Of a stretch of DNA of 64,000 nt, positions 1 through 64,000 are shown one piece after another; positions within the stretch are counted from its first letter, which is position 1, and the number at the start of each line of letters is the position of its first letter. The stretch lies in the NCBI GenBank assembly GCA_965204745.1, contig OZ242010.1:5355264-5419263 (forward strand), in the 5' to 3' direction. A program made the translations under genes and the position numbers. Under the pieces are notes generated by a model. The model did not search any database, was not told where the DNA came from, and was given only the letters and a program-made list of their open reading frames with translations. The stretch is from Candidatus Latescibacterota bacterium. GTDB taxonomy: Bacteria; Latescibacterota; UBA2968.

Positions 1-504
1 GTCGACGCCCTGTGGGACGCGGTGGCTGACGCACTAGACCAAGCCCTGTGCGCGTGCCGGACCATGCGCTTGGCAGAGGGCGAGAAGCTCGTCGGAGATT
101 TTCGAGAACGCATTGTCGTCATCGAGAACTTGCTCGCGCAGGTCGAGGCATTGGCGCCTAGGCGCGTCGAGGCGGTTCGCAAGCGGTTGGAAGAAAAAGT
201 GGCGCGCCTGACCAGGCCCGAACAGGTCGATGAAAACAGGTTGATGATGGAAATTGCCCTGTTGGCCGAACGCAGCGACATCACCGAAGAATGCGTGCGC
301 TTTCACAGCCACAACGCGCAATTTCTCGACATGCTCGACCGGGAAGAAGCGGTTGGGCGGCGGCTCAACTTTTTGTTGCAAGAAATGCTCAGAGAAGCCA
401 ACACAATGGGGTCCAAGGCCGGGGATGCGGACATCGCGCATGTGGTCGTCGCGATCAAAGAAGAGATCGAAAAACTCAAGGAACAGGTGCAAAATATTGA
501 ATGA
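1..504 (+). CDS. yicC: YicC-family stress-induced protein/endoribonuclease, C-terminal part (5' end lies upstream of the window)
   Basis: Frame is open from nt 1. C-terminus RRLNFLLQEMLREANTMGSKAGD...EEIEKLKEQVQNIE is the conserved YicC C-terminal (DUF1732) signature. yicC-gmk-rpoZ order is a common synteny. Confidence 0.85.
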   Translation, partial: VDALWDAVADALDQALCACRTMRLAEGEKLVGDFRERIVVIENLLAQVEALAPRRVEAVRKRLEEKVARLTRPEQVDENRLMMEIALLAERSDITEECVRFHSHNAQFLDMLDREEAVGRRLNFLLQEMLREANTMGSKAGDADIAHVVVAIKEEIEKLKEQVQNIE

Positions 505-1174
505 CCATGCCCGTACATTGCGCTGCAAATTGGCCGCTGATCCCGCTGCGTATGCCGCGATCGTCGCCGGGCCATCCGGCGTTGGGAAAACGTCGATGTG
601 CCAAGGGGTTTTGCGCGCGGATTCCGGGGTGCAACGGTGCGTGACGACCACGACTCGCCCGCAGCGCGCCGGCGAAATCAATGGGGTGTCGCGTCATTTT
701 GTGAGCGTGGCCGAGTTTGAGGCGATGAAAGCGCGGGGCGATTTTGTCGAATGCGCCGAGGTGTATGGGCATCATTACGGCGCGACATTTGACGCGGTCG
801 CAAGGGCCTTAGATGGCGGGCAGGTGATGTTGATGGATGTGGATGTGCAAGGCGTGGCAACTTGGCAAGCGGTGTTGAAAGACCGCTGCGTCACGGTATT
901 TGTGGTGCCGCCCTCTGTCGATGTGCTCGCAAAGCGATTGACCGCGCGGCAAACAGAAGGCGCGGTCGCATACCACAGGCGGATGGAAACCGCCAGGGTT
1001 GAACTTTCACAGGCAAAAAACAGCGATTATATTGTCGTCAATGACGTGTTGGAAAATGCCATCGCGGATTTGCAGGCCATTATCCGTGCGGAGAAGCAGC
1101 GTACGCAACGGGTCACTTTGAAAGGAGTGTGGGATGCCAAACGTGTTTTTCACAGAGGAATTGACCGAGGGTGA
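497..1174 (+). CDS. gmk: Guanylate kinase
   Basis: P-loop IVAGPSGVGKTS plus TTTRPQRAGEINGVSRHFVS and ECAEVYGHHYG motifs. No in-frame ATG after the yicC stop; candidate TTG starts at 497, 518 and 530, so the 5' end is uncertain. Confidence 0.85.
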   Translation: MNDHARTLRCKLAADPAAYAAIVAGPSGVGKTSMCQGVLRADSGVQRCVTTTTRPQRAGEINGVSRHFVSVAEFEAMKARGDFVECAEVYGHHYGATFDAVARALDGGQVMLMDVDVQGVATWQAVLKDRCVTVFVVPPSVDVLAKRLTARQTEGAVAYHRRMETARVELSQAKNSDYIVVNDVLENAIADLQAIIRAEKQRTQRVTLKGVWDAKRVFHRGIDRG

Positions 1175-1361
1175 GGACATGACCCCCTACGCGGCGGTGT
1201 TGTTGGCGTCGCGGGAGGCGCGCAGGCTCAACAAGGATCGCTTGCTCGCGGGCGTGCCCGAAGGCGAAGAGAAAATTACGACTATCGCGCTGAAGCGCGT
1301 TGTGGGCAAAAAAATTCAGGTGCGCCATGCTGGTGGGAAAGCGGATTCTTCTGGGCGTTAG
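1134..1361 (+). CDS. rpoZ: DNA-directed RNA polymerase omega subunit (probable)
   Basis: 75-aa ORF between gmk and coaBC. TPYAAVLLASREARRL resembles the conserved RpoZ helix. Matches gmk-rpoZ synteny. An alternative ATG at 1179 lies 5 nt after the gmk stop. Confidence 0.7.
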   Translation: MPNVFFTEELTEGEDMTPYAAVLLASREARRLNKDRLLAGVPEGEEKITTIALKRVVGKKIQVRHAGGKADSSGR

Positions 1362-2532
1362 TGGCGGCATTGCCGCGTACAAAAGCGTCTCCTTGTTGCG
1401 CTTGTTGCAAAAAGCAGGTGCCGAGGTTCGCGTGGTGATGACCCAGGCTGCACAGAGATTTGTGCAGCCTCTCACGTTTGAAGCCCTGTCGCGCCACCGG
1501 GTCTATGGGGATTTGTTTCCCGAATCCGGCGATCCAGAAGTGGTGCACGTTCAGTTGGGCAAGTGGGCGGATTGGGTCGTTGTCGCGCCTGCCACTGCGG
1601 ATTTCATCGGCAAAATGGCGCACGGCTTGGCAGACGATGTGTTGACCTGCGTGTTGTTGGCAACAGAGGCGCCGGTTTTGATCGCGCCGGCAATGGAATC
1701 GCAGATGTGGGAACACCGCGCGGTTCGGGACAATGTCCGCACGTTGCGAAATCGCGGTTGCGAAATGGTCGCGCCGGGGGCCGGGCCGCTCGCGTCCGGC
1801 GCGCAGGGCATCGGGCGCATGGCAGAACCGGAGGAGATCGCCGAAGTGGTCGGCGCGATGGCGGGGGCGGCGCAATCGCTCGTGGGACGCCGCGTTGTCG
1901 TGACCGCGGGCAGGACCGAGCAACCCATCGATCCGGTGCGCTTTATCACCAACCGATCCACGGGCAAGATGGGCTATGCCATAGCCGAACAGGCGAGGCG
2001 CCGGGGCGCTGCGGTCACGCTGATCAGCGGGCCGACGGAACTGACAGCCCCCACAGGCGTAAGCATGGTGTCGATTCGCACGGTCGCGGCATTAAAGGCC
2101 GCGACGATTCGCGCGTACCAAAACGCGGACGCGCTGATTATGACCGCGGCCGTGCTCGATTTTCGGCCCGAAGAGGTCGCCGAATCAAAGATCAAAAAAC
2201 GCGATGGCGGCCTTTCGCTTCGCCTGTTGCCCAACGAGGATTTTTTGATTCCCTTGGGCGAAACCAAGGGCGAGCGGGTCGTCATCGGGTTTGCCCTAGA
2301 AACGGACGACGCGCTGGCAAATGCCCGCAAAAAGCTCGACGAGAAGCATCTCGACTTGATCGTGTTGAACGAATTAAATGTGGAAGGCGCCGGGTTTGGG
2401 GTCGATACGAATGTCGTCACCTTGATCGCACCGCACCGCGACGCGGTCGCCTTGCCGTTGATGTCCAAGCGCGATGTGGCGGATCGGATTTTGGACTGGC
2501 TCGTTTCGCATTGGGAGAACGCCCATGGATAA
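1327..2532 (+). CDS. coaBC: Bifunctional phosphopantothenoylcysteine decarboxylase / phosphopantothenate-cysteine ligase
   Basis: N-terminal flavoprotein motif [16 protein letters not shown]-terminal CoaB-type region [16 protein letters not shown]...AAVLDFRP. Size about 400 aa. Confidence 0.92.
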
Positions 2533-3187
2533 ATCTCCGGATATTTTGGAAACCCTGTCGCTCGCTCGCGATTTTTTGGCGCGGGAAATCCCCGGCCCGA
2601 TAGCGCGGGCAGGTGTGCAGGCGCAGGACGACGATCCCCTGGCCGCGTTGGGCGCCGAGGCGGGTGCGTGTCAAAAATGCGGCTTGGCCCAAACGCGGCT
2701 GTCGGTCGTGTTTGGCAATGGCCGTGCAGATGCGGACTTGGTGTTTGTCGGCGAGGCGCCCGGCGCGGAAGAAGACCGGCAAGGCGTGCCGTTTGTGGGC
2801 GCGGCCGGGCAATTGTTGACGCGCATGATCGAGGCGATAGGCCTGGCGCGGGAAGACGTGTACATCGCCAATATCGTCAAGTGCCGGCCCCCGAATAACC
2901 GGGATCCCAAGCCGGATGAAATCGCCGCGTGCCGGCCCTATTTGGAACGGCAACTCGAACTCATCGCGCCGGTCGCGATCTGCACTTTGGGCAGGTTTGC
3001 CGCGCAAACCCTGTTGCAGACGACCGAGACTATCGGCCGATTGCGCGGCCGGGTTTTCGACCGCTATGGCGCGAAGGTGGTGCCCACGTATCACCCGGCC
3101 GCGCTGTTGCGAAATCCGAGGTGGAAACGCCCGACTTGGGAAGATTTGAAACTCGTGCGAAAACTTTGCGATGGAACGGAACTTTGA
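2525..3187 (+). CDS. Uracil-DNA glycosylase, family 4 (Fe-S type)
   Basis: CQKCGL cysteine cluster, motif [19 protein letters not shown], motif [10 protein letters not shown]. The ATG overlaps the coaBC stop (ATGGATAA). Confidence 0.88.
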
Positions 3188-4563
3188 TGGCGTCCGCAAA
3201 TGCGACATCGAGCACTGTTGAACGCGCCTTGCCCCAAGCCGTGGAGGTGGAACGCGCGGTGTTGGGGGCGATGCTGATCGACAACATGGCGATCAACCGC
3301 GTCACCGAGGTCTTGGGCGATGAAACCGCGTTTTACCACACGCCGCACCGCAGGGTGTACGCGGCGATTCAAAAATTGTCCGAGCAGGGAGAGCCGGTCG
3401 ATCAAGTGACCCTGAGCCAGGCCCTGTCGCGGCGCGGGCAACTTGACGAGGTGGGCGGCCCGGTTTTCATCGCGGAATTGGCCGGGGACATGGCGACCGC
3501 GGCCAATGCGGAATACCACGCGCAAATCGTGTTGGAAAAGGCGCAGCGGCGGCGCTTGATCGACGCGGCCACACAGACCATTGCCGAGAGCTACGAGGAC
3601 GCCGAGAATGTGCGCGAGTTGATCGACCGCGCGGAGCAACGGGTTTTTCAAATTGCCGAGGGCGAATTGGGCAAAGGCGTGCTGCCCCTCTCGGCTGCGA
3701 TTACCGAGGCGTTCGTCGCTATCGAACGCGCCCACGAACACCCCGGCGCGCTGACCGGCGTGACCACGGGCTATACGGAATTGGACGAGATCACCGCGGG
3801 CTTGCAAGCGTCCGACATGATCATCTTGGCGTCTCGGCCGTCCATGGGCAAAACCGCGCTGACCCTGTGCATGGCGCGCAATGCCGCGATCAAGGGCAAT
3901 GTGCCGGTGCTGTACTTTTCGCTGGAAATGTCGACCGAGCAACTCGCGCAGCGGTTGTTGTGCGCCGAAGCGCGCGTGAGTTCCCACCGCTTGCGAACCG
4001 GCCGCCTGTCAGAGGAGGAGTGGCAACGCCTGTCCGAGTGGACGAGCAAGTTGATCGACGCGCCCCTGTACATCGACGACACGCCGGCGATTTCCGTGAT
4101 GGAATTGCGGGCAAAAGCGCGGCGCGCCAAATCCGAATACGATATCGGGTTGATCTTTGTCGATTATTTGCAGTTGATGACCGCGTCTGAAAATTTCGGC
4201 AACCGGGAACAGGAAATCGCCTATATTTCGCGGTCGCTCAAAGCCTTGGCCAAGGAATTGGACGTGCCGCTCGTGGCATGCGCGCAGTTGTCCCGCGCCG
4301 TGGAGAGCCGCACGGACAAGCGCCCGCAACTATCGGATCTGCGCGAGAGCGGTTCGCTAGAACAAGACGCGGACGTGGTGATGTTTCTCTTTCGGCCCGA
4401 GGTGTACGGCATTGTCGATGAAGAGGGCAGCACGCAAGAAGGCGTGGCCGAGATCATTTTGGGCAAGCAGCGCAGCGGCCCGATTGGCAATGTTTTTCTG
4501 TCTTTTGTCGCGGAGTCTCTCCGGTTTGAAGAACCCGAACTCTACCGAGAAGAATTTCCCTAA
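3187..4563 (+). CDS. dnaB: Replicative DNA helicase
   Basis: LPQAVEVERAVLGAMLID N-terminal DnaB motif, Walker A GSRPSMGKTALTL, IFVDYLQLM, SGSLEQDADVV. The ATG overlaps the UDG stop (TGATG). The longer track ORF from 2929 is an upstream extension. Confidence 0.95.
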   Translation: MASANATSSTVERALPQAVEVERAVLGAMLIDNMAINRVTEVLGDETAFYHTPHRRVYAAIQKLSEQGEPVDQVTLSQALSRRGQLDEVGGPVFIAELAGDMATAANAEYHAQIVLEKAQRRRLIDAATQTIAESYEDAENVRELIDRAEQRVFQIAEGELGKGVLPLSAAITEAFVAIERAHEHPGALTGVTTGYTELDEITAGLQASDMIILASRPSMGKTALTLCMARNAAIKGNVPVLYFSLEMSTEQLAQRLLCAEARVSSHRLRTGRLSEEEWQRLSEWTSKLIDAPLYIDDTPAISVMELRAKARRAKSEYDIGLIFVDYLQLMTASENFGNREQEIAYISRSLKALAKELDVPLVACAQLSRAVESRTDKRPQLSDLRESGSLEQDADVVMFLFRPEVYGIVDEEGSTQEGVAEIILGKQRSGPIGNVFLSFVAESLRFEEPELYREEFP

Positions 4564-4574
4564 AGGAATGGGCT

Positions 4575-5936
4575 ATGGGCAAAGTGCGCGTGCGGTACGT
4601 GTGTCAGGAATGCGGCGCAGACGCGAGGCGGTGGTTTGGTCGGTGCATAGCCTGCGGCGCGTGGAACTCGTGCGTTGAAGAAACGCCGATGCCAAAAACC
4701 ACGCGCCTGTCGGGCGATGTGGTCGCGGCAAATCCACCACAGCCGATTACGGAAGTGAAAGGCGGCAGCGAAGACCGCATCGAGACGGCTATCCGGGAAT
4801 TTGACCGCACCTTGGGCGGCGGCATCGTGCCCGGCATGGCCGCGCTCATCGGCGGGGATCCCGGCATCGGCAAATCCACCTTGCTCTTGCAGGGGGCGTC
4901 GCAACTCGCGTTTTCCGGCATGAAGGCGTTGTACGTCTCCGCAGAGGAATCGCCCCGCCAAACGCGGATGCGCGCCCAACGGGTCGGCGCGCTGTGCGAT
5001 GAGTTGTTCTTGATTTCCGAATCCAATCTCGATCTGATTTGCGCCCATATCGACGCCATGCAACCGGTTGCTGTCGTGGTCGATTCCGTGCAGACCATTT
5101 TCTCGCCGGCACTGCAAAGCGCGCCCGGCAGCGTGGCGCAGGTGCGCGAATCTTCGGCAAAGCTGGTCGCGCTGGGCAAACGCATGGGCACGGCGATTTT
5201 CCTGATCGGTCACGTCACCAAAGAAGGCACAGTGGCCGGGCCGCGCGTGCTCGAGCACATCGTGGATACGGTGCTGTACTTGGAGGGGGAACGACACGGC
5301 GCGTTTCGCATTTTGCGGGCCGCGAAAAACCGGTTTGGATCGACGAATGAGATCGGCATTTTTGAAATGCGCGATGAGGGGATGGTCGAAGTGGCGAATC
5401 CCTCGCAGGTGTTTTTGCCCGACCGAGACGCGGAACGCGAGGGCACGGCTATCGTTTGCACGGTCGAGGGCACGCGGCCCATTTTGGTCGAAGTTCAAGC
5501 CCTCGTCAGCCGCAGCAATTTCGGGTATCCACAGCGCGTTGCCACCGGGTTTGATGCGCGGCGCATGGCGATTTTGATCGCGGTGCTCGAGAAGCGGTCG
5601 GGCCTGCAACTGGGCGGCGAGGATATTTTTTTGAAGGTCGCGGGCGGGTTGCGCGTCAACGAACCGGCCGTGGATTTGGGCGTGGCCATGGCGATGGCGT
5701 CGAGTTTTCGCAACGCGCAGATGCCCCGGGATACGGTCGTGATCGGCGAGGTGGGCCTCGGCGGCGAAGTCCGCGCCGTGGGGCAAATCGAGCGCAGAAT
5801 GGCCGAGGCGCGCAAATTGGGCTTTACGCAGTGCGTTGCGGCCAAGGCGAATTTGAGCGGCGCGCGCATTCCCGATGGCCTGTCGCTGATCGGGGTTCAA
5901 GACGTGGATGCCGCGCAAGACGTGGTGTTTTCTTAG
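4575..5936 (+). CDS. radA: DNA repair protein RadA/Sms
   Basis: N-terminal zinc finger CQECGADARRWFGRCIACGAW, Walker A GGDPGIGKSTLLLQ, the RadA-specific KNRFG motif, and a Lon-like C-terminal domain. Confidence 0.95.
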   Translation: MGKVRVRYVCQECGADARRWFGRCIACGAWNSCVEETPMPKTTRLSGDVVAANPPQPITEVKGGSEDRIETAIREFDRTLGGGIVPGMAALIGGDPGIGKSTLLLQGASQLAFSGMKALYVSAEESPRQTRMRAQRVGALCDELFLISESNLDLICAHIDAMQPVAVVVDSVQTIFSPALQSAPGSVAQVRESSAKLVALGKRMGTAIFLIGHVTKEGTVAGPRVLEHIVDTVLYLEGERHGAFRILRAAKNRFGSTNEIGIFEMRDEGMVEVANPSQVFLPDRDAEREGTAIVCTVEGTRPILVEVQALVSRSNFGYPQRVATGFDARRMAILIAVLEKRSGLQLGGEDIFLKVAGGLRVNEPAVDLGVAMAMASSFRNAQMPRDTVVIGEVGLGGEVRAVGQIERRMAEARKLGFTQCVAAKANLSGARIPDGLSLIGVQDVDAAQDVVFS

Positions 5937-5960
5937 GCGATTATCAGACTGGAGAAAGGC

Positions 5961-6593
5961 ATGAGACAGATGAGGAGGCACGGGGGGGCGAACCCGAGCA
6001 GGCGCATGACGCCGAGAACGGCTTCCAAATTGCTCGCCCTGATGTTGCGGCACGCGCCCGATGAGTTTGGGCTGGAGGTCGATAGCCGAGGATTTGCCGA
6101 ACTCGACGCGGTTGTGCAGGCGTTTCAAGGCAAAGATTCGCAATTCACACTTGAAGATATCGAAAAAGTGGTTTATGATGGGGAGAAGGATCGGTTTGAA
6201 ATCGTGGATGATCGCATTCGCGCGCGGTACGGGCACAGTTTTTCTATCGATCTCGGCCTCGATCCATCAGAACCGCCCGAGTTTTTGTACAAGGGCGTGA
6301 ATGCCGCAGAGGTCGAGCACCTGTTGGCCGATGGCCTGGCGCCGGATAATCGCGCTTACGTGCATCTGTCGTTTGACGCAGAGGTGGCCGCGCAGTTGAG
6401 CGCGCGGCCCGGCCGCCGGGGGGCCGTCCTCAAGATCGCGGCTACCCGCGCACATGACGCAGGCGTGGCGTTTTACGATTGCGGCCCGACCATTTTGACC
6501 AAGCGCGTTCCCAGCGAATTTTTGGCGTTGGAACAGCCGCCAGCGCACGAAGAGATGACGTACGGCCGGCGGAGACGCTTCACGAGTCGGTAA
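5961..6593 (+). CDS. kptA: RNA 2'-phosphotransferase (Tpt1/KptA family)
   Basis: ASKLLALMLRHAPDEFGLEVDSRGFAELDAVV, RFEIVDDRIRARYGHS, LYKGV...GL..DNRAYVHLS. These are typical KptA blocks. GGAGA Shine-Dalgarno 5 nt upstream of the ATG. Confidence 0.8.
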   Translation: MRQMRRHGGANPSRRMTPRTASKLLALMLRHAPDEFGLEVDSRGFAELDAVVQAFQGKDSQFTLEDIEKVVYDGEKDRFEIVDDRIRARYGHSFSIDLGLDPSEPPEFLYKGVNAAEVEHLLADGLAPDNRAYVHLSFDAEVAAQLSARPGRRGAVLKIAATRAHDAGVAFYDCGPTILTKRVPSEFLALEQPPAHEEMTYGRRRRFTSR

Positions 6594-7534
6594 TGGGAAA
6601 GTCGCTAAGTACTCGCGTTATGACGAAAAATACAGTGTCTAAAATGGATAAATCACAGACAAAAATCATGCTCGACACGGCCGCAAAATTGGCGCGGGAC
6701 ACCTGCGCGGATATGATTTTGCTCGTGACCCACTCCGGCATCCCCCCCGCGGCTGTGCAGAAACTCAATACCATCTGTCGGGTCTTGGTCGCGACGCGAG
6801 ACGAACATTTCCCGTGCGACATCGAAAAGACCGGGGCGCAACGGTTGATTTGCGATTACGATGGCGCGCACTTCGAGCGCGTGCGGCAATGCGTCATCAA
6901 GGGCATGGACGAGGGGCATATTCGGCGCGGCGCGCGCTTGGTATGCCTGAGTCGCCTGCTGACCCCACACGGGGTTGACGCGCTGATGGTGCTGGATACG
7001 GATGTCGGGTTTGACGGGTACGACCCGGCCGATATTGCGGAACTATCTGGCGATTTGCCGGTGCGCGTGGTCAAAACCGTGCTCAATATCGCGCTCGACA
7101 TCGGGCGGGATGGGCGCGAAGGCGAACCGGTCGGCACGTTTTTCGTCATCGGGGATTCCGAGCGGGTGTTGCGCCATTCGCGGTCTATGACCTTTGATCC
7201 GTTTCGGGGATATTCCGACGAGGAAAAGGATATTTGCAATCCGGATATTCACGAAGGCGTCAAAGAAGTCGCGCTGATGGATGGGGCATTTGTCGTTCGG
7301 GACGATGGGGTTATCCTGTCGGGCGGGCGGTATATTTCCGCCAATGTGCAGGGCCTCGTTTTGCCCAAGGGCCTGGGCGCGCGCCATGTGGCTGCGGCAT
7401 CCATCACCAAGACCACCCATGCCATTGCCGTGGCCGTTTCCCAATCCACGGGGACGGTTCGCGCATTTAAGCGGGGCCAGATCGTTTTGCAACTCAATTC
7501 GGACCATCGGCACATCAGGCAAGATCGGCGATAA
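6593..7534 (+). CDS. Diadenylate cyclase (DAC/DisA_N) domain protein with a soluble ~150-aa N-terminal domain
   Basis: C-terminal half carries VGTFFVIGD, LMDGAFVVRDDG (DGA motif) and GLGARHVAAASIT (RH motif). No TM segments and no HhH domain. The ATG overlaps the kptA stop (TAATG). Confidence 0.75.
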   Translation: MGKSLSTRVMTKNTVSKMDKSQTKIMLDTAAKLARDTCADMILLVTHSGIPPAAVQKLNTICRVLVATRDEHFPCDIEKTGAQRLICDYDGAHFERVRQCVIKGMDEGHIRRGARLVCLSRLLTPHGVDALMVLDTDVGFDGYDPADIAELSGDLPVRVVKTVLNIALDIGRDGREGEPVGTFFVIGDSERVLRHSRSMTFDPFRGYSDEEKDICNPDIHEGVKEVALMDGAFVVRDDGVILSGGRYISANVQGLVLPKGLGARHVAAASITKTTHAIAVAVSQSTGTVRAFKRGQIVLQLNSDHRHIRQDRR

Positions 7535-7541
7535 AAGAGAA

Positions 7542-8810
7542 ATGTTCGGAAGACGCTGGATCGCGCCCCTGTCGACCGGGGCGGTTATGGCGGGCAGTTT
7601 TGTTGCGATGCTGGCATGGGGCGGGCGAGTGCCGGTTTTTTTTGTGCTCTTTGGCCTGGCGTCTGTGGCCTATTTGATTGCGGTTTGGCATTGCGACCGC
7701 ATGCCCTTGCCGGTGATCGCGGTCGCCGGCATCGCGTTTCGGGTGATTATGCTCTTTGCCACACCCGCGCTGTCCGATGATGTTTATCGCTATGCGTGGG
7801 ATGGGCGCGTGCAGTGGGCCGGCATCAATCCGTATTGGTTTGCACCGGCCGCGGCCGAGTTGGCGCATTTGCGAGACGCGCGGATTTATCCCCATATCAA
7901 TCACCCGGAACTGCCGACCATCTATCCGCCCGGCGCGCAAGTGGCGTTCTGGTTGGGATATGGCATGTCGGGGGGTATCGCGGGCATCAAGGCATTGCTC
8001 GCGGGCGCGGATTTGCTCGCGGGCTGGCTGTTGGTGCGGTTGCTCGGGCACTTCAATCAGCGAGCGCAATGGGTTTTGATCTATCTGTGGCATCCGCTGG
8101 TGGTGGTGGAGATCGCGGGAAACGGGCATCTCGAAGCCCTGGGCATCGCGGCGGTGTTGGGCGCGTTGTATTGCTTTTTTAAGGGCAGGGACTACATCGC
8201 ACTCGGCGCGCTGGGCGGGGGCGTTTTGGTGAAGTTCCTCCCCGTCGTTTTGTTGCCCGCGTTCGCGCGTTGGAAAGGATGGCGACCGCTAAATTGGCCC
8301 GCACTGCTCATCGCGTTAGGCGTGGTGTCGCTGGGTTATTTGCCGTTTGCCTGGGCGGGTGCGCCGGTTTTTGGCAGCTTGGGCGCGTACGCACAACACT
8401 GGTCGTTTAATAGCGCGGCATTCGATGTTCTCGTGTTGCTTTGCGGCGACGGGCAACTCGCGCGGGGCATCATCGCCGCGCTTTTTGTCGGGATCGCGCT
8501 GTGGCTCTCGTGGCGGCGCGTGTCCGCATTGCGCCATGCGTATCTGACTGCTGCGGCCTTTGTCCTGCTGACGCCTACGCTGCATGCGTGGTATGTGGTG
8601 TGGCTGATTCCATTTCTCGCGTTCTATCGGCATCCCGCGTTGATCGCGTTTTCCCTGCTGGTGGTTTTGTCCTACGATGTTCTGATTCCATATAAAGCCA
8701 CTGGCGTGTGGGAAGAAGCCCCGTGGGTGCAATGGGCCGAATTTGGCGGCGCAGCACTGGTGGGCGTCACGGCGTCGTTCTGCAAGCGAAAAGAGAAACG
8801 GAAATCTTGA
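7542..8810 (+). CDS. Polytopic membrane protein, DUF2029/GT87-like (GT-C type) glycosyl/mannosyltransferase
   Basis: Many hydrophobic segments. First loop DDVYRYAWDGRVQWAGINPY...TIYPPGAQ resembles the acidic loop of GT-C mannosyltransferases. The function call is tentative. Confidence 0.55.
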   Translation: MFGRRWIAPLSTGAVMAGSFVAMLAWGGRVPVFFVLFGLASVAYLIAVWHCDRMPLPVIAVAGIAFRVIMLFATPALSDDVYRYAWDGRVQWAGINPYWFAPAAAELAHLRDARIYPHINHPELPTIYPPGAQVAFWLGYGMSGGIAGIKALLAGADLLAGWLLVRLLGHFNQRAQWVLIYLWHPLVVVEIAGNGHLEALGIAAVLGALYCFFKGRDYIALGALGGGVLVKFLPVVLLPAFARWKGWRPLNWPALLIALGVVSLGYLPFAWAGAPVFGSLGAYAQHWSFNSAAFDVLVLLCGDGQLARGIIAALFVGIALWLSWRRVSALRHAYLTAAAFVLLTPTLHAWYVVWLIPFLAFYRHPALIAFSLLVVLSYDVLIPYKATGVWEEAPWVQWAEFGGAALVGVTASFCKRKEKRKS

Positions 8811-8925
8811 CGAAAATAGGGCGTTGTTTTTATTTTATTCAACTCGAAGGATTCCGCGATAGGCTGACCGCTACCCTCTTGTATCTTCAGGCGAACACGG
8901 GGACATCGCCCCTACACACTACTCG

Positions 8926-9138
8926 CCTTTGAACTGGCTGTCGCCAGTTGTACCCCGCTCGTGCTTTTTGTGGCTAATCGCCCCTTGTGGCTCACTTCAG
9001 GTAGGGTGGTCGGGCGGGGACTGACAACTGACAACTGACAACTGACAACTGCCTCTTGTGCCTTTGAACGGGCTATCGCCAGTTGTACCCCTTTTGTGTT
9101 TTTGTGCCTTTGAACTGGCTGTCGCCAGTTGTACCCCG
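8926..9138 (+). repeat. Three copies of a 32-nt hairpin module (CCTTTGAACTGGCTGTCGCCAGTTGTACCCCG) interleaved with TTGTGGCTA modules
   Basis: Copies at 8926-8957, 9061-9091 (degenerate) and 9107-9138. Each has a 7-bp stem AACTGGC/GCCAGTT with a 4-nt loop. Three inverted copies lie at 49591-49732. Confidence 0.9.
9011..9051 (-). repeat. Heptanucleotide tandem array (CTGACAA)x4.4 with CGGGCGGGGA flank (reverse orientation of the GTNGTCA family)
   Basis: Direct reading: cgggcgggga ctgacaa ctgacaa ctgacaa ctgacaa ctg. Confidence 0.95.
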
Positions 9139-9157
9139 CTTGTGGCTAAAATCCCAT

Positions 9158-9201
9158 CTCACGTCTCACGTCTCACGTCTTACGCTTTTCACGTCTCACG
9201 C
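9158..9201 (+). repeat. CTCACGT heptamer run (3 perfect + 3 degenerate units)
   Basis: Direct reading: ctcacgt ctcacgt ctcacgt cttacgc ttttcacgt ctcacgc. Confidence 0.85.
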
Positions 9202-9225
9202 TTTTGATCGAAAGGAGAAAAATAG

Positions 9226-9714
9226 ATGGTGGTGTTGCGAGTTGTGTCCCTGTTCTTCATACCGCTAGTGTTGGCATGCGGCGGGCAAAAGCAGGCGGCG
9301 AACGCCCTGTTTGAGGAGGGCGAAAAGGCCACGCATGACGTGGCGACGCATCCGGTTGCCGAGGCCAAGTTGTCGGAATTTTTGGCGCGGTTTCCGGACG
9401 ATCCGCGCGCAGAAGTGGCTTTGCAAGCCCTGGCGCGAGTGTTGATCAATTTGCAAAAATACAAAGAAGCCATTACGCGATACGAAACCCTGATCGAGCG
9501 GTTTCCGCAGAGCCGATATCGCGTGCAAGCGCGATTTATGATCGGGTACATCCACGATCAACAAGGCGATCACGAAGAGGCGCGGGCGGCCTATCAACAG
9601 GTCGTGGATGCGTATCCGACCTCCGAGTTGGCAGACGATGCCAAAATTTCGATTCAAAACTTGGGCAAGACGCCCGAGCAGTGGTTGCGTTCCAAACCCA
9701 TCAACCGAGAGTGA
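9226..9714 (+). CDS. TPR-repeat outer-membrane lipoprotein (BamD/YbgF-like)
   Basis: Signal peptide with lipobox LVLAC. TPR-like helices (ALQALARVLINLQKYKEAITRYETLIERFPQS..., EEARAAYQQVVDAYPTSELADDA). AGGAGA Shine-Dalgarno upstream. Confidence 0.6.
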   Translation: MVVLRVVSLFFIPLVLACGGQKQAANALFEEGEKATHDVATHPVAEAKLSEFLARFPDDPRAEVALQALARVLINLQKYKEAITRYETLIERFPQSRYRVQARFMIGYIHDQQGDHEEARAAYQQVVDAYPTSELADDAKISIQNLGKTPEQWLRSKPINRE

Positions 9715-9718
9715 TGCG

Positions 9719-10723
9719 ATGTCAGTTGGATCAGTCGGACAGGATATTCAAGTTATCAATGAACGGGTCGGGCGCGAGAGCGCGTTTGTCGATAGGCTCA
9801 TGACCGAAGTGGGCAAGGTTATCGTCGGGCAGCAGGATATGATCGAGCGGTTGCTGATCGGCCTGTTGTGCAACGGTCACGTCTTGCTCGAAGGCGTTCC
9901 CGGCCTGGCCAAGACCCTGGCGGTCAATTCATTGGCGCAGGCGATTCGGGCGTCTTTTAAGCGCGTGCAATTCACCCCGGATTTGTTGCCCGCGGACTTG
10001 ATCGGCACAATGGTCTATCACCGCGAGACCGGGCAATTCGTCGCGCAACAAGGGCCGATTTTCGCCCAACTCGTGCTCGCGGACGAAGTCAATCGCGCCC
10101 CGTCAAAGGTGCAAAGCGCGATGCTGGAAGCCATGCAGGAACGGCAAGTCACCATTGGGAACGAGACCTTTGCCATGCCCGATCCCTTTTTGGTGCTGGC
10201 AACGCAGAATCCCATCGAGCAAGAAGGCACGTACCCGCTGCCCGAAGCGCAGGTGGACCGGTTCATGCTCAAAGTGCGCGTGACGTACCCCAACAAGCAG
10301 GAAGAGCGCGCCATCGTGGATCGCATGAGCCGAGACGACGCCCCGCACATTGAAGTGATCACAACGACCGAAGATCTCATTCGCGCGCGCAAAGTGACCG
10401 ATGAGATTTACATCGACGCCAAGATCAAGGACTACATCGTCGATCTGGTGCTGGCGACCCGAGATCCGGGCGCGTATCGCTTGGGCGATTTGCACGCCCT
10501 GATAGAATTTGGCGGGTCCCCGCGCGCATCTATCGCCCTTGCCCGAGCCGCCAAAGCCCATGCGTTTTTGCGCCACCGCGGCTATGTCACCCCCGAAGAC
10601 GTGAAGGCCATTGGCATGGATGTCCTTCGCCACCGCATCTTGGTCACGTACGAGGCCGAAGCCGAAGAAATCGACTCGGAAGAGATCGTGCGCCAAATAT
10701 TCGATCACGTTGAAGTGCCTTAA
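9719..10723 (+). CDS. MoxR-family AAA+ ATPase
   Basis: Walker A LLEGVPGLAKT, Walker B VLADEVNRAPSKVQSAMLEAMQERQVT, FLVLATQNPIEQEGTYPLPEAQVDRF, and a GSPRASIAL C-terminal lid. Confidence 0.92.
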   Translation: MSVGSVGQDIQVINERVGRESAFVDRLMTEVGKVIVGQQDMIERLLIGLLCNGHVLLEGVPGLAKTLAVNSLAQAIRASFKRVQFTPDLLPADLIGTMVYHRETGQFVAQQGPIFAQLVLADEVNRAPSKVQSAMLEAMQERQVTIGNETFAMPDPFLVLATQNPIEQEGTYPLPEAQVDRFMLKVRVTYPNKQEERAIVDRMSRDDAPHIEVITTTEDLIRARKVTDEIYIDAKIKDYIVDLVLATRDPGAYRLGDLHALIEFGGSPRASIALARAAKAHAFLRHRGYVTPEDVKAIGMDVLRHRILVTYEAEAEEIDSEEIVRQIFDHVEVP

Positions 10724-10793
10724 AGGCGGGAAGAAGCAAGAGGGGAGAAGCAAGAGGGGAGATGAGAGAAGGCCACCGCGCTATCCCTCTCAA

Positions 10794-10846
10794 GTGGTCA
10801 GTAGTCAGTAGTCAGTGGTCAGTAGTCAGTAGTCAGTCCCCGCCCG
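10794..10846 (+). repeat. Heptanucleotide tandem array (GTNGTCA)x6 + GTCCCCGCCCG flank
   Basis: Direct reading: gtggtca gtagtca gtagtca gtggtca gtagtca gtagtca gtccccgcccg. Lies in the spacer between the MoxR gene and the sialidase gene. Confidence 0.95.
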
Positions 10847-10950
10847 ATAGCCCATCCACAAGTAAGAAGCAAGAGGTGAGACGGGAGAAGGCCACCCCAA
10901 CACCCCAAAACCCGATGCACTTCGTCGATTTGTCTATTTTAGGAGAAAAA

Positions 10951-11976
10951 ATGAAAACACATGTATTTACCAGCGGGCAAGCGGGGTATCACACCTACCG
11001 CATTCCCGCATTGTCGGTGACAAAAGCGGGCACCTTGCTGGCGTTTTGCGAGGGGCGGCGCAATGGCCGCGGGGATCACGGGGATCTCGATTTGCTGGTG
11101 AAGCGGTCGGAAGACGGGGGCGAAACCTGGTCTGAACAGCAATTGATTTACGGCGAGCCGGGCGAGGTGACGATAGGCAATCCCTGTCCCGTTGTGGATG
11201 CGAACACGGGCGCGATCTGGTTGCCGTTTTGTCGGGAAAATGACGCTGTGTTGATCACACACAGCGAGGATGATGGCAAGACATGGGCCGATCCCGTGGG
11301 GATCACCGCGGATGTGAAGAAGGCCACCTGGAACTGGTATGCGACAGGGCCGGGCATTGGCATTCAACTCCAACGGGGGGAACACGCGGGGCGGTTGGTG
11401 ATCCCGTGCGACCATCGAGCGGATGAAATGTACGGCAATGGTTCACACGTCATTTACAGCGATGACCATGGGGCAACGTGGCACCTGAGCGCGTCGATCA
11501 CACCGGGGGCAAATGAGTGTCAGGTCGTGGAATTGGACGATGGATCGTTGATGATGAATATCCGGATGCAGACGCACAGCGACGGGGTGCGCGGGATTTC
11601 GGTGAGTCGAGATGGAGGACACAATTGGTCCGAGATCGTCCACGATGCGAATTTGCCGTGTCCAAAATGTCAGGCGAGTTTGGTGGGCAAAGGCGACCGA
11701 TTGGTATTTTCAAATCCCGTATCGCCCACGCCGCCAGAAAATCCCGCGCGGGGAACCCGATTTTATCCGGGCAAGGGCCGAGGCGAGCGCGTGAACCTAA
11801 CCGTTCGGTTGAGTGAAGATGGCGGGCGGACATGGCCTTGGAGGAAATTGTTGTACAAAGGCCCGGCAGCGTATTCGTGTTTGGCACTCTTACCCGATGG
11901 CGACATGAGCTGTTTGTATGAGGCGGGAGAAGCGCATCCGTATCAATACCTGATTTTTGAGCGGTTTAGAATATAG
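10951..11976 (+). CDS. Exo-alpha-sialidase (GH33, BNR repeats)
   Basis: YRIP motif (GYHTYRIPAL). Five Asp-boxes: SEDGGETW, SEDDGKTW, SDDHGATW, SRDGGHNW, SEDGGRTW. AGGAG Shine-Dalgarno before the ATG at 10951. No obvious signal peptide. Confidence 0.9.
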   Translation: MKTHVFTSGQAGYHTYRIPALSVTKAGTLLAFCEGRRNGRGDHGDLDLLVKRSEDGGETWSEQQLIYGEPGEVTIGNPCPVVDANTGAIWLPFCRENDAVLITHSEDDGKTWADPVGITADVKKATWNWYATGPGIGIQLQRGEHAGRLVIPCDHRADEMYGNGSHVIYSDDHGATWHLSASITPGANECQVVELDDGSLMMNIRMQTHSDGVRGISVSRDGGHNWSEIVHDANLPCPKCQASLVGKGDRLVFSNPVSPTPPENPARGTRFYPGKGRGERVNLTVRLSEDGGRTWPWRKLLYKGPAAYSCLALLPDGDMSCLYEAGEAHPYQYLIFERFRI

Positions 11977-11986
11977 CTTGCAAAAT

Positions 11987-12766
11987 TCAAAATCGGCGTT
12001 CGGACGAACGACAACAGCGAAAACCAATTTCCTTCCCCTGCCATCTGGGATCGAGCCGTCCGCGCTCCTGTACCCTGACGGCCGGCGCGCCATTGACCCA
12101 ACTGCCACCTCGCATCACGCGCAATCCCCCACTTTCTGGCCCCTTGGGATTTTGTTGCGGGCTGTTGCGATAATAATCCACCCGGTACCAATCGGCCACC
12201 CACTCCCACACATTGCCCGCCAAATCAGCCACCTCAAAAGGACTCAGGCCCTTGGGAAAACTGCCAACGGTCGCGGGCTTGCCCAAATGCCCATTAAAGT
12301 TCAATTTTGTCGGATCGGGTTCCCCGTTGCCCCATGGATAGATTCGCCCATCGCCACCTGCCGCCTTTTCCCACTCCGCCTCTGAACACAACCGTTTGCC
12401 TGCCCACGCGCAAAAATCTCGGGCATCGAACCAGTTGACGCAGACGACCGGTTGCCGTGCAACATTAAACCCGACCGAATCGATACAGGCCGATGGGCCG
12501 CGTCCCGTTGTCGCAACGAATAATCGGTACTCCGCATTGGTCACTTCAAAACGATCGATCCAGAAAGCCTCCAAAAACACCCCATGCGCGGGGCCTTCAT
12601 CGCGGCCAAATTCATCGGTACCCATCACAAATTCGCCCGTTGGAATTTGCACCATTTCTGAGACCCCTTCGGGCGTCGCTTCCGGCTGAACGGGAAAATC
12701 ATCCCCGCAACCGGCGAGCAATCCCATCCCTATCAGCGCACGCAGAAATTTCAGAACACACGACAT
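11987..12766 (-). CDS. Formylglycine-generating enzyme (FGE/SUMF1) family lipoprotein
   Basis: Lipobox LLAGC. FWIDRFEVTNAEY, VNWFDARDFCAWAGKRL, YPWGN, RVMRGGSW and IGFRCCR are typical FGE-sulfatase domain blocks. Confidence 0.85.
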   Translation of the reverse strand: MSCVLKFLRALIGMGLLAGCGDDFPVQPEATPEGVSEMVQIPTGEFVMGTDEFGRDEGPAHGVFLEAFWIDRFEVTNAEYRLFVATTGRGPSACIDSVGFNVARQPVVCVNWFDARDFCAWAGKRLCSEAEWEKAAGGDGRIYPWGNGEPDPTKLNFNGHLGKPATVGSFPKGLSPFEVADLAGNVWEWVADWYRVDYYRNSPQQNPKGPESGGLRVMRGGSWVNGAPAVRVQERGRLDPRWQGKEIGFRCCRSSERRF

Positions 12767-12877
12767 CGCAATCGATCTCCTAAATTATGCGGTTGGGATA
12801 GCGCAGAAACGGGATGGCGGAACCGCGTCCTTTAAGGTGAACGAACAGAGCTATGCGACAAGAGATGATCGCACTTC

Positions 12878-12907
12878 AAAAAAAAAGGACACCCAGTTGG
12901 GTGTCCT
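12878..12907 (-). terminator. Intrinsic terminator downstream of groEL
   Basis: On the minus strand: a 9-bp stem AGGACACCC / GGGTGTCCT with a 4-nt loop, followed by a run of 9 T. Lies 24 nt after the groEL stop. Confidence 0.85.
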
Positions 12908-12930
12908 CTTTTGCTGAAAAGCTGACCGCT

Positions 12931-14875
<1,945 letters not shown>

Positions 14876-14924
14876 TGCTATGCCTCCTTGTGCGAGGTGG
14901 GGTAAAAAACGAAACGATTTCTTT

Positions 14925-14951
14925 TTAGCACTCTTGGCCTTCGAGTGCTAA
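14925..14951. promoter_or_regulatory. CIRCE operator (HrcA binding site)
   Basis: TTAGCACTC-N9-GAGTGCTAA is a perfect match to the CIRCE consensus. Lies 50 nt upstream of groES. Confidence 0.92.
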
Positions 14952-14960
14952 CGCGGGCAA

Positions 14961-14989
14961 AATATATCAAAGTCCCTTTGACTACGCAA
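14961..14989 (-). promoter_or_regulatory. Sigma-70-like promoter of groES-groEL
   Basis: Minus strand reads TTGCGT-N17-TATATT, ending 9 nt before CIRCE. Sequence-only prediction. Confidence 0.5.
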
Positions 14990-15056
14990 GAAAAAATTAA
15001 AAAGTGGGACGATCTCTCTCGAGACCGCCCCACTCAAAAATCGATCATCGCCCAAA

Positions 15057-15503
15057 TTACTCGGCATTGTACATCTCTTGAAACGCCAGCACGAGATCGC
15101 GCAAGGTTTGGGCATTGGCCGGGTCTGTGGTCTGTTTGCACTTCATGGCCGTGCGAATGATTTTGTGCAACGCGACCAGCTTATCCGTATAGGCTTTCAT
15201 CGCCGCGGCGTCATCCGCTGCTGGCTCTGTGATTCGCTGCGCGAGGAAATATTGCGCCACGACATCGCGGATGTGGTCCGCGTGGTGCTCTTTGTTGATC
15301 ACCCACCGCACGATCTGATTGTCATTTCTTTCGCTTTCCCCGGACAACTTGTCGATTTCGTTCATCGACTTTTCAATGGTGTCCACATCTTCCAACAGGG
15401 CCGCAAACCGCCCCTCATCGCCGTAAATCCCGCACGGAATCTCGCAGTGCGCGCCCACGAGCGCGGGATAGAGGAACAACATCACAAAAAAACAGCGTCT
15501 CAT
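15057..15503 (-). CDS. sodN: Nickel superoxide dismutase precursor
   Basis: Ni-hook HCEIPCGIYGD (consensus HCxxPCGxY) directly follows an 18-aa hydrophobic leader MRRCFFVMLFLYPALVGA. The helical-bundle remainder is of typical NiSOD length. Confidence 0.88.
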   Translation of the reverse strand: MRRCFFVMLFLYPALVGAHCEIPCGIYGDEGRFAALLEDVDTIEKSMNEIDKLSGESERNDNQIVRWVINKEHHADHIRDVVAQYFLAQRITEPAADDAAAMKAYTDKLVALHKIIRTAMKCKQTTDPANAQTLRDLVLAFQEMYNAE

Positions 15504-15572
15504 CTCGATCTCCTTTTGGTGAAATGTTCACAACTGCGTCTCGCGGACAATATAACACAAATCCGCCCAAAA

Positions 15573-16658
15573 TCAAAATCCCCACATTCGCAACGCCGCA
15601 TCGGTCTTGATGTCCAACCCCATCGCGCGCAAGGGCTCGCGGCTGTCCAACAAAAATCGCTTGACCGCCCCGATGCCCACGACAAAGCCCAAACCGGGCT
15701 CGACCACCTCGCGCTCTGCAACCGAAATTTGACCGAGCAACTCGGGCGACAACACAGTGCCCTCGTTCAACCTTTGGTCGGGCAGCAACAACCGGAACGT
15801 CTCGGTTGTAGCCCCGCGGCACAGGCCCACGAGTTCCAAATTGGGCAAGCCATCGCGCACCGCAACCACGGGCCCGCCGCTATATCCCGCACGGATGGCC
15901 GCATCGACAAAAAACCGATCCTCGTGATAATCGTCCAAACTCACCGTGCCCGCGGTGAGGCGCGTCTTGCTTTTTGGGTGGCCGACGATATAGACAAAAT
16001 TGCCCCATTGCAGCTCCGACGTCTTGCCGATAGGCAGCAAAAAGGGCGAGGGCTTCCGCATCACATGGGGGATATTGAGTTTGAGCAACGCGAGGTCCGC
16101 TTCCCGGTCCAGGCGAATAATTTTTGAATGGATGCTCTCGCCGTCGCGGTTGACCACCTGCAATGCCGCGCTGGTCTTAATGGAAATCCGCTCGAGCACG
16201 CTCGTTTCCATGCCACGCGCATCCCGCATGTAATACCGAATGGTATCGGCCGCGGTCACCAGATGGGCAGCCGTCAGCGCGATTGCGCTGTCGTACTGAT
16301 TGGCAACCGATTGCCGCGCGATCACGAGGGCCGTGCCCACCTTGGAATACGAATCCACGGTTTTGCGGATGCCATCTCGCAACAGCCGATAGCCCGTGGG
16401 GCTGTTTTCGTCTGCGAGCGGCAAGCGCAACAACAAGCCCCGGTCATTTCTCATACTATGCGTGTAAAACACATTGGCGTATTGCGGCGTCCAGATAACT
16501 TTCACGGTAGAAACAAAGAGGGTTTCAAATCCAGATTGGGCATTGCCCCGCCCAACCGGCACGCGATAATCGTATTCGCCATCCGGCGCCAAAACGTATT
16601 GCGCGGCGCATCCCATCAGAGCCATTGGCATCAACGTGAAAAACCAGACCTTTTGCAT
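15573..16658 (-). CDS. Trypsin-like (S1 family) serine peptidase lipoprotein
   Basis: Lipobox LMGC after the ATG at 16658. Catalytic triad motifs LTAAHLV (His), DLALLKL (Asp) and GYSGGPV (Ser). Confidence 0.75.
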   Translation of the reverse strand: MQKVWFFTLMPMALMGCAAQYVLAPDGEYDYRVPVGRGNAQSGFETLFVSTVKVIWTPQYANVFYTHSMRNDRGLLLRLPLADENSPTGYRLLRDGIRKTVDSYSKVGTALVIARQSVANQYDSAIALTAAHLVTAADTIRYYMRDARGMETSVLERISIKTSAALQVVNRDGESIHSKIIRLDREADLALLKLNIPHVMRKPSPFLLPIGKTSELQWGNFVYIVGHPKSKTRLTAGTVSLDDYHEDRFFVDAAIRAGYSGGPVVAVRDGLPNLELVGLCRGATTETFRLLLPDQRLNEGTVLSPELLGQISVAEREVVEPGLGFVVGIGAVKRFLLDSREPLRAMGLDIKTDAALRMWGF

Positions 16659-16775
16659 TGCTTTTTCGCGCCCTTTCCGTATATTCCCATGTCGTTTTCT
16701 TCCACCGCAGTATAACACTTCGGCACTCGAAGTCAAGCGCTGCCATCCTCTCCCGCCTCTTCTCACGCTACCATA

Positions 16776-18962
16776 ATGAACAATACGTCTGTCTCACGCG
16801 ATCAGGTCTTGGCCGTTGCGCGCCAGCAATCCAAGCACCCGCTCAAAATGCGCGAACTCGCCCGCGCCCTTTCCGTACCCGATAGAAATTATCCAGCATT
16901 TCGCAACCTGATTCGCCGCATGGTGCGCGACGGTAGCCTCGTCAAGTTGCGCCACAACAAGTACGGCCTGCCATCCGCCCACGGCCACGCGGTTGGTCGC
17001 ATCGCCATCCAAATTAGTGGCTACGGCTTGGTCGCGCCCGAAGACGGAGGCGAGGAGATTTTTGTCGCGGCGAAACACCTCGGGCAGGCCCTACACGGCG
17101 ACCGCGTTGTGGTGCGCGTCACCTGCGGGGCATGGGGCGACAATCGGCCAGAAGGCGAGTTGATTCGCATCGTTGCACGCGCCGAGCAGCGCGTGGTGGG
17201 CACATATTTCGATAAGAGGTTCGGCTTTTTTGTCTCTGACGATCCGCGTATCCAAATCGACATTCCCATCCCCAAGGACCCGCCCCACAGAGCCGAGCAC
17301 GGCCAAAAGGTCGTGGTTCATCTCACATTTCCCGCTGTTCACGCGCCTCCCCAAGCGCGGATTGTCGAAGTCTTGGGCGATTCCGACGATCCGAACATCG
17401 AGACCCTGGTCTTCATCAAAAAACGCGGCCTTCCCCTCGAGTTTCCCGGTCCTGTACTCGATGCGGCAGACGCGGCTCCGCAACACATCCCACCCGCTGA
17501 AATTGAACGTCGCCTCGACTTGCGCGCCCTGACCTGTTTTACTATCGACCCGGCAGACGCACGCGATCACGACGACGCCGTGTCCCTGCAAGTCTTGGAC
17601 GACGGGAACTACTGCTTGGGCATTCACATCGCCGACGTCAGCCACTACGTGCCCGAGGGTTCGCCCCTCGACCGCGAGGCGATAGAGCGCGGTTGTAGCG
17701 TTTATCTGCCCGACCGCGTGATCCCAATGTTGCCGGAAAAACTCTCTGCGAATATCTGTTCCCTGCGCCCGTGCGAAGACCGCCTGACCATGAGCATCCT
17801 GGCGCGCATCGCGCCCGAAGGCGAGTTGATCGACGCGCAGATTGCAGAAACGATAATCCGCAGTCGCGGCCGCCTGTCTTATGAAGACGTGCAAGATGTG
17901 CTCGACCAGCGCGACGGCGACAACCCCGCCCAGGCCTTTGCCGATATCCTCAAGCGCATGGACGCGCTGCGAAGTGGGCTAATGGCGAACCGCAGAAACA
18001 GAGGCGCGGTTGATTTTGAAATTCCCGAACCGCAGATCGTCCTCGATGACGAGGGCCAGCCCATCCATATTCATCCGCGTGCCCGACTGAACAGCCACCG
18101 CCTCATCGAAGAATTTATGCTCTTGGGCAATGAAATCGTCGCCCGATACATGACCGAACGCGGCATGCCCATTCTCTACCGCGTACACGAACCGCCCGAT
18201 AGCGAAAAACTCGCGGCGTTTTTCAGCATGGGCAAAGCCCTGGGCTATCGCCTGTCCAAGCAAGCGCTGACAAGGGGTAAGTCAGCATCCACGCGGCGCG
18301 GCACCATCCAGCAATTTCTCGACGAGTTCAAGGGCAAACCCATCGGCCATATCTTGTGCAACCGCCTGTTGCGCTCGATGAAAAAAGCGGTCTATACACC
18401 CGTCAACCGCGGTCATTTTGGGTTGGCCTGCGATACTTATACGCACTTCACGTCGCCGATTCGCCGCTATCCCGATCTGATCCTCCACCGCGCCCTCCGA
18501 GACGCGCTCAACGACGCGACCACGCCGACCAGCATGGCGCGCCTCGCCCGTCGCCTGCCCGATATTGGCGACTTGACGACCGAGCGCGAAATCGCCGCGC
18601 AAAGGGCCGAGTGGGATGCTGTTCAGTTGATGCAAATTCTCTATCTCGAAAACAAAATAGGCCGGCATTTTGATGCCACTATCGTAGATGTGCGTCCCAT
18701 CGGCTTTTTTGTGCAACTTTGCGATGTGCTCATCGAGGGTTTGGTTCACGTCAAATATCTCGACGACGATTATTATACTTATCGCGAATTGCAAGGTACG
18801 CTCGTTGGCGACTACACCGGGAAGACCTTTCGAATCGGGGATTCGGTTCGCGTGCAACTCGCCCAACTCGACCGCCAACGCCTACGGATCGACTTCCACC
18901 TCTTGTCGCACAGGAAAAATAACAACCCCAAACGCAGTCGGAAAAGACGCGGGAGCAGGTAA
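16776..18962 (+). CDS. rnr: Ribonuclease R
   Basis: N-terminal HTH/cold-shock region, RNB catalytic motif FTIDPADARDHDDAVS, HFGLACDTYTHFTSPIRRYPDL, a C-terminal S1 domain and a basic tail. Confidence 0.95.
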   Translation: MNNTSVSRDQVLAVARQQSKHPLKMRELARALSVPDRNYPAFRNLIRRMVRDGSLVKLRHNKYGLPSAHGHAVGRIAIQISGYGLVAPEDGGEEIFVAAKHLGQALHGDRVVVRVTCGAWGDNRPEGELIRIVARAEQRVVGTYFDKRFGFFVSDDPRIQIDIPIPKDPPHRAEHGQKVVVHLTFPAVHAPPQARIVEVLGDSDDPNIETLVFIKKRGLPLEFPGPVLDAADAAPQHIPPAEIERRLDLRALTCFTIDPADARDHDDAVSLQVLDDGNYCLGIHIADVSHYVPEGSPLDREAIERGCSVYLPDRVIPMLPEKLSANICSLRPCEDRLTMSILARIAPEGELIDAQIAETIIRSRGRLSYEDVQDVLDQRDGDNPAQAFADILKRMDALRSGLMANRRNRGAVDFEIPEPQIVLDDEGQPIHIHPRARLNSHRLIEEFMLLGNEIVARYMTERGMPILYRVHEPPDSEKLAAFFSMGKALGYRLSKQALTRGKSASTRRGTIQQFLDEFKGKPIGHILCNRLLRSMKKAVYTPVNRGHFGLACDTYTHFTSPIRRYPDLILHRALRDALNDATTPTSMARLARRLPDIGDLTTEREIAAQRAEWDAVQLMQILYLENKIGRHFDATIVDVRPIGFFVQLCDVLIEGLVHVKYLDDDYYTYRELQGTLVGDYTGKTFRIGDSVRVQLAQLDRQRLRIDFHLLSHRKNNNPKRSRKRRGSR

Positions 18963-19053
18963 TTTTGAACCTTTATCGCGCTCAAACATTAAAGGCCATA
19001 TATTTTTCGGTTGATGTATCAACGGCCCTGCGGTCACTTCAAAGGAGGAAGTC

Positions 19054-19584
19054 ATGATAACGAGACTTTTGGTCATCTTCGTTTTGATGTTGTTTTCAGG
19101 TGTTGCTTTTGGTGCTTCACCTAATCCGAGTGTTGAAGAAAGATTGGCGATACTCGAGACAAAATTTGATGCGTTGAGCAAACAGATCGAAGCCAATCAT
19201 CAATCCACACTCAAGTTGATTGAAGTCAGTAATGAAGCAACGAACAAGCGGATCGATGCCAGCAATGAAGCAACGAACAAGCGGATTGATGCGTTGAGCA
19301 AACAGATCGAAGCCAATCATCAATTCATACTCAAGTTGATTGAAGTCACCAATGAAGCAACGAACAAGCGGATTGATGCCAGCAATGAAGCAACGAACAA
19401 GCGGATTGATACCTTAAATAATTGGGGGATTGCGCTATTCGCGGGTGTCTTGGCGTGGACTGGGGTTTTCATAACCCATGCGTTGGGGTTTTGGGGCGTT
19501 TCTAAACGCGACAACGCTGTGACAACGCCAACAGACGCCGATAGGCCAGAAGCGAGCCCAGTGATACAATCCGCTGATGCATGA
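19054..19584 (+). CDS. Tandem paralog 1: signal peptide + coiled-coil (NEATNKRIDAS 11-mers) + C-terminal TM protein, unknown function
   Basis: AAGGAGG Shine-Dalgarno 6 nt upstream. MITRLLVIFVLMLFSGVAFG|A signal peptide. Two 40-aa units ALSKQIEANHQ.(T/I)LKLIEV.NEATNKRIDASNEATNKRID. TM segment WGIALFAGVLAWTGVFITHALGFWGV. Confidence 0.8.
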   Translation: MITRLLVIFVLMLFSGVAFGASPNPSVEERLAILETKFDALSKQIEANHQSTLKLIEVSNEATNKRIDASNEATNKRIDALSKQIEANHQFILKLIEVTNEATNKRIDASNEATNKRIDTLNNWGIALFAGVLAWTGVFITHALGFWGVSKRDNAVTTPTDADRPEASPVIQSADA

Positions 19585-19665
19585 TGGGTCGGTTGTCCTA
19601 TTTGGTCGCGTGAACCGATAAAACGCGCCTACAACGGCCCTGCGGTCACTTCAAAGGAGGAAGTC

Positions 19666-20196
19666 ATGACAACGAGACTTTTGGTCATCTTCGTTTTGGT
19701 ATTGTTTTCAGGTGTTGCATTTGGTGCTTCACCTAATCCGAGTGTTGAAGAAAGATTGGCGATACTCGAGACCAAATTTGATGCGTTGAGCAAACAGATC
19801 GAAGCCAATCATCAATCCACACTCAAGTTGATAGAAGTCACCAATGAAGCAACGAACAAGCGGATTGATGCCAGCAATGAAGCAACGAATAAGCGGATTG
19901 ATGCCAGCAATGAAGCAACGAACAAGCGAATTGATGCCTTGAGCAAACAGATTGAAGCCAATCATCAATCCATACTCAAGTTGATTGAAGTCACCAATGA
20001 AGCAACGAACAAGCGGATTGATACCTTGAATAATTGGGGGATTGCGCTATTCGCGGGTGTCTTGGCGTGGACTGGGGTTTTCATAACCCATGCGTTGGGG
20101 TTTTGGGGCGTTTCTAAACGCGATAATACTGTGACAGCGACAACAGACGTCAATAGGCCAGAAGCGACCCCAGTGATACAATCCGCTGATGCATGA
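19666..20196 (+). CDS. Tandem paralog 2 (same family; 3+1 copies of the 11-mer)
   Basis: Same Shine-Dalgarno, leader, coiled coil and TM as paralog 1. Start is offset 612 nt. Confidence 0.8.
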   Translation: MTTRLLVIFVLVLFSGVAFGASPNPSVEERLAILETKFDALSKQIEANHQSTLKLIEVTNEATNKRIDASNEATNKRIDASNEATNKRIDALSKQIEANHQSILKLIEVTNEATNKRIDTLNNWGIALFAGVLAWTGVFITHALGFWGVSKRDNTVTATTDVNRPEATPVIQSADA

Positions 20197-20279
20197 TGGG
20201 TCGGTTGTCCTATTTGGTCGTGTGAACACCGATAAAACGCGCTTACAATGGTCCTGCGGTCACTTCAAAGGAGGAAGTC

Positions 20280-20777
20280 ATGACAACGAGACTTTTGGTC
20301 GTATTCGTTTTGATGTTGTTTTCAGGTGTTGCATTTGGTGCTTCACCTAATCCGAGTGTTGAAGAAAGATTGGCGATACTCGAGACCAAATTTGATGCGT
20401 TGAGCAAGCAAATTGAGGCCAATCGTCAGGCCACACTCAAGTTGATTGAAGTCACCAATGAAGCAACGAACAAGCGGATTGATGCCAGCAATGAAGCAAC
20501 GAACAAGCGAATTGATGCCTTGAGCAAGCAGATTGAAGCCAATCATCAATCCATACTCAAGTTGATTGAAGTCACCAATGAAGCAACGAACAAGCGGATT
20601 GATACCTTGAATAATTGGGGGATTGCGCTATTCGCGGGTGTCTTGGCGTGGACTGGGGTTTTCATAACCCATGCGTTGGGGTTTTGGGGCGTTTCTAAAC
20701 GCGACAACGCTGTGACAGCGACAACAGACGCCGATAGGCCAGAAGCGACCCCAGTGATGCAATCCGCCGATGCATGA
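20280..20777 (+). CDS. Tandem paralog 3 (2+1 copies of the 11-mer)
   Basis: Same architecture. Start is offset 614 nt from paralog 2. Confidence 0.8.
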   Translation: MTTRLLVVFVLMLFSGVAFGASPNPSVEERLAILETKFDALSKQIEANRQATLKLIEVTNEATNKRIDASNEATNKRIDALSKQIEANHQSILKLIEVTNEATNKRIDTLNNWGIALFAGVLAWTGVFITHALGFWGVSKRDNAVTATTDADRPEATPVMQSADA

Positions 20778-20842
20778 TGGTCGTGTGAACACCGCTAAAA
20801 CGCGCTTACAATGGCCCTGCGGTCACTTCAAAGGAGGAAGTC

Positions 20843-21352
20843 ATGACAACGAGACTTTTGGTCGTATTCGTTTTGGTATTGTTTTCAGGTGTTGCTTTTG
20901 GTGCTTCACCTAATCCGAGTGTTGAAGAAAGATTGGCGATACTTGAAACGACAATGAAACTTCAATTTGATGCCTTGAGCAAACAGATTGAAGCCAATCG
21001 CCAGTCCACACTCAAGTTGATAGAAGTCAGCAATGAAGCAACGAACAAGCGGATCGATGCCAGCAATGAAGCAACGAACAAGCGGATTGATGCCTTGAGC
21101 AAGCAGATCGAAGCGAATCATCAATCCACACTCAAGTTGATTGAAGTCACCAATGAAGCAACGAACAAGCGGATCGATACCTTGAATAATTGGGGGATTG
21201 CGCTATTCGCGGGTGTCTTGGCGTGGACTGGGGTTTTCATAACCCATGCGTTGGGGTTTTGGGGCGTTTCTAAACGCGACAACGCTGTGACAACGCCAAC
21301 AGACGCCGATAGGCCAGAAGCGACCCCAGTGATGCAATCCGCCGATGCATGA
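20843..21352 (+). CDS. Tandem paralog 4 (2+1 copies; 4-aa insertion near ILET(TMKL)QFDAL)
   Basis: Same architecture. Start is offset 563 nt from paralog 3. Confidence 0.8.
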   Translation: MTTRLLVVFVLVLFSGVAFGASPNPSVEERLAILETTMKLQFDALSKQIEANRQSTLKLIEVSNEATNKRIDASNEATNKRIDALSKQIEANHQSTLKLIEVTNEATNKRIDTLNNWGIALFAGVLAWTGVFITHALGFWGVSKRDNAVTTPTDADRPEATPVMQSADA

Positions 21353-21362
21353 GGGTTACGCC

Positions 21363-22619
21363 ATGTTTTTGCGATCAACCAAAATTCTCGTCGCACTCTT
21401 GATCTTCGCACTCCCATCCACATGGGCTGCTAACACCAAAGATCTCCTCGACGCAGATCGCTTGGGCAAGCACCTCAAAGCCACGGGCGAACAAAAAGCA
21501 CACATCGCCACGCATATCGCCGCGCTTCGCAACATCGTAACCGCGTACCAAACCGAACGCGCCCGCCGAACCAACGAAGCCCTGTTGTGGCAGGGGCACA
21601 TCCCCAAGCTCAAAGACCTGAAAAGCCTCCGCAACAGTGCCAATGACAGTGCTAGTGCCGTGTTTGACGTGCTCAAGACCGCGCTCGACAACGAGCAAAT
21701 TGAACGCTTGGACAAACTCATCGGCAAAGGCGATGTCTTTGCCATTCCCATCGCCTATCATCCCTATCATCACGTCCAGAACTCCCCGCTTTTTCCCGAG
21801 TTTTCGGGCGAGAAAACCGCGTACAAACTCACCTTGCCCTCGGCCCCCGATCCGGCCAACACATGGACGTATGCCCAGTTGCTCAAAATTTGGACCGTGC
21901 GGAACTTCATGCCCGCGGTGCGCCCCATCGACGACTTGCAACACGCGCCGAGCATTGCCGCGCATCCGGATCTGCAAACCCGCGAAGTATCGGTTTCGGA
22001 CCGGTATCGCCTCGTGCGCTCTCCGTTGCTCATTTCAGCCACCCTGTACGCGCCGGATTTGATGCGTTCGGAATTTGACATGTTGCAAACCCATCACAGC
22101 GCAGACGGCATTTCCACCCGGTCCTGGGACGACTACGCCGCGCAAAACCGCCTCGACAGCGATATTCAAATCCGCTTAAAATTCAACACCATTTACGACA
22201 AAGCGTACCTCGACCTCAACCGCTGGACCATCTATCTGCAAGACAGCGAAGAAATCGGGTATGAGCCCAACAAAATTGAGGAACGGGCATTTTATCCGCT
22301 CGAGGCACTCAAAGTTTCCGTGCCGGGCAGGGAAATCGAAGTCACCGATGTCTTTGGCACGTACATCTCGCCCACTTATACGCCCGGGGAAAAAGCGCGC
22401 TATTTCGCAGAACCGCCCACGCAGATGACCTACTTGGGCAACGAGAAATTGCTCGTCCTGTATTTCCCGGCGCGAACCGTCATGAAAACCCCGGTGGTTT
22501 CACACGAGACCGAGTACCTCAAACTCATCGTCCAGTCCCACGAAACCGATTTCGGGCGCAGTGAACTCGTGTGGGCGTTCAAAAAACCCAAATCAAAAAC
22601 GCGCCCGCCCAAGGATTAA
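21363..22619 (+). CDS. Secreted hypothetical protein
   Basis: GAGGG Shine-Dalgarno, signal peptide MFLRSTKILVALLIFALPSTWA|A. 418-aa open frame with host-like composition. No family recognised. Confidence 0.6.
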   Translation: MFLRSTKILVALLIFALPSTWAANTKDLLDADRLGKHLKATGEQKAHIATHIAALRNIVTAYQTERARRTNEALLWQGHIPKLKDLKSLRNSANDSASAVFDVLKTALDNEQIERLDKLIGKGDVFAIPIAYHPYHHVQNSPLFPEFSGEKTAYKLTLPSAPDPANTWTYAQLLKIWTVRNFMPAVRPIDDLQHAPSIAAHPDLQTREVSVSDRYRLVRSPLLISATLYAPDLMRSEFDMLQTHHSADGISTRSWDDYAAQNRLDSDIQIRLKFNTIYDKAYLDLNRWTIYLQDSEEIGYEPNKIEERAFYPLEALKVSVPGREIEVTDVFGTYISPTYTPGEKARYFAEPPTQMTYLGNEKLLVLYFPARTVMKTPVVSHETEYLKLIVQSHETDFGRSELVWAFKKPKSKTRPPKD

Positions 22620-22623
22620 CACC

Positions 22624-24531
22624 ATGCGTTACCCATTCATGCTTTTGCTCGCCTTGCTCCTCGCGGGTTGCGTGAGCGCGCAACAACCGCAAATTGCCCT
22701 GCGTGCGGTCCCCTCGCCCAAAACATCGCCCGATCCCCACGCGGTCACGCACTTCTTGCGCGCGCGATTCGCCGAGTCCACAGGGCAGCGCGATGTGGCG
22801 ATTCGGGAATTGAAAGCCGCCGTGCACTACGACTCGACCTCGGCTACGCTCTACGGCGCGCTCGCGCGCAATCTCAACGCGGTTCGGCGATTTCGGGACG
22901 CGCTCGACCCCGCTCGCCGCGCAGTTCGCCTGGATCCGAAAAACGTGCAAAACCGCTGGCTGTACTATCGCGCCCTCAGCCGCGGCGTGCGAGACACCGC
23001 CGCGGCTATCGGCCAGTTAAACGCCATAGCACGCCTCGCGCCCGCAGACCTCACGGCCCATCATCACCTGCTCCAAATTTACAGCGCGCGCGGGCAACGC
23101 GCCCAGGCCATCGCCGTGCTCGACAGCATCGTCGCCAGCGCGGATCGCGATGCGCGCACAAAGCTCTTTGTTGCCGAGAACTACCACCGCCAGCACGCCT
23201 TTGACAAAGCAGCACACCTCTACGCCGAACTCCTCACAACCGAACCGCTCAACGCGGACCTCCATTTTAAGCTGGGCATCACGAATCTCGCTCGGGCAGA
23301 TACCCTGACCGCCGAGCAGAGTTTCCGACACATTCTCACGGGGCAGGATTACGCCGTCACCAAACAAACCGTTCCGGTTTGGGTGCAACTGGTACACATC
23401 TACAGCCGCGAAAACCACCTCAATCGCCTCCTCGCGGAACCCCCAAGAGATGCGCGTTTGATCAATCGGCTAGGCCAAGTGCTCATCCGCATGACCAGAG
23501 GGCGGCACGAGCACGCCGAGAAAATGCGCTTTGCCAGCATGGCCGAGCGCGTCTTGGATCACCAGTTGCAAAGCGACCCCGAAAACCAGACCTTGCTGGG
23601 CGCGAAAGCCCGCTTTCTCCTCGATGCCAACCGAACCGCAGACGCGCGCAAAACCTATCGCCTCGCCAACTTGCAGGGGGAAAAAACCGAATACCACTTG
23701 GGCATCGCCCATTCGTATCGCCTCGAGGAAAACTGGGCGAGCGCGCAACAAATTTTGGAAAAACTCTATCGGGACGCACAGCCCAAAGACGAGCACTACG
23801 ATCAGATCGCGTTTGACCTGGCCCGCGTTCATCTGCGCCAAAACCAAATCGCCCCCGCACGCGCTGTCTATCGGCAAGCCCTTGACGCCAAGCCCGAACA
23901 CGCGGGTTTTCGCTACGAGCTCGCACGCACCCACCTCTTCGACCGCAACTGGGAAAACGCCATTCCCCTGCTCGAGCCCCTGGTCGACGACACCGAAGAC
24001 AACCCCGCATTTCTCGAGGCCGTGCTTTTTGATCTGGCGCGCAGTCTGGAAAGATCTGGGCACTACGAGCGCGCGGTTGAAATTTTCCAACGCCTCTTGG
24101 TGCTCAACGAGGAGCACGCAGAGGCCAGCAACTACTTGGGCTACATGCTCGCCGAGCGCGGTGAACGCCTCGCCGAAGCCAAAAAACTGATTGAACGCGC
24201 CCTGAAAATCGACCCGGAAAACGGCGCGTACCTCGACAGCCTCGGCTGGGTGTATTACCAACTCGAGCAGTACGGCGATGCCGCGCGCTGGCTCGACCGC
24301 GCCCTCGCCGTCGAAGAAGAAGCCCTGCGCCGCGCCGATCCCAATTCCCCCACAGTGGCGGGACTGCGCGAAAACCTCGCGGTCATTTATGAACACGCGG
24401 GCGACGCGGCAAAAAAATTAGGCGACCTCGCCCGTGCAAGCCGCCACTATGAACGCGCCTTGGAATTTGATCCCGACAACCAAACCCTGCGGGAAAAATT
24501 CAAAAACCTCGCCAAAGACGGTTCACCATGA
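22624..24531 (+). CDS. TPR-repeat lipoprotein
   Basis: Lipobox LLAGC. Many TPR-like repeats, e.g. AEASNYLGYMLAERGERLAEAKKLIERALKIDPENGAYLDSLGWVYYQLEQYGDA. Confidence 0.8.
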   Translation: MRYPFMLLLALLLAGCVSAQQPQIALRAVPSPKTSPDPHAVTHFLRARFAESTGQRDVAIRELKAAVHYDSTSATLYGALARNLNAVRRFRDALDPARRAVRLDPKNVQNRWLYYRALSRGVRDTAAAIGQLNAIARLAPADLTAHHHLLQIYSARGQRAQAIAVLDSIVASADRDARTKLFVAENYHRQHAFDKAAHLYAELLTTEPLNADLHFKLGITNLARADTLTAEQSFRHILTGQDYAVTKQTVPVWVQLVHIYSRENHLNRLLAEPPRDARLINRLGQVLIRMTRGRHEHAEKMRFASMAERVLDHQLQSDPENQTLLGAKARFLLDANRTADARKTYRLANLQGEKTEYHLGIAHSYRLEENWASAQQILEKLYRDAQPKDEHYDQIAFDLARVHLRQNQIAPARAVYRQALDAKPEHAGFRYELARTHLFDRNWENAIPLLEPLVDDTEDNPAFLEAVLFDLARSLERSGHYERAVEIFQRLLVLNEEHAEASNYLGYMLAERGERLAEAKKLIERALKIDPENGAYLDSLGWVYYQLEQYGDAARWLDRALAVEEEALRRADPNSPTVAGLRENLAVIYEHAGDAAKKLGDLARASRHYERALEFDPDNQTLREKFKNLAKDGSP

Positions 24532-25355
24532 ATTTGATCACCACCATGAACGACGCCCTTTGCTGCTCTCCTTTGGGATCGCGGCAAAGGGCTTTTTTGT
24601 ATTGCGCGGTCTTGTTCGCACTCGGCGGCTGCATAACCCATCGCCCCGCGTTGCCCACCCTGCCGCCAGTCGCGTCTGCAACCGAATATCTGCGCCTCGT
24701 CGCAGCGCGCTACGACAGCTTGCGCGATCACGAAGTCCGCGCCACCGTCGATCTCACCATCGACGGGGTGCGAGAGCGCAGGGCACGCGCCCTTGTGCGC
24801 CACCGCCTGCCTTCCGATTTCAAGCTAGTGGTCGGCGGCTTCGGATACGTGGTCATGGCCGCCCGCGCCCAGGCCGATACGCTCTACGTTCACTTGCCTC
24901 GGCAGAATCATTACCTCGTCGGCCAGCCCGAAGCCGTGCTCCACGCGCTCACCGGCGTCGATCTGTCGCATTACGCGGTTGACCGCGCCATTCTGGGTCT
25001 GCCCAATTTTTCGCCTTTAGACATTGCCCGGGCCACGCGCTTTGACCCCGGGCGGGAACACATCTTCCTCGAATTTCACGCCCCCCGCTATTTGCACCGC
25101 CTTTGGATAGAAGCCCGCACCGGTCTTCTGCGCGAGGAAAAGGTCTATGACGTCGATGGACGCCTCGTATCCGCCCGCCGCCTGTCTGATTACCGCATGG
25201 AAAACGGCTTTGCCCTGCCGCGACACATCGAAATCCAGCAAGGCCGAGATGTCATTCTCATCCAAGTCGAATCGCGCGCCATCAACGCTGGCCTCTCCGA
25301 CAAAGACTTCGCCCTCCCCATACCCAAAGACGCCACCCGCCATGAGATACGTTAG
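24528..25355 (+). CDS. Lipoprotein, LolB/DUF4292-like (tentative)
   Basis: The ATG overlaps the TPR gene stop (ATGA). Lipobox ALGGC. Size and beta-rich sequence are as in LolB/DUF4292 lipoproteins, which often follow TPR genes. Weak call. Confidence 0.45.
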   Translation: MNLITTMNDALCCSPLGSRQRAFLYCAVLFALGGCITHRPALPTLPPVASATEYLRLVAARYDSLRDHEVRATVDLTIDGVRERRARALVRHRLPSDFKLVVGGFGYVVMAARAQADTLYVHLPRQNHYLVGQPEAVLHALTGVDLSHYAVDRAILGLPNFSPLDIARATRFDPGREHIFLEFHAPRYLHRLWIEARTGLLREEKVYDVDGRLVSARRLSDYRMENGFALPRHIEIQQGRDVILIQVESRAINAGLSDKDFALPIPKDATRHEIR

Positions 25356-25361
25356 CCTCAA

Positions 25362-25429
25362 GTTGTCAGTTGTCAGTTGTCAGTTGTCAGTTGTCAGTGG
25401 TCAGTAGTCAGTAGTCAGTCCCCGCACCG
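25362..25429 (+). repeat. Heptanucleotide tandem array (GTNGTCA)x8 + GTCCCCGCACCG flank
   Basis: Direct reading: 5x gttgtca, gtggtca, 2x gtagtca, gtccccgcaccg. Starts 7 nt after the stop at 25355. Confidence 0.95.
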
Positions 25430-25550
25430 CCCTTCCGCAAGTGAGACGTAAGATAAGCCCCACACCAAGCCTCAAGCGGTCAGTGGAGTCCCTCACCCCC
25501 CATCATCCGTAGGGCAGTGGCTACTGAATTAAAGCGCAGGCCCGCGCCAA

Positions 25551-28142
25551 TTATTCCTCGCGCAATGTGTTCTGGCTGATGGTGGGGCCGAAGAATAGGG
25601 CATTGGCAAAGAGCTTTTGCGTGCCGTACCAATAGGCGCGGAAATTGGGGTTATCCAACATGAGAATGACGCGCCCATCGCCTTGCTTGTCCACGCGCAC
25701 CGATGCGGATTCGGCGATATAATCGCGGTTTTGATCCGATATATAACCCGCGAGCAAGGGCTGTCGGGCGTATTGCAATGGCGTGGCGTAGGGGCTTGTT
25801 GCGGGTTGGAGGAAAAGCGTGCCGCGCCGAAAGACCGGCAGGCTGTTTTTCCCATACCCATACGCGAGGGGATGCGTGCGGTCGAGTTGCACCCGGAAAA
25901 TTGCCCCGCCGATGAGTCGCGCCCCGCGATCCCCTGCCGCGTCGAGATAGGCTTTGCGTTCCCTGCGAAAGTCTCGGTCTTGCGCGATGAATTGGGCACG
26001 GGCGAGTTCGTGGCTGATGGCCCAGCGAACCGCGCCGTTTAGGGCGACGAGCGTATTCCCCCGCCGCACCCACTGTTTCAGGGTTTCAACACCCGTGGAG
26101 TCCAAGTTCGAATAAGAGCCACCTGCTGCGATGATCACATTGTACCGGTCGAGGTCCATATCGCGCACCTGCCCGGCATCGACGAGGCTGACGGTCATAT
26201 CGTAGCGTTGGTCCAAGAGATGCCACACTTCCCCGGCGGTGTACGCATTCGCGCCATTGCCAATTAAAAGGGCGACTTGCGGCATTTTGAGCGGGACAAA
26301 GCCAGGGCTGCCCAGATCGATGCCGCTGTTGACCCGCCCGGTGGAAACGGCGAATACGTCGAGTGCGTCTTCGCGGGCAATGGTCTGCATGAGGGTGCGG
26401 ATCGCATGGGGATCGGTTTGTTGAATGCCCACCGGGATGAGAATGCTGCCGTAGTCAAACAAGCGCGCATCGCCCGCAGCTGCCCCGGAAGGCGCCATGC
26501 GAAACTGCCGCGAAGCCACTTTGGCCCGCACGCCGGCTTTTTGCAGGCGATACAGCGCGCGGGGCGCGTAATACCCACGCCATTCAAACAGGTAGGCATA
26601 CGGCATGGGCGCGTCAGACAGGCGTCCTGCGGGAAATGTGCTGGCGGGCAACAAGCCGCCGATAAATTCCTGAGATGAGGACTTGAGTTCGGCCGTGGGC
26701 ATGTTAAATGCCAACGGCAATGTCCAAGCTGAAACATCGTAAAACGAGCTGTCCGAAAAATTCATCCGGCGTTCAAACATGCCGGTGAGCAACCGGTATT
26801 GCGGTTGCGCGGTCGGGATGATATAGGCCGAGCCGGGCGCGAATGTCTGATTGCCCACGCGAATGGGCCGCGCGAGGTCGTAGATCCGGATGCGATGCCG
26901 CTGGATCAGGTCGAGAAAATGATGCGTGCGCGCAGGGTCTTGCGGGTCCCCAAAAACATAAGCTTTGACCTCGGCGCGCTGCGCTTCTCGCTGCGCGGAA
27001 AGATAGAAGTCGCGCTGATGCGACAGCAATGCCACGCGCAGTTCCCGTGCGGCGCGGAGGGTCGAAAGGGAGGTCCTGACGTGATTGCGGATGGCAAAGG
27101 GAAACGAGAGTTGCCCGTGAGCGCTGTCCTGCACAAAGCCGCGCGCGCTGGCCTGTTCCAACAACATGCCCACGCCGCCATTGAGATCCGGATAGGTCGA
27201 TCCCTTGCCGATGTAAAAATCGTCGAAGGACTCCCGCGTAAAATAAAGGCTGCCGATTTGGTTGAGCGCGTCGGCGTGGCGTTGGGCGATCTCCGCCGTG
27301 AGTCGATAGGTGCGCGCCGGGGTGAGCGGGTTGTTGCGCGAGGGAATGCCCGGAGAAAAAAAGAACGTGGACTGCGTGTTCATCTCGTGGTGATCCGCGA
27401 GCACATTGGGTTTCCAGGCGTGGTAGATCTCGATCCGCCCCCGGCTTTCGGGTTGTTGCAACCCCAGCCAGTCGCGGTTGAGATCAAACCAATAGTGGTT
27501 GGTGCGGCCGCTCGGCCAGACTTCGCGGTGCTCTCGGTGTTGGGGATCCGCAACGAGGTGTTTGCCGCGGTGGGTATTGGCCCAGTGTGCAAACCGGCTG
27601 AAGCCATCCGGGTTCAACACCGGGTCGAGCAAGACGATGGCATTGGCGAGGAGGCTGTCGATGGCAGCCCCTTGGGCCGCGGCCAAGTGATAGGCCACCA
27701 CGGGCGCGGCATTGCCACCGCTGGCTTCGTTCCCGTGGATGCTGTATCCCATATACGCGACCACGGGCATGGCGTCGATGTCGAGCGCGGGCGATTGATC
27801 TGGATCCGCGAGTTGCTGGTGTTGCGTCTGTATCGCGGCGAGGTTCTGGTGGTTTTCCGGCGACGTGATGGTGAGCACAACCAAGGGCCGTTTCTGATGC
27901 GTTTGCGCGTATTCCGCGATGGCAACGCGCTTTGAGTGCCGCGCCAAGGCGTGCATGTAGCTCACGATGAGATCGTGCCTGAGATGCCAGTCCCCAATTT
28001 GAAATCCAAAAAATGCTTCGGGTGTGGGAATCCCGGGATCATAAGTCACCTCGTCAGGCAAGTAATAGGCGAGATCAACGCGAGCAGCAACCGGGAGACT
28101 CAGGCCGATCCAAGCGATGAGGACGACAGATAAGCGCGTCAT
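25551..28142 (-). CDS. M14-family zinc carboxypeptidase (large, secreted)
   Basis: Signal peptide MTRLSVVLIAWIGLSLPVAA. Zinc motif YSIHGNEASG (HxxE). LLDPVLNPDGF. The second zinc His lies in ADHHEM. Confidence 0.85.
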   Translation of the reverse strand: MTRLSVVLIAWIGLSLPVAARVDLAYYLPDEVTYDPGIPTPEAFFGFQIGDWHLRHDLIVSYMHALARHSKRVAIAEYAQTHQKRPLVVLTITSPENHQNLAAIQTQHQQLADPDQSPALDIDAMPVVAYMGYSIHGNEASGGNAAPVVAYHLAAAQGAAIDSLLANAIVLLDPVLNPDGFSRFAHWANTHRGKHLVADPQHREHREVWPSGRTNHYWFDLNRDWLGLQQPESRGRIEIYHAWKPNVLADHHEMNTQSTFFFSPGIPSRNNPLTPARTYRLTAEIAQRHADALNQIGSLYFTRESFDDFYIGKGSTYPDLNGGVGMLLEQASARGFVQDSAHGQLSFPFAIRNHVRTSLSTLRAARELRVALLSHQRDFYLSAQREAQRAEVKAYVFGDPQDPARTHHFLDLIQRHRIRIYDLARPIRVGNQTFAPGSAYIIPTAQPQYRLLTGMFERRMNFSDSSFYDVSAWTLPLAFNMPTAELKSSSQEFIGGLLPASTFPAGRLSDAPMPYAYLFEWRGYYAPRALYRLQKAGVRAKVASRQFRMAPSGAAAGDARLFDYGSILIPVGIQQTDPHAIRTLMQTIAREDALDVFAVSTGRVNSGIDLGSPGFVPLKMPQVALLIGNGANAYTAGEVWHLLDQRYDMTVSLVDAGQVRDMDLDRYNVIIAAGGSYSNLDSTGVETLKQWVRRGNTLVALNGAVRWAISHELARAQFIAQDRDFRRERKAYLDAAGDRGARLIGGAIFRVQLDRTHPLAYGYGKNSLPVFRRGTLFLQPATSPYATPLQYARQPLLAGYISDQNRDYIAESASVRVDKQGDGRVILMLDNPNFRAYWYGTQKLFANALFFGPTISQNTLREE

Positions 28143-28506
28143 GTGAGTTCCTCGTTGTGTCGTGAGCGGGCATGTCACCCCGCGTGCCCAGAAGGTTTGC
28201 AGGACTAACAATGAAACAACTATCCCAAAAAGTCAAATGGGAACAGCGACAGATCAAAAAATAATAAATTGCATCAAATGCAAACTTTTCTATTTTTTTG
28301 AAATATTTTGTTATCCCCTGCATCTGCGTTGTGTAACCTAATAGCCAAAGCGTTTTTTGCGACTTCTGCTTTTACACCGCTTGTGGCTAAGGCTTTGGCT
28401 TACAACCACAGGCGATTTTTTTTGTTTCTGGGAACGACGCTCAAAGGCACTCTTGGCGCAAAGACAAGAGATGAACGGTTAGAGCGAAAAACCAGAGGGA
28501 CTCGTA

Positions 28507-29979
28507 ATGGGAAAGGAGAATGCCGTGAAAGAAGAACGCATGAAAATCCTCGAAATGCTTCAAGATGGGAAAATCACCGCAGAAGAGGCGATGAAATTGC
28601 TCGAAGCCCTCGGGGATGCCGCAGAAGAGCCGCAACGCCAAACCCGGCGGCGTCAACGCCAGCGCAATCGCCAAGGGGGCGCGGGCATTCAGGAAGAAGT
28701 GCAAGAGCGCGTTCAGGAGGCGCGAGAAACCCTGCGCGCATCGATGCCCAAGGTCAAAAACGCCGTGCGCGAGGCCATGCCCGACGTGGGCAACATCATC
28801 CAAGAGGCGATGCAAACCGCATCCGATGCCTTTTCGGAATGGACGGAAAAGAGCGATAGGCAACCCCCAAAAAAAGCGGTTCGCCAACTCGTCGAAACGA
28901 TTCAGGCCTCTGATCGCCTGTCTATCGCCACGCCAAAAGGCCACGTCGCGTCCGAGATTTGGGATCGCGACGAGGTGCAAGTCGAGGCGACCATCTCGGT
29001 TTGGGGCACGGAGGAACCCGCTGTGAACGCCTTTGCCGAGCAAATTGATATTCACATCCAACGCGAATCCGGCAAGGTGCAAATCCGCCCCCGCGTGCCC
29101 AAACGGGAACGAGACGACCCCGTGCGATCCGTGCGTATTGACTTCGAGTTGCGCCATCCCAAAAAAGTCGATCTCGCTGTGCGGGCCGCGCACGGAAATA
29201 TCACCCTGCCCGAAATTGATGGCGCGGCAACCCTGAACAATCACCGCGGCAAAACGATCTTTGAAGGCGCGTCTGGCAATGTGCGGATCAAACAGCACCG
29301 CGGCGACATCGCGGTTCAACGGGCCGGGGGCGATTTGTCCCTTGACGCGCACCGCAGCGAGATGCGCGTCGGCACCGCAACCGGTTCAGTGACCGTACAC
29401 GCGCATCACGGCGCGCTCGCCATCGATCATGTCGGCGGCGAGTTTCTCGCGGAAAACAGGCGCGGTTCGATCAAAGCGGACCGGGTCGACGGCCGTGCGG
29501 TTGTGAAAAACAGACGCGGCGACATCGCGCTTCGCAATGTGGGAAGCGAGGTTGCCGTGGAAAACGGGCGCGGCGCAACGCACCTCGAAAATATCGCAGG
29601 GCCGATCAGCCTGCGCGTGGATCGCGGGGACATCGCAATTGAAAATCCCGAAGCCGGTGTGGCGATCCAAAGTCGCGGCGGGCGCGTTGCCGTGCGGGCA
29701 CACAAACCCATCGATGGCGATTATGCGATCCAAAACAACCAGGGCGCCATTGAACTCGCCATCCCCGAGGGGTCGGCGGTCGATGTTCACGGTTATGTCG
29801 GGCGCGGGCAGATCAAAACCGACCTGCCCCTGTCCGTGACCGATACCTCGCGCACCTCACAGGTCGTCTCGGGCCGCCTCAATGGCGGCGGGTCCAAAAT
29901 TGCCCTTGAGCTCAATCAGGGCAATCTGATCTTGCGTTCAGATGAAGGGATTGAGAGAGGAGACGAGGCGAAAAGGTAA
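28507..29979 (+). CDS. DUF4097 (LiaG/YvlB/LiaX-like) beta-strand repeat protein with N-terminal SHOCT-like helix
   Basis: MKILEMLQDGKITAEEAMKLLEAL, a charged linker, then repeated G.I.(V/I)...G....(V/L) beta-strand units. The likely true start is GTG 28525 (AAGGAG + 6 nt). Confidence 0.6.
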   Translation: MGKENAVKEERMKILEMLQDGKITAEEAMKLLEALGDAAEEPQRQTRRRQRQRNRQGGAGIQEEVQERVQEARETLRASMPKVKNAVREAMPDVGNIIQEAMQTASDAFSEWTEKSDRQPPKKAVRQLVETIQASDRLSIATPKGHVASEIWDRDEVQVEATISVWGTEEPAVNAFAEQIDIHIQRESGKVQIRPRVPKRERDDPVRSVRIDFELRHPKKVDLAVRAAHGNITLPEIDGAATLNNHRGKTIFEGASGNVRIKQHRGDIAVQRAGGDLSLDAHRSEMRVGTATGSVTVHAHHGALAIDHVGGEFLAENRRGSIKADRVDGRAVVKNRRGDIALRNVGSEVAVENGRGATHLENIAGPISLRVDRGDIAIENPEAGVAIQSRGGRVAVRAHKPIDGDYAIQNNQGAIELAIPEGSAVDVHGYVGRGQIKTDLPLSVTDTSRTSQVVSGRLNGGGSKIALELNQGNLILRSDEGIERGDEAKR

Positions 29980-30012
29980 CGCAATCACGGATAACCACCG
30001 ATAAAACAAAGC

Positions 30013-30047
30013 CACCCCCTATTTTCCGAGAAGGAGAATAGGGGGTG
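30013..30047 (+). terminator. Strong hairpin downstream of the DUF4097 gene (terminator-like)
   Basis: CACCCCCTATT / AATAGGGGGTG 11-bp stem with an inner TCC/GGA extension. Followed by ATTTCGT, so the U-tract is weak. Confidence 0.5.
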
Positions 30048-30178
30048 ATTTCGTCGGTCTGTGGCTCGTCTCTGCCCACCTCCGCCGCCCGTGCGGCCTC
30101 GCCGCCCATCCGTGTCTGAATCGCAGATTAAACGGATTAGGGGATTGCGCGGATTACCACCCACCGCCCTACCGCAAA

Positions 30179-30410
30179 ACCTATCCCCCCGGCCCCCTTT
30201 CCTACGAGGAAAGGGGGAGCGCATGGCTTTCTTGAAGGGTTGTATCCAGGGCTGTTTTGATGGCTTTGAGCGAATGGATCACGCCATGAAAATCCAAAAA
30301 CCCTTACACACAATCCCTCGCAAAACCTCTCGCCATTCCCCCTTCCTCGCAGGCACAGGCGTAGCCTACAACGAAGCGAAGCGAGTAACGGGGCCAGGGG
30401 GTAGGTCCCC
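30179..30410 (-). mobile_element. MITE-like nested-palindrome element, copy 1 (~232 bp)
   Basis: Ends ACCTATCCCCCCGGCCCCC ... GGGGCCAGGGGGTAGGTCCCC are inverted repeats. Sub-terminal hairpin CCCCCTTTCCTacgAGGAAAGGGGG. Homologous to 52183-52407 and 58688-58874. Confidence 0.8.
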
Positions 30411-30571
30411 CTCGCACGCCTTCTCGCTTGACCACCGATCCCATCGTCATTTTACCGCTTGACAAACAATAGCGTAATTTTTAATTTTTCACCCATTCAC
30501 CATTGCGATTTTGAGCGCGAAGGAAAAGCCGCGCCCGGTCTGCGCGACAGCTTTTGCAAAGGAGGCTCCAG

Positions 30572-30760
30572 ATGATTACCGCCATTTTCAGCCGCTGTTT
30601 GAACCTCATTTGGTCCTATGTTTCCACCGTGAAAACTGACGTTCATATCGCCCATTCTCGTCTTGGTGTGTGCTTCTATTTTATTGCGAAACAGTCCGTT
30701 AGGCTGATCAGTACAGCCCCCCCCCCCCCCCCCCCCCCCTCGAGAAGAGAGTCAAAATGA
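30572..30760 (+). CDS. Upstream leader ORF (62 aa) ending ...STAPPPPPPPSRRESK; stop overlaps the giant gene ATG
   Basis: AAGGAGG (30559-30565) lies 6 nt before ATG 30572. The frame reads through the C23 tract as Ala-Pro7. TGA 30758-30760 overlaps ATG 30757-30759. Coding status is unproven. Confidence 0.4.
   Translation: MITAIFSRCLNLIWSYVSTVKTDVHIAHSRLGVCFYFIAKQSVRLISTAPPPPPPPSRRESK
30717..30739 (+). repeat. Homopolymeric C23 tract
   Basis: 23 consecutive C, ending 17 nt upstream of the giant ORF start. Consistent with the ORF-track translation (A + 7 P). Confidence 0.9.
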
Positions 30761-33700
30761 CATCCCGCTACGCTCATTTGTTAGCTATGGTCGCGCTGGT
30801 CGTGCTGATGGCATCGGGGCCGGCTTTTGCCCAAACCGACTACGACACGGACAACGACAACCTGATTGACGTCACCTCCTTGGCGCAACTCAATGCCATT
30901 CGCTGGGATCTCAATGGCGATGGTGCCATAGACGCAAGTGCCTCGACCAGCGATACGACCGCCTACAACGCCGCCTTTCCCAACGCCATGTCGGGCATGG
31001 GTTGCGCCGCTACCTGCACCGGCTACGAACTGATGAACAACCTCAACTTTGACGAGAACAGCGACAACGAAATCACCTCAGCAGACGCCACCTACTGGAA
31101 CAATGGCGCAGGCTGGGCGCCCATCGGCAACAGCGAGACGAAATACACCGGCAACTTCCACGGCAACGACAATACCATCTCCAACCTGTTTATCGACCGC
31201 TCTGCCGCCAACGACATCGGGCTGTTCGGCTTTGCCGAGGGCGGCACGATTCGCAATTTGAGTCTGGTGAACGCCGATGTGACCGGCTCTAGTTATACCG
31301 CAGTCCTTGTTGGCCAAGGCACCAGGCTCCAGCTCATGCACATCCGCGTTACCGGACAGGTCAGCGGGCTCAGCAATGGCGGTGGCTTGGTGGGCAGTCT
31401 GACGCACGGTAGCTCGACCATTACCGCCTGCGGTGCCGAGGTGGACGTCACTGGGCGCGGTAGCAGAACCTACTCTGATATAAGCTTCGGCGGTCTGGTA
31501 GGTGGCAACTCCGGCACGATAACCGCTAGCTATGCCACCGGCGCAGTCAGCAACGACAATGTTTACGTCGGCGGTCTGGTGGGCTTTCACGGCTCAAGTG
31601 CTGTCATACGCGCCAGCTATGCCACCGGCGCCGTTAGAGGCCAAACCTTATTCGGCGGCCTGGTCGGTATTGCTTTTGGGGGCGCGATAACCGCTAGCTA
31701 TGCCACCGGCGCCGTCAAGGGCACCGGCGCCGTCTCTTATATCGGCGGTCTGGTGGGCTTCAACAGTTCTACATCAATTACCTACAGCTACTACGATAGT
31801 ACCACCACCGGACAAAAAGACACCGGACGCGGCGCCCCTCAGACCACCGCCGGTCTCCAAAACCCCACGGATTATACCGGCATCTACGCCAACTGGAACC
31901 TGAACCTGGACGGGCAAACGGGCAACGACAATCCGTGGAGCTTTGGCACGACGAGTCAGTATCCGGTCTTGAAGTATGCCGGCATGGACACCGCCGCGCA
32001 ATTTAACGCGCAACGGGTGGGCAAGCCGACGGGTGTGATGGTGGCGGGGAAGACGGACACGCTGACCGTGACTTGGGGGTTAGTACGCAATGCAACCGGG
32101 TATAAGGTGCGGTGGAAATCAGGGATTCTGACTTACCCCACCTCTGATCTGGCGGCCGCCACGCGCGGGCAAGCCACTATCGGTAGCGTGCTCACCACGA
32201 CCTACGATATTTCTGGGCTGACCACAGGGACGACCTACACGGTTCAAGTCATCGCCACCCGCCTCAATGCAACCGACAGTGACCCTTCGGACGCAGTCAT
32301 GGTGACGCCGGCGACCACCAAGCCCACCAATGTGCGCGTGACGCCTGCGCCGGTCCAACTCATTGTGGATTGGACCAAGGCAACCGGCGCGACGGGGTAC
32401 AAGGTGCAGTGGAAGTCCGGTGGACAGACCTACAACACCTCTTCTCGCCAGGCGATGGTCTCTGGGGTGAACACCACGACCTACACGATAGAGGGCCTGA
32501 CTTTTGGCACGACCTACACTGTGCGCGTCACTGCTACCCTGGCAGGTGGGACCGATAGTGATCCCTCGGACGAGGTCGTGGGCACGCCCCTTAGAGGGCT
32601 GGACATGCCGACGGGTGTGATCGTGATGCCCAAAGTGGACACCTTGGACGTGCGCTGGACTGCGGTGAGCACTGCGACGGGGTACAAGGTGCAGTGGAAA
32701 CTCCACAGGCGGACCTACGATGTTTCGCGTCAGGTGGTCGTCACGGGGACGCGCTACGCGATCCCCAACTTGATCGCCGGGGCGTCCTATCTCGTGCGTA
32801 TCATTGCCACCAAGGCCGGTCTGCCCGAGAGTGCTCCCTCAACCGAGGTGCCCGGCGTTCCCTTGCTACGTAGCCCAATGGGTGTGATGGTGACAGCGGA
32901 TATGGACACGCTGACCGTGACTTGGAACGCCGTGGACAATGCAACCGGGTATAAGGTGCAGTGGAAATCAGGGAATCTGACTTATCCCACCGCCGATGTG
33001 GAGACCACCGCCTTGCGCGGGCAAGCTACAATCGCAGGCGGGAACACCACGACCCACAAAATTTCTGGGTTGACCGCAGGGACGACCTACACGATTCGCG
33101 TCATCGCCACGCACACCAATGTAGCCGATAGCGCTCCCTCTGTCGAGGTGCCCGGCGTTCCTTTGCTGGGCAAGCCGACTGTGATGGTGGCGGCGAAGAT
33201 GGACACGCTGACCGTGACTTGGAACGCCGTGGACGATGCAACCGGGTATAAGGTGCAGTGGAAATCAGGGAATCTGACTTACCCCACCGCCGATCTGGAT
33301 TCCGCCACGCGCGGGCAAGCCACCATCGCAGGCGGGAACACCACGACCCACAAAATCTCCGGTGTGACCGTCGGGACGCTCTACGCGGTTCGCGTCATCG
33401 CCACGAGCACCAATACCAATATCGCCGACAGCACGCCTTCGGAGGAAGTCATGGTGATGCCGGCGACAAACAGGCCCACCAATGTGCGCGTGACGCCGGG
33501 GACGACCCAACTCCTTGTGCGTTGGACCGAGGCAACCGGCGCGACGGGATACAAGGTGCAGTGGAAGTCCGGGCAACAGGCATACGACCCCTCTTCTCGA
33601 CAGGCGCAGGTCTCTGGGGTGAGCACCACGACCTACACGATAGAGAACCTGACGGTTAGCACGACCTACACGGTGCGCGTCATCGCTATCCTGTCAGGTG

Positions 33701-36700
33701 GGGTCGATAGCACGCCCTCGGACGAGGTCATGGGCACGCCCCCGGGGATCGATTACGACAGGGATGGCGATGGCCTCATCGACATTACGACGCTGGCACA
33801 ACTCAATGCCATCCGCTACGACATGGATGGCAACGGCGACGCTACCCACGCCGTTTATGCCGCCGCTTTTCCCAACCGCGATACCACCAGTAGCATCCGG
33901 ATGGGTTGCCCTTCCGGGACCTGCACCGGCTACGAACTGCTCAACAACCTCGACTTTTCAGGAGGTCAATGGACCAGCGGCGCGGGTTGGCTCCCTATTG
34001 GAGTGTGGGGGCGTAATTCGTGGGAGACTTACACTGGCACGTTCAAGGGCAATAACAAGACCATCTCCAACCTGTACATCAACCGTGGTGACGATATTGA
34101 TGTTGGGCTGTTTGGTCATGTCAGCGGCAACATTTCCGGTCTGGGGCTGAAAAATGTCGATGTAAGAGGCACCGACAATGTGGGTGGGTTGGTCGGTGAA
34201 CAGGAGGGTGGTCGCATACTGAGTTGTTTTGTCACGGGTCGCGTTGAGGGTTGGAGTACCGCCATTAGAACTACGGGCGGTTTGGTGGGTCGTTCAGGAG
34301 CTAACACCGTCATCGCGGCCAGCTATGCCAATGCTGAGGTCATCATGGATCTGGATGAAACTAATGCTTATGCCGGCGGTTTGGTGGGCTTCAAATCAAA
34401 TAGTTCTGAGATAATAGCGTCCTACGCCATCGGGCCGGTGACTGGTAGAAATGCAGGCGGTCTGATTGGGCATGGTGGTGCTGCTACTTCTTTTAGTTTG
34501 GCTAGCTATTCCACAGGGACAGTCACTGGGGGAGGCTACATAGGCGGATTTGTGGGGAGGTTAGGGGCGGGATCGTATAGCTATTGGGATACGGAAAGTA
34601 GCGATCTCTTATCCAGTGCTGGCGGCACGGGCCAGACCACCAGCGCGTTGCAGTCGGAAACGGACTACGACGGCATCTACGCCAGTTGGGATGTGGATGT
34701 CGATGGCAGGGTTGGCAATGACGATCCGTGGACCTTTGGCGCGGCGGATCAGTATCCGGTGTTGAAATATGCCGGCATGGATACCACCGCACAATTTGCA
34801 ATGCAACCGCCGGGCATTCCGACAAGTGTGACCGTGACGGTGCAAGCGGCCACTTTGGATGTGCGTTGGCGTGCGGCGAGTTATGCGACGGGGTACAAGG
34901 TGCAGTGGAAATCCGGCATGCAAAGCTACGACGCCTCGCGTGAGGGGATCGTCACGGGGACGCGCTACAATATCCCTAACTTGGCGGTTGGGACGACCTA
35001 CACAGTGCGTGTCATTGCCACCAAGACCGGTGCCCGCGATGGCCGGCCCTCAGCAGAGCAGACCGGCGTTATCTCCGTGCTGGGCAGTCCGACTGTGATG
35101 GTGGCGGCGAAGTTGGACACGTTGACCGTGACTTGGAATGTGGTGACCAGCGCAACCGGCTACAAGGTGCAGTGGAAATCGGGGTCAGAGACTTATCCCA
35201 ATGCCGATCTGGCGTCCGCCTTGCGCGGGCAAGCCACCATCGTAGGCGGGAGCACCACGACCTACAAAATCCCCAATGTGACCAGAGGGACAGCCTACAC
35301 GGTGCGCGTCATCGCCACGCGTACCAATGTAGCCGACAGTGCCCCCTCGGAGGAAGTAACCGGCGTTCCCGGGCTGGAACGCCCGACGGGTGTGGATGTG
35401 AGTGCGACGGTGGACACGCTGACCGTGACTTGGAATGTGGTGGACGATGCAACCGGGTATAAGGTGCAGTGGAAATCGGGGTCAGAGACTTATCCCAATG
35501 CCGATCTGGTGTCCGCCTTGCGCGGGCAAGCCACCCTCGTAGGCGGGAGCACCACGACCTACAAAATCCCCAATGTGACCACAGGGACGACCTACACGGT
35601 TCGCGTCATCGCCACGCGTACCAATGTAGCCGACAGTGCCCCCTCGGAGGAAGTAACCGTGCTGGTTAGCCCGACGGGTGTGATGGTGCGTGCGACGGTG
35701 GACACGCTGACCGTGACTTGGAATGCGGTGGACGATGCCACCGGGTATAAGGTGCAGTGGAAATCCGGGTCAGAGACTTATCCCAACGCCGATTCTCAGG
35801 CCGCCACGCACGGGCAAGCTACCATCTCTGACGGGGGCACCACGACCTACGATATTTCTGGGCTGACCGCAGGGACGACCTACACGGTTCGGATCATCGC
35901 CACGAGTACCAATAGCAATGTAGCCGACAGTGCCCCCTCGGCAGAGCAGACCGGCGTTCCCGTGCTGGGTAGCCCGGCTGTGATGGTGGCGGCGAAGGCG
36001 GACACGCTGACCGTGATGTGGAATGCGGTGGACGATGCCACCGGGTATAAGGTGCAGTGGAAGTCCGGGTCAGAGACTTATCCCAACGCCGATCTGGCGT
36101 TGGCCACGCACGGGCAAGCCACAATCGCTGGCGGGGGCACCACGACCTACAAAATTTCTGGGCTGACCGCAGGGACGACCTACACGATTCGCGTCATCGC
36201 CACGCGTACCAATGTAGCCGACAGTGCCCCCTCGGCAGAGCAGACCGGCGTTCCCGTGCTGGGTAGCCCGGCTGTGATGGTGCGTGCGAAGTTGGACACA
36301 CTGACCGTGACTTGGAATGTGGTGACCAACGCAACCGGGTATAAGGTGCAGTGGAAATCCGGGTCAGAGATTTATCCCACCTCCGATGAGCAGTCCGCCA
36401 CGCGCGGGCAAGCCACTATCGTAGGCGGGCGCACCACGACCTACAAAATTTCTGGGCTGACCAGAGGGACGACCTACACGGTTCGCGTCATCGCCACGCG
36501 TACCAATGTAGCCGACAGTGCCCCCTCGGCAGAGCAGACCGGCGTTCCCGTGCTGGGTAGCCCGGCTGTGATGGTGGCGGCGAAGGTGGACACGCTGACC
36601 GTGACTTGGAATGCGGTGGACGATGCCACCGGGTATAAGGTGCAGTGGAAATCCGGGTCAGAGATTTATCCCACTTCCGATGAGCAGTCCGCCACGCGCG

Positions 36701-39700
36701 GGCAAGCCACTATCGCTGGCGGGAGCACCACGACCTACAAAATCTCCAATGTGACCACAGGGACAGCCTACACGGTGCGCGTCATCGCCACGCGTACCAA
36801 TGTAGCCGACAGTGCCCCCTCGGAGGAAGTAACCGTGCTGGTTAGCCCGACGGGTGTGATGGTGGCGGCGAAGGTGGACACGCTGACCGTGACTTGGAAT
36901 GCGGTGGACGATGCCACCGGGTATAAGGTGCAGTGGAAATCAGGGGCAGCGACTTATCCCAACACCGATTCTCAGGCCGCCACGCACGGGCAAGCTACCA
37001 TCTCTGACGGGGGCACCACGACCTACGATATTTCTGGGCTGACCGCAGGGACGACCTACACGGTTCGGATCATCGCCACGAGTACCAATAGCAATGTAGC
37101 CGACAGTGCCCCCTCGGCAGAGCAGACCGGCGTTCCCGTGCTGGGTAGCCCGGCTGTGATGGTGGCGGCGAAGGTGGACACGCTGACCGTGACGTGGAAT
37201 GTGGTGGACGATGCCACCGGGTATAAGGTGCAGTGGAAATCAGGGTCAGCGACTTATCCCACCGCCGATCTGGCGTTGGCCACGCGCGGGCAAGCCACAA
37301 TCGCTGGCGGGGGCACCACGACCTACAAAATTTCTGGGCTGACCACAGGGACGACTTACACGATTCGCGTCATCGCCACGCGTACCAATGTAGCCGACAG
37401 TGCCCCCTCGGATGAAGTCATGGTGACCTTGGCGACAAACAAACCCACCAATGTGAATGTGCGCGTGACGCCGGGGATAGCCCAACTCATCGTGCGTTGG
37501 ACCGAGGCAACCGGCGCGACGGGATACAAGGTGCAGTGGAAGTCCGGTGGACAAAGCTACAACACTTCTTCCCGCCAGGAGACGGTCTCTGGAGGCAGCA
37601 CCACGACCTACACGATAGAAAACCTGACTTTTGGCACGCCCTACACGGTGCGCGTCACTGCTACCCTGACAGGTGGGATGGATAGCACCCCCTCGGACGA
37701 GGTCGTGGGCACGCCCCAAGCGATCAATTACGACAGCGATGGCGATGGCCTCATCGCCATTGAGACGCTGGCGCAACTGCATGCCATCCGCTGGGATCTC
37801 AACGGCGATGGTGCTGTGGACGCAAGTGCCACGTCCAGCGATACGACCGCCTACAATGCCGCCTTTCCCGGCCGCGACACCACCAGCAACGTCCGGATGG
37901 GTTGCCCGTCCGGGACCTGCACCGGCTACGAACTGCTCAACAACCTAAATTTCGACACCGACGGGAGCGGGAGCGTAACCTCTGACGACACCTACCCCAA
38001 CTGGGTGCCCATCGGCAACTACTCGGCAACGTTCAAAGGCAACAACAAGACCATCTCCAATCTGCACATCAACCGTGGCGGTTGGTATCATGTTGGGCTG
38101 TTTAGCCAGGTCGGCGGCAACATTTCCGGTCTGGGGTTGAAAAGTGTCAATGTAAGAGGCGGGCATCAAGTGGGTGGGCTGGTCGGTAATCAGTGGGGTG
38201 GTCGCATCCTGGGCTGTTATGTCACGGGTCGCGTTGAGGGTACTGGTAGCTATGTGGGCGGTTTGGTGGGTCATTCAACCGGCAATAATACCGTCATCGC
38301 GGTCAGCTATACCAATGCTGTGGTCTCCGGAGGGCGGCTTCAAGAAGGGGTCGGCGGTTTAGTGGGCATACTATATACTACGGTGATAGCGTCCTACGCC
38401 ATCGGGCCGGTGACTGGAAATAGCAGGGTAGGCGGTTTGGTGGGGAGATTGGCCATTACTTCTGGTCATTCTCCTCTGGTTGGTTCGGTTAGTACCAGCT
38501 ATGCCACGGGGACAGTCACTAGGCTCAACCAATTCTCCAGCAATCTAGGCGGATTGATCGGGTCTAAACGACATAATTTAGTGTCCCATAGTTACTGGGA
38601 TAGGGAAAGTAGCGGTTTCTCAACTAGTGCTGGCGGCACGGGCAAGACCACCAGCGAGTTGCAGTCGCAAACGTCATACAACGACATCTACGCCAGTTGG
38701 AATGTGAATGTCGATGGTAGCCCTGGCAATGACAACCCGTGGACCTTTGGCGCGGCGGATCAGTATCCGGTCTTGAAATATGCCGGCATGGACACCACCG
38801 CGCAATTTGCAATGCAAGCACCGGGCATTCCGACAAGTGTGACCGTGACGGTGCAAGCGGACACCTTGGACGTGCGTTGGCGTGCGGCGAGTTATGCGAC
38901 GGGGTACAAGGTGCAGTGGAAAGCCGGCGGGCAGAACTACGCCGTCTCGCGTCAGGCCATCACCACGGATACGCGCTACAAGATCGCCAACTTGCTCGCC
39001 GGGACGACCTACACAGTGCGTGTCATTGCCACCAAGACCGGTGCCCGCGATGGCCGGCCCTCGGCAGAGCAGACCGGCGTTCCCGTGCTGGGCAGTCCGA
39101 CTGTGATGGTGGCGGCGAAGGCGGATACGCTGACCGTGACATGGAATGCGGTGACCAACGCAACAGGGTATAAGGTGCAATGGAAATCCGGGGCAGAGAC
39201 TTATCCCGCCGCCGATGAGGAGTCCGCCACGCACGGGCAAGCCACCATCGCTGGCGGGCGCACCACGACCTACGATATTTCTGGGCTGACCGCAGGGACG
39301 GCCTACGCGATTCGCGTCATCGCCACGCGTACCAATGTAGCCGACAGTGCCCCCTCGGCAGAGCAGACCGGCGTTCCCGTGCTGGATAGCCCGACGGGTG
39401 TGGATGTGAGTGCGACGGTGGACACGCTGACCGTGACTTGGAATGTGGTGGACGATGCCACCGGGTATAAGGTGCAGTGGAAATCCGGGTCAGAGACTTA
39501 TCCCAACGCCGATTCTCAGTCCGCCACGCGCGGGCAAGCCACAATCTCTGGCGGGGGCACCACGACCCACAAAATTTCTGGGCTGACCACAGGGACGACC
39601 TACACGGTTCAAGTCATCGCCACGCACACCACAACGGCCGGCAACAGTGCCCCTTCGGCCGCAGTCATGGTGACCTCGGCGACAACCAAGCCCACCAATG

Positions 39701-42700
39701 TGCGCGTGACGCCGGGGCCGCTCCGATTCATTGTGGCTTGGACCGAGGCAACCGGCGCGACGGGCTACAAGGTGCAGTGGAAGTCCGGTGGACAAAGCTA
39801 TAACACGGCGACTCGTCAGGTGGTGGTCTCTATGAACACCAGGACCGCCACGATTGTGAACCTGACGATTGGCACGATCTACACGGTGCGCGTCACTGCT
39901 ACCCTGGCAGGTGGGATCGATAGTGATCCCTCGGACGAGGTCATGGTCACGATCCAAGGGATCAATTACGACAGCGATGGCGATGGCCTCATCGCCATTG
40001 AGACGCTGGCGCAACTGCATGCCATCCGCTGGGATCTCAACGGCGATGGTGCCATAGACGCAAGTGCCTCGACCAGCGATACGACCGCCTACAACGCCGC
40101 CTTTCCCAACCGAGACACCACCAGCAATGTCCGGATGGGTTGCCCTTCCGGAACCTGCACCGGCTACGAACTGCTCAACAACCTCGACTTTGACGAGAAT
40201 GGCGACGACGAAATCACCTCAGCAGACGCCACCTACTGGAACAACGGCGACGGCTGGCTACCCATCGGCACAGACGCCGCCAAATACACCGGCGATTTCA
40301 AGGGCAACGGCTACACTATCGACAACCTGACCATCAACCGACCCTCCGTCGGTGAAGTGGGATTATTCGGCAACGCCGACACCGCCTCCCGCATCGAGTC
40401 CGTCGGCATAACCAACGCCAGTGTTGCGGGAGGCGAATATGCCGGCGCTCTGGTCGGTGCCCTGCGCGGCATAGTCGTCGCCTGCTACTCCACCGGCAAC
40501 GTTTCGGCGACGACTAGGGTCGCCGGTGGACTGGTCGGATGGACGCCCAACGCTATTACCTCAAGCTACTCCACCGCATCCGTCAGCGGCCCTGAGCATG
40601 TCGGCGGACTGCTGGGATCAAGCCAAGGCGGCTCCGTAACGAACTCCTACTCCACCGGCACGGTTACCGGCACCGGCAGTTCTCCACTCATCGGCGGGTT
40701 GATAGGCTCCGGCACGGGTGGCACCGCAAGCTACTGGGACACCCAAACCAGCGGCTGTACATCCGGCGGTAGCAACGGTTGCACAACCAGCGCCGGTGGT
40801 GGCGGCGTTACCGGCCAGACGACCAGCGCGCTCCAATCCCCCACCGGCTACACCCTCATCTTCTCCACTTGGAACGCCAACCTCGACGGACAAGCCGGCA
40901 ACGACGATCCTTGGGCCTTTGGCAAGACAGATCAATATCCCGTGTTGAAATATGCCGGCATGGACACCACCGTGCAGTATAACTTGCAACCGCCGGGCAT
41001 TCCGACAAGTGTGACCGTGACGCCACAAAGGGACACCTTGGACGTGCGTTGGACTGCGGCGAGTTATGCGACGGGGTACAAGGTGCAGTGGAAATCCGGC
41101 ATGCAAAGCTACGACACCTCACGTCAGGGGACCGTCACGGGGACGCGCTACAAGATCTCCAACTTGATCGGCGGGACGACCTACACAGTGCGGGTCATTG
41201 CCACCAAGACCGGTGCGCCCGATGGCACACCCTCGGCAGAGCAGACCGGCGTTTCCGTGCTGGGCAGTCCGACTGTGATGGTGGCGGCGAAGGTGGACAC
41301 GCTGACCGTGACGTGGAATGCGGTGTCCAACGCAACAGGGTATAAGGTGCAGTGGAAATCCGGGTCAGAGACTTATCCCGCCGCCGATGAGGAGTCCGCC
41401 ACGCACGGGCAAGCCACTATCGCTGACGGGAGGGCCACGACCTACGATATTTCTGGGCTGACCGCAGGGATGGCCTACACGGTGCGCGTCATCGCCACGA
41501 GTACCAATAGCAATGTAGCCGACAGTGCCCCCTCGGCAGAGCAGACCGGCGTTCCCCTGCTGGGCAGTCCGACTGTGATGGTGGCGGCGACGGTGGACAC
41601 GCTGACCGTGACTTGGAATGTGGTGGACGATGCCACCGGGTATAAGGTGCAGTGGAAATCCGGGTCAGAGACTTATCCCAACGCCGATCTGGCGGCCGCC
41701 ACGCACGGGCAAGCCACTATCGCTGGCGGGGGCACCACGACCTACGATATTTCTGGGCTGACCGCAGGGACGACCTACGCGATTCGCGTCATCGCCACGC
41801 GTACCAATGTAGCCGACAGTGCCCCTTCGGACGCAGTCATGGTGACCTTGGCGACAAACAAACCCACCAATGTGCGCGTGACGCCGGGGCCGGTCCAACT
41901 CATTGTGCGTTGGAGCGAGGCGACCGGCGCGACGGGCTACAAGGTGCAGTGGAAGTCCGGTGTACAAAGCTATAACACGACGACTCGTCAGGTGGTGGTT
42001 TCTATGAACACCAGGACCGCCACGATTGTGAACCTGACTTTTGGCACGCCCTACACGGTGCGCGTCCTTGCCACCCTATCAGGTGGGGGCGATAGCGAAC
42101 CCTCGGACGAGGTCATGGGCACGCCCCAAGGGATCGATTACGACAGCGATGGCGATGGCCTCATCAATATTGAGACGCTGGCGCAACTGCATGCCATCCG
42201 CTGGGATCTCAACGGCGATGGGATCGTCGCCGATAGTGATGCCGCGAACTACAACGCTGCCTTTCCCAGCCGAGATACCACCAGCAATGTCCGGATGGGT
42301 TGCCCTTCTGGGACCTGCACAGGCTACGAACTGATCACGAACCTCAACTTTGACCAGAACAACGACGGCGAAATCACCTCAGCAGACGCCACCTACTGGA
42401 ATGCCAACGCGGGTTGGCAACCCATCGGGACTTATACCGGTACGTTCAAGGGCAATAACAAGACGATCTCCAATCTGTACATCAACCGTGGCGGTCAAAA
42501 TGATGTTGGGCTGTTCGTGGATCTCACGGGCACTGTTTCCGGTCTTGGGCTCCGCAATGTGGATGTCAGAGGCAACCTCGCCGTGGGAGGACTTACCGGA
42601 AATCAGGCCGGGGGTGCCATCACGGGTTGTTATGTCACCGGTCGCGTTCGGGGGTCTGGCAGTTTCGGCTTGGGCGGTCTGGTGGGGCATTCTCATACCG

Positions 42701-45700
42701 GTGCCAACCGCCGCATCAGTGCCAGCTATTCTGCTGCGGCTGTGACGGCCGTAGGGAGTGGGGCCAATTTCTGGGTCGGTGGTCTGGTGGGGTGGCAGAA
42801 CGGCGGGACGATTATCGCGTCCTATGCGACGGGCGCGGTCACGGTTACTGGGAACGGCACGAAAGGCGGGTTGGTGGGGCGCCTCGAGAGCAGCGGTGAA
42901 GTGACGGCCAGCTATGCGACGGGTCAGGTCACGGGTGACGGCACGAAAGGCGGGTTGGTGGGTAGCACGGCTGGCACAGTGACCAATAGCTACTGGGACA
43001 GCGACCGGAGCGGCATTGCCGGGGGCAAGAGCACCAGCGATCTCCAGAGCCAGACCACCTACGGTGCCACCAGCAACGACACCTACTACGACTGGAACCT
43101 AAATGTGGACGGCGATACCAGCACGGGCGACGCAGTGGGCAAAGACGATCCGTGGACCTTTGGCGCGACAGATCAGTATCCGGTCTTGAAGTATGCCGGC
43201 ATGGACACCACCGCACAATTTAAGCTGCAACCCTCGGTAGTGATGTTGACCCTGATGCCCTCGACGATCTCGGAAAACAGTGGTGTTTCGACGGTGACGG
43301 CGACGCTGGTACACCCGTCGATCTCGGCGACGACGATCACGGTGCGCCCGGTGGCTGGTGCCTACACGGTGGGTTCGGATTCGACGATCACCATCGCGGC
43401 CGAGAGCACGACGAACGCGTCGGACACGGTGGTGATCACGGCCGTGGATAACACCCGAGACGAGCCTGCGCGCGACGTGCCCGTGTCCGGTGTGGCACGC
43501 AACGCCCAAGGCGCAGGCAGGGTGATCGAGGCGACATTGACGCTGACGGACGACGACTCTGCGCCCACAGCGACGTTGGCGGCGTCACCGTTGTCGATTT
43601 CGGAGAACCTCGGTGTTTCGACGATCACGGCGACGCTATCGCGTCCATCGAGCTCGGCAACGACGATCACAGTGCGCCCGGTGGCTGATGCTTATACCGT
43701 GGGGACGGATTCGACGATCACCATCGCGGCAGGGGACACGACAAACGCGTCGGACACGGTGGCGATCACGGCCGTGGACAACGCCCAAGACGCGCTTGAT
43801 CGCAACGCGACCGTGTCCGGTGTGTCGCGCAACGCCCATGGCGCGGGCAGTGTGACCGGGGTGACTTTGACGCTGACGGACGATGACGATGCGCCGGACG
43901 TGACGATGGTTGTGACGCCTGCGTCGATTTCAGAGAACGGCGCGATTTCGACGGTGACCGCGACCCTGTCTCACACGTCGAGCGATCCGACAACGATCAC
44001 GGTTTCCGTGCCTACATCATCCGACTACACATTGAGCACGGCGGACACGCTGATCGTCGCGGCGGGGCAAACGATGAGCGCGGGCACCGTGACGATCACG
44101 ACGGTGGACAACAGCATATCTTCGGGGAACAAGACGGTGACCGTGTCGAGTACGGTGGGCAACAGCGTGGGCACGGGATCGGTCACTGTTGCGACGCTGA
44201 CGATTAGCGATGACGAAGTGGCGCAGGTGACGTTGGTTTTATCTCCGGCGTCGATTGCGGAGACGGGCGCGGTTTCAACAGTAACGGCGACGCTAGATCG
44301 CGCCGCAACCGCGGCGACGACGATCACGGTTTCAGCGGAGGCTGTGCCTCCTGCGGTTGCGAATGACTTCACGCTATCGACCACGACCACGCTGACTATC
44401 GCGGCGGGTGTGACGACGAGCACGGGCGCCGTGACGATCACATCGGTGAACGACACGACCGATGCGCCGGACAAGGGCGTGACCGTGTCTGCAACGGTGG
44501 CAGGTGGCGATGGCGCGTCGCTATCGTCTGCCGTGACATTGACGATCACAGACGATGAGGCCGCGCCGACGGTGACGCTGTCGCTGTCACCCGCGTCGAT
44601 TTCGGAGGCGAGCGGTGTTTCGACGATCACGGCAACCCTGTCGCATCGGTCAAGCGCGGCAATGACGATCACAGTGCGCCCGGTGGCGGATGCCTACACG
44701 GTGGGGTCGGATTCGACGATCACCATCGCGGCCGGGAGCACGGCGAACGCGTCGGACACCGTGGTCATTACAGCGGTGAACAACACCCAAGACGAGCCTG
44801 ATCGCAACGAGACCGTGTCCGTTGTGGCACGCAACGCCCATAGCACGGGCAGTGTGACCGAGGCGACCTTGACGCTGGAGGACGATGACGCCGCGCCGGA
44901 CGTGATGTTGGCGCTGTCGCCCGCGTCCATCTCGGAGGACGGCGGTGTCTCGACGGTGACGGCGACGCTGACACACCCATCGAGTGAGGCGACGACGATC
45001 ACGGTGCGTCCGGTGGCGGATGCCTACACGGTGGGGATGGATTCGACGATCGCCATCGCGGCCGGGGATACGACGAACGCGGCGGACACGGTGGCACTCA
45101 CCGCCGTGGACAACGACATAGACGCGGCAGACAACGCCGCGATGGTGCAGGCCGCTGTGGAGAACGACCACGGCGAGGGCAACGTGCAGGCTGTGACGCT
45201 GACGATCACCGATGACGACGAGGCGGCGATTGAGGTGTCGGCGGTGACCTCGACGATCGTCAGGCTCCGCACGACAGAGGCGGGCAGGGCAGCGACCTTC
45301 ACGGTCACGCTCGCCACCGAACCAACCGGGGACGTGGCACTCTCGGTGGTCAGTTCAAACACGGATGAAGGCACTGTATCGCCCTCGGTGCTGACCTTCA
45401 CGCCATCAGACTGGAACACGGCACAAACCGTGACCGTGACCGGGCAGGACGATGCCCCTGCCAATTCCGTCGATGGCAACCAGAACTATACGGTCACCCT
45501 TTCGGTGAACCAGACGGACACGCAGGACGACAACTATGACGCGCTTTCCAATATCAGCGTGTACATGGTCAACCTCGATAACGATTTCGGCTTGGACATC
45601 AGCGCGGTGACCGGGCAGGCGACAGAGGCCGGCGCCTCGGCGACCTTCACGGTGGCCCTGCTGACGCAACCCACGGCGGCGGTGACGATTTCGGTGACGA

Positions 45701-48183
45701 GCCAAGACCCGAGCGAGGGGCGGGTTGAGCCTGCGGTACTGACCTTCACGACGTCAGGCTGGAACACGGCACAAACCGTGACCGTGACCGGGCAGGACGA
45801 CACCATCGACGACGGGGACATCCCCTGGACGGTGCGACTCGCCCTGTCAAGCGACGATACCGGCTACAACACCCTTGCAGACGACGTTCAAGTGACGACG
45901 ACCGACGATGAAGATGCGCCGACCGTGACGTTGGTGCTGATGCCCTCGTCCATCTCGGAAAACGCCGAGGTTTCCACGGTGAGCGCGACCCTGTCGCATC
46001 CATCGAGCGCGATCACGACGATCACGGTCTCTGCTACGCCTGTGTCCCCTGCAACTGCGGACGACTTCACGCTATCGAATGCAGACACGCTGATCATCGC
46101 GGCGACTGCTACGACGAGCACGGGCACCGTGACGATCACATCGGTGAACGATACGACCGATGCGCCGGCCAAGCGTGTGACCGTGTCCGGTGTGGCGAAC
46201 AACGACCAAGGCGCAGGCAGTGTGACCGACGAGACTTTGGTGCTAACGGACGACGACGAGGCACCGACCGTGACATTGGTGCTGTCGCCCTCGTCCATCT
46301 TGGAAAACGGCGGTGTTTCGACGATCACGGCAACCCTGTCGCATGCGTCGAGCGCGGCAATGACGATCACGGTGCGCCCGGTGGCGGGTGCTTATACCGT
46401 GGGGTCGGATTCGACGATCATCATCGCGGCCGGGAGTACGGCGAACGCGACGGATACCGTGGTCATTACAGCGGTGAACAACACCCAAGACGCGCCTGAT
46501 CGCAGCGAGACCGTGTCCGTTGTGGCACGCAACGCCCATAGCACGGGCAGTGTGACCGAGGCGACCTTGACGCTGGAGGACGATGACGCCGCGCCGGATG
46601 TGACGTTGGCACTGTCGCCCGCGTCCATCTCGGAGGCCGGCGGCGTGAGCACGGTGAGCGCGACGCTGACACACCCATCGAGTGAGGCGACGACGATCAC
46701 GGTGCGCCCGGTGGCGGATGCCTACACGGTGGGGTCGGATTCGACGATCACCATCGCGGCCGGGGATACGACGAACGCGACGGACACGGTGGCACTCACC
46801 GCCGTGGACAACGACATAGACGCATCAGACAACGCCGCGATGGTGCAGGCCGCTGTGGAGAACGACCACGGCGAGGGCAACGTGCAGGCTGCGACGCTGA
46901 CGATCACCGATGACGACGAGGCGGCGATTGAGGTGTCGCCGATGACCTCGACGATCGTCAGGCTTGAGACGACAGAGGCGGGCAGGGCAGAGACCTTCAC
47001 GGTCACGCTCGCCACCGAGCCGACGGGGGACGTGGCACTCTCGGTGGTCAGTTCAAACACGGATGAAGGCACTGTATCGCCCTCGGTGCTGACCTTCATG
47101 CCATCAGACTGGAACACGGCGCAAACCGTGACCGTGACCGGGCAGGACGATGCCCCCACCAATTCGGTCGATGGCAACCAGAACTATACGGTCACCCTTT
47201 CGGTGAACCAGACGGATACGCAGGACGCCAACTATGACGCGCTTTCCAATATCAGCGTGTACATGGTCAACCTCGATAACGATTCCGGCCTGGACATAAG
47301 CGCGGTAACCGGGCAGGCGACAGAGGCAGGCGGCTCGGCGACCTTCACGGTGGCCCTGCTTTCGCAACCCTCGGCGGCGGTGACGGTTTCGGTGACGAGC
47401 CAAGACCCGAGCGAGGGGCGGGTTGAGCCTGCGGTGCTGACCTTCACGACGTCAGGCTGGAACACGGCACAAACCGTGACCGTGACCGGGCAAGACGATA
47501 CCATCGACGACGGGGACATCCCCTGGACGGTGCGACTCGCCCTATCAAGCGACGATACCGGCTACAACACCCTTGCAGACGACGTTCAAGTGACGACGAC
47601 CGACGATGAAGATGCGCCGACCGTGACGTTGGTGCTGATGCCCTCGTCCATCTCGGAAAACGGCGAGGTTTCCACGATCACGGCGACCCTGTCGCATCCA
47701 TCGAGCGCGATCACGACGATCACGGTCTCTGCTACGCCTGTGTCCCCTGCGACTGCGAGCGACTTCACGCTATCGAGTGCAGACACCCTGATCATCGCGG
47801 TGACGACCACAACGAGCACGGGCACCGTGACGATCACCGCAGAGGACAACAACGACCAGGCAGACGAGAAGACGGTCACGGTGTCTGCAACCGCAAACAA
47901 CGCCCAAGGCATCACCGCACCCTCGGATGTGACCCTGACCATTACCGATGACGAAACACCGAGTGCCAACTTGGATGTGGATGGCAATGGCGAGGTGAGG
48001 CTGTTCTCGGATATAATCCTGATCATTCGATACGTCCTCTTCTTCCGGGAAGAGGCCCTCGTCAGAGGGAACGTCATCGAGCCAGATGCCACGCGCAAGA
48101 CCCCGCAAACCATTACCCCCTACCTCGACACGTTGGTCGGTCAGAACATTCTCGATGTGGATGGCGATGGCGATGTGAGGTGA
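30757..48183 (+). CDS. Giant secreted multi-repeat surface protein, 5,808 aa as read
   Basis: One uninterrupted frame. Signal peptide ...GPAFA|Q. Five super-modules, each with a dockerin/EF-hand-like segment (DYDSDGDGLI.I..LAQL.AIR.DLNGDG) and a GLUG-motif region (GGLVG...SYATG repeats). 24 Fn3 units with the ATGYKVQWKSG core. 14 Calx-beta/cadherin-like units of the ...TLTITDDD.AP type. C-terminal dockerin-like segment DVDGNGEVRLFSDIILIIRYVL. Confidence 0.9.
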   Translation: MTSRYAHLLAMVALVVLMASGPAFAQTDYDTDNDNLIDVTSLAQLNAIRWDLNGDGAIDASASTSDTTAYNAAFPNAMSGMGCAATCTGYELMNNLNFDENSDNEITSADATYWNNGAGWAPIGNSETKYTGNFHGNDNTISNLFIDRSAANDIGLFGFAEGGTIRNLSLVNADVTGSSYTAVLVGQGTRLQLMHIRVTGQVSGLSNGGGLVGSLTHGSSTITACGAEVDVTGRGSRTYSDISFGGLVGGNSGTITASYATGAVSNDNVYVGGLVGFHGSSAVIRASYATGAVRGQTLFGGLVGIAFGGAITASYATGAVKGTGAVSYIGGLVGFNSSTSITYSYYDSTTTGQKDTGRGAPQTTAGLQNPTDYTGIYANWNLNLDGQTGNDNPWSFGTTSQYPVLKYAGMDTAAQFNAQRVGKPTGVMVAGKTDTLTVTWGLVRNATGYKVRWKSGILTYPTSDLAAATRGQATIGSVLTTTYDISGLTTGTTYTVQVIATRLNATDSDPSDAVMVTPATTKPTNVRVTPAPVQLIVDWTKATGATGYKVQWKSGGQTYNTSSRQAMVSGVNTTTYTIEGLTFGTTYTVRVTATLAGGTDSDPSDEVVGTPLRGLDMPTGVIVMPKVDTLDVRWTAVSTATGYKVQWKLHRRTYDVSRQVVVTGTRYAIPNLIAGASYLVRIIATKAGLPESAPSTEVPGVPLLRSPMGVMVTADMDTLTVTWNAVDNATGYKVQWKSGNLTYPTADVETTALRGQATIAGGNTTTHKISGLTAGTTYTIRVIATHTNVADSAPSVEVPGVPLLGKPTVMVAAKMDTLTVTWNAVDDATGYKVQWKSGNLTYPTADLDSATRGQATIAGGNTTTHKISGVTVGTLYAVRVIATSTNTNIADSTPSEEVMVMPATNRPTNVRVTPGTTQLLVRWTEATGATGYKVQWKSGQQAYDPSSRQAQVSGVSTTTYTIENLTVSTTYTVRVIAILSGGVDSTPSDEVMGTPPGIDYDRDGDGLIDITTLAQLNAIRYDMDGNGDATHAVYAAAFPNRDTTSSIRMGCPSGTCTGYELLNNLDFSGGQWTSGAGWLPIGVWGRNSWETYTGTFKGNNKTISNLYINRGDDIDVGLFGHVSGNISGLGLKNVDVRGTDNVGGLVGEQEGGRILSCFVTGRVEGWSTAIRTTGGLVGRSGANTVIAASYANAEVIMDLDETNAYAGGLVGFKSNSSEIIASYAIGPVTGRNAGGLIGHGGAATSFSLASYSTGTVTGGGYIGGFVGRLGAGSYSYWDTESSDLLSSAGGTGQTTSALQSETDYDGIYASWDVDVDGRVGNDDPWTFGAADQYPVLKYAGMDTTAQFAMQPPGIPTSVTVTVQAATLDVRWRAASYATGYKVQWKSGMQSYDASREGIVTGTRYNIPNLAVGTTYTVRVIATKTGARDGRPSAEQTGVISVLGSPTVMVAAKLDTLTVTWNVVTSATGYKVQWKSGSETYPNADLASALRGQATIVGGSTTTYKIPNVTRGTAYTVRVIATRTNVADSAPSEEVTGVPGLERPTGVDVSATVDTLTVTWNVVDDATGYKVQWKSGSETYPNADLVSALRGQATLVGGSTTTYKIPNVTTGTTYTVRVIATRTNVADSAPSEEVTVLVSPTGVMVRATVDTLTVTWNAVDDATGYKVQWKSGSETYPNADSQAATHGQATISDGGTTTYDISGLTAGTTYTVRIIATSTNSNVADSAPSAEQTGVPVLGSPAVMVAAKADTLTVMWNAVDDATGYKVQWKSGSETYPNADLALATHGQATIAGGGTTTYKISGLTAGTTYTIRVIATRTNVADSAPSAEQTGVPVLGSPAVMVRAKLDTLTVTWNVVTNATGYKVQWKSGSEIYPTSDEQSATRGQATIVGGRTTTYKISGLTRGTTYTVRVIATRTNVADSAPSAEQTGVPVLGSPAVMVAAKVDTLTVTWNAVDDATGYKVQWKSGSEIYPTSDEQSATRGQATIAGGSTTTYKISNVTTGTAYTVRVIATRTNVADSAPSEEVTVLVSPTGVMVAAKVDTLTVTWNAVDDATGYKVQWKSGAATYPNTDSQAATHGQATISDGGTTTYDISGLTAGTTYTVRIIATSTNSNVADSAPSAEQTGVPVLGSPAVMVAAKVDTLTVTWNVVDDATGYKVQWKSGSATYPTADLALATRGQATIAGGGTTTYKISGLTTGTTYTIRVIATRTNVADSAPSDEVMVTLATNKPTNVNVRVTPGIAQLIVRWTEATGATGYKVQWKSGGQSYNTSSRQETVSGGSTTTYTIENLTFGTPYTVRVTATLTGGMDSTPSDEVVGTPQAINYDSDGDGLIAIETLAQLHAIRWDLNGDGAVDASATSSDTTAYNAAFPGRDTTSNVRMGCPSGTCTGYELLNNLNFDTDGSGSVTSDDTYPNWVPIGNYSATFKGNNKTISNLHINRGGWYHVGLFSQVGGNISGLGLKSVNVRGGHQVGGLVGNQWGGRILGCYVTGRVEGTGSYVGGLVGHSTGNNTVIAVSYTNAVVSGGRLQEGVGGLVGILYTTVIASYAIGPVTGNSRVGGLVGRLAITSGHSPLVGSVSTSYATGTVTRLNQFSSNLGGLIGSKRHNLVSHSYWDRESSGFSTSAGGTGKTTSELQSQTSYNDIYASWNVNVDGSPGNDNPWTFGAADQYPVLKYAGMDTTAQFAMQAPGIPTSVTVTVQADTLDVRWRAASYATGYKVQWKAGGQNYAVSRQAITTDTRYKIANLLAGTTYTVRVIATKTGARDGRPSAEQTGVPVLGSPTVMVAAKADTLTVTWNAVTNATGYKVQWKSGAETYPAADEESATHGQATIAGGRTTTYDISGLTAGTAYAIRVIATRTNVADSAPSAEQTGVPVLDSPTGVDVSATVDTLTVTWNVVDDATGYKVQWKSGSETYPNADSQSATRGQATISGGGTTTHKISGLTTGTTYTVQVIATHTTTAGNSAPSAAVMVTSATTKPTNVRVTPGPLRFIVAWTEATGATGYKVQWKSGGQSYNTATRQVVVSMNTRTATIVNLTIGTIYTVRVTATLAGGIDSDPSDEVMVTIQGINYDSDGDGLIAIETLAQLHAIRWDLNGDGAIDASASTSDTTAYNAAFPNRDTTSNVRMGCPSGTCTGYELLNNLDFDENGDDEITSADATYWNNGDGWLPIGTDAAKYTGDFKGNGYTIDNLTINRPSVGEVGLFGNADTASRIESVGITNASVAGGEYAGALVGALRGIVVACYSTGNVSATTRVAGGLVGWTPNAITSSYSTASVSGPEHVGGLLGSSQGGSVTNSYSTGTVTGTGSSPLIGGLIGSGTGGTASYWDTQTSGCTSGGSNGCTTSAGGGGVTGQTTSALQSPTGYTLIFSTWNANLDGQAGNDDPWAFGKTDQYPVLKYAGMDTTVQYNLQPPGIPTSVTVTPQRDTLDVRWTAASYATGYKVQWKSGMQSYDTSRQGTVTGTRYKISNLIGGTTYTVRVIATKTGAPDGTPSAEQTGVSVLGSPTVMVAAKVDTLTVTWNAVSNATGYKVQWKSGSETYPAADEESATHGQATIADGRATTYDISGLTAGMAYTVRVIATSTNSNVADSAPSAEQTGVPLLGSPTVMVAATVDTLTVTWNVVDDATGYKVQWKSGSETYPNADLAAATHGQATIAGGGTTTYDISGLTAGTTYAIRVIATRTNVADSAPSDAVMVTLATNKPTNVRVTPGPVQLIVRWSEATGATGYKVQWKSGVQSYNTTTRQVVVSMNTRTATIVNLTFGTPYTVRVLATLSGGGDSEPSDEVMGTPQGIDYDSDGDGLINIETLAQLHAIRWDLNGDGIVADSDAANYNAAFPSRDTTSNVRMGCPSGTCTGYELITNLNFDQNNDGEITSADATYWNANAGWQPIGTYTGTFKGNNKTISNLYINRGGQNDVGLFVDLTGTVSGLGLRNVDVRGNLAVGGLTGNQAGGAITGCYVTGRVRGSGSFGLGGLVGHSHTGANRRISASYSAAAVTAVGSGANFWVGGLVGWQNGGTIIASYATGAVTVTGNGTKGGLVGRLESSGEVTASYATGQVTGDGTKGGLVGSTAGTVTNSYWDSDRSGIAGGKSTSDLQSQTTYGATSNDTYYDWNLNVDGDTSTGDAVGKDDPWTFGATDQYPVLKYAGMDTTAQFKLQPSVVMLTLMPSTISENSGVSTVTATLVHPSISATTITVRPVAGAYTVGSDSTITIAAESTTNASDTVVITAVDNTRDEPARDVPVSGVARNAQGAGRVIEATLTLTDDDSAPTATLAASPLSISENLGVSTITATLSRPSSSATTITVRPVADAYTVGTDSTITIAAGDTTNASDTVAITAVDNAQDALDRNATVSGVSRNAHGAGSVTGVTLTLTDDDDAPDVTMVVTPASISENGAISTVTATLSHTSSDPTTITVSVPTSSDYTLSTADTLIVAAGQTMSAGTVTITTVDNSISSGNKTVTVSSTVGNSVGTGSVTVATLTISDDEVAQVTLVLSPASIAETGAVSTVTATLDRAATAATTITVSAEAVPPAVANDFTLSTTTTLTIAAGVTTSTGAVTITSVNDTTDAPDKGVTVSATVAGGDGASLSSAVTLTITDDEAAPTVTLSLSPASISEASGVSTITATLSHRSSAAMTITVRPVADAYTVGSDSTITIAAGSTANASDTVVITAVNNTQDEPDRNETVSVVARNAHSTGSVTEATLTLEDDDAAPDVMLALSPASISEDGGVSTVTATLTHPSSEATTITVRPVADAYTVGMDSTIAIAAGDTTNAADTVALTAVDNDIDAADNAAMVQAAVENDHGEGNVQAVTLTITDDDEAAIEVSAVTSTIVRLRTTEAGRAATFTVTLATEPTGDVALSVVSSNTDEGTVSPSVLTFTPSDWNTAQTVTVTGQDDAPANSVDGNQNYTVTLSVNQTDTQDDNYDALSNISVYMVNLDNDFGLDISAVTGQATEAGASATFTVALLTQPTAAVTISVTSQDPSEGRVEPAVLTFTTSGWNTAQTVTVTGQDDTIDDGDIPWTVRLALSSDDTGYNTLADDVQVTTTDDEDAPTVTLVLMPSSISENAEVSTVSATLSHPSSAITTITVSATPVSPATADDFTLSNADTLIIAATATTSTGTVTITSVNDTTDAPAKRVTVSGVANNDQGAGSVTDETLVLTDDDEAPTVTLVLSPSSILENGGVSTITATLSHASSAAMTITVRPVAGAYTVGSDSTIIIAAGSTANATDTVVITAVNNTQDAPDRSETVSVVARNAHSTGSVTEATLTLEDDDAAPDVTLALSPASISEAGGVSTVSATLTHPSSEATTITVRPVADAYTVGSDSTITIAAGDTTNATDTVALTAVDNDIDASDNAAMVQAAVENDHGEGNVQAATLTITDDDEAAIEVSPMTSTIVRLETTEAGRAETFTVTLATEPTGDVALSVVSSNTDEGTVSPSVLTFMPSDWNTAQTVTVTGQDDAPTNSVDGNQNYTVTLSVNQTDTQDANYDALSNISVYMVNLDNDSGLDISAVTGQATEAGGSATFTVALLSQPSAAVTVSVTSQDPSEGRVEPAVLTFTTSGWNTAQTVTVTGQDDTIDDGDIPWTVRLALSSDDTGYNTLADDVQVTTTDDEDAPTVTLVLMPSSISENGEVSTITATLSHPSSAITTITVSATPVSPATASDFTLSSADTLIIAVTTTTSTGTVTITAEDNNDQADEKTVTVSATANNAQGITAPSDVTLTITDDETPSANLDVDGNGEVRLFSDIILIIRYVLFFREEALVRGNVIEPDATRKTPQTITPYLDTLVGQNILDVDGDGDVR

Positions 48184-48185
48184 GA

Positions 48186-48344
48186 CTGTTCTCGGATATA
48201 ATCCTGATCATTCGATACGTCCTCTTCTTCCGGAACGAGGCCCTCGTCAGAGGGAACGTCATCGAGCAAAATGCTACGCGCACGACCGCTCAAGAAATTG
48301 AACCCTACATCCGAAGCCTCTATCCCGACTCCCACTTCCAATGA
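48186..48344 (+). other. Out-of-frame continuation of the giant ORF: second dockerin-like segment
   Basis: In the +2 frame it reads LFSDIILIIRYVLFFRNEALVRGNVIEQNATRTTAQEIEPYIRSLYPDSHFQ*. This is nearly identical to the segment encoded at 47998 ff. It is displaced by a 5-nt insertion (TGAGA, 48181-48185). Confidence 0.7.
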
Positions 48345-48545
48345 AAGCCTGTTCTCTGACCGCCACAGATGAAGATGGCGATGAGAACACCCTGAGTTTC
48401 TTCCTCACCATCAGCGCGAATCTGATGCCATCCTTTGCCGATGCGAGTGTGGAATACGCGGAAGCAAGAGATCGAATCCCTGATCCTACCGCAAGCGAGC
48501 CGTGGCGATGAACCGCTGACCCCCGAGTTGATTTTGTTTTTTGGC
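48341..48545 (+). pseudogene. Fragment of a cadherin/He_PIG-like repeat-protein gene (frameshifted, truncated)
   Basis: Frame 1: MKACSLTATDEDGDENTLSFFLTISANLMPSFADASVEYAEA. Frame 2 continues EIESLILPQASRGDEPLTPEL, matching the LP.A.GG..PLTY.L pattern of putative-Ig repeats. The ATG overlaps the stop of the corrected giant ORF (ATGA). Confidence 0.5.
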
Positions 48546-48582
48546 GATGAGAGGGGTAGCAAACCAGAGAAAGCCGAGTTAG

Positions 48583-48651
48583 CGACTGTCCCAGTTGCTC
48601 AAAGCGAGAGCCTATCCTGCGATAGGGCTTGATTTTTTCGATAAACCGCCC
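48583..48651 (-). mobile_element. IS5-family transposase 3'-end remnant
   Basis: Encodes GRFIEKIKPYRRIGSRFEQLGQS, resembling the conserved IS5/IS4 C-terminal block (...RRIATRYDKL...). About 85% identical over roughly 65 nt to 52105-52170. Confidence 0.55.
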
Positions 48652-48752
48652 CATCCCATCTCGTTGCATGGCTCGTAAATGTCAACACAGCCTAAAAATC
48701 AAATTGGTATGCCAACTGCCAACTTGTTTTCCCGATCACCGAGAACTTACTC

Positions 48753-49553
48753 ATGCCCCAAATTTTAACCCTGACAACGGATTTCGGCCTTTCTGATGGG
48801 TATGTCGCCGCGATGAAGGGCGTGGTGCTCACCTGTTTGCCCGATGCTCAAATCGTGGATATTACGCATCGAGTGCCGGCGCAGGATATTGTTGCGGGTG
48901 CGTTTGCCATGCGCTGTGCATGCGGATTTTTTCCCGCGGGCACGGTACACGTCGGCGTGATTGACCCCGGCGTGGGTAGCGACCGCAGGGGCATTGTCGT
49001 TGAAACCGAGCACTTCGTGTATGTGGGGCCGGACAATGGCCTGTTTTCATGGGTTTACGCACGAGAACCCGTGCGGCGGATTGTGGCGATTGAAAATGCG
49101 GCGTTGATGCGTCCGCAGGTCAGTTCGACATTTCACGGTCGCGATGTGTTCGCGCTGGTGGGGGCGCGTTTGCTCACGGGCGTGCCCTGTGGCGAGGTGG
49201 GACCGGAAATTGACGATCCGGTCACATGCGATTTGTGGCGCGTTGAAGAAGAGATAGACGCACTCATTGGGCAAGTGGTCAGTGTGGATCATTTTGGCAA
49301 TGCCATCTCGATGATCTCCCGGGCGCGTATCGACGAAAAATTTCCCGATGGGAATTTCGAGATCGCCGTGGGCAAGACCGGTTTTGATCGGATAGACCAA
49401 ACGTATGCCAGTGTCGCAGAAGGGCGCGCACTCGCGCTTTACGGTAGCTTGGACACGTTGGAAATCGCGATTCGCGGAGGCAGTGCAAGCCGCATGCTCG
49501 GCATCAAACGCGGGGATGAGATTCGAGTTCAGGGGAGGCGCGAGAGGCGATGA
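48753..49553 (+). CDS. SAM hydroxide adenosyltransferase (DUF62, chlorinase/fluorinase-like SAM hydrolase)
   Basis: ILTLTTDFGLSDGYVAAMKGVVL, IVDITH..P..DI..GAF, VHVGVIDPGVGSDRR, YVGPDNGL. These are canonical DUF62 blocks. Confidence 0.88.
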   Translation: MPQILTLTTDFGLSDGYVAAMKGVVLTCLPDAQIVDITHRVPAQDIVAGAFAMRCACGFFPAGTVHVGVIDPGVGSDRRGIVVETEHFVYVGPDNGLFSWVYAREPVRRIVAIENAALMRPQVSSTFHGRDVFALVGARLLTGVPCGEVGPEIDDPVTCDLWRVEEEIDALIGQVVSVDHFGNAISMISRARIDEKFPDGNFEIAVGKTGFDRIDQTYASVAEGRALALYGSLDTLEIAIRGGSASRMLGIKRGDEIRVQGRRERR

Positions 49554-49833
49554 GCCACAATGGGAGCCACAAAAGGCACAAAAACACGAGCGGGATACAA
49601 CTGGCGACAACCCGTTCAAAGGCGAGATGGGAGCCACAAAAGGCACAAAAACACAAAAGGCGAGCGGGATACAACTGGCAACAGCCAGTTCAAAGGCGAG
49701 CGGGGTACAACTGGCAACAGCCAGTTCAAAGGCGATCCAAACAAATGTAGGATGCCTCCGTGTTCGCCCAATATATACAAGAGGGGAGAGGGGTGGCCTT
49801 CTCACGTCTTGCCTCTCACCTCTCACTTCTCAC
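49554..49833. repeat. Dense mosaic of intergenic repeat modules
   Basis: 2x TGGGAGCCACAAAAGGCACAAAAACAC (49561-49587, 49628-49654). 3x inverted hairpin module (49591-49622, 49665-49696, 49701-49732). GGTGGCCTTCTC (49792-49803). A CTCAC-type heptamer run (49801-49833). Confidence 0.9.
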
Positions 49834-49860
49834 CTTTGACGGTGGGTTGCCTTTCGCCTT

Positions 49861-50829
49861 TCATCTGCGTTCATCTGTGTCCATCCGTGGTCGCGCTTGT
49901 CTTTTTGAAACCTGCAGTTGCAATTTTTGAATGCGCCCATTGCCCGAATCCAGAACGAATAATCTGCCTGCGCGCCCGAGGGCGACGCCGCGAGGAGTTT
50001 GAAATGACATTGGGCCATGTCCCGGGTCGGGGCCGCCCAAGAAGCCTGCGACGCGGCCCGAATGCAGGTCAAAGACCACGATGCGATGGTGGCCCGTATC
50101 CGCGACGATAAGCGTGCGTTGCGGGCCAATGCAAAGGGCCGAGGGCTGCAATAAAATATCGTCGCCCATTGCGTTTTGAAAATTGCCGAACCGGTCGAAC
50201 ACCGCAATCCGATCATTTTCGCTGTCGCAGACATAAACCGCATCGCGCCCCTCTGTGGCAATGCCCAAAGGCCGCCGCAGATTGCCCGCGCCGTATCCGA
50301 ACCCGCCAAAACTGCGGTCAACGCGGCTATACGTGTCGATTTGCACGAGTTGATCCGCGTCTATGTCGCTTACCAAAATTTCGTCTGCATCTGTCACGGC
50401 AATGCCGCCGAGTGTGCCCAAATCCACAGACGCATCCACGTCCGGGCCGCCGATGACAGCCAAGAGGCGCAGGTTGAAATTGAACACCTTAATGCGGCGG
50501 TTTCGGCTATCTGCCACGTAGATTTCCAAGCCCTTGCCCGCGGTGATCCCACTGGGCTTGTCGAATTGTCCATCTGCCCAGCCCGGCGCGCCAACAGCCC
50601 TCAAAAACGTGCCATTAGGAGACAATTTTTGGATGCGGTCATTCCCGGTATCGGCCACAAACAGATTGCCGGACATGTCGAGGGTCAAGCCTTCGGGGTC
50701 GAGAAATTGCCCATCGCCACCGCCTATTTCGCCAAAAACAGCCTCAAAGCGAAAATCGACCTGCACCTCTGCGCCCACCGTTCCAACCCGCATCAGCGCG
50801 AAGATGAGCAGAAAAAAAATAGGTCTCAT
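49861..50829 (-). CDS. NHL-repeat beta-propeller protein (secreted)
   Basis: Signal peptide MRPIFFLLIFALMRVGTVGA. Repeated NHL motifs VADTGNDRIQKL, VADSRNRRIKVF, VCDSENDRIAVFD, VADTGHHRIVVFD, VLDSGNGRIQKL. Confidence 0.85.
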   Translation of the reverse strand: MRPIFFLLIFALMRVGTVGAEVQVDFRFEAVFGEIGGGDGQFLDPEGLTLDMSGNLFVADTGNDRIQKLSPNGTFLRAVGAPGWADGQFDKPSGITAGKGLEIYVADSRNRRIKVFNFNLRLLAVIGGPDVDASVDLGTLGGIAVTDADEILVSDIDADQLVQIDTYSRVDRSFGGFGYGAGNLRRPLGIATEGRDAVYVCDSENDRIAVFDRFGNFQNAMGDDILLQPSALCIGPQRTLIVADTGHHRIVVFDLHSGRVAGFLGGPDPGHGPMSFQTPRGVALGRAGRLFVLDSGNGRIQKLQLQVSKRQARPRMDTDERR

Positions 50830-51204
50830 AAAATTTATCCCAAAAATAGTGGTCAGGCCCCGCCGAAAACGAAACGACGAAACGGGGTACAACTTCGCGG
50901 CAGTTCATCGCAGGGCCAAGCCCCCGTGCCCCTGCGCCAAATCGAGGGGGGTTCCCCACATCTATCGTTTTTTGGCGGGATATCGGATCGCCTGTTCTTT
51001 GGGCGAATGACAAAGGGGATGTCGTGTTCATTAACCCCTTAAACCATTCTTGCCCCATAAATTCAATGCGCTTGCATGACGGGGTACAGTTGCGTAACTT
51101 GATCAGCCATAGACCTGTGCTTTCTGAAAAGGAGTGAGGGTTTTTGCGGGCAACTAATCTAACTCTTTTTTGTCTTTTGCACAGGGCTTTTATTTTTTTG
51201 TAGC

Positions 51205-51297
51205 ATGGCCTTGGCACTTCTTGCCAGCGCGATCCTCGTCCTGCTCGTCGCATTTGGAACGATGAGCATCCAAGCAAAAGAAAAGGAGAGAACATGA
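51205..51297 (+). CDS. Possible 30-aa hydrophobic peptide ORF overlapping the ABC ATPase start
   Basis: MALALLASAILVLLVAFGTMSIQAKEKERT*. Its TGA (51295-51297) overlaps ATG 51294 of the next gene. Too short to call confidently. Confidence 0.25.
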   Translation: MALALLASAILVLLVAFGTMSIQAKEKERT

Positions 51298-51968
51298 TCC
51301 AACTCAAAAACATCGAGAAATACTACGAAAGCGGCGTGGTCAAAACCTTTGTGTTGCGGCGGATTGAACTGGAAATCCGCGAGGGAGAATTTGTGTCGGT
51401 CATGGGCCCTTCGGGCGCGGGCAAGTCAACCCTGTTGCACATCTTGGGCATGCTGGACACCGCGTCCAACGGAACGTACTATTTTTACGGTCGTGCGGTT
51501 CACGAATTAGATGAACGCGCCTTGACCGAATTGCACCGCGACCACATTGGCTTTGTGTTTCAAAGCTACCACCTGATCGACGAATTGACCGTGTCGGAAA
51601 ATTTGGAAACGCCGCTGTTGTATCAAAAAGTCAAGGGCGCCGAGCGCAAAGGTCGAATCGCCGAAATGCTGGACCGCTTCAACATCGTCGCGAAAAAAGA
51701 CCTGTTTCCCAGCCAATTATCCGGCGGGCAACAACAACTGGTCGGCATCGCACGCGCCTTGATTATGCAACCGAAATTGATCTTGGCCGATGAGCCAACC
51801 GGCAACCTCAACTCGACAGAAGGCGAGCGGATCATGGCGCAGTTCAAGCAACTGAACGCCGAGGGCATAACTATCGTCCAATGCACGCACTCGGAAAAAA
51901 ACGCCGCGTACGGCGACCGCATCGTATCCCTGTCCGACGGCTGGATAGACAGCGATGAACGCCTATAA
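51294..51968 (+). CDS. ABC transporter ATP-binding protein (MacB/LolD/FtsE-like)
   Basis: Walker A GPSGAGKSTLL, Q-loop, signature LSGGQQQ, Walker B LILADEPTGNLD-type, H-loop CTHS. Confidence 0.92.
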   Translation: MIQLKNIEKYYESGVVKTFVLRRIELEIREGEFVSVMGPSGAGKSTLLHILGMLDTASNGTYYFYGRAVHELDERALTELHRDHIGFVFQSYHLIDELTVSENLETPLLYQKVKGAERKGRIAEMLDRFNIVAKKDLFPSQLSGGQQQLVGIARALIMQPKLILADEPTGNLNSTEGERIMAQFKQLNAEGITIVQCTHSEKNAAYGDRIVSLSDGWIDSDERL

Positions 51969-51995
51969 TCCACGCCATCAATTCGCACAAAAAAA

Positions 51996-52016
51996 TCCCC
52001 ACCGAAAAAGTGGGGA
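51996..52016. terminator. Hairpin TCCCCAC-N7-GTGGGGA flanked by an A-run (T-run on the minus strand)
   Basis: A 7-bp stem. The A7 run on the 5' side gives a U-tract only for minus-strand transcripts. Weak for the plus-strand ABC gene. Confidence 0.35.
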
Positions 52017-52020
52017 ATCA

Positions 52021-52067
52021 CGCCTCGCCTTTGGGCCGGGTCGAGGCGGGACAACTGACCACTGACT
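52021..52067 (-). repeat. Left copy of a 37-nt direct repeat (CGCCTCGCCTTTGGGCCGGGTCGAGGCGGGACAACTG) plus a short heptamer run
   Basis: 36/37 identical to 52411-52447. Contains the CGCCTCG/CGAGGCG inverted repeat. Followed by accactg actag. Confidence 0.9.
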
Positions 52068-52104
52068 AGGTTCTGTTGACATTTAGGAGCAAAGCAACTG
52101 GCTT

Positions 52105-52170
52105 GAGCGGTTTATCGAGAAAATCAAGCCCTATCGCAGAATATGCTCTCGGTTTGAGAAACTGGAATAG
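52105..52170 (+). mobile_element. IS5-family transposase 3'-end remnant
   Basis: Reads ERFIEKIKPYRRICSRFEKLE*. Homologous to 48583-48651 on the opposite strand. Confidence 0.55.
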
Positions 52171-52182
52171 TCGCTCCTTATC

Positions 52183-52407
52183 GGGACCTACCCCCCTGGC
52201 CCCCCTTCCTACAAGGAAGGGGGGGAACTGTGAGCGGTTTTGCGAGGGGATTGATGAGGGATATTTAATCGCTTTATGCCCTCGCAAAACGCCATCAGAG
52301 CAACCAGAGCGAGAAGCCATCAAAGGAACTTTACTCCCCTTTCCTCGTAGGCACAGGCGTAGCCTACAATGAGCGAAGCGAATAACGGGGCCGGGGGATA
52401 GGTCCCC
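52183..52407 (+). mobile_element. MITE-like nested-palindrome element, copy 2 (~225 bp)
   Basis: GGGACCTACCCCCCTGGCCCCCCTTCCTacaAGGAAGGGGGG ... CCCCTTTCCTcgtAGG...GGGGCCGGGGGATAGGTCCCC. Internal 12-bp inverted repeat GTTTTGCGAGGG/CCCTCGCAAAAC. Confidence 0.85.
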
Positions 52408-52410
52408 TCG

Positions 52411-52461
52411 CGCCTCGCCTTTGGGCCGGGTCGAGGCGGGGCAACTGACAACTGACAACTG
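52411..52461 (-). repeat. Right copy of the 37-nt direct repeat plus a (ACAACTG)x3 heptamer run
   Basis: cgcctcgcctttgggccgggtcgaggcggggcaactg acaactg acaactg. Confidence 0.9.
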
Positions 52462-52575
52462 CCTCTCACACCCCTTTTGTGTCTTCTGTGCTTTTTGTGG
52501 CTATTCCCACTGCCTCTCACACCCTTTTGTGTCTTCTGTGCTTTTTGTGGCTATCCCCACTGCCTCTCACACCCC
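52460..52575 (+). repeat. 51-bp tandem repeat, 2.3 copies (TGCCTCTCACACCCCTTTTGTGTCTTCTGTGCTTTTTGTGGCTATTCCCAC)
   Basis: Units at 52460-52510, 52511-52560 and 52561-52575 (partial). The last unit contains the stop codon of the PcfJ-like gene. Confidence 0.9.
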
Positions 52576-54285
52576 CCGCGACATAGACAGCCCTTCTTGC
52601 TCGCGCCACAAAAACAGCACATGGCGCGACTTCCGCAAATAGCGTTCGTAATGCTTGTTAAAATCCCGCCGCCTGCCATTGGGCGTCTTGCCATTGGGCC
52701 GCGCATTGCATTTGCCCCGCGCCTGCGTGATGCTCCGGCTGCCATTTTGCACGGCTATCGTCATCACGCGGTGCGTTTCATGCTCCGGCGTCGTCACTTG
52801 CATCGACCAGATCGACGTCCGCCCATTTTTGCAGTTGTTCGCGTACGAGCCGACGCAGTGGTGCATCTTCCGGCCTTCGTCGGACAATTCCTTGGCTGTC
52901 ACCAACTCGGTAATGGTCCAGCGATCCCTTGCGTTTCCATACCCGTCCGTTTCCGTCCAATCCAGCGCGTTGAATCCCGAAGGCGCCCACACCTTTGCGG
53001 GCAAGCGATTCTGCCGCGCCAACTGCCGGTGCCACATCTCGACCTGCCGCAACAACTTGACCATGCTGCGGCCCTTAATCGAAAAATTCGGTTGCTCTGG
53101 GGGCAACCGCACGATTTCGCCATTGACCACTTCCTCTCGCGGTGCGTACTTCTGATTGTGAATATAATCCACAATCGGGCCGACCTCGTCCGGGTCGAGC
53201 ATGGGATTGTTCACAAAAAAATGCACCACCTTGCACCAGAAAGACTCGCGATCAAAAGACGCCCCCAAGCGCGTGTTGTTCACAGCACGCACCAAGGGAT
53301 CTTCCCCGCCAAGCCCGAGAATTTGCCCGCGCCGAAACGCCTCGTAAATCGCGTAATCAGCAGGCGACTGCAAAAACAAATGGGCCATCTTCTTCGTCAG
53401 GGTCAGCGGAATATCGGCCTTGCGGATATTGCCCCCAGTGCCCACATGGACAAACCATCCCTGTTGCTGTCGCGCCTCAGCTTCCCCGCTGAGAAACCAC
53501 GCGATGTCCATAAACCCGGGCACCTCGTATTTCGCCAACAAATGTCGCGCCAAGGCCGCAAATTGCTTGCGCGCATTGTGCGACTCGGGCCGCCACGCAA
53601 TCGGATCGCGCAACCAATGCTCGTGCCAGCGCGCCAGTTCGCCCAAGGCTTCGATATGCGTATTGCCATCTTGCGGCCCCAAGCGCGCCATCGCGGGTTT
53701 GACGTCAAAGAACCGCCCGTGTTTTTCCACATGCAACAATAAGTGCAACAAGGCGCGCCGACCCTTGCGATCCCTGCCCATCCGATCAAACGCGCGCTGA
53801 ATTTTTTGCAAATGCGGGCGATTCAACGCCCCTTCCGGCAACGTGCCGTCACAGATCGCCCGAATCGTCTCTTGGGGCCGCCGCGTGTGATTTTTCATTT
53901 TCGCCAACACGGCATCGCTCTTCAGGCGTTCGGCCAAATCGCGTTCTTTTTTGCGTTGCGCCGCGCTTTTATGCGTGCCCGCGCTCAACCCATGCGCGTT
54001 GCACCACGCCGCGTAATCCGCGACCGTTTTCAACCCCAACTCTCGGATGTGTTGCAAGAGTTCCCGCTCGGTCAATTCCGCATCTATGGCCCGCTCGGCA
54101 ATCGTCCGCTCGCGCCGCCGCGCTTGCCATCCCTTGTTCAACGCCCGATTCAACCCGTGATCCCGGCACCACGTTTGATATTGCGCCACCCCCGTCAACC
54201 CGAGCGACCGAATATGCGCGGTCAAATCCGCATTTGCCTTGCCCGCGGCGCCTCGATGCCGTCTCTTTTTGCGCTTTGTCGCCAT
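52567..54285 (-). CDS. PcfJ-like domain protein
   Basis: C-terminal LSDEGRKMHHCVGSYANNCKNGRTSIWSM matches the PcfJ (HCV..Y....G) signature. The N-terminus has two ~45-aa repeats HIR.LGL..VA.Y..WC..HGL. Basic N-terminal tail. Confidence 0.65.
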   Translation of the reverse strand: MATKRKKRRHRGAAGKANADLTAHIRSLGLTGVAQYQTWCRDHGLNRALNKGWQARRRERTIAERAIDAELTERELLQHIRELGLKTVADYAAWCNAHGLSAGTHKSAAQRKKERDLAERLKSDAVLAKMKNHTRRPQETIRAICDGTLPEGALNRPHLQKIQRAFDRMGRDRKGRRALLHLLLHVEKHGRFFDVKPAMARLGPQDGNTHIEALGELARWHEHWLRDPIAWRPESHNARKQFAALARHLLAKYEVPGFMDIAWFLSGEAEARQQQGWFVHVGTGGNIRKADIPLTLTKKMAHLFLQSPADYAIYEAFRRGQILGLGGEDPLVRAVNNTRLGASFDRESFWCKVVHFFVNNPMLDPDEVGPIVDYIHNQKYAPREEVVNGEIVRLPPEQPNFSIKGRSMVKLLRQVEMWHRQLARQNRLPAKVWAPSGFNALDWTETDGYGNARDRWTITELVTAKELSDEGRKMHHCVGSYANNCKNGRTSIWSMQVTTPEHETHRVMTIAVQNGSRSITQARGKCNARPNGKTPNGRRRDFNKHYERYLRKSRHVLFLWREQEGLSMSRGV

Positions 54286-54365
54286 GAAATCCCCCTGCGC
54301 TTGTCGAGTCTATTTTACACTTGTTGGGATGCACCAGACGGCAAAAATGCGAATGGACAAAAAAA

Positions 54366-54407
54366 TCAGTAGTCAGTGGTCAGTGGTCAGTAGTCAGTCC
54401 GCCCCGC
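54366..54407 (+). repeat. Heptanucleotide tandem array (GTNGTCA)x4.4 + GTCCGCCCCGC flank
   Basis: Direct reading: tca gtagtca gtggtca gtggtca gtagtca gtccgccccgc. Confidence 0.95.
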
Positions 54408-54431
54408 AACCCCAAACCCGTACAAACAGCT

Positions 54432-55991
54432 TCAGTGGGAATAGTCAGGCAAAGAAATCTCGATCAGCGTTGGGCCATCCGCTTGCAATGCCTGTTCGAG
54501 CGCGTCGCCAAATTCTCGCGCACACGTCACGCGCACCCCCGCCATGCCAAAACTCTGTGCGAACATCACAAAATCCGGATTCGCCAGTTGCACCGCAATA
54601 TGCCGCCCCCCGCATTCTCGGTCCTGTGCGCGTTTGATTGCGGTGTACGCATTGTCATTGCACAAAATAATGGGCAGGGACACGCCTTGTTGCACCGCGG
54701 TTGAAAGTTCTGTTGCCGTGTACATAAACCCGCCGTCGCCGCACAGGGACACCACCTGCTTGTGTGGACACGCGATCTTCGCGCCCACGGCCGCGGGCAT
54801 GGAAAATCCCAGCGTCCCAAAAACCGTTGGCGACAGAAATGTGCGCGGGTGATATACCGGAAAAATCCTGCGCGCCTGATAGCTGATCATCGTCATGTCA
54901 TTTACGACCACCGCATCCCGGTCCAGCACGTCCCGCAAGATGCCCAACAATTCGGGAAAAGGGCCATGAGTCCCGGAATCGGACGCCGCGTCCTCACGCG
55001 GCACGGGCAGACGCCACGCGGTTTGCACCCCCTCCAACCGTGCGTGCAATGCCTGCAACCCCGCGCCTGCATCGCCGATCAGCGCGACATCCGGCGCAAA
55101 TGACCGCCCGATCACAGCCGGATCGATATCCAGGTGAATGAGTTTTTCCAGCGCGCCTTTCCACAGTTGCCCAAATCGAAACCCCAAGCGCGTGCCCACC
55201 GCGATCACCACATCGGCCTCCTTCAAACACTGCGTCATCGCCACATCGCGCACCAGCGCGGGATGATCCGCGGGGATCGCGCCCTGTCCATTGACCGTAA
55301 TCCCCACGGGCATGCCGAGGTTCTCCGCCAGCGCGACCACCTCAGCACTCGCATTTTGCGCGCCACCGCCAGCGATCAGCATGGGTTTGCGCGCCGATTG
55401 AATCAGCGCGGCGGCGGCATCGAGCGCGGACGCATCGGGCACTTGCGGCGGGCGATGCGCGGGTTCGGCAATCTCGACCTCTGCCTCTGCCGCGAACACA
55501 TCGAGTGGGACTTCCAGAATATAGGGGCGCGGTCGCCCGTACTTCATCGCCTCGAATCCCTCCGCCAAGGCTTTGGGGATCTCCGCCACGCAGGACACGC
55601 GCCGCCCCTGCCCGGTCACGGAAAACAACGTGCCAAATTGGTCGCGCATATCGTGCAATACCCCGGCATCTGTCCCGTTTGTCTCATCGGTTGGGCCGCT
55701 GCATATCAGCAACACGGGCGACGATTCCGCCCGTGCCTCGCCGATAGGGGTCAGCGCGTTCACCGCGGCCGGCCCGGTCGTGGTCAACGCCACGCCCACG
55801 CGCCCAGAGGCCCGCGCATACCCATCGGCCATAAAACCCGCGCCTTGCTCGTGTCGCGTGGTCACATGGCGAATGCGCGGATGACCGTACAGTGCATCGT
55901 AAAGTGCGAGGGTGTGAACTCCCGGAATGCCAAACACCACATCCACGCCCCATGCATCCAGCGTCTCAACCACAGCTCGACCGCCAGTCAT
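54432..55991 (-). CDS. Thiamine-diphosphate-dependent enzyme, acetolactate synthase large-subunit family
   Basis: MTGGRAVVETLDAWGVDVVFGIPGVHTLALYDAL N-terminal PYR domain. TPP-binding motif GDGGFMYTATEL...ILCNDNAY. Confidence 0.85.
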   Translation of the reverse strand: MTGGRAVVETLDAWGVDVVFGIPGVHTLALYDALYGHPRIRHVTTRHEQGAGFMADGYARASGRVGVALTTTGPAAVNALTPIGEARAESSPVLLICSGPTDETNGTDAGVLHDMRDQFGTLFSVTGQGRRVSCVAEIPKALAEGFEAMKYGRPRPYILEVPLDVFAAEAEVEIAEPAHRPPQVPDASALDAAAALIQSARKPMLIAGGGAQNASAEVVALAENLGMPVGITVNGQGAIPADHPALVRDVAMTQCLKEADVVIAVGTRLGFRFGQLWKGALEKLIHLDIDPAVIGRSFAPDVALIGDAGAGLQALHARLEGVQTAWRLPVPREDAASDSGTHGPFPELLGILRDVLDRDAVVVNDMTMISYQARRIFPVYHPRTFLSPTVFGTLGFSMPAAVGAKIACPHKQVVSLCGDGGFMYTATELSTAVQQGVSLPIILCNDNAYTAIKRAQDRECGGRHIAVQLANPDFVMFAQSFGMAGVRVTCAREFGDALEQALQADGPTLIEISLPDYSH

Positions 55992-56166
55992 AACGCCATC
56001 CTTTCGCTCCAGTTTGTGAAAAGTCAATATACATCCAAAAATGCCGGACATCAGATCCATTTTTACGGCCTTGCCAATCCTCTGGCAACGCGCTATTTTA
56101 ATATTCGTCAAACAAAAAACTCGAAGCGAGACTCATCGGTCGGTTCAGCCTAAAAAGGTCGGTTCT

Positions 56167-58668
56167 ATGCCCCGCAAGCGTCGAAGTAAAAAGACCGGTT
56201 CCCGCAAGCGCGACAATAAAAACGCCAACCCAATGCCCCCAAAGCGTCCGTTTCCCACCTTGTGGTTGCTACTCTTCTTGAGCTGTTTAGCGATCTGCAT
56301 GCAGTACGTCACGATGACAAAATTCTCGGTCTTACCACCTGCTGGCACCTTCGTCACCCTGTCTGCCTTTGTACAGGTCATTGAACAAAAGATCGCATTT
56401 GAGAAGATCGACATCGCGTTGCTCGTCCTATTCCTCGCGACCTGTGCATTGCTCTTGTGGAAAGAGAGGCGCGGGCAGGTGCTCACCGATTTTCTAAAGG
56501 ACTTATTCGCCAGCGAGCGCAAACCCGTGTACCTGCTCTTGGGCTGTTCGCTGATATGCGTCCGTTTTTACTTTGCCCCCGGCGCAATGCACTGGGGCGC
56601 AGACGCCTCTCACCACATCGCCCAATCCTATCTCGCGGCCAGAACCATCGCGGACGGTCAGTGGCCCATCTATACGTTCTTCATGGGCAATGGATCGCCC
56701 TACCTGCAAAATTACGGCTTTGCCTTCTTTTGTCTCGTTGGCTTTGTCGAGCTCATTTGTCGGGATTTATTTTTTTCACTGAAATTGGTCATGGCGGGCA
56801 CACACATCATTTCCGGCATCGGCATGTACTTCTTTGTCGGCAACCTGTGTCAATCGCGTCGCGCCGGGTTTATCGCGGGGCTGGGCTATGTGCTTTGTTT
56901 TTGGCACACGCAACAGGTGCTCATCATGGGCCGCTTGCCCCTGTCCCTGTTTTACGCCCTCCTGCCTTGGCCCTTCTATGCTGTCGAAAGCATGATCCGC
57001 TCGCCCTACAAGATGCGCGCGGCTTTGATAGGAGGCGCGTCTCTCGCCCTCCTGAATTTCACGCACCCGGGCTACGGTACGTATGCGATGCTATTTTGGG
57101 GATGCTACTGTATCGGCCGCTTGTGGTCATTATGGGGCCGTGCAGACCTTGGGGCACTCCTCCGCGCAGGGGTGTTGTGCATGGGCTTGGGCGTCTTTTT
57201 CAGTGCGTACATGAACGCGGGAATGTATTTCGAGCTCGAGCACACCGAGATGGCCGACTTTCGCCTCGGCTTAAAAGGCGTAGCAGACGAGGGAATGTCA
57301 GGCGTTCCCGACCCCACTTGGCGACACTTGCTCGGCTGGTCAAACTACCGCTTTTGGCTACTTCCGCCCGAGCCTTACCACTGGTACGGCGGGTATTTGG
57401 GCCTGTCTTTGTGCGCGTTGGCCTTGGCCGGGATCGCGCTTTTCCGGCGCGACAAGCCGCGGCACTTCGCGCCCGGTTGGCTGTGTCTCGCGCTGGTCGT
57501 GCTGATCGTCTTCGCTTACCGGTTGCCGCCCTTCAACATGCTATCCCTCATCCAAGCCTCAAACGCCGCGCGCTACTTGCTCTTTCTCGCGTTCTTTCTC
57601 GCCCTATCTGCGGGCATTGGCACGCGCCTGCTCTTGCGACACCGTCCTTGGAGGCTCTCGCGCAATCGCTGTTTTACCCTCCTCTTGCTCCTCTTGTTGA
57701 TCGATCTCTTCCCCACCACCTTCTTGCATGCTTATATACGGCCCCGCGACCGATCTTCGGATACATTTACGAATATTTGGAAGGCGTCCGCACCCTTCAC
57801 AGCGCGGGGCGAATTGCCCAATTACCGCGTGCAGTGGGTTGACAAAGACAACTTCTCTTACTACCGCATGGCATCCCCGCTTTTTATGAGCGAGACCCCG
57901 ATATCCGAGGCATTCCACCCCGCGGAACTCCGCACCCGCGGCGCATTTGTCGCTCCCTTCCTCCACTTCGCACGCGATCAGGCCCCCGCTTTAACCGCAG
58001 AGCCCAACCGACTTTTCACCGACAAACTGCTGACCGCGGGTTTGTACCTGCTCAATACGCGCTACGTGGTCTTGTCCTCTAAAAACACGGGATTTGAGCT
58101 TTCCCTACCCCACAGTCCGATCACTGTCTCCTCGCGCTTGGTCGGCTATGACGCCGAGGCCGCCGCCGAGCGTGCGGGACAAATCCGCGCAGACCTGCAA
58201 GTTGACAGCCTGCGCGCGCGTTCCATTTCGCAAGTCAGGTGGCTCATTGAGCAGATGGGGGTTCGTTTTCAGGACAATTCCTGCGAACGCATTTTCGTTC
58301 GAGACCATGAAGGGAGCGACCTACAAACAACGCCCACGGCGCAGGTCGTCTCTCACGTCGTCGGCCACAAAGAAGTCAAAATGAAGGTGTCGGTCTCCGA
58401 AAATTGCTATGCGCGGTTGTCTTACGCGTACTTCCCCTATCTACACATCACTGTAGATGGAACGCCCGTGCAACCCCTGGAAACAGCGGGTCACTTCATC
58501 GCATTGCCCCTTGACGCGGGCGAACGCGATATTGTAATCCAAGCGCGGCTTTCCCCGTTGCGGAAAAACCTGCTCTATCTCAAGTTGATCCTACTATCAA
58601 TCGCTCTGGGCCTGGTCTTCATAGAACACAAGCGCGTCAACTCCCCTAACCCCGTTACTGATCACTGA
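56167..58668 (+). CDS. Large polytopic membrane protein (YfhO/GT-C-like glycosyltransferase?)
   Basis: Basic N-terminus, more than 12 hydrophobic segments, and a ~300-aa soluble C-terminal domain with a final TM. The family call is tentative. Confidence 0.55.
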   Translation: MPRKRRSKKTGSRKRDNKNANPMPPKRPFPTLWLLLFLSCLAICMQYVTMTKFSVLPPAGTFVTLSAFVQVIEQKIAFEKIDIALLVLFLATCALLLWKERRGQVLTDFLKDLFASERKPVYLLLGCSLICVRFYFAPGAMHWGADASHHIAQSYLAARTIADGQWPIYTFFMGNGSPYLQNYGFAFFCLVGFVELICRDLFFSLKLVMAGTHIISGIGMYFFVGNLCQSRRAGFIAGLGYVLCFWHTQQVLIMGRLPLSLFYALLPWPFYAVESMIRSPYKMRAALIGGASLALLNFTHPGYGTYAMLFWGCYCIGRLWSLWGRADLGALLRAGVLCMGLGVFFSAYMNAGMYFELEHTEMADFRLGLKGVADEGMSGVPDPTWRHLLGWSNYRFWLLPPEPYHWYGGYLGLSLCALALAGIALFRRDKPRHFAPGWLCLALVVLIVFAYRLPPFNMLSLIQASNAARYLLFLAFFLALSAGIGTRLLLRHRPWRLSRNRCFTLLLLLLLIDLFPTTFLHAYIRPRDRSSDTFTNIWKASAPFTARGELPNYRVQWVDKDNFSYYRMASPLFMSETPISEAFHPAELRTRGAFVAPFLHFARDQAPALTAEPNRLFTDKLLTAGLYLLNTRYVVLSSKNTGFELSLPHSPITVSSRLVGYDAEAAAERAGQIRADLQVDSLRARSISQVRWLIEQMGVRFQDNSCERIFVRDHEGSDLQTTPTAQVVSHVVGHKEVKMKVSVSENCYARLSYAYFPYLHITVDGTPVQPLETAGHFIALPLDAGERDIVIQARLSPLRKNLLYLKLILLSIALGLVFIEHKRVNSPNPVTDH

Positions 58669-58687
58669 CCGGTAACCACTACTTATT

Positions 58688-58874
58688 GGGACCTACCCCC
58701 CTGGCCCCCCTTCCTGTGAGGAAGGGGGGAATGGCGAGAGGTTGTGCGAGGGGTTTGGGTTTCCAGGGCGTGATCTATTCGCTCAAAGCCATCAGAACAG
58801 CCAGGGAGACAAACCTTCAAAAAGCCATGCGCTCCCCCTTTCCTTGTAGGAAAGGGGGCCGGGGGGATAGGTCC
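58688..58874 (+). mobile_element. MITE-like nested-palindrome element, copy 3 (~187 bp)
   Basis: GGGACCTACCCCCCTGGCCCCCCTTCCTgtgAGGAAGGGGGG ... CCCCCTTTCCTtgtAGGAAAGGGGGCCGGGGGGATAGGTCC. Confidence 0.85.
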
Positions 58875-58999
58875 TACGAGGAGGGGGAAGAACATCTCTC
58901 GTTGCGGAGAGGAGCCGAATGACTCGTCCATGTCTTTGGGCGATTGGTCTCGGCTTGCTTCCTACTCGCTTTCTACTCTTAATTCGCATCGGTAGAGAC

Positions 59000-60091
59000 A
59001 TGATAAACACCATCGTCATAGGCGGGGGGCAGGCGGGCGTTGTGCTGAGTTATTTTTTGCAACAACGCGGCGTTGAGCACCTCGTCTTGGAACGCGACCG
59101 GGCGTTTTCGGCATGGCACAAGTGCTGGGACAACTTTCGCCTAAACACCGCCAATTGGATGAACGCCTTGCCCGGCATGCGAGAACCGTTCGCGCCGCAC
59201 AAGGCGTGGTACGACACGGCCACGCGAGACGAAGTGCTCAACTATTTCAGCGCGTACCTCCAAATGGTCGATCCGCCCATCAAAGAAGGTGCGACCGTGC
59301 TACGAGTCGTCGAAGGCAAAGAAAACTGGCATGTGCATACGGATACCGAAATCTATCAAACGATCAATGTCGCCGTATGTACCGGGCACGCGGCCCAACC
59401 CTCTGTGCCGGAGGTGGCCCATCAACTGCCGCGCTCAACTCCGCAACTGCATTCAGCGGCCTATCGCAACCCCGCGCAGATCAAAACCGCGAATGTGCTG
59501 ATCGTGGGCAGCGGGAGTAGCGGGGTTCAAATTTGTCAAGACCTCGCGCAATCGGGTCAATTTGACCATCTCGCGTTCGCGCTCAGCGGCAACATGGTCA
59601 TCCCGTGGTCCATTTTGGGCATTCCCATCGGCGTGTTTTCGCGCTTGCTCCCGGCATTTGAAATCCAGCGACAATCGTGGCTCGGTCGGCGCATTGCACG
59701 CCAATGGCACGGCGGCGAGCCTGCGATGGCGCCGTCCCCGCGATGGCTTTCAAAACGCTACGGCGTGCAGCGAGTTGGTCGCGTCACGGCCGTTGCCGAG
59801 CGCGGCATCGCCTGCGCCGATGGCGAGATCGTCAGTTTAGAAGATCGAACCGTCTTGTGGTGTACGGGTTTTAGGTCCGATTACAAATTCATTCGGCCGC
59901 GCCATCCCAAATCCGCATTTGACGAAAATGGGCCCATTCACAACCGCGGCGTTGGCGTGCCCGGCCTGTTTTTCGTCGGCTTGAAGTTTCAGCACAGGGT
60001 CGGCTCTCACTTGTTGCACGGCGTTGGCCGAGACGCGGAATACGTCGCCTGCAAAATTGCGGAAAGGAAAACCGCATGTCTCCATCCATGA
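59000..60091 (+). CDS. FAD/NAD(P)-binding oxidoreductase, flavin-monooxygenase-like
   Basis: Two dinucleotide-binding motifs: IVIGGGQAGV and LIVGSGSSGVQI. Size and spacing as in CzcO/FMO-type enzymes. Confidence 0.75.
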   Translation: MINTIVIGGGQAGVVLSYFLQQRGVEHLVLERDRAFSAWHKCWDNFRLNTANWMNALPGMREPFAPHKAWYDTATRDEVLNYFSAYLQMVDPPIKEGATVLRVVEGKENWHVHTDTEIYQTINVAVCTGHAAQPSVPEVAHQLPRSTPQLHSAAYRNPAQIKTANVLIVGSGSSGVQICQDLAQSGQFDHLAFALSGNMVIPWSILGIPIGVFSRLLPAFEIQRQSWLGRRIARQWHGGEPAMAPSPRWLSKRYGVQRVGRVTAVAERGIACADGEIVSLEDRTVLWCTGFRSDYKFIRPRHPKSAFDENGPIHNRGVGVPGLFFVGLKFQHRVGSHLLHGVGRDAEYVACKIAERKTACLHP

Positions 60092-61137
60092 AGCGCGCGC
60101 CGTTGCGCGTCGGCCTGATAGGTTGCGGCGGCATCGTCCAAAAATCGCATCTGCCCGGCCTGCTCGAAATTCCCGATCTCGTAACCGTCTCGGCCATTGC
60201 CGATCCCATACCCGAAAACAGAAACCGCGTTGGCACAGCCGCAGACATTCCCTTGGCCCAACGCTACGAAGACCATCGCCACATGCTCGACCGCGCCAAA
60301 CTCGACGCCGCGATCATCGCCACCCCGCATCACTTGCACGCCGAACACGTCCTCCACGCGGCACATGCAGGCGTTGCCATCATCTCGGAAAAACCCATGG
60401 CAACCTCGCTTGAAGAAGCCGATCAGATTCTCGACACGGTGAAAAAATGCGGCGCACCCTACGGCATCGTCCACAATTTTCTTTCCATGCCCGGCACGGT
60501 GGAAGCACTCCGAATCTTGCGCGGGGAAAACGCGGGCACGCCCCAAACCGGACGCGCCCTTTCCCTGTTTGGCAAAACAGAAGATCAGGCGGACCCCAAC
60601 GCGGTTTGGCGCGCATCCAAAGCAGCCGGTGGCGGTTGCCTCAGCGACAGCGCCTATCACGAAATCTATTTGATCGAAGCCATGATCGGTTCGCCCGTGC
60701 GCTATGTCGAAGCCCGCGTGCAAACCAAATTTTTCGCCTTTGATGTCGATGACGTGGCCTTCCTCCTCTTTGAACACGAAAATGGCGCCATCTCCACAGT
60801 CGCCACTTCTTGGGGCATGCCCATCGGCCGAGACGGCAACCTGTGCGAAGTCTATACCCGCACGCACGCCATCCGCATCGTCAGCCGCGGGCGCGAACTC
60901 TTTTGCATGGACAAATCCAATCGCAGATGGGAATCCGTCCCCCTCGGCCATGGCCTTGACGACGCGGCCCTGGCCCGCGCAGGACATGCCAACTATTTCG
61001 CCGCCACCTTCAAAGCACTCGCCAACGGCAACCCACCGCCGATCACCTGCGAACACGCCCGCCACAACCTCGCCATCATCCACGCCGCACACCGAGCGAC
61101 CACCTCGCGCCGAGCAGTCGATGTGAAAGCCCTTTAG
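60076..61137 (+). CDS. Gfo/Idh/MocA-family oxidoreductase
   Basis: LRVGLIGCGGIVQKSHLPGL Rossmann N-terminus, EKPMA motif (IISEKPMATSLEEA). An alternative ATG at 60088 overlaps the upstream stop (ATGA). Confidence 0.88.
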   Translation: MSPSMKRAPLRVGLIGCGGIVQKSHLPGLLEIPDLVTVSAIADPIPENRNRVGTAADIPLAQRYEDHRHMLDRAKLDAAIIATPHHLHAEHVLHAAHAGVAIISEKPMATSLEEADQILDTVKKCGAPYGIVHNFLSMPGTVEALRILRGENAGTPQTGRALSLFGKTEDQADPNAVWRASKAAGGGCLSDSAYHEIYLIEAMIGSPVRYVEARVQTKFFAFDVDDVAFLLFEHENGAISTVATSWGMPIGRDGNLCEVYTRTHAIRIVSRGRELFCMDKSNRRWESVPLGHGLDDAALARAGHANYFAATFKALANGNPPPITCEHARHNLAIIHAAHRATTSRRAVDVKAL

Positions 61138-61330
61138 AACACGCGCAAGCGACGTTCGCAGATTCGTACATTGCATGTCGCGTACAACAGGTATCCATTC
61201 ATCGACGGTAGAAAAAACAAAATATCCTTGATTAGATAGAAGTATTGTATATTTTCATAACTGATCGCGGCTATCGCCAAAACCGATGAACAACCGCCAC
61301 GCAAACCCATAACTCGAAAGGAACAGCGCT

Positions 61331-62743
61331 ATGGCAGACAAACCCGTTTTGTTGACCGACGCCCAGATGCAGCAATTCATTCGGGAGGGGTATTTGATGC
61401 TCCATCCGGATTTTCCAGAGGGATTTCACGCGAAAGTCTATAAGCGCATCGACGAATCCTTTGGCAAGTCCGGTGGCAAAAACCCGGGCAACAACCTCCT
61501 CCCGGCCGTGCCAGAATTGCAAGACGTGTGGGATCATCCCGTCGTTCACGGCGCGTTTTCCAGCATCCTCGGCCCGGATTACTATTTGCACCTGCACCGC
61601 CACGTTCACGAAAGTCGTCCGGGCAGTGCGGCGCGCGGCATGCACAAAGACAGCTTGCACAACAGCCGGTTCTGCGCGGATCACAATCGCCGCCATCACC
61701 ACTGCCGCTGGATGATGGCGATGTATTATCCGCAGGATACGCCCGACGAGATGGGCCCCACCAGCGTGATTCCAAAATCGCAATACATCACGGCCCGCGA
61801 ACAGGACGGCGAGCATCTCTTCTCGTCCGGGCCAGCGGGCACGGTTGTGCTGATTCACTACGACATCTTGCACAAAAAAGAAGCCAACAACACGGACATC
61901 ACGCGCCACATGGTCAAATTTCTGTTCACGCGCATGACCGAACCCACCGAACCCACTTGGGATCACACAGATGAAACCTGGGTCGCGTCCGATGATCCGC
62001 AAGACCCTATCTGGCAGGCCATGTGGCACTGGCACTTGGGCAAAGCACCTAAACGCCTGGCAACCGGCGCGTCTGTCGAAACCCTGGCCGGCCGCCTTTC
62101 CCATGCGGACGAAGCCCTCGCGCTCAATGCGTCCTACACCTTGGGGTCGCGGGGCGAACGCGCCATACCCGCCTTGATCGACGCGCTCGCGGACGCGGAA
62201 AACGCGGATCGGCCCCGCAACGCGGGATATGGACTCGCCGCAGTTGGCGAACGCGCCGTCCCCGCATTGCTCAAACTCAGCCGCGATCCAAATCCCCAAA
62301 TCCGCGCGCGCGCTGTCGATGTGCTCGGTGACTTGGGCTGGCGTGCCAAAATAGGTACGCCCGACCTCATCGCGCTGTTGCGAGACCCCGATGAAGACGT
62401 GCGCGCCCGCGTTGCCGAATCCCTGGGCACAGTGAGCCAAAACACTGCGGATGCCGTGCGCCCACTCGCGGCTATCCTGTCCACAGATGAGAGCGACTTC
62501 GTGCGCCGCAACGCGGCCCTCTCCCTCGCTCGCCTCGGCCCCCATGCCCAACCGGCCATTCCCGAATTGGCAGACGCCATGCGCGACAGCAACCACTACG
62601 TGCGCGGATTTGCCGTCCACGCCCTCTATCGCATTGGCACGGCCGAAGCACTCGGGGCCGCCCTGCAACGCCTGCAAACCCTGCGCTGGGACAGCGAACC
62701 CAGGGGTCAGGTGCAAAGACCCACCCCCATCAAGGCGGCGTAA
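61331..62743 (+). CDS. Phytanoyl-CoA dioxygenase (PhyH)-like domain fused to C-terminal HEAT/PBS-lyase-like repeats
   Basis: N-terminal LLTDAQMQQFIREGYL...HKD...VLIHYDILH, a 2OG/Fe(II) oxygenase-type H.D...H arrangement. The C-terminal ~200 aa carry repeated P.L(I/L).(A/L)L.D....VR..A..(A/S)LG units. Confidence 0.7.
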   Translation: MADKPVLLTDAQMQQFIREGYLMLHPDFPEGFHAKVYKRIDESFGKSGGKNPGNNLLPAVPELQDVWDHPVVHGAFSSILGPDYYLHLHRHVHESRPGSAARGMHKDSLHNSRFCADHNRRHHHCRWMMAMYYPQDTPDEMGPTSVIPKSQYITAREQDGEHLFSSGPAGTVVLIHYDILHKKEANNTDITRHMVKFLFTRMTEPTEPTWDHTDETWVASDDPQDPIWQAMWHWHLGKAPKRLATGASVETLAGRLSHADEALALNASYTLGSRGERAIPALIDALADAENADRPRNAGYGLAAVGERAVPALLKLSRDPNPQIRARAVDVLGDLGWRAKIGTPDLIALLRDPDEDVRARVAESLGTVSQNTADAVRPLAAILSTDESDFVRRNAALSLARLGPHAQPAIPELADAMRDSNHYVRGFAVHALYRIGTAEALGAALQRLQTLRWDSEPRGQVQRPTPIKAA

Positions 62744-62790
62744 CTGACTTGGATCTCCGTGCCCCAACACACTGTTTCCGGACTGGTATC

Positions 62791-64000
62791 ATGATCTTTC
62801 AATACATCCGACTTATGCTGATCGCCTGCATCTTTTTGTCGTGCGCCGCACAGACGCCTACGACAAAAATCGATACAAAAATTTATGTGGTACAACCGGG
62901 GGATTCGCTGACGAAAATCGCCGATCAGTTTTCCATGAGCGTGATCGAACTCAAGCAACTCAATGGCCTTACGTCGAATCGCATTCACCCCGGCCAACGC
63001 CTCCGAGTGCGCGCTTCTTCTACGCAACGACCACAGGCGCGCCCACCTTCTGCCCAGATAAAAAATATAGAATACGTGGTGCAACCGGGGGATTCGCTGA
63101 CGAAAATCGCCGATCAGTTTGACATGCACGTTGACGAACTCAAGCGACTCAATGGCCTTACGTCGAATCTCATTCGCCCCGGCCAACGCCTCCGCGTGCG
63201 CGACCTGTCTCCTGGCCGCTCATCTTCTGGGCGAGAAAATCGCGTTCAACCTTCTTTTGGCGAAATGGAATATGTGGTAAAACCGGGGGATTCGCTTTCT
63301 AAAATCGCCACGCGGTTTGCCATTGATTTGGCGGCACTCAAACGCGCCAATGGCCTCAGATCGGATCGCATTTATGTGGGGCAAAAGTTAAAGATCCGGA
63401 CGCAGGCAAAAGAAATCGCGGCGCCCAATGGCCCGTATTATTTTTTTCAGCCCAAAGCGACCGTGCAACGAAGCCGGAATTATCGGGAAGAACCGAAAAC
63501 AAAGCCGATTGAAGATTATCGAAATGCCCACAATTTGCTACGCGGTTTCAATGCGGGGATCGATTTGCAAATGCGCCGAGAGGGGCGTAAATCACAGCCG
63601 TTAAAAGGATGGCGCGTTGTGCTTGACCCGGGGCACGGAGGGCGCGATCCGGGCGCGATTGTTTCCAATGAAGATGGCAACAACAACCCGGTATATGTGG
63701 TTGAGGACGAATATGTGTACGATATTGGATTGCGGCTGTACCAAAAGCTGAGACTCGCCGGTGCCGCGGTGGAAATGACGGTGGTCAGTCCGAATCATCT
63801 CATTCGAGACAATGATCCTGCCGCGAAGACGTTCGTACACGAGCAAAATGAGGTCTATAACGATGAAGCCTACAATAGACGGAACAGTTTTTCAGTGCGC
63901 CCGGGGCTTAGCAACATCACGCAACGGGTCAAAATAGCCAACCGGTTTTTCCAGGGCGCAAGACCGGGACAGACCCTGTTTTTATCGCTCCATGCAGACA
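62791..64000 (+). CDS. LysM-repeat N-acetylmuramoyl-L-alanine amidase lipoprotein (3' end beyond window)
   Basis: Lipobox FLSC. Three LysM units (YVVQPGDSLTKIADQF...LNGLTSN.I.PGQRLRV). Amidase_3 motif VVLDPGHGGRDPGA ... LFLSLHAD. The frame is open to nt 64000, so it is absent from the ORF track. Confidence 0.88.
   Translation, partial: MIFQYIRLMLIACIFLSCAAQTPTTKIDTKIYVVQPGDSLTKIADQFSMSVIELKQLNGLTSNRIHPGQRLRVRASSTQRPQARPPSAQIKNIEYVVQPGDSLTKIADQFDMHVDELKRLNGLTSNLIRPGQRLRVRDLSPGRSSSGRENRVQPSFGEMEYVVKPGDSLSKIATRFAIDLAALKRANGLRSDRIYVGQKLKIRTQAKEIAAPNGPYYFFQPKATVQRSRNYREEPKTKPIEDYRNAHNLLRGFNAGIDLQMRREGRKSQPLKGWRVVLDPGHGGRDPGAIVSNEDGNNNPVYVVEDEYVYDIGLRLYQKLRLAGAAVEMTVVSPNHLIRDNDPAAKTFVHEQNEVYNDEAYNRRNSFSVRPGLSNITQRVKIANRFFQGARPGQTLFLSLHAD

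Follow-up and report, generated by a model that had tools for sequence, protein, structure and literature searches.

A tandem array of four paralogous genes for small, predicted exported coiled-coil membrane proteins in a Candidatus Latescibacterota bacterium

To our knowledge, little is understood of the means by which diderm bacteria outside the Proteobacteria keep their two membranes spaced and connected, and Lpp is absent from most phyla. The spanins, which include the i-spanin Rz, also comprise u-spanins such as T1 gp11, which bears an N-terminal lipoprotein signal and a C-terminal transmembrane (TM) segment, and Escherichia coli YgiM presumably consists of a signal peptide, a periplasmic part, a coiled coil and a C-terminal membrane anchor. 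Lpp itself is a short coiled-coil rod that spans the periplasm or sets its width (PMC8824477). Put6, Put7 and MCUR1, of the DUF1640 or MCUR1-CCDC90B-like type, have a coiled-coil stalk followed by a C-terminal TM helix (PMC7519068), and the Bdr proteins of Borrelia are associated with the inner membrane and have an undefined function (PMC10016077). We compared with these systems the products of a tandem gene array in a 64,000-nucleotide stretch of Candidatus Latescibacterota DNA, hereafter the window.

The array follows a gene for RNase R (positions 16776 to 18962, + strand; a 728-aa ORF), which is its conserved upstream neighbour at all syntenic loci and whose orthologue in assemblies L007 to L010 contains OB_RNB/CSD2/RNB/S1 domains. 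We identified four co-directional genes on the + strand, beginning where the first-pass annotation had placed them: paralog 1 (19054 to 19584, 176 aa), paralog 2 (19666 to 20196, 176 aa), paralog 3 (20280 to 20777, 165 aa) and paralog 4 (20843 to 21352, 169 aa), with start-to-start spacings of 612, 614 and 563 nt that a repeat search returned as a 4-copy direct repeat. The shared leader already reported for the units is a repeated 34-nt segment, at 19020 to 19053 in unit 1 with the Shine-Dalgarno sequence AGGAGG 7 nt before the ATG, and is found in all four units, with two mismatches in unit 3 and one in unit 4 relative to units 1 and 2 (CAATGGTCC, CAATGGCCC). Together with a 47-nt spacer that occurs only between units, the leader occupies 19585 to 19665 before paralog 2, 20197 to 20279 before paralog 3 and, the spacer being shortened, 20778 to 20842 before paralog 4, all on the + strand. 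No promoter-like site, terminator-like site or significant RNA fold was found in the first of these intervals (19585 to 19665).

The units share 94.5-96% identity in DNA, bearing out the high similarity claimed for them, and 94-95% in protein, far above chance; they differ from one another at 22-29 positions each, in addition to indels. All six paralog pairs have dS of 0.12-0.19 and dN/dS of 0.13-0.21 (0.15-0.21 for paralog 1 against the other copies), and all four paralogs are under purifying selection. The GC content of each array gene (45.2-47.5%) is about 12 points lower than that of the flanking genes (55-61%), as had been described, although the earlier hand count of 40-45% was slightly low. 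GC3 is likewise reduced (0.48-0.51 against ~0.70), and codon usage is atypical. The region is a true tandem array, and its four paralogs are functional.

Each paralog contains, from the N- to the C-terminus, a signal-peptide-like segment, a conserved tip, a helix of 86-97 residues, one TM helix and a T/P/D-rich tail of 27 residues, all of them, apart from the tip, elements noticed in the first-pass annotation. In paralog 2 these lie on the + strand at 19666-19725, 19726-19776 (tip ASPNPSVEERLAILETK), 19777-20034, 20035-20112 and 20113-20193, the last being the predicted cytoplasmic tail. The TM segment is identical in the four copies (WGIALFAGVLAWTGVFITHALGFWGV), and is followed by Lys and Arg. 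The helical region is built of an 18-aa unit (LSKQIEANHQSTLKLIEV[T/S]; module A, LSKQIEANHQxxLKLIEV[T/S]) and of 33-bp, 11-aa units such as NEATNKRIDAS (module B, NEATNKRIDA[S]), arranged as A B2 A B2 in paralog 1, A B3 A B1 in paralog 2 and A B2 A B1 in paralog 3. Paralog 4 repeats this last arrangement after a 4-aa TMKL insertion behind the tip, and the copies otherwise differ by whole modules. An AF2 monomer model consists of a single helix from residue 27 to 148, with pLDDT above 90 over residues 30-100. Hydrophobic periodicity peaks at 3.62-3.63 residues, which was equalled by 0/500 shuffles, and the repeat offers one Ile per 11 residues, with Asn/Thr/Ser on either side.

The relatives of these proteins retain the same plan, with A[FL]G before and [AD] after the putative cleavage site, plus the TLNxW-TM motif, kept in 85 of 97. 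Ectodomain lengths range from 52 to 132 aa in series 11 residues apart, and rod length differs widely even within one genome (~9 nm for P0085 and 13-15 nm for the array). The tip, the juxtamembrane motif (NxQxxLKLIE...TNxRIDTLNxW) and the TM helix are invariant to nearly invariant and the middle varies in length, a pattern of conservation that looks typical of a stalk. A tail of 16-43 residues (median 22) with a conserved motif follows the TM helix. Some relatives have a lipobox-like Cys (LMSC/LMLC in the P0045/P0055 cluster, IATGC in P0093), and such variants could be anchored by a lipid at the tip end and by the TM helix at the opposite end. The window copies lack a lipobox and have Phe (LVLF/LMLF) where the related clusters have Cys (LMSC). 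We consider it likely that the array proteins are type-I single-pass membrane proteins with a periplasmic rod. The earlier term "tail-anchored" does not suit proteins with an N-terminal signal peptide and 27 residues beyond the TM helix.

Downstream, the stop codon of paralog 4 lies 10 nt before the ATG of a gene for a 418-aa secreted protein (21363 to 22619, + strand; predicted to be in the same transcription unit), which comes after the family gene in all syntenic genomes. Its homologues have the same length of 418 aa. The protein belongs to no Pfam family, and its AF2 model (helical N-domain and beta C-domain, mean pLDDT 71) had no Foldseek match in the PDB, so that neither supplies a functional clue. 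Next come a TPR-repeat lipoprotein gene (22624 to 24531, + strand; 635 aa from a probable start at the ATG at 22624, lipobox LLAGC) and a DUF4292 lipoprotein gene (24528 to 25355, + strand; lipobox ALGGC, PF14125 E=3e-9), whose product matches the LolA/LolB-type profiles LolA_like and LolB weakly, below cut-off. The order RNase R, family gene or genes, 418-aa gene, TPR lipoprotein, DUF4292 lipoprotein is conserved in L001, L002 and L007-L010. Because the array abuts the next gene, with a 10-nt gap and no terminator, and has no promoter-like or terminator-like sites inside it, it is probably co-transcribed with the genes for the 418-aa secreted protein, the TPR lipoprotein and the DUF4292 (LolB-like) lipoprotein, in agreement with the operon-like arrangement proposed at first. 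Family genes also occur between dnaX-ybaB and recR, where they have no envelope neighbours. Elsewhere, a family gene is accompanied by a coiled-coil gene for a truly tail-anchored protein, and chimeras of the two exist.

We found full-length relatives solely in Latescibacterota MAGs or unclassified metagenome contigs, as only three 50%-identity clusters among 1.84 billion representatives. The same syntenic slot is occupied in genomes that share just 60-74% protein identity, and low GC3 is common to the family members of all loci and genomes examined. Thus, the low GC3 gives no indication of recent horizontal transfer, and the horizontal acquisition that had been considered possible finds no support in this distribution. 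Searches of Pfam, NCBIfam, PHROGs, PADLOC and the PDB returned nothing that reaches a curated cut-off, in line with the earlier failure to recognise a family; the Foldseek comparison that had been suggested gave no match with the family model, and IMG/VR viral contigs contained no relatives.

We interpret the array family as one branch, confined to Latescibacterota, of a large and as yet unnamed superfamily of small envelope proteins, exemplified by the Candidatus Magnetomorum HK-1 paralogs, MBF0450799.1, Nitrosomonas europaea ABHF54_11245 and Desulfobacter hydrogenophilus DO021_11580 ("hypothetical membrane/secreted"). An hhalign comparison of the two (the superfamily as alignment A5) gave a probability of 99.1% and E=9.8e-19 over 114 columns, a score that coiled-coil and TM composition can inflate; the match is collinear through signal peptide, tip, repeat helix, (N/D)KRxDxL juxtamembrane motif and TM helix, and hmmsearch E-values to the superfamily run from 2e-7 to 5e-4. 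The two share a tip of the form (I/V)xERLAxLE.GQ / RISDREIIESLAELKAGQ, a variable run of 7/11-residue repeats and a single TM helix, and the superfamily too has multi-paralog expansions, with many paralogs in Ca. Magnetomorum HK-1. Its repeats are of the KRFE type with Phe in the core, whereas those of the window family are Ile/Asn/Thr-type 11-mers. After the TM helix, the superfamily continues with WDR(K/R)T and a conserved cytoplasmic domain of 60-70 aa ending in ...LRSFSLL or ...FPEMRxMMQTAxLL; the window proteins instead have SKRDN and the T/P/D-rich tail, and no such domain. Gene contexts across the wider superfamily are heterogeneous, including MacB/FtsX permeases with a LolA-like gene (N. 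europaea), Wzy and glycosyltransferases, Poly_export and PBP1.

We propose that each protein would be exported by a cleavable Sec signal peptide, cut between AFG and AS. In the mature protein the conserved N-terminal tip (NPSVEERLAILET) would then cap the distal end of an unbroken alpha-helix of ~96 residues, 13-15 nm in length, that runs directly into a single inner-membrane TM helix and a short cytoplasmic tail. The mixture of 11- and 7-residue units, the period of 3.62-3.63 and the polar flanks of the Ile would fit a nearly straight, homo-oligomeric coiled-coil rod. Such rods may reach from the inner membrane into the periplasm, where the tip may contact peptidoglycan or an outer-membrane partner, possibly a co-transcribed protein, and may serve in envelope organisation as struts or tethers of graded length, with 1.6 nm per 11-residue module. 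The anatomy of the array and its evolutionary mechanism are very probably as we describe them; the function as strut or tether is tentative and rather doubtful, no recognisable peptidoglycan-binding or outer-membrane-binding domain being present in the family, and the wide differences in rod length, also within one genome, speaking against a single fixed ruler. For the explanation as a whole (anatomy, periplasmic rod, and strut or tether), a compromise figure of about 0.45 seems appropriate.

The same repeat arithmetic is found in the Bdr proteins (e.g. B31 cp32-3 BB_RS06190), which are small, with central 11-aa [KR]ID repeats (KIDNVEKNLNx), interspersed 18-aa units, repeat numbers that vary among many paralogs, and a single C-terminal TM helix. 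The window copies share the variable 11-aa KID-type repeats, a likeness of pattern, as BLASTP against a Bdr protein reached just E=0.014. These common features, already remarked on along with XhlA, raise the alternative that the array proteins are membrane-active proteins of the Bdr/XhlA kind, in which coil and TM helix act on the inner membrane (as a lysis accessory or holin-like protein, in remodelling or in stress response) and bridge nothing. Several members, as well as the tail-anchored partner family adjacent to them, match XhlA weakly (E 0.01-0.04), phrog_1193 ("hemolysin") matches P0055 at E=1e-8 over the coil only, and family genes at other loci are paired and form chimeras with true tail-anchored genes, all of which fits this alternative too. 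However, the architectural resemblance does not extend to membership of either family. Bdr_N_group1 (NF040499) had no hit at E<=10 in a window copy, P0055, P0085 or the tail-anchored partner, against 94.6 bits for a genuine Bdr, and XhlA (PF10779, gathering score 34.7 bits) had none at E<=1 in the four window copies and only 14.9-16.2 bits in shorter relatives. Bdr proteins have a conserved cytoplasmic N-domain that the window proteins lack, are encoded on Borrelia prophage-plasmids and end 3-6 residues after the TM helix; we rejected both memberships, that in Bdr on the missing N-domain and the presence of signal peptide and tail, and that in XhlA on its scores, all far under the gathering score. 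Since neither Bdr nor XhlA has a signal peptide, their coils are cytoplasmic, on the membrane side opposite to that predicted here. The family has no phage context either, with housekeeping neighbours and no viral-contig relatives, and neither Bdr (PMC10016077) nor XhlA has a defined function. We regard action on the inner membrane alone as improbable, and retain the periplasmic rod as the preferred reading.

Membership of the other compared families was rejected as well. TIGR04211 (SH3_and_anchor) is the best NCBIfam match, at 17.7-22 bits for the window copies and 33.8 bits for P0055 against a cut-off of 65, with an alignment confined to model positions 53-192 (coil and anchor) and no SH3 domain in the window proteins. 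YgiM presumably has the same topology class as that predicted for the window family, but lacks 11-mer repeats and is not encoded in a tandem array. DUF1640 (PF07798, gathering score 33.5 bits) did not hit the window copies and matched the tail-anchored neighbour family (16.6 bits) and P0123 (18.4 bits) below that score; its members carry a head domain, lack a signal peptide of the bacterial type and are oriented towards the matrix or cytoplasm. The sole PDB sequence match is 6h9l ("Uncharacterized protein", 3 chains; E=0.006), which has ATKEDIEALRK-type 11-mers. Lpp and the spanins are functional analogies only. The window copies are predicted to be anchored in the inner and not the outer membrane, and have no lipobox Cys and no LPP Pfam match at E<=1. 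A lipobox is confined to P0093 and the P0045/P0055 cluster; of these, P0093 and P0055 share the u-spanin layout. Spanin membership is contradicted by the housekeeping neighbours, the lack of IMG/VR relatives and PHROGs hits that are generic coiled-coil ones without a spanin.

The syntenic locus contains 1, 1, 3, 4, 4, 4 and at least 5 copies in seven assemblies, which supplies the copy-number survey suggested at first. Paralog 2 is missing from the 3-copy strain L007, and in L008 one copy is truncated and one is split by a DDE transposase gene (IS element); each copy is therefore dispensable. Orthologous copies differ by 11-aa indels, the 11-mers per block varying from 1 to 3 across paralogs and strains; tail segments are mosaic among copies and strains, the DNA coding for the TM helix does not vary within the window, and strain-specific substitutions recur in every copy of a genome (for example AWIGVF in 4/4 L010 copies, AWTGVF in all window-clade copies). 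The suggestion of a recently amplified or concertedly evolving family is thus well founded. Unequal crossing-over, both between units and between the internal 33-bp repeats, most plausibly made the array, and we infer that it keeps altering it and that gene conversion shuffles segments among the copies.

Such rapid change between near-identical strains might also mark a family involved in conflict, with rods that phages or other antagonists use as targets or meet as barriers (for example by a superinfection-exclusion-like block to DNA entry) or that are under diversifying pressure; the lineage-specific expansions of the wider superfamily (as in Ca. Magnetomorum HK-1), the atypical codon usage and the insertion of family genes between housekeeping genes are consistent with this. 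However, the dN/dS values indicate purifying and not diversifying selection, with tip, juxtamembrane motif and TM helix nearly invariant; PADLOC gave generic coiled-coil matches only, and neither defence genes nor mobile elements flank the array in the window. Tandem repeats of 33 bp are, moreover, expected to mutate by changing in number whether or not selection acts, and a role in conflict seems unlikely. We give equally little weight to an uncleaved signal anchor that would leave both ends in the inner membrane, as a periplasmic hairpin or as a surface-lying helix of the 11-mer amphipathic, LEA- or apolipoprotein-like kind. Membrane-surface 11/3 helices, too, typically have an 11-residue periodicity, cleavage was assigned by rules, and the lipobox-like variants could equally stay in the inner membrane. 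Against this, the h-region has just 13 hydrophobic residues, after which come a canonical A-x-G site (A-F-G) and a mature chain that begins Pro-rich, with a helix-breaking PNP, AF2 places a low-confidence break at residues 18-26 and models no hairpin, and the repeat face, as read from its residues, is too polar for lipid binding.

Still less probable is a C-terminal sorting signal (PEP-CTERM, IPTL-CTERM or LPXTG-like), cut by a sortase-like enzyme so that the rod is released or attached to the surface as a fibril or S-layer stalk. A strongly conserved motif does stand immediately before the TM helix, and IDTLNNW plus TM matches IPTL-CTERM (TIGR04174) at 14.4-14.5 bits; this is under the cut-off of 20.5, and the tail of 16-43 residues with its conserved motif is not the short basic stub of such signals, on which grounds we rejected IPTL-CTERM membership. 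The conserved cytoplasmic domain that follows the TM helix in the wider superfamily argues that this helix is a true membrane span. Finally, the similarity of the units and their low GC might suggest an assembly expansion of one gene (once named as a possible refutation) or a recently transferred AT-rich island, but the dS values and positional differences between units, the multi-copy arrays of four other assemblies (3, 4, 4 and at least 5 copies, from three or more samples), the differing repeats, mosaic tails and IS-split copy, the syntenic slot in distant Latescibacterota genomes, the family-wide low GC3 and the restricted range of relatives leave such explanations next to no weight, and the array is therefore real.

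The periplasmic rods of the preferred reading might be taken further, as an "inverse Lpp". In this speculative and improbable extension, the family and its superfamily would form an unrecognised class of homo-oligomeric envelope struts, anchored in the inner membrane and docked by the tip, or in lipobox variants lipid-anchored, at the outer membrane or peptidoglycan. Module gain and loss would tune their length in 1.6-nm steps and arrays would supply several lengths, and the cell would thereby set or sense how far apart its membranes lie, for envelope machines such as the co-transcribed system of LolB-like and TPR lipoproteins.

Should this be merely another repetitive "hypothetical" family, its annotation as a type-I periplasmic coiled-coil protein, neither tail-anchored nor horizontally acquired, would still be useful. 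The locus is a clean natural case of a bacterial tandem gene array in which unequal crossing-over and gene conversion are still at work, as near-identical strains differ in copy number (1 to at least 5) and in module number. For the envelope, the family provides a concrete, testable candidate: rods predicted to be exported and anchored in the inner membrane, with lengths that change by discrete steps of 11 residues, encoded in a predicted operon with lipoprotein-sorting-like genes, and with thousands of uncharacterised architectural relatives, some of them in culturable bacteria (Nitrosomonas europaea, Desulfobacter hydrogenophilus).

We identified four tandem paralogs on the + strand between the genes for RNase R and a 418-aa secreted protein, at 19054-19584 (176 aa), 19666-20196 (176 aa), 20280-20777 (165 aa) and 20843-21352 (169 aa). 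A repeat search recovered a four-copy direct repeat with start-to-start spacings of 612, 614 and 563 nt, the units sharing 94.5-96% DNA identity (22-29 mismatches per pair, plus indels) and the proteins 94-95% identity, which bears out the four-unit array with a repeated leader described in the first-pass annotation. All units share a 34-nt leader, with AGGAGG 7 nt upstream of the ATG and one or two mismatches in units 3 and 4; a 31-49-nt spacer is present only between units. Sigma-70-like promoters, intrinsic terminators, significant RNA folds and Rfam families were sought in the spacers and units and none was found, so the spacers look like plain duplicated intergenic DNA. Within the units, Tandem Repeats Finder detected further repeats of 33-bp period. 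Two modules make up the helical region, B of 11 aa (NEATNKRIDA[S]) and A of 18 aa (LSKQIEANHQxxLKLIEV[T/S]), in the order A-B2-A-B2, A-B3-A-B1, A-B2-A-B1 and TMKL + A-B2-A-B1 in paralogs 1 to 4, respectively. The 5.48-Mb contig that carries the array encodes at least one other paralog, P0085.

All four copies are coding and under purifying selection (dS 0.12-0.19 between paralogs, dN/dS 0.13-0.21), and their divergence is large enough for an assembler to resolve them. The locus was found again in other assemblies by exact-protein look-up, each time between RNase R and the 418-aa gene. We found three copies (176/165/169 aa, the counterpart of window copy 2 missing) on a 5.28-Mb closed contig (L007), four (174/158/165/169 aa) in a second sample (L009), at least five in L008 from that same sample, one of them cut to 128 aa and one split by a DDE_Tnp_1 transposase gene, and four (176/187/176/165 aa) in a third sample (L010). 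The interrupted gene of L008 spans 6809-8124, with the IS element encoding a 258-aa transposase on the opposite strand, and the truncated copy (5648-6034) ends before its TM. Single copies occupy the same slot in two more distant Candidatus Latescibacterota chromosomes (OZ251458.1, 203 aa; OY282377.1, 126 aa). Because the paralogs have diverged and the same locus is multi-copy in other assemblies, an assembly expansion of a single gene, the artefact that the first-pass annotation had set against its own reading, is excluded.

The four genes have a GC content of 45.2-47.5% against 55-61% in their neighbours, and a GC3 of 0.48-0.51 against about 0.70, confirming the AT-richness noted from the sequence, although the hand-counted GC values had been slightly low. 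A horizontal acquisition, also raised there as a possibility, is not borne out. Searched exhaustively with HMMER, 1.84 billion representatives yielded only six proteins at E<1e-10, three of them full-length 50%-identity clusters and the rest fragments; the closer relatives, about 100, come from metagenomes and MAGs, and the two genomes named by a genome scan are both Latescibacterota. Outside the window, family members at other loci and genomes have a GC3 of 0.45-0.63 where overall locus GC is 0.55-0.585. Low GC3 is family-wide, so that the unusual composition characterises the family and does not point to recent import into the window genome. It was observed at every locus and genome examined (window 19054-21352; L001, the OZ251458.1 locus, 8001-8612; and the loci L002 7998-8378, L003 7520-7960, L004 8001-8549 and L005 7112-7519), and extends to the signal-peptide, tip and tail codons. 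Codon bias linked to expression, or spread through the phylum by recombination, may be the cause.

When the four copies and their relatives were scanned against Pfam, NCBIfam, PHROGs and PADLOC, every match was below threshold and of a generic coiled-coil or TM kind, in keeping with the earlier failure to recognise a family. Matches to XhlA, TIGR04211 (YgiM), DUF16, DUF7310 and IPTL-CTERM were far under the cut-offs and covered only coil or TM. The likeness to Borrelia Bdr proteins stands for the repeat pattern and the C-terminal TM: both groups have 11-aa [KR]ID repeats and occasional 18-aa units, in variable numbers. Bdr membership, in contrast, was rejected by direct comparison with a Borrelia burgdorferi B31 cp32-3 Bdr protein, BLASTP reaching only E=0.014 between the window family and Bdr. 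Bdr proteins carry their own N-terminal domain (NF040499), absent from the window family, and lack the signal peptide and tail that the window proteins possess. One rival explanation of the array is that of Bdr/XhlA-like membrane-active proteins; the function of Bdr is itself unknown (PMC10016077). A phage origin was rejected, relatives having been sought in IMG/VR and none found. A Foldseek search of the PDB with the copy 2 model, a check proposed at the first reading, returned no match at E<=10, and the sole match of a PDB sequence profile search was 6h9l (E=0.006), an uncharacterised three-chain entry with ATKEDIEALRK 11-mers, for which a literature search yielded nothing useful.

The array bears the marks of unequal crossing-over, both of units and of their inner repeats, and of gene conversion, as judged from the following patterns. 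Orthologous copies differ by whole 11-aa modules (window copy 2 has 176 aa, against 187 aa in L008 and L010). All four L010 copies carry the substitutions KQLEAN, NDATNKRID and AWIGVF, where window-clade copies all read KQIEAN, NEATNKRID and AWTGVF. Cytoplasmic-tail variants (TTPTDAD or TATTDV[DN], PVIQ or PVMQ) form a patchwork across copies and strains, with window copy 1 having the tail of copy 4 and the first copies in L007 and L008 the other variant. Finally, 31 codons around the TM helix show zero differences, synonymous ones included, among the window copies, where elsewhere about 1 codon in 5 varies; between species, this segment is conserved no more than the 5' end of the gene, and it is probably a gene-conversion tract. 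An alternative reading, as a nucleotide-level element, was set aside. The module indels, strain-wide substitutions, mosaic tails and copy-number differences support the earlier view of a recently amplified or concertedly evolving family. A conflict-driven variable family is a second rival explanation. The TM-coding segment (window 20035-20112 and its equivalents), identical in the four copies, is rich in G runs (TGGGGG, CTGGGGTTTTC, TTGGGGTTTTGGGGC), and its GGG Gly codons are presumably, on an uncounted impression, rare at a genome GC3 of about 0.7.

The N-terminus, with MTTR, a 13-residue hydrophobic core and A-F-G preceding A-S-P-N-P, presents the n-, h- and c-regions of a Sec/SPase I signal peptide, and the h-region is too short to make a stable TM. 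Both A[FL]G before [AD] and the TLNxW-TM motif are kept in 85/97 relatives. AlphaFold2 modelled copy 2, from a 15-sequence alignment, as one unbroken helix (residues 27-148) running from the tip, the conserved N-terminal segment of the mature protein, through the TM segment, with pLDDT >90 at residues 30-100 and a disordered tail. The Lys and Arg of SKRD after the TM are consistent with a cytoplasmic tail. From the signal peptide features, the helix model and these residues, we therefore predict a type I mature protein, with the tip and rod extracytoplasmic, a single TM and a short inner tail; the earlier term tail-anchored does not apply in its strict sense. Beside this layout stand the rival explanations of a hairpin or surface-lying helix and, last, of a cleaved sorting signal.

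Hydrophobic periodicity peaks at 3.62-3.63 residues (matched by 0/500 shuffles) and arises from mixed 11- and 7-residue Ile/Leu spacing, with the Ile stripe flanked by Asn, Thr and Ser. This pattern fits a nearly straight, polar-core coiled coil and, at 0.15 nm per residue, the window rods would be about 13-15 nm long. Over the family, the ectodomain spans 52-132 residues, with lengths in series 11 residues apart. Conservation peaks at the tip (NPSVEERLAxLET), a juxtamembrane segment (NxQxxLKLIE...TNxRIDTLNxW) and the TM around a middle of variable length, a layout typical of a stalk presenting its tip. Within the Latescibacterota family, a lipobox-like Cys is present in the signal peptide of one 50%-identity cluster (P0045/P0055), and P0093 has a canonical IATGC; as in a unimolecular spanin, proteins of this kind might carry a lipid anchor at the tip end and be held by the TM at the other.

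The weaker hits of the exhaustive search (E 2e-7 to 5e-4) were proteins with the layout of the window family: a signal peptide, a tip ((I/V)xERLAxLE.GQ or RISDREIIESLAELKAGQ), KRFE-type 7/11-mer repeats, (N/D)KRxDxL and a TM, followed by WDR(K/R)T and a cytoplasmic domain that is itself conserved. When the two alignments were compared profile to profile, the probability was 99.1% (E=1e-18, a score that composition may inflate), with the match collinear across signal peptide, tip, juxtamembrane motif and TM. A superfamily profile retrieved more than 3000 clusters at E<1e-5, a count inflated by repeats, all annotated as hypothetical, with many paralogs in Ca. Magnetomorum HK-1 and members in Desulfamplus, Desulfobacter hydrogenophilus, Ca. 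Kentrum and Nitrosomonas europaea. PF27742.1, which may already catalogue part of the superfamily, appeared as a precomputed hit on several members (P0109, P0168, P0175 and others); it was not reported in a Pfam scan of P0109 at E<=0.01, perhaps because the Pfam version scanned does not include it, and no such hit was found on members of the window's own family.

Superfamily neighbourhoods are heterogeneous and repeatedly envelope-related, a theme that is only loose. In N. europaea, the context comprises two MacB/FtsX permeases, an ABC ATPase, DUF1302 and a LolA-like gene; the others hold Wzy and glycosyltransferases, Poly_export and sulfotransferases, and PBP1. At the N. europaea locus (CP157069.1; L013 3464-9982), the superfamily member lies between the two MacB_PCD/FtsX permease genes, which the ABC ATPase, DUF1302 and LolA-like (TP_0789-like) genes adjoin. 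A functional link to a Lol/MacB-type envelope transporter is possible; the arrangement was not seen in three other contexts.

In the window, the stop codon of paralog 4 lies 10 nt upstream of the ATG of the 418-aa secreted protein gene, followed by genes for a TPR lipoprotein (ATG 22624) and a DUF4292 lipoprotein with weak LolA/LolB-like matches, as first described for a secreted gene and two lipoprotein genes co-directional with the array. With no promoter or terminator found in or between units, co-transcription of the array and downstream genes is likely, and the gene order is kept in all syntenic genomes. For the first two downstream genes, the start of the longest ORF (21345 and 22561) probably lies too far upstream; homologues of 418 and 635 aa fit starts at ATG 21363 (MFLRSTKILVALLIFALPSTWA) and ATG 22624 (MRYPFMLLLALLLAGC, with a lipobox). 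An attempt to assign function through the 418-aa protein failed: its family is narrow (33 clusters), no Pfam match was found, and its AF2 model (helical N-domain and beta C-domain, pLDDT 71) gave no credible Foldseek match (best E=0.011, TM-score 0.1). The literature on DUF4292 likewise yielded nothing useful. Further along the window, a single 5808-aa ORF (30757-48183, +) carries 20 or more fibronectin type III domains, together with GLUG motifs and Pur_ac_phosph_N-like and T9SS-associated galactose-binding-like segments. It probably encodes a giant protein of the cell-surface or adhesin type.

In other genomes, tandem sets of the family lie between dnaX-ybaB and recR, interleaved with a second small tail-anchored coiled-coil family, and one gene among them is a chimera of both; a third locus holds a pair of family members. 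Contig look-ups for P0085 and P0218 came back empty. The second family (L003 8505-8789 and 9027-9452; L005 7528-7842 and 8438-8767; L004 7259-7699) has a true tail anchor, with no signal peptide, a TM at the extreme C-terminus, the motif RVEETDxRILEQLAFIR and weak matches to XhlA and CCDC90-like proteins; L003 9027-9452 is the chimera, its N-terminus from one family and its C-terminus from the other. OZ251458.1, with its single copy, has an additional ORF of 143 aa between the RNase R gene and the family gene (L001 7469-7900), with hydrophobic segments and a repeat of the REGHREGRQEG type. By eye, a near-perfect inverted repeat follows it (7905-7960; CAACAGCTAGGGCG...CGCCCTAGCTGTTG), and the end of the ORF resembles part of the window inter-unit spacer (GCGCGTGAAC).

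The array is a real and evolving tandem set of functional genes, and the family is a branch, restricted to its lineage, of a superfamily that has no name. We infer, with fair confidence, that the proteins are exported, have type-I topology and stand as extended helical rods at the periplasmic side of the inner membrane. More tentatively, at a probability of about 0.25, the rods would act as struts or tethers whose conserved tip contacts peptidoglycan or an outer-membrane partner, with length set in 1.6-nm module steps; the tip partner might be encoded downstream of the array. Against a strut or tether, lengths vary widely within one genome, single copies are dispensable, the dnaX-recR loci have no envelope neighbours, and the proteins lack any recognisable binding domain. 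A predicted periplasmic orientation, quantised length variation and live tandem-array dynamics set these proteins apart from other repetitive coiled-coil proteins with a membrane anchor, and the presence of relatives in culturable bacteria makes the family now testable.

Follow-up and report, generated by a model that had tools for sequence, protein, structure and literature searches.

Twenty-three consecutive cytosines form a homopolymer run within the last third of a short, conserved leader ORF, which stops on the start codon of a gene for a giant secreted protein. The length of the run differs among close copies of the locus, and its remainder modulo 3 decides whether the leader stops on the main start codon, continues into the giant protein or overruns out of frame. 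We consider it probable, with moderate confidence, that the run is a slipped-strand contingency switch, which sets the frame of the leader and hence its coupling to the giant gene. The element has the sequence-level hallmarks of a simple-sequence contingency locus and of a coupled leader ORF, and appears to be both at once. In our literature search, no prior description of this arrangement of leader ORF, poly-C and stop-start overlap was found. The features of the locus are listed in Table 1, with positions in the window, i.e., the whole 64-kb stretch of DNA that was analysed.

Table 1. Features of the leader and the giant gene, with positions in the window.
Feature	Position	Strand	Remarks
Candidate promoter	30459-30487	+	TTGACA 30459-30464, 17-nt spacer, TAATTT 30482-30487
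GC-rich hairpin	30528-30548	+	upstream of the leader Shine-Dalgarno (SD) sequence; between candidate promoter and leader ORF
SD of leader ORF, AAGGAGG	30559-30565	+	6 nt 5' of ATG 30572
Leader ORF, 62 codons	30572-30760	+	conserved small-ORF family
Hypermutable C23 run	30717-30739	+	GCC + 7 CCC (Ala-Pro7) in leader ORF
Degenerate SD of giant gene	30742-30751	+	purine run GAGAAGAGAG
ATGA stop-start overlap	30757-30760	+	leader TGA 30758-30760, main ATG 30757-30759
Giant secreted protein gene, 5808 aa	30757-48183	+	signal peptide, DYDTDNDNLIDV modules, GLUG motifs, at least 23 FN3, Calx-beta-like repeats, dockerin-like C-terminus

The leader ORF and the giant gene

The frame of the leader ORF translates to MITAIFSRCLNLIWSYVSTVKTDVHIAHSRLGVCFYFIAKQSVRLISTAPPPPPPPSRRESK, followed by the stop codon. 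The initial annotation had proposed the position of the SD relative to the leader ATG, the passage of the 62-codon frame through the 23 C as Ala-Pro7, and the overlap of the leader TGA with the ATG of the giant ORF. All three were confirmed at the coordinates given in Table 1. The SD of the leader ranks among the strongest in the window, and GGAGG is found 5-7 nt upstream of the ATG in all eight full-length leaders for which DNA was read.

The leader belongs to a family of about 80 distinct sequences. Of these, 48 proteins of 46-97 residues were matched by a leader-peptide profile, and further ones came from an exhaustive profile search and from cluster listings. The family consensus is M(I/L)TAIFSRCLNLIW.YVPTAKTGVH.AHSRLGV.FYFIAKQSVRMISTVY-Pn-(S/L)(E/G)R(G)(T/S)K followed by the stop, with a stretch of 0 to 9 prolines (Pn) near the C-terminus. 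At least 11 copies are present in the window's own 5.48-Mb genome, where the leader ORF of the window has been called as a gene (P0138) on a 5,482,115-bp contig together with at least ten further members. Every copy with DNA read precedes a giant GLUG/FN3/Calx-beta gene. Relatives lacking both the upstream ORF and the tract had been named in the initial annotation as one of the findings that would speak against it, and the relatives carry both. In JGI metagenome scans, neither a degenerate 28-mer of the conserved block nor the leader-peptide profile gave a match, and the window lineage turned up in ENA assemblies only.

The case for a coding leader rests on its pN/pS ratio, its indel pattern and the conservation of the ORF. 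In the DNA of seven leaders, the pooled pN/pS was 0.50 in the leader frame and higher in the two alternative frames (0.85 and 1.13). Several members have indels of 12, 21 and 33 nt in common, all of them in frame, and those members that have frameshifts in the core are singletons. The periodicity of variable sites is weak (21/17/23 of 48 per codon position), so that the coding constraint appears to be moderate, not strong. With an SD and a start codon of its own, and with these signs of translation, the leader is by all indications a real, conserved and translated small ORF. AlphaFold2 predicts for its peptide, with moderate confidence (pLDDT 71), one long helix of residues 2-47 and a disordered tail. 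The peptide has no match in Pfam or NCBIfam.

The position of the leader stop, at or within a few nucleotides of the downstream start, is conserved in the family. The ATGA overlap was also found in the DNA of L028, L031 and L032, and in L029 the TGA lies 5 nt upstream of the main start. At the N-terminus of the giant protein there is a canonical signal peptide (MTSRYAHLLAMVALVVLMASGPAFA/Q), and the purine run listed in Table 1 is the sole SD-like sequence before the giant ORF in the window. A weak ribosome-binding site of the giant gene had already been noted in the initial annotation. This is true in the window, and specific to this copy and to L031, in both of which the SD is weakened by a G-to-A change (the restored form of the window's SD is GAGAGGAG). 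Paralogs have GAGAGGAGG, GGGAGGAG, GAGAGGGGGA or AAGGAGG at this position. Because these are good SDs, a dependence on coupling is not arguable from SD weakness for the family as a whole. As a separate observation, many homologues of the giant gene are split or truncated in gene calling, to products of 57-900 aa whose tails are out of frame, which suggests that frameshifts or assembly errors are frequent within these repetitive genes.

Upstream of the leader ORF, a -35-like TTGACA/TTGTCA is kept in seven of eight aligned leaders, and the TAATTT at the -10 position is a weak match (3/6). A sigma-70 consensus scan called no promoter at this site, and no sigma-54 or ECF-type motifs were found by eye in the conserved block. 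From the two motifs we infer a candidate promoter. The GC-rich hairpin downstream of it occupies the same position in the two leader subfamilies with different stems (GCCGCGC...GCGCGAC versus GCAGGC...GCCTGC), each of them self-complementary, which suggests that it is a conserved 5' structure. Rfam gave no match at the gathering score in the window, and a match at chance level only (E = 0.95) for positions 30000-30900. A consensus RNA structure of the leader was considered as well; compensatory changes were found in 4 of 51 predicted pairs among four sequences, too few to claim such a structure.

The C run across homologous loci

A coordinate check of the window gave exactly 23 C, with the end of the run 17 nt upstream of the giant-gene ATG. 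The second-longest C run in the 64-kb window has 7 C, and no homopolymer other than C23 exceeds 9. By our estimate from the base composition of the window, about 3e-8 runs of C23 would be expected by chance. The run also surpasses the length, about 8 or more, at which homopolymers of slipped-strand contingency loci are hypermutable.

A search with the N-terminus of the giant protein retrieved proteins whose first 60 residues are nearly identical to it. On their contigs, in differing gene neighbourhoods, there is a leader of about 330 nt with homology to window 30420-30760. At the site of the run, L031, which comes from another sample and whose leader reads almost the same as that of the window, has C24 followed by an extra TC. 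L032, in a 5.28-Mb genome, has C28. The other loci have C18 (L026), C5 (L025), C4 (L028), CC (L030), CCCACCCCTCC (L027) and CCCCTCCCC (L029), where L025 and L026 lie on contigs of 5-17x coverage and their out-of-frame alleles may be errors. The family as a whole ranges from 2 to 28 C and from 0 to 9 prolines, seven prolines being the commonest count; run lengths from long-read assemblies may be off by 1.

Close copies also differ in length. Next to C23 in the window and C24 in L031, the proline counts inside protein clusters of at least 90% identity are 4/6/7/7, 5/5/7 and 9/7/6, thus 4 to 9 prolines, with the frame of the tail kept. In L031, the additional C is compensated by the adjacent TC, and the frame is kept there too. 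Two copies, L030 and P0160, are without any run, so the run is dispensable for the cassette. The long runs are pure C, without CCG, CCA or CCT codons, and this points to slippage rather than to a selection for proline codons.

The initial annotation cautioned that such a poly-C tract can be a sequencing or assembly artefact. Long homopolymers are error-prone on every platform, and this caution stands for the exact length, which may be off by one or two. For the run itself it does not stand. Long runs (C24, C28, C18) occur at the same homologous site in at least four independent assemblies and also in another phylum, their orientation is always that of the coding strand, and their lengths are non-random modulo 3. 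An artefact is therefore scarcely credible, and the comparison of the assemblies indicates that the run of the window is real and hypermutable.

Some observations concern the history of the cassette. When window 30420-30830 and L031 2850-3260 are compared by eye, the leader, the leader ORF and the signal-peptide region are almost identical. Over a longer segment (L031 2493-4549 versus window 30097-32123, extending 1.4 kb into the giant gene) BLAST gave 82% identity, and the flanking genes differ. The near-identity of the leader within a less similar segment and between different flanking genes suggests that the 5' cassette has been homogenised by recombination or gene conversion. In P0213 and P0224, the leader core is joined directly to the h-region of the signal peptide (...FYFIANQSV joined to LLALVALVLLMASGPAFAQ...); these are deletions through which the run was lost together with the SD and the start codon.

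Poly-C runs before giant genes are not confined to the lineage of the window. A scan of a genome collection returned distant relatives only (at most 47% identity), mostly in metagenome-assembled genomes of Dehalococcoidia and Acidobacteriota. In eight Dehalococcoidia loci, runs of C7 to C28 lie on the coding strand, 13-30 nt upstream of the start of the homologous giant gene, within upstream sequences that are non-homologous to the window leader. The upstream ORF stops on or beside the start in L002 (TGATG), L005 (GTGA), L008 (TAGcATG) and L022 (ATGA). In L001 and L012 it is fused, and in L007 and L009 it overruns. L012 and L009 are without a start codon after the run, which makes the run a part of the gene. 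The fetched DNA (511 kb) contains 11 homopolymers of at least 10 nt; every one of them is C on the giant-gene strand, and 10 of the 11 are located at these gene starts. The contigs of the window lineage carry BamA/OmpH and a TonB-dependent receptor, hence the lineage is diderm and belongs to a different phylum, not to the Dehalococcoidia. Judged by these loci, the poly-C run before giant genes recurs independently in another phylum.

The N-terminal module of the giant protein (window 30757-32016) is 37-47% identical to the proteins of L001-L024, which stem from Dehalococcoidia, Acidobacteriota and other metagenome-assembled genomes, one of them named Candidatus Porisulfidus. This level of identity across such genomes suggests that the giant-gene family is shared by horizontal transfer among presumably co-occurring bacteria. 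In L015, a C11 run (2726-2736) with CCCCCCC-TGACAG before it lies away from the giant-gene start.

Reading frames, the proposed switch and its alternatives

In simulations of the window with altered runs, C20, C23 and C26 make the leader stop on the main start codon, C21, C24 and C27 fuse it to the giant ORF, and C22 and C25 give a leader of 98-99 codons which ends about 112 nt inside the gene. This reproduces both outcomes foreseen in the initial annotation, fusion with 24 C and an out-of-frame overrun with 22 C. The length of the run thus shifts the leader frame relative to the main start, and all three frames are found in natural alleles. Among 73 tails, 42 end in K or LI before the stop, presumably as ...AAATGA or ...ATATGA with the stop on the start codon, and contain 0 to 9 prolines. 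Another 13 end 2-4 residues earlier, 12 are continuous with the giant protein, and at least four overrun out of frame.

About a quarter of the alleles are in other frames. The excess of the stop-on-start frame is partly an annotation bias, as leader ORFs overlapping the main gene are suppressed in gene calling, and short matches were favoured by the protein search. Of the leaders read as DNA, four of nine cleanly stop on the start codon (six of the nine were fetched through the main protein). Despite the bias in the counts, the qualitative picture should hold, namely that the length varies freely, the frame is mostly kept, and all three frames occur. Two fused alleles at the protein level, P0189 and P0208, are located on the window's own 5.48-Mb contig among the at least 11 leaders there, from which it follows that alternative phases coexist in one genome. 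Look-ups of exact proteins returned no record for P0121, for P0208 or for two neighbours in the window.

The proposed switch would work as follows. Slipped-strand mispairing would change the length of the run at high frequency, and the length modulo 3 would set where the ribosomes translating the leader finish. In the first frame, the stop on the start codon would permit termination-reinitiation, and a ribosome would be held close behind the RNA polymerase that enters the 17-kb gene. In the second frame, reading would continue into the giant ORF, driven by the strong SD of the leader, and about 68 extra N-terminal residues would be placed before the signal peptide. As the fused frame is common, with 12 alleles, it may be functional. 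In the third frame, the ribosomes would overrun the initiation region for about 37 codons out of frame. The run could then serve as a stochastic, heritable and reversible switch or dimmer on one of at least 11 giant surface proteins.

Switching of the giant gene by tract length was already suggested in the initial annotation. The components it calls for are present, i.e., a conserved upstream ORF, the overlap, a hypervariable run and three frames in natural alleles; the switching itself we infer. The giant gene may perhaps be translated whatever the frame of the leader, since in most paralogs the giant gene is preceded by a good SD. Furthermore, CCC-C is a known site of +1 ribosomal slippage (PMC7577736), and both this and slippage of RNA polymerase are expected on a long run (PMC7577736, PMC4519876), which is the main reason that our confidence in the switch is moderate. 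On C23, slippage of both polymerase and ribosome is likely and would blur a switch set at the DNA level.

A wider reading can be offered more tentatively. The leader ORF, the poly-C and the overlap could form a portable 5' cassette, acquired or evolved independently in at least two phyla, the genomes of which stem mostly from metagenome assemblies, and would provide each cell with an opa-like combinatorial phase variation of at least ten giant adhesin-like paralogs. The frame would select coupled re-initiation, an N-terminal extension or shut-off, and +1 slippage on CCC-C, dependent on EF-P and m1G37, would add a physiological layer. We regard this extended scenario as possible, though doubtful in its entirety.

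The prolines encoded by the run invite another explanation. The initial annotation had proposed that expression of the giant gene is tuned by EF-P through translation of the leader, and such tuning is possible. As the conserved core of the mechanism it fails, as 10 of the 42 stop-on-start leaders have two or fewer prolines; a stretch of at least three consecutive prolines, seven in the window, is not conserved within a family that ranges from 0 to 9. In the proposed switch, poly-proline pausing would be a modulator and not the core. A purely physiological attenuator, comparable to tnaC or mgtP, would instead use a poly-proline pause (sensitive to EF-P, Pro-tRNA and m1G37) to shield a C-rich Rho site, and would in this way set the amount of transcription and translation that enters the 17-kb gene. 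It would fit that 32 of the 42 stop-on-start leaders have at least three consecutive prolines, that the run ends so close to the start codon, and that the run is predicted to be single-stranded, as Rho sites are. Loss of EF-P indeed lowers the expression of polyproline mRNAs with rut sites about 30-fold via Rho (PMC5021804). We nevertheless consider an attenuator unlikely, because stalling is not conserved across leaders of such different proline content, and because prolines under selection should, at 58% GC, drift to CCG, CCA and CCT, whereas the long runs are pure CCC. Ranking behind the attenuator, and likewise improbable in our view, is a tolerated by-product, in which a CCCCTCC at the dispensable tail of the leader expands and selection merely removes out-of-frame lengths, with no adaptive role. 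Short or interrupted versions do look ancestral (L027, L028, L029), run-free copies such as L030 exist, and one frame holds most alleles. Against this, the modal allele has a long pure run, such runs have arisen again, independently and at the same place, in an unrelated phylum, and the 575 kb examined contain no long homopolymers elsewhere. Moreover, the alleles in other frames make up roughly a quarter, two of them in the high-contiguity genome of the window itself.

Much less probable than either is a role of the run as a promoter or 5'-UTR element, as in Bordetella fim or Neisseria opc, or as an anti-SD arm that masks the ribosome-binding site of the giant gene. A conserved CTA or GTA before the run could be taken for part of such an element. 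The run, however, lies inside a constrained ORF, and the 17 nt between it and the ATG are mostly SD, with no room for a -10 element and a leader; a role as promoter spacer is excluded by this position. Masking hairpins can be drawn for L025 and L026 (CCCCC-GAGA-GGGGG), L027 (CCUCCU-CGAG-AGGAGG) and L028 (CCUC-GAAAG-GAGG). Attractive as they are by eye, they fail against controls with shuffled upstream sequence, since in 13 of 15 loci the SD is paired no more than in the controls (0.46 versus 0.69 in the window), and the window's own SD is unable to pair with C. Unmasking of the SD by an arrest peptide finds no footing in these pairing values either. The contingency switch thus stays our preferred reading of the locus.

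Relation to known systems and other elements of the window

Phase variation by simple repeats is textbook biology of pathogens. In Neisseria, the opa genes carry CTCTT repeats in the signal-peptide region and form a set of about 11 independently switching paralogs, and pilC carries a poly-G repeat. Listeria inlA has a poly-A repeat at its 5' end (PMC2831843). The locus described here resembles these contingency loci in that a hypermutable repeat lies at the 5' end of surface-protein genes, its length modulo 3 gives the reading frame, and a multi-copy family shows mixed phases within a genome. It differs from them in that the repeat is usually placed in a separate leader ORF overlapping the gene start, not in the structural gene, and in that the runs are much longer (up to 28). 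Furthermore, the hosts are not pathogens but uncultivated bacteria, known from metagenome assemblies only.

Repeats within transcribed leaders are a second point of comparison. The leader of Helicobacter pylori tlpB contains a G-repeat targeted by the sRNA RepG (PMC8295292), and phase variation dependent on a 5'-UTR repeat is found in Haemophilus (PMC12721329). Shared with these is a variable homopolymer between transcription start and start codon, with a post-transcriptional tuning. Those repeats are untranslated and act via sRNA pairing or RNase III, whereas the run here is part of a translated frame, and what counts is its length modulo 3.

A third comparison is with regulatory leader ORFs that contain proline codons or stall the ribosome, among them Salmonella mgtP/mgtL, E. 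coli tnaC, secM and Bacillus mifM. A small ORF also promotes the translation of mgtA (PMC8092293). As in these systems, a short translated ORF with a proline-rich C-terminal part lies directly upstream of the main gene, and the position of the ribosome near the start site is likely to matter. The leader shows no similarity in sequence to these leaders, and it differs from them in that its proline count is unconserved, SD masking is unsupported, and the run is a mutational hotspot. Homopolymers in promoter spacers, such as the poly-C of Bordetella fim, those of Neisseria opc/porA and the poly-G of the Treponema pallidum tpr genes, are likewise poly-C or poly-G tracts upstream of surface-protein genes that vary among strains. 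They lie between or upstream of promoter elements, in contrast to the coding run described here with its short distance to the start codon.

To our knowledge, there is hardly any description of such phase variation in environmental or symbiotic bacteria that are uncultivated, and we know of no report of phase variation through the frame of a conserved, start-overlapping leader ORF. If the proposed switch operates, a repertoire of surface proteins of 5000 residues would be varied cell by cell, which bears on the interactions with hosts, predators and phages. Gene annotation would be systematically unstable at these loci, as one base decides between a 62-aa ORF plus a giant gene and one fused gene. 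With its 0 to 9 prolines (2 to 28 C) before an overlap, the family would also provide a natural series suited to studies of polyproline pausing, CCC-C slippage and re-initiation.

Two further elements of the window were recorded. A dispersed REP-like element of about 200-300 nt is found at 30094-30420, at about 52183-52411 and at 58685-58890 (inverted), with the hairpin CCCCCTTTCC-TACGA-GGAAAGGGGG. It is also located upstream of the leader in L026, L029, L031 and L032. At 19054-21352, there are four tandem paralogous ORFs (176, 176, 165 and 169 aa), none of which has a match in Pfam. Each of the four is preceded by the identical 25-mer TGCGGTCACTTCAAAGGAGGAAGTC.

What the first reader, a model, noticed from the sequence alone, without database searches (positions are those of the whole stretch)
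30757..48344. 17.4-kb gene with hierarchical architecture: five dockerin-headed GLUG super-modules, 24 Fn3, 14 Calx-beta-like units, terminal dockerin
Seen: an uninterrupted frame runs 30757-48183 and starts with a Sec signal peptide (…LMASGPAFA|Q).
Five super-modules begin at about 30832, 33745, 37720, 39958 and 42130. Each contains, in order:
- an opening DYD.D.DGLI.I..LAQL.AIR.DLNGDG segment (EF-hand/dockerin-like Ca loops);
- a Cys pair (MGCPSGTCTGYEL);
- 330-400 aa of GGLVG...(A/S)SYATG repeats (GLUG motif, beta-helix-like);
- the invariant DPW.FG..DQYPVLKYAGMDT.
Modules 1-4 are followed by 6, 10, 4 and 4 Fn3-like units of about 98 aa (ATGYKVQWKSG...TYTVRVIAT).
From ~43231 to ~47955 come 14 Ig-like units of ~110 aa, of two kinds:
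- ISENGGVSTVTATLSHPSS.TTITV...TLT.TDDD.AP;
- TEAG.SATFTV.L..QP...V...V.S.D.SEG.V.P..LTF....WNTAQTVTVTGQDD.
The end (47974 onward) is dockerin-like.
Established: these module types occur in giant bacterial adhesins and cellulosome-like assemblies.
Inference: a surface or secreted adhesin or scaffold. I cannot place the repeated internal dockerin-like heads in front of every GLUG module in a described family. The window shows no cohesin partner, dedicated secretion system (T1SS/T5SS/T9SS) or cell-wall/PEP-CTERM sorting signal, so the anchoring mechanism is open.
Basis: partly seen in the sequence, partly recalled or inferred. Interest (0 to 1): 0.8.

Follow-up and report, generated by a model that had tools for sequence, protein, structure and literature searches.

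The report
Giant beta-helix adhesin-like surface protein
A real 17.4-kb gene of an uncultured, probably sponge-associated bacterium encodes a 594-kDa secreted fibre of five beta-helix binding modules, 24 spacer domains, a 14-domain stalk and a dockerin-type tail; it belongs to a large, uncharacterised protein family.

Summary
ORF 30757-48183 (5808 aa) is open, has a Sec-type signal peptide, five head-to-tail GLUG super-modules, 24 Fn3 units (6/10/4/4) and 14 Ig-like units (10+4).

- The "dockerin-like heads" are not separate dockerins. Head, GLUG rungs and the DPW...QYPVLKY tail fold as one compact beta-helix domain (AF2 pLDDT 96, pTM 0.94). Its best solved matches are 3N6Z and the beta-helix of S. 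pneumoniae IgA1 protease.
- The Ig units miss Pfam Calx-beta, although their relatives reach it.

The C-terminal module is a dockerin-type double F-hand. A profile of its family hits solved dockerins (1OHZ, E = 2.7e-5). In this window a 5-nt insertion (48181-48185) throws its second half out of frame.

The super-module occurs in at least 2563 database proteins. Giant multi-module relatives are common in Dehalococcoidia and other MAGs, some from named sponge-symbiont genera.

Best reading: a Ca-dependent, multivalent adhesin or matrix fibre held at its C-terminus. No member of the family has been studied, so function is inferred.

An in-frame C23 (poly-proline) tract lies in an upstream ORF whose stop overlaps the giant gene's start. 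A paralog shares both gene ends. Together these hint at a variable gene family.

The parts
30419..30756 (+). Conserved upstream leader shared with the paralog in L079. It includes a TTGACA...TAATTT stretch and an AAAGGAGG ribosome-binding site.
   Evidence: 86% identical over 303 nt to L079 2008-2308. The sigma-70 consensus scan found no promoter. Rfam found nothing.
30572..30760 (+). Upstream ORF of 62 codons whose TGA stop overlaps the giant gene's ATG (ATGA).
   Evidence: Translations. The same ORF and the same ATGA overlap occur in L079, where it was called as a 56-aa gene. There are 6 synonymous and 11 non-synonymous codon differences, so there is no evidence of selection on the peptide.
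30717..30739 (+). C23 homopolymer, in frame within the upstream ORF, where it adds six proline codons relative to L079.
   Evidence: It is the only homopolymer longer than 9 nt in the window. L079 has CCC at the same place, and the length difference of the segment is 18 nt, which preserves the frame.
30757..48183 (+). Giant ORF of 5808 aa. The mature protein is 594 kDa with pI 4.4.
30757..30831 (+). Sec-type signal peptide (aa 1-25, ...GPAFA|Q).
   Evidence: Read from the sequence. Nearly the same signal peptide is found in paralog-family members P0365-P0368 and L079.
30832..31992 (+). GLUG beta-helix super-module 1 (Ca-loop and Cys-pair N-cap, rungs, DPW...QYPVLKY C-cap).
   Evidence: (Glug 26.4 bits).
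31993..33744 (+). Fn3 array 1 (6 units).
33745..34785 (+). GLUG beta-helix super-module 2.
   Evidence: Glug 18.5 bits, below the cut-off; 65% identical to module 3.
34786..37719 (+). Fn3 array 2 (10 units). It contains the longest exact internal repeat, about 200-249 nt.
37720..38796 (+). GLUG beta-helix super-module 3, the one that was modelled.
   Evidence: Glug 44.7 bits. AF2 pLDDT 96, pTM 0.94. Foldseek 3N6Z E = 3.8e-7 and 6XJA E = 6.8e-4.
38797..39957 (+). Fn3 array 3 (4 units).
39958..40968 (+). GLUG beta-helix super-module 4.
   Evidence: (26.1 bits).
40969..42129 (+). Fn3 array 4 (4 units).
42130..43209 (+). GLUG beta-helix super-module 5.
   Evidence: 17.9 bits, below the cut-off; 67% identical to module 3.
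43210..47955 (+). Stalk of 14 Ig-like beta-sandwich units: 10 type A (Calx-beta-like) and 4 type B (LapA/fn3_6-like). It includes a 1.9-kb tandem duplication at 89% identity.
   Evidence: The AF2 model of the close homolog P0125 has pLDDT 94-98 over one B and one A unit. Fold matches are generic Ig and NCX1 CBD12.
47974..48180 (+). C-terminal dockerin-type module: the first 58-aa repeat plus the Ca loop of the second repeat, in frame.
48181..48185 (+). 5-nt insertion (TGAGA) that creates the stop codon and shifts the frame.
   Evidence: DNA alignment with L079, 95% identical on both sides. The intact protein end is seen in P0125 and P0365-P0373.
48186..48344 (+). Rest of the second dockerin-type repeat, out of frame (LFSDIILIIRYVLFFRNEALVRGNVIEQNATRTTAQEIEPYIRSLYPDSHFQ*).
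48341..48511 (+). Small downstream ORF (56 aa) whose ATG overlaps the unshifted stop (ATGA). Only its first ~14 codons match L079, where the ORF encodes a 64-aa peptide that reads, by eye, as a two-loop dockerin-like peptide.
   Evidence: gene call in L079.
48611..48636 (+). Terminator-like hairpin followed by a T run.
   Evidence: This is a consensus match only.

Best explanation
The gene encodes a Sec-exported, acidic, 594-kDa fibre-like surface or matrix protein. The host is an uncultured bacterium whose GroEL is closest to Gemmatimonadota and Latescibacterota MAGs, and it is probably a marine-sponge symbiont.

Shown:
- Architecture, N to C: signal peptide; five ~360-aa GLUG right-handed beta-helix domains separated by 6, 10, 4 and 4 Fn3 domains; 14 Ig-like beta-sandwich domains; a dockerin-type double F-hand module.
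- Each beta-helix domain is capped at its N-end by DxDxDG-type Ca-loop motifs plus a Cys-x4-Cys loop, and at its C-end by a Trp/Tyr-rich DPW...QYPVLKY element.

Inferred:
- The C-terminus is the cell-proximal end. In this lineage the dockerin-type module would hold the protein on a cohesin-like or other Ca-dependent partner. Dehalococcoidia relatives carry a C-terminal transmembrane helix at the same position.
- The Ig stalk and Fn3 arrays act as rigid spacers. By a rough count of domains they would span well over 100 nm.
- The five beta-helices are 40-59% identical in their rungs and 59-83% identical in their N-caps. They would be displayed as multivalent, mutually different binding surfaces for host-matrix or microbial glycans or proteins.
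- In this particular allele a 5-nt insertion removes the second half of the dockerin-type module. Anchoring may therefore be weakened or lost, unless the insertion is a sequence error.
For: ORF and repeat counts.

One-domain super-module resembling the non-catalytic beta-helix of IgA1 proteases. The role of that helix in substrate gating is described in PMC7695701.

No catalytic signature: there is no HExxH and no peptidase, lyase or hydrolase Pfam hit. The family's invariant residues are mostly Gly, aromatic residues and Cys. The rungs are the least conserved part: 49% against 71% and 64% for the caps.

Fn3 and Ig calls.

C-terminal module:
- 3150 cluster representatives carry it, and it lies at the extreme C-terminus in 96 of 147.
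- The family profile hits solved type I dockerins, 1OHZ_B at E = 2.7e-5, and also 4FL4, 2CCL and 4UYQ.
- Relatives pass Pfam Dockerin_1: 27.0 and 30.5 bits against 22.9.
- Some proteins with this module carry an N-terminal Pfam Cohesin domain: P0394 at 34.7 bits and P0437 at 25.9 bits.

C-terminal transmembrane anchors in multi-module relatives L013, L014 and L054.

Independent assemblies with the same kind of architecture:
- L002 has GLUG/Fn3 ... Calx-beta ... Dockerin.
- L003 is collinear with window 37050-42235.
- Giant ORFs with up to 11 heads occur in complete MAG chromosomes.

Ecological context: Fn3- and cadherin-domain genes are enriched in sponge-symbiont MAGs and are read there as attachment factors (PMC8163846).
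Against: - No member of this family has been studied experimentally, and no ligand is known.
- No cohesin or other partner gene is in the window or in the fetched loci. The genome itself could not be scanned.
- The dockerin-type repeats are 58 aa apart rather than the canonical ~22-aa repeats with a short linker. AF2 gave only low confidence for this module (pLDDT 38-67).
- The window's own sequence fails the Pfam Dockerin_1 and Calx-beta cut-offs.
- If the host is diderm, as its nearest named relatives would suggest, a Sec signal alone does not explain how a 594-kDa protein crosses the outer membrane.
- The module is frameshifted in this allele.
Confidence: 0.55

Rival explanations
1. Released extracellular matrix or biofilm scaffold rather than a cell-anchored adhesin. 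The fibre is secreted free and cross-links cells, or host matrix, through its five beta-helices. In this allele that would be because the anchoring module is truncated.
For: The 5-nt insertion removes half of the dockerin-type module. No anchor partner or sorting signal is in the window. Fold hits of the Ig units include the Vibrio biofilm scaffold RbmA.
Against: The sequence downstream of the insertion is still 96% or more identical to intact paralogs and has no further damage, so the truncation is recent or an error. The module is kept intact at the C-terminus of many family members.
Confidence: 0.15
2. Phase-variable and recombination-diversified surface family. The gene would be one of several paralogs with conserved 5' and 3' ends and shuffled internal cassettes. 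Each would be switched or tuned through the poly-C (poly-proline) tract in the overlapping upstream ORF. The purpose would be to vary host- or phage-exposed surfaces rather than to bind one ligand.
For: The paralog L079 lies in the conspecific 5.28-Mb contig. It shares the leader, upstream ORF and signal peptide (82-86% nt) and the C-terminal region (86-95% nt). Its five beta-helices sit back to back with no Fn3. Family members P0365-P0372 share both protein ends and differ in module content. C23 stands against CCC at the same site, in frame, inside an upstream ORF with an ATGA overlap.
Against: Only two copies of the leader were found. There are no read-level data on tract length. The upstream-ORF peptide shows no purifying selection. 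A frame-preserving tract length has a one-in-three chance. A poly-C or poly-G sequencing or assembly artefact is not excluded.
Confidence: 0.12
3. Cellulosome-like enzymatic assembly. The beta-helix modules would be catalytic polysaccharide lyases or hydrolases acting on sponge glycosaminoglycans, carried on a dockerin-bearing polyprotein.
For: The right-handed beta-helix is the fold of pectate and alginate lyases and of phage depolymerases, which appear far down the hit lists. A dockerin-type tail is present. Sponge symbionts are enriched in glycan-degrading enzymes (PMC8163846).
Against: Matches to lyases are poor (E > 0.1, TM about 0.2), whereas the significant matches are the non-catalytic IgA1-protease helix and 3N6Z. 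There is no CAZy-type Pfam hit. Conservation is concentrated in the caps, not in a groove on the rungs.
Confidence: 0.1
4. Decaying gene or partly artefactual assembly. Repeat collapse or expansion, the C23 tract and the 3' frameshift would reflect assembly or sequencing problems, or pseudogenisation.
For: Internal repeats reach 90% identity over 1.2 kb, with exact repeats of 200-249 nt. There is a frameshift at 48181. There is a C23 tract immediately upstream. No exact ortholog was found to check the copy numbers.
Against: A 5808-codon open frame is present where about 184 stops are expected by chance. The domain order is regular. L003 is collinear over 5.2 kb in an independent assembly. Multi-module relatives lie in complete long-read chromosomes.
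Confidence: 0.08

Closest known systems
GLUG beta-helix domain of M26 IgA1 metalloproteases (S. pneumoniae IgA1P N-terminal domain, PDB 6XJA/6XJB) and the Bacteroides ovatus protein BACOVA_03286 (PDB 3N6Z)
   Same: Same fold and the same GLUG rung motif. 3N6Z aligns over 337 of its 339 residues (E = 3.8e-7, TM 0.53-0.57). The IgA1P helix matches at E = 7e-4. In IgA1P this helix is a non-catalytic, independently folding domain that moves to admit the substrate (PMC7695701).
   Different: There is no protease, G5 or LPXTG part here, and no HExxH. The domain is repeated five times. Sequence identity to these structures is only 18-20%. The conserved N-cap and C-cap motifs were not compared with the solved structures.
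Giant Ca-dependent repeat adhesins of Gram-negative bacteria (LapA, MpIBP, SiiE, BapA type)
   Same: Very large, acidic proteins with long arrays of Ig-like (Calx-beta/LapA-type) units ending in ...DDD, and ligand-binding modules at the far end. Relatives of the type-B units hit Pfam LapA.
   Different: Those adhesins use a C-terminal RTX/T1SS signal and an N-terminal retention module. Here there is an N-terminal Sec signal, no GGxGxD repeat and no T1SS genes. The binding modules are beta-helices.
Cohesin-dockerin systems (type I dockerins such as C. thermocellum Xyn10B, PDB 1OHZ) and non-cellulosomal dockerins
   Same: Duplicated Ca-loop plus helix (F-hand) with the D-x-D/N-G-D/N-G...D...L..RY.. 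signature at the extreme C-terminus of many different secreted proteins. The profile-level match is E = 2.7e-5. Some family members also carry a cohesin domain.
   Different: Each F-hand is followed by a ~35-aa extension (...ATRTTA.EIE.Y...), so the repeats are 58 aa apart. The window's own sequence is below the Pfam cut-off (13.7 against 22.9 bits). No partner is known, and the module is frameshifted here.
Fn3- and cadherin-domain 'attachment' proteins enriched in sponge-symbiont genomes (Robbins et al. 2021, PMC8163846)
   Same: Fn3-rich secreted proteins in the same kinds of organisms (Chloroflexota, Acidobacteriota, Latescibacterota, Gemmatimonadota), read there as adhesion factors and reported as laterally transferred.
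   Different: That work counts domains per genome. The word dockerin does not occur in that paper, and a full-text search found no sponge-symbiont paper that treats the GLUG motif.
Beta-helix adhesins of Gram-positive bacteria (L. reuteri SRRP binding region 5NXK, S. pneumoniae PfbA 3ZPP)
   Same: A right-handed beta-helix is used as a binding rather than a catalytic module.
   Different: The structural matches are only weak (E = 0.35-1.4, TM about 0.2). Those proteins have a single helix and LPXTG anchoring.

Membership tests
GLUG motif (Pfam PF07581) | HMM score at or above the gathering cut-off of 20.5 bits | tested here: met
   Modules 1, 3 and 4 score 26.4, 44.7 and 26.1 bits. Modules 2 and 5 are below the cut-off (18.5, 17.9) but are 65-67% identical to module 3.
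GLUG beta-helix domain (as in 3N6Z and the IgA1P N-terminal domain) | Right-handed beta-helix fold superposable on the solved structures | tested here: met
   AF2 pLDDT 96, pTM 0.94. Foldseek 3N6Z E = 3.8e-7, TM 0.53-0.57; 6XJA E = 6.8e-4.
M26 IgA1 metalloprotease (ZmpA/IgA1P) | Zn-metalloprotease domain with HExxH | tested here: not met
   No HExxH in 5808 aa. No peptidase Pfam hit. NCBIfam ZmpA scores 23.8 bits against a cut-off of 3000.
Fibronectin type III (PF00041) | HMM score at or above 25 bits per protein, with repeated stretches | tested here: met
   164, 275, 127 and 126 bits, with 6, 10, 4 and 4 stretches.
Calx-beta (PF03160) | HMM score at or above 27 bits | tested here: not met
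   No hit at E <= 0.01 over the whole Ig region and none at E <= 10 for two type-A units. Relatives at 47-62% identity do pass (35.9-79.7 bits).
Calx-beta (PF03160) | Calx-beta-type beta-sandwich fold | tested here: inconclusive
   The units are modelled with confidence (pLDDT 94-98). Fold matches are generic Ig sandwiches, with NCX1 CBD12 (3US9, E = 1.5e-7) among ciliary Ig, RbmA and others.
Type I dockerin (PF00404) | HMM score at or above 22.9 bits | tested here: not met
   The window's C-terminus scores 13.7 bits, E = 0.074. Relatives P0375 (27.0) and the L002 ORF (30.5) pass.
Type I dockerin (PF00404) | Duplicated F-hand (Ca loop plus helix) related to solved dockerins | tested here: met
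   The family profile (A3) hits 1OHZ_B at E = 2.7e-5, 4FL4_A at 6e-5, 2CCL_B at 8e-5 and 4UYQ_B at 7e-4, ahead of calmodulins. The second F-hand is out of frame in the window.
Type I dockerin (PF00404) | Two ~22-residue repeats joined by a short linker within a ~70-aa module | tested here: not met
   The repeats are 58 aa apart and the module is about 120 aa.
Cohesin-dockerin system | A cohesin-bearing partner encoded by the same organism | not testable with these tools
   None is in the window or the fetched loci. The 5.28-Mb conspecific contig could not be scanned. Cohesin occurs in other proteins that carry this C-terminal module.
Dockerin as the 'head' of each GLUG module | Head region related to dockerins | tested here: not met
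   The head profile hits only EF-hand proteins weakly (best E = 0.0073) and no dockerin. hhalign against the C-terminal family gives probability 11.5%. Pfam Dockerin_1 gives E = 0.16.
RTX/T1SS giant adhesin (LapA type) | C-terminal RTX nonapeptide repeats or T1SS signal, with adjacent T1SS genes | tested here: not met
   No GGxGxD motif. An N-terminal Sec signal is present. The neighbours are an M14 peptidase, a DUF4097 protein, a SAM hydroxide adenosyltransferase and a 224-aa ABC ATPase.
Autotransporter (T5SS) or T9SS cargo | C-terminal beta-barrel, or a T9SS C-terminal sorting domain | tested here: not met
   No such Pfam hit in any segment. The C-terminus is helical.

The most novel reading that the evidence does not exclude
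The gene is one copy of a contingency-type family. A conserved promoter, leader and signal-peptide block and a conserved dockerin-type 3' block would flank beta-helix, Fn3 and Ig cassettes that are shuffled between paralogs. Each copy would be gated by a slippage-prone poly-C tract. That tract encodes poly-proline in an upstream ORF whose stop overlaps the main start codon. The result would be phase-variable, recombination-diversified host-contact fibres in a sponge symbiont.
Probability: 0.12. Interest if true: 0.8.

Novelty: new variant of a known kind. Interest (0 to 1): 0.5.

Why it matters
Pfam models the GLUG motif only as a 28-residue repeat. Here it turns out to be part of a well-defined domain of about 360 residues with conserved caps. 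That domain occurs in at least 2563 database proteins and is strongly multiplied in Dehalococcoidia and other MAGs, some from named sponge-symbiont genera. It often sits in proteins of 4000-7000 residues or more.

If these fibres mediate attachment to host matrix or to other microbes, they are a concrete and testable candidate for how sponge symbionts hold their place in the host. The literature so far treats that question by counting domains.

The dockerin-type C-terminal module has 3150 cluster representatives, and some of those proteins also carry cohesin. This points to a non-cellulosomal docking system that has not been explored.

For genome annotation, the result gives boundaries for two unannotated modules: the beta-helix super-module and the 120-aa dockerin-type tail.

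Tried and rejected
Exact look-ups. I tried the window's neighbours (48753-49553, 28507-29979, 24528-25355) and family member P0368, to reach the orthologous locus in conspecific assemblies. None was on record. The copy numbers, the C23 tract and the insertion therefore could not be checked in a second assembly of the same locus.

Leader motif. A scan of JGI metagenome contigs with GACAGCTTTTGCAAAGGAGG gave four unrelated chance matches.

Direct sequence search. A super-module against PDB sequences found nothing. The Ig units gave only insignificant protocadherin matches.

Heads as dockerins: rejected.

Other families considered and rejected: IgA1-protease-like enzyme, RTX adhesin, autotransporter and T9SS cargo.

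Leader RNA. Rfam found no family, and the sigma-70 scan found no promoter.

Cohesin. A weak search with two cohesin sequences over all fetched DNA found nothing. This is low-sensitivity and is not evidence of absence.

Literature. Searches for GLUG with sponge symbionts, and for dockerin or cohesin with sponge symbionts, returned nothing relevant.

C-terminal structure. The AF2 model of this module was of low confidence because the alignment was shallow there, so no structural test of the dockerin fold was possible.

Full report

Yes. The ORF listing returns one ORF, 30757..48183 on the + strand, 5808 aa, starting at ATG. With the base composition of this stretch, a random frame of that length would contain about 184 stop codons.

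The translation begins MTSRYAHLLAMVALVVLMASGPAFA|QTDYD. I read this by eye as an SPase-I signal peptide; no predictor was available.

Motif counts:
- Five heads, three reading DYD and two reading NYD, at aa 28, 999, ~2324, ~3070 and 3794.
- Five Cys pairs (MGC....CTGYEL).
- Five QYPVLKYAGMDT tails.
- 24 ATGYKVQWK motifs, grouped 6, 10, 4 and 4.

The C-terminal third holds 14 units of about 110 aa. Ten are type A (SISENGG...TLTxTDDD) and four are type B (TEAG...WNTAQTVTVTGQDD), in the order A6-B2-A3-B2-A1. The mature protein is 594 kDa with pI 4.4.

**2. Domain calls**

- Pfam confirms fn3, with the same 6/10/4/4 stretches (E from 1e-37 to 2e-83).
- Glug passes its cut-off of 20.5 bits in modules 1, 3 and 4 (26.4, 44.7, 26.1). 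Modules 2 and 5 score 18.5 and 17.9 bits.
- Calx-beta gives no hit anywhere in the window.
- Type-B units touch fn3_6 just below its cut-off (24.8 against 26.4 bits).
- The heads give only marginal EF-hand and dockerin scores (E = 0.02-0.16).
- The C-terminus gives Dockerin_1 at 13.7 bits against a cut-off of 22.9.
- NCBIfam adds only a sub-threshold ZmpA match over the GLUG rungs.

**3. The super-module is one domain, and the head is its cap**

A search with module 3 (head to tail, 366 aa) found 2563 proteins at E <= 0.001 among the 8000 candidates that were scored. Most of the best hits cover 96-100% of the query.

Many hits are single-module proteins of 500-600 aa. They consist of a signal peptide, the DYDxDxDGLI head, the Cys pair, the GLUG rungs and the DPWxFG..QYPxL tail, followed by varied C-terminal parts.

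With a 76-sequence alignment, AlphaFold2 folds the whole unit as one compact domain: mean pLDDT 96.0, pTM 0.94, mostly beta-strands, with short helices in the head and tail.

The best solved matches are:
- 3N6Z, the Bacteroides ovatus 'putative IgA1 protease' BACOVA_03286, aligned over 337 of its 339 residues (E = 3.8e-7, TM 0.53-0.57).
- The beta-helix of the S. pneumoniae and G. haemolysans IgA1 metalloproteases (E from 7e-4 to 4e-2).

Pectate lyases, tailspikes and the like follow only at E > 0.1 and TM about 0.2. In the viral structure library one unnamed protein, H9YQW5, matches at TM 0.71.

A profile of the heads alone hits no dockerin; its best PDB match is an EF-hand protein at E = 0.007. 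It is also not related to the C-terminal dockerin-type family (hhalign probability 11.5%).

So the 'dockerin-like heads' are N-terminal caps that carry DxDxDG-type loops. I infer that these loops bind Ca2+; this was not tested.

Among the window's five modules the head and tail are more conserved than the rungs: 71% and 64% mean identity against 49%. The same holds across homologs.

**4. Who has it**

The best 75 loci are overwhelmingly Dehalococcoidia or Chloroflexota MAGs, with many paralogs per genome. The rest are Acidobacteriota (Candidatus Versatilivorator, Bryobacterales, Terriglobia), Latescibacterota, Binatia and Gammaproteobacteria (Candidatus Oxydemutator, Azotimanducaceae). Oxydemutator thiolithooxidans is a described sponge symbiont (PMC11685487).

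In these loci the ORF that contains the match is often giant. Several are longer than 6000-7000 aa and still run off the 21-kb locus. They carry up to 11 head motifs per ORF.

Multi-module beta-helix polyproteins are therefore a recurrent type. Several lie in MAG records titled as single complete chromosomes, which argues against the architecture being an assembly artefact in principle.

Some complete Dehalococcoidia examples (L013, L014, L054) end in a hydrophobic helix followed by RRRA, that is, a C-terminal membrane anchor.

**5. The Ig-like units**

A search with one B plus one A unit found 303 proteins. Many of them carry precomputed Pfam Calx-beta and LapA domains. Re-scanning five relatives confirmed Calx-beta at 35.9-73.4 bits and LapA at 31.7-47.5 bits.

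The close homolog P0125 (78% identity) was modelled. Its B and A units are confident beta-sandwiches, with pLDDT 94-98. The fold matches are generic tandem Ig domains, with NCX1 and CALX CBD12 among them.

'Calx-beta-like' is therefore reasonable for type A by transitivity. It is not shown for the window's own sequence.

**6. The C-terminal module and the frameshift**

P0125, and the L002 ORF discussed below, show the intact end. It consists of two 58-aa repeats, each a Ca loop (DVDGxG), a helix (..SDIILIIRYVLFF..) and a second segment (..ATRTTAQxIEPY...), ending ...YIRSLYPDSHFQ.

Alignment with L079 shows 95% identity and a 5-nt insertion, TGAGA, at window 48181-48185. The insertion creates the stop codon. 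The remaining 159 nt continue in another frame to 48344 without further damage. The finding's end coordinate thus marks the original stop.

A full HMMER search with the intact 131-aa module found 3150 cluster representatives at E <= 0.001. The module lies within 8 residues of the C-terminus in 96 of 147.

Nine representatives share 88% or more identity in this module, in proteins of 332-2967 aa.

A 32-sequence profile hits solved type I dockerins ahead of calmodulins: 1OHZ_B at E = 2.7e-5, 4FL4_A, 2CCL_B and 4UYQ_B. Each repeat aligns to one dockerin F-hand.

Relatives pass Pfam Dockerin_1 (P0375 at 27.0 bits, the L002 ORF at 30.5). Two proteins that carry the module have an N-terminal Pfam Cohesin domain (P0394 at 34.7 bits, P0437 at 25.9 bits).

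AF2 confidence for this part was low, pLDDT 38-67.

I call it a dockerin-type double F-hand with extended repeats. It is not a canonical dockerin.

**7. Organism, context and paralogs**

The window is chromosomal. It carries gmk, coaBC, dnaB, radA, groEL, RNase R and other housekeeping genes.

Its GroEL is identical to proteins on 22 contigs, among them a 5.28-Mb contig (ERZ25068394 contig_1). Named relatives at 94-95% identity are Gemmatimonadota and Latescibacterota MAGs. Several of those contigs come from records named PANK22-1_SAMN..._METAG. I believe, from memory only, that these are sponge metagenomes.

L080 and L081 are 97-98.7% identical to window 2.8-25 kb, so they are the same species.

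The same 5.28-Mb contig carries a paralog, L079, 1.6 Mb away from its groEL. The paralog has:
- the same leader, upstream ORF and signal peptide (82-86% nt identity);
- five beta-helices back to back with no Fn3;
- six A units plus B units;
- the intact C-terminal module.

Family members P0365-P0372 likewise share the signal peptide or the C-terminus but differ in module content. No database protein is more than about 81% identical to the window's protein over a long stretch.

L003, from another sample, is collinear with window 37050-42235 at 87.6% over 5.2 kb. L002 has the series GLUG/Fn3 ... Calx-beta ... dockerin-type tail, broken into several gene calls.

**8. Leader**

A 62-codon upstream ORF (30572-30760) is preceded by AAAGGAGG. 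It ends with a TGA that overlaps the giant gene's ATG (ATGA). L079 has the same arrangement.

The C23 tract (30717-30739) lies inside this upstream ORF and is in frame. It adds six proline codons where L079 has CCC.

Codon differences between the two copies are 6 synonymous and 11 non-synonymous. The peptide itself is therefore probably not what is conserved.

This could be a slippage-prone or stalling switch, or it could be a sequencing artefact. I could not decide between these.

**9. Mechanism**

Shown: the domain order, the fold of the beta-helix and Ig units, the family relationship of the tail to dockerins, and the different C-terminal anchors in relatives.

Inferred: the C-terminus is the cell-proximal end, the Ig and Fn3 arrays are spacers, and the five diverged beta-helices are binding modules displayed multivalently.

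The nearest studied relative of the helix, in IgA1 protease, is a non-catalytic domain that moves on substrate binding (PMC7695701).

Sponge-symbiont genomes are enriched in Fn3- and cadherin-domain genes, which are read as attachment factors and reported as laterally transferred (PMC8163846).

How a 594-kDa protein would cross an outer membrane, if the host is diderm, remains unexplained.

**10. Rivals**

The rivals are a free matrix scaffold, a variable contingency family, a catalytic cellulosome-like polyprotein, and a decaying or artefactual gene. They are weighed in the rival section. None is excluded, and the first two are compatible with the main reading.

**11. Novelty**

The building blocks are known (GLUG, Fn3, Ig, dockerin-type), and similar polyproteins sit unannotated in many public MAGs. 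The literature searches found no paper that treats this family in sponge symbionts. The closest studied relative is the single, non-catalytic helix of IgA1 protease.

I rate the finding as a new variant of a known kind (giant modular surface adhesins), of moderate interest. A low-probability but more interesting reading is a phase-variable, cassette-shuffled family.

Noticed in passing
window 30572-30760 and 30717-30739: A 62-codon upstream ORF has a stop that overlaps the giant gene's start (ATGA). It contains the window's only long homopolymer, C23. The tract is in frame and adds six proline codons where the paralog L079 has CCC. It could be a translational or phase switch, or a poly-C artefact.
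   Followed up: partly
window 48181-48185: A 5-nt insertion (TGAGA) relative to the paralog L079 truncates the last 53 codons of the gene. The sequence after it is otherwise intact.
   Followed up: yes
window 48341-48511; L079 11137-11331: A small ORF starts with an ATG that overlaps the original stop of the giant gene (ATGA). In L079 it encodes a 64-aa peptide that reads, by eye, as a two-loop dockerin-like peptide (..DEDGDGNVNFADFLTFASKFG..CDGDGQIDSADCF..). In the window only the first ~14 codons are the same and the rest has been replaced.
   Followed up: partly
window 30179-30415, 52335-52411 (+), 58713-58872 (-); L079 11399-11690 (-): A short dispersed intergenic repeat (80-175 nt matches at 83-96% identity) lies upstream of the giant gene, at two other places in the window, and downstream of the paralog. 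It could be a REP- or MITE-like element.
   Followed up: partly
window 19054-21352: Four tandem paralogous ORFs of 165-176 aa have no Pfam match and lie in the window's lowest-GC stretch (0.50). Conspecific contigs L080-L083 carry three to five copies, and L080 has a DDE transposase inserted there.
   Followed up: no
L079 about 9990-10010: The paralog in the 5.28-Mb contig is itself split by a frameshift inside a type-B unit (gene calls of 2557 and 379 aa). This could be a long-read error or a second damaged copy.
   Followed up: partly
L013, L014, L054 (Dehalococcoidia MAG OY282494.1): Multi-module GLUG polyproteins of 3400-6700 aa end in ...PWLLIGIIAVIALAIIGGGIALLMRRRA, a C-terminal transmembrane anchor. 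That is a different anchoring device on the same kind of protein.
   Followed up: partly
model of window 37720-38817 against the BFVD library: An unnamed viral protein (H9YQW5, 527 aa) matches the whole super-module at TM 0.71 and 28% identity. Phaeovirus proteins (FirrV-1-A51, EsV-1-160) and a phage 'putative IgA1 protease' also match.
   Followed up: no
window 52567-54285 (-): An ORF with a PcfJ-like domain, a family usually seen on conjugative elements, lies 4 kb downstream of the giant gene.
   Followed up: no
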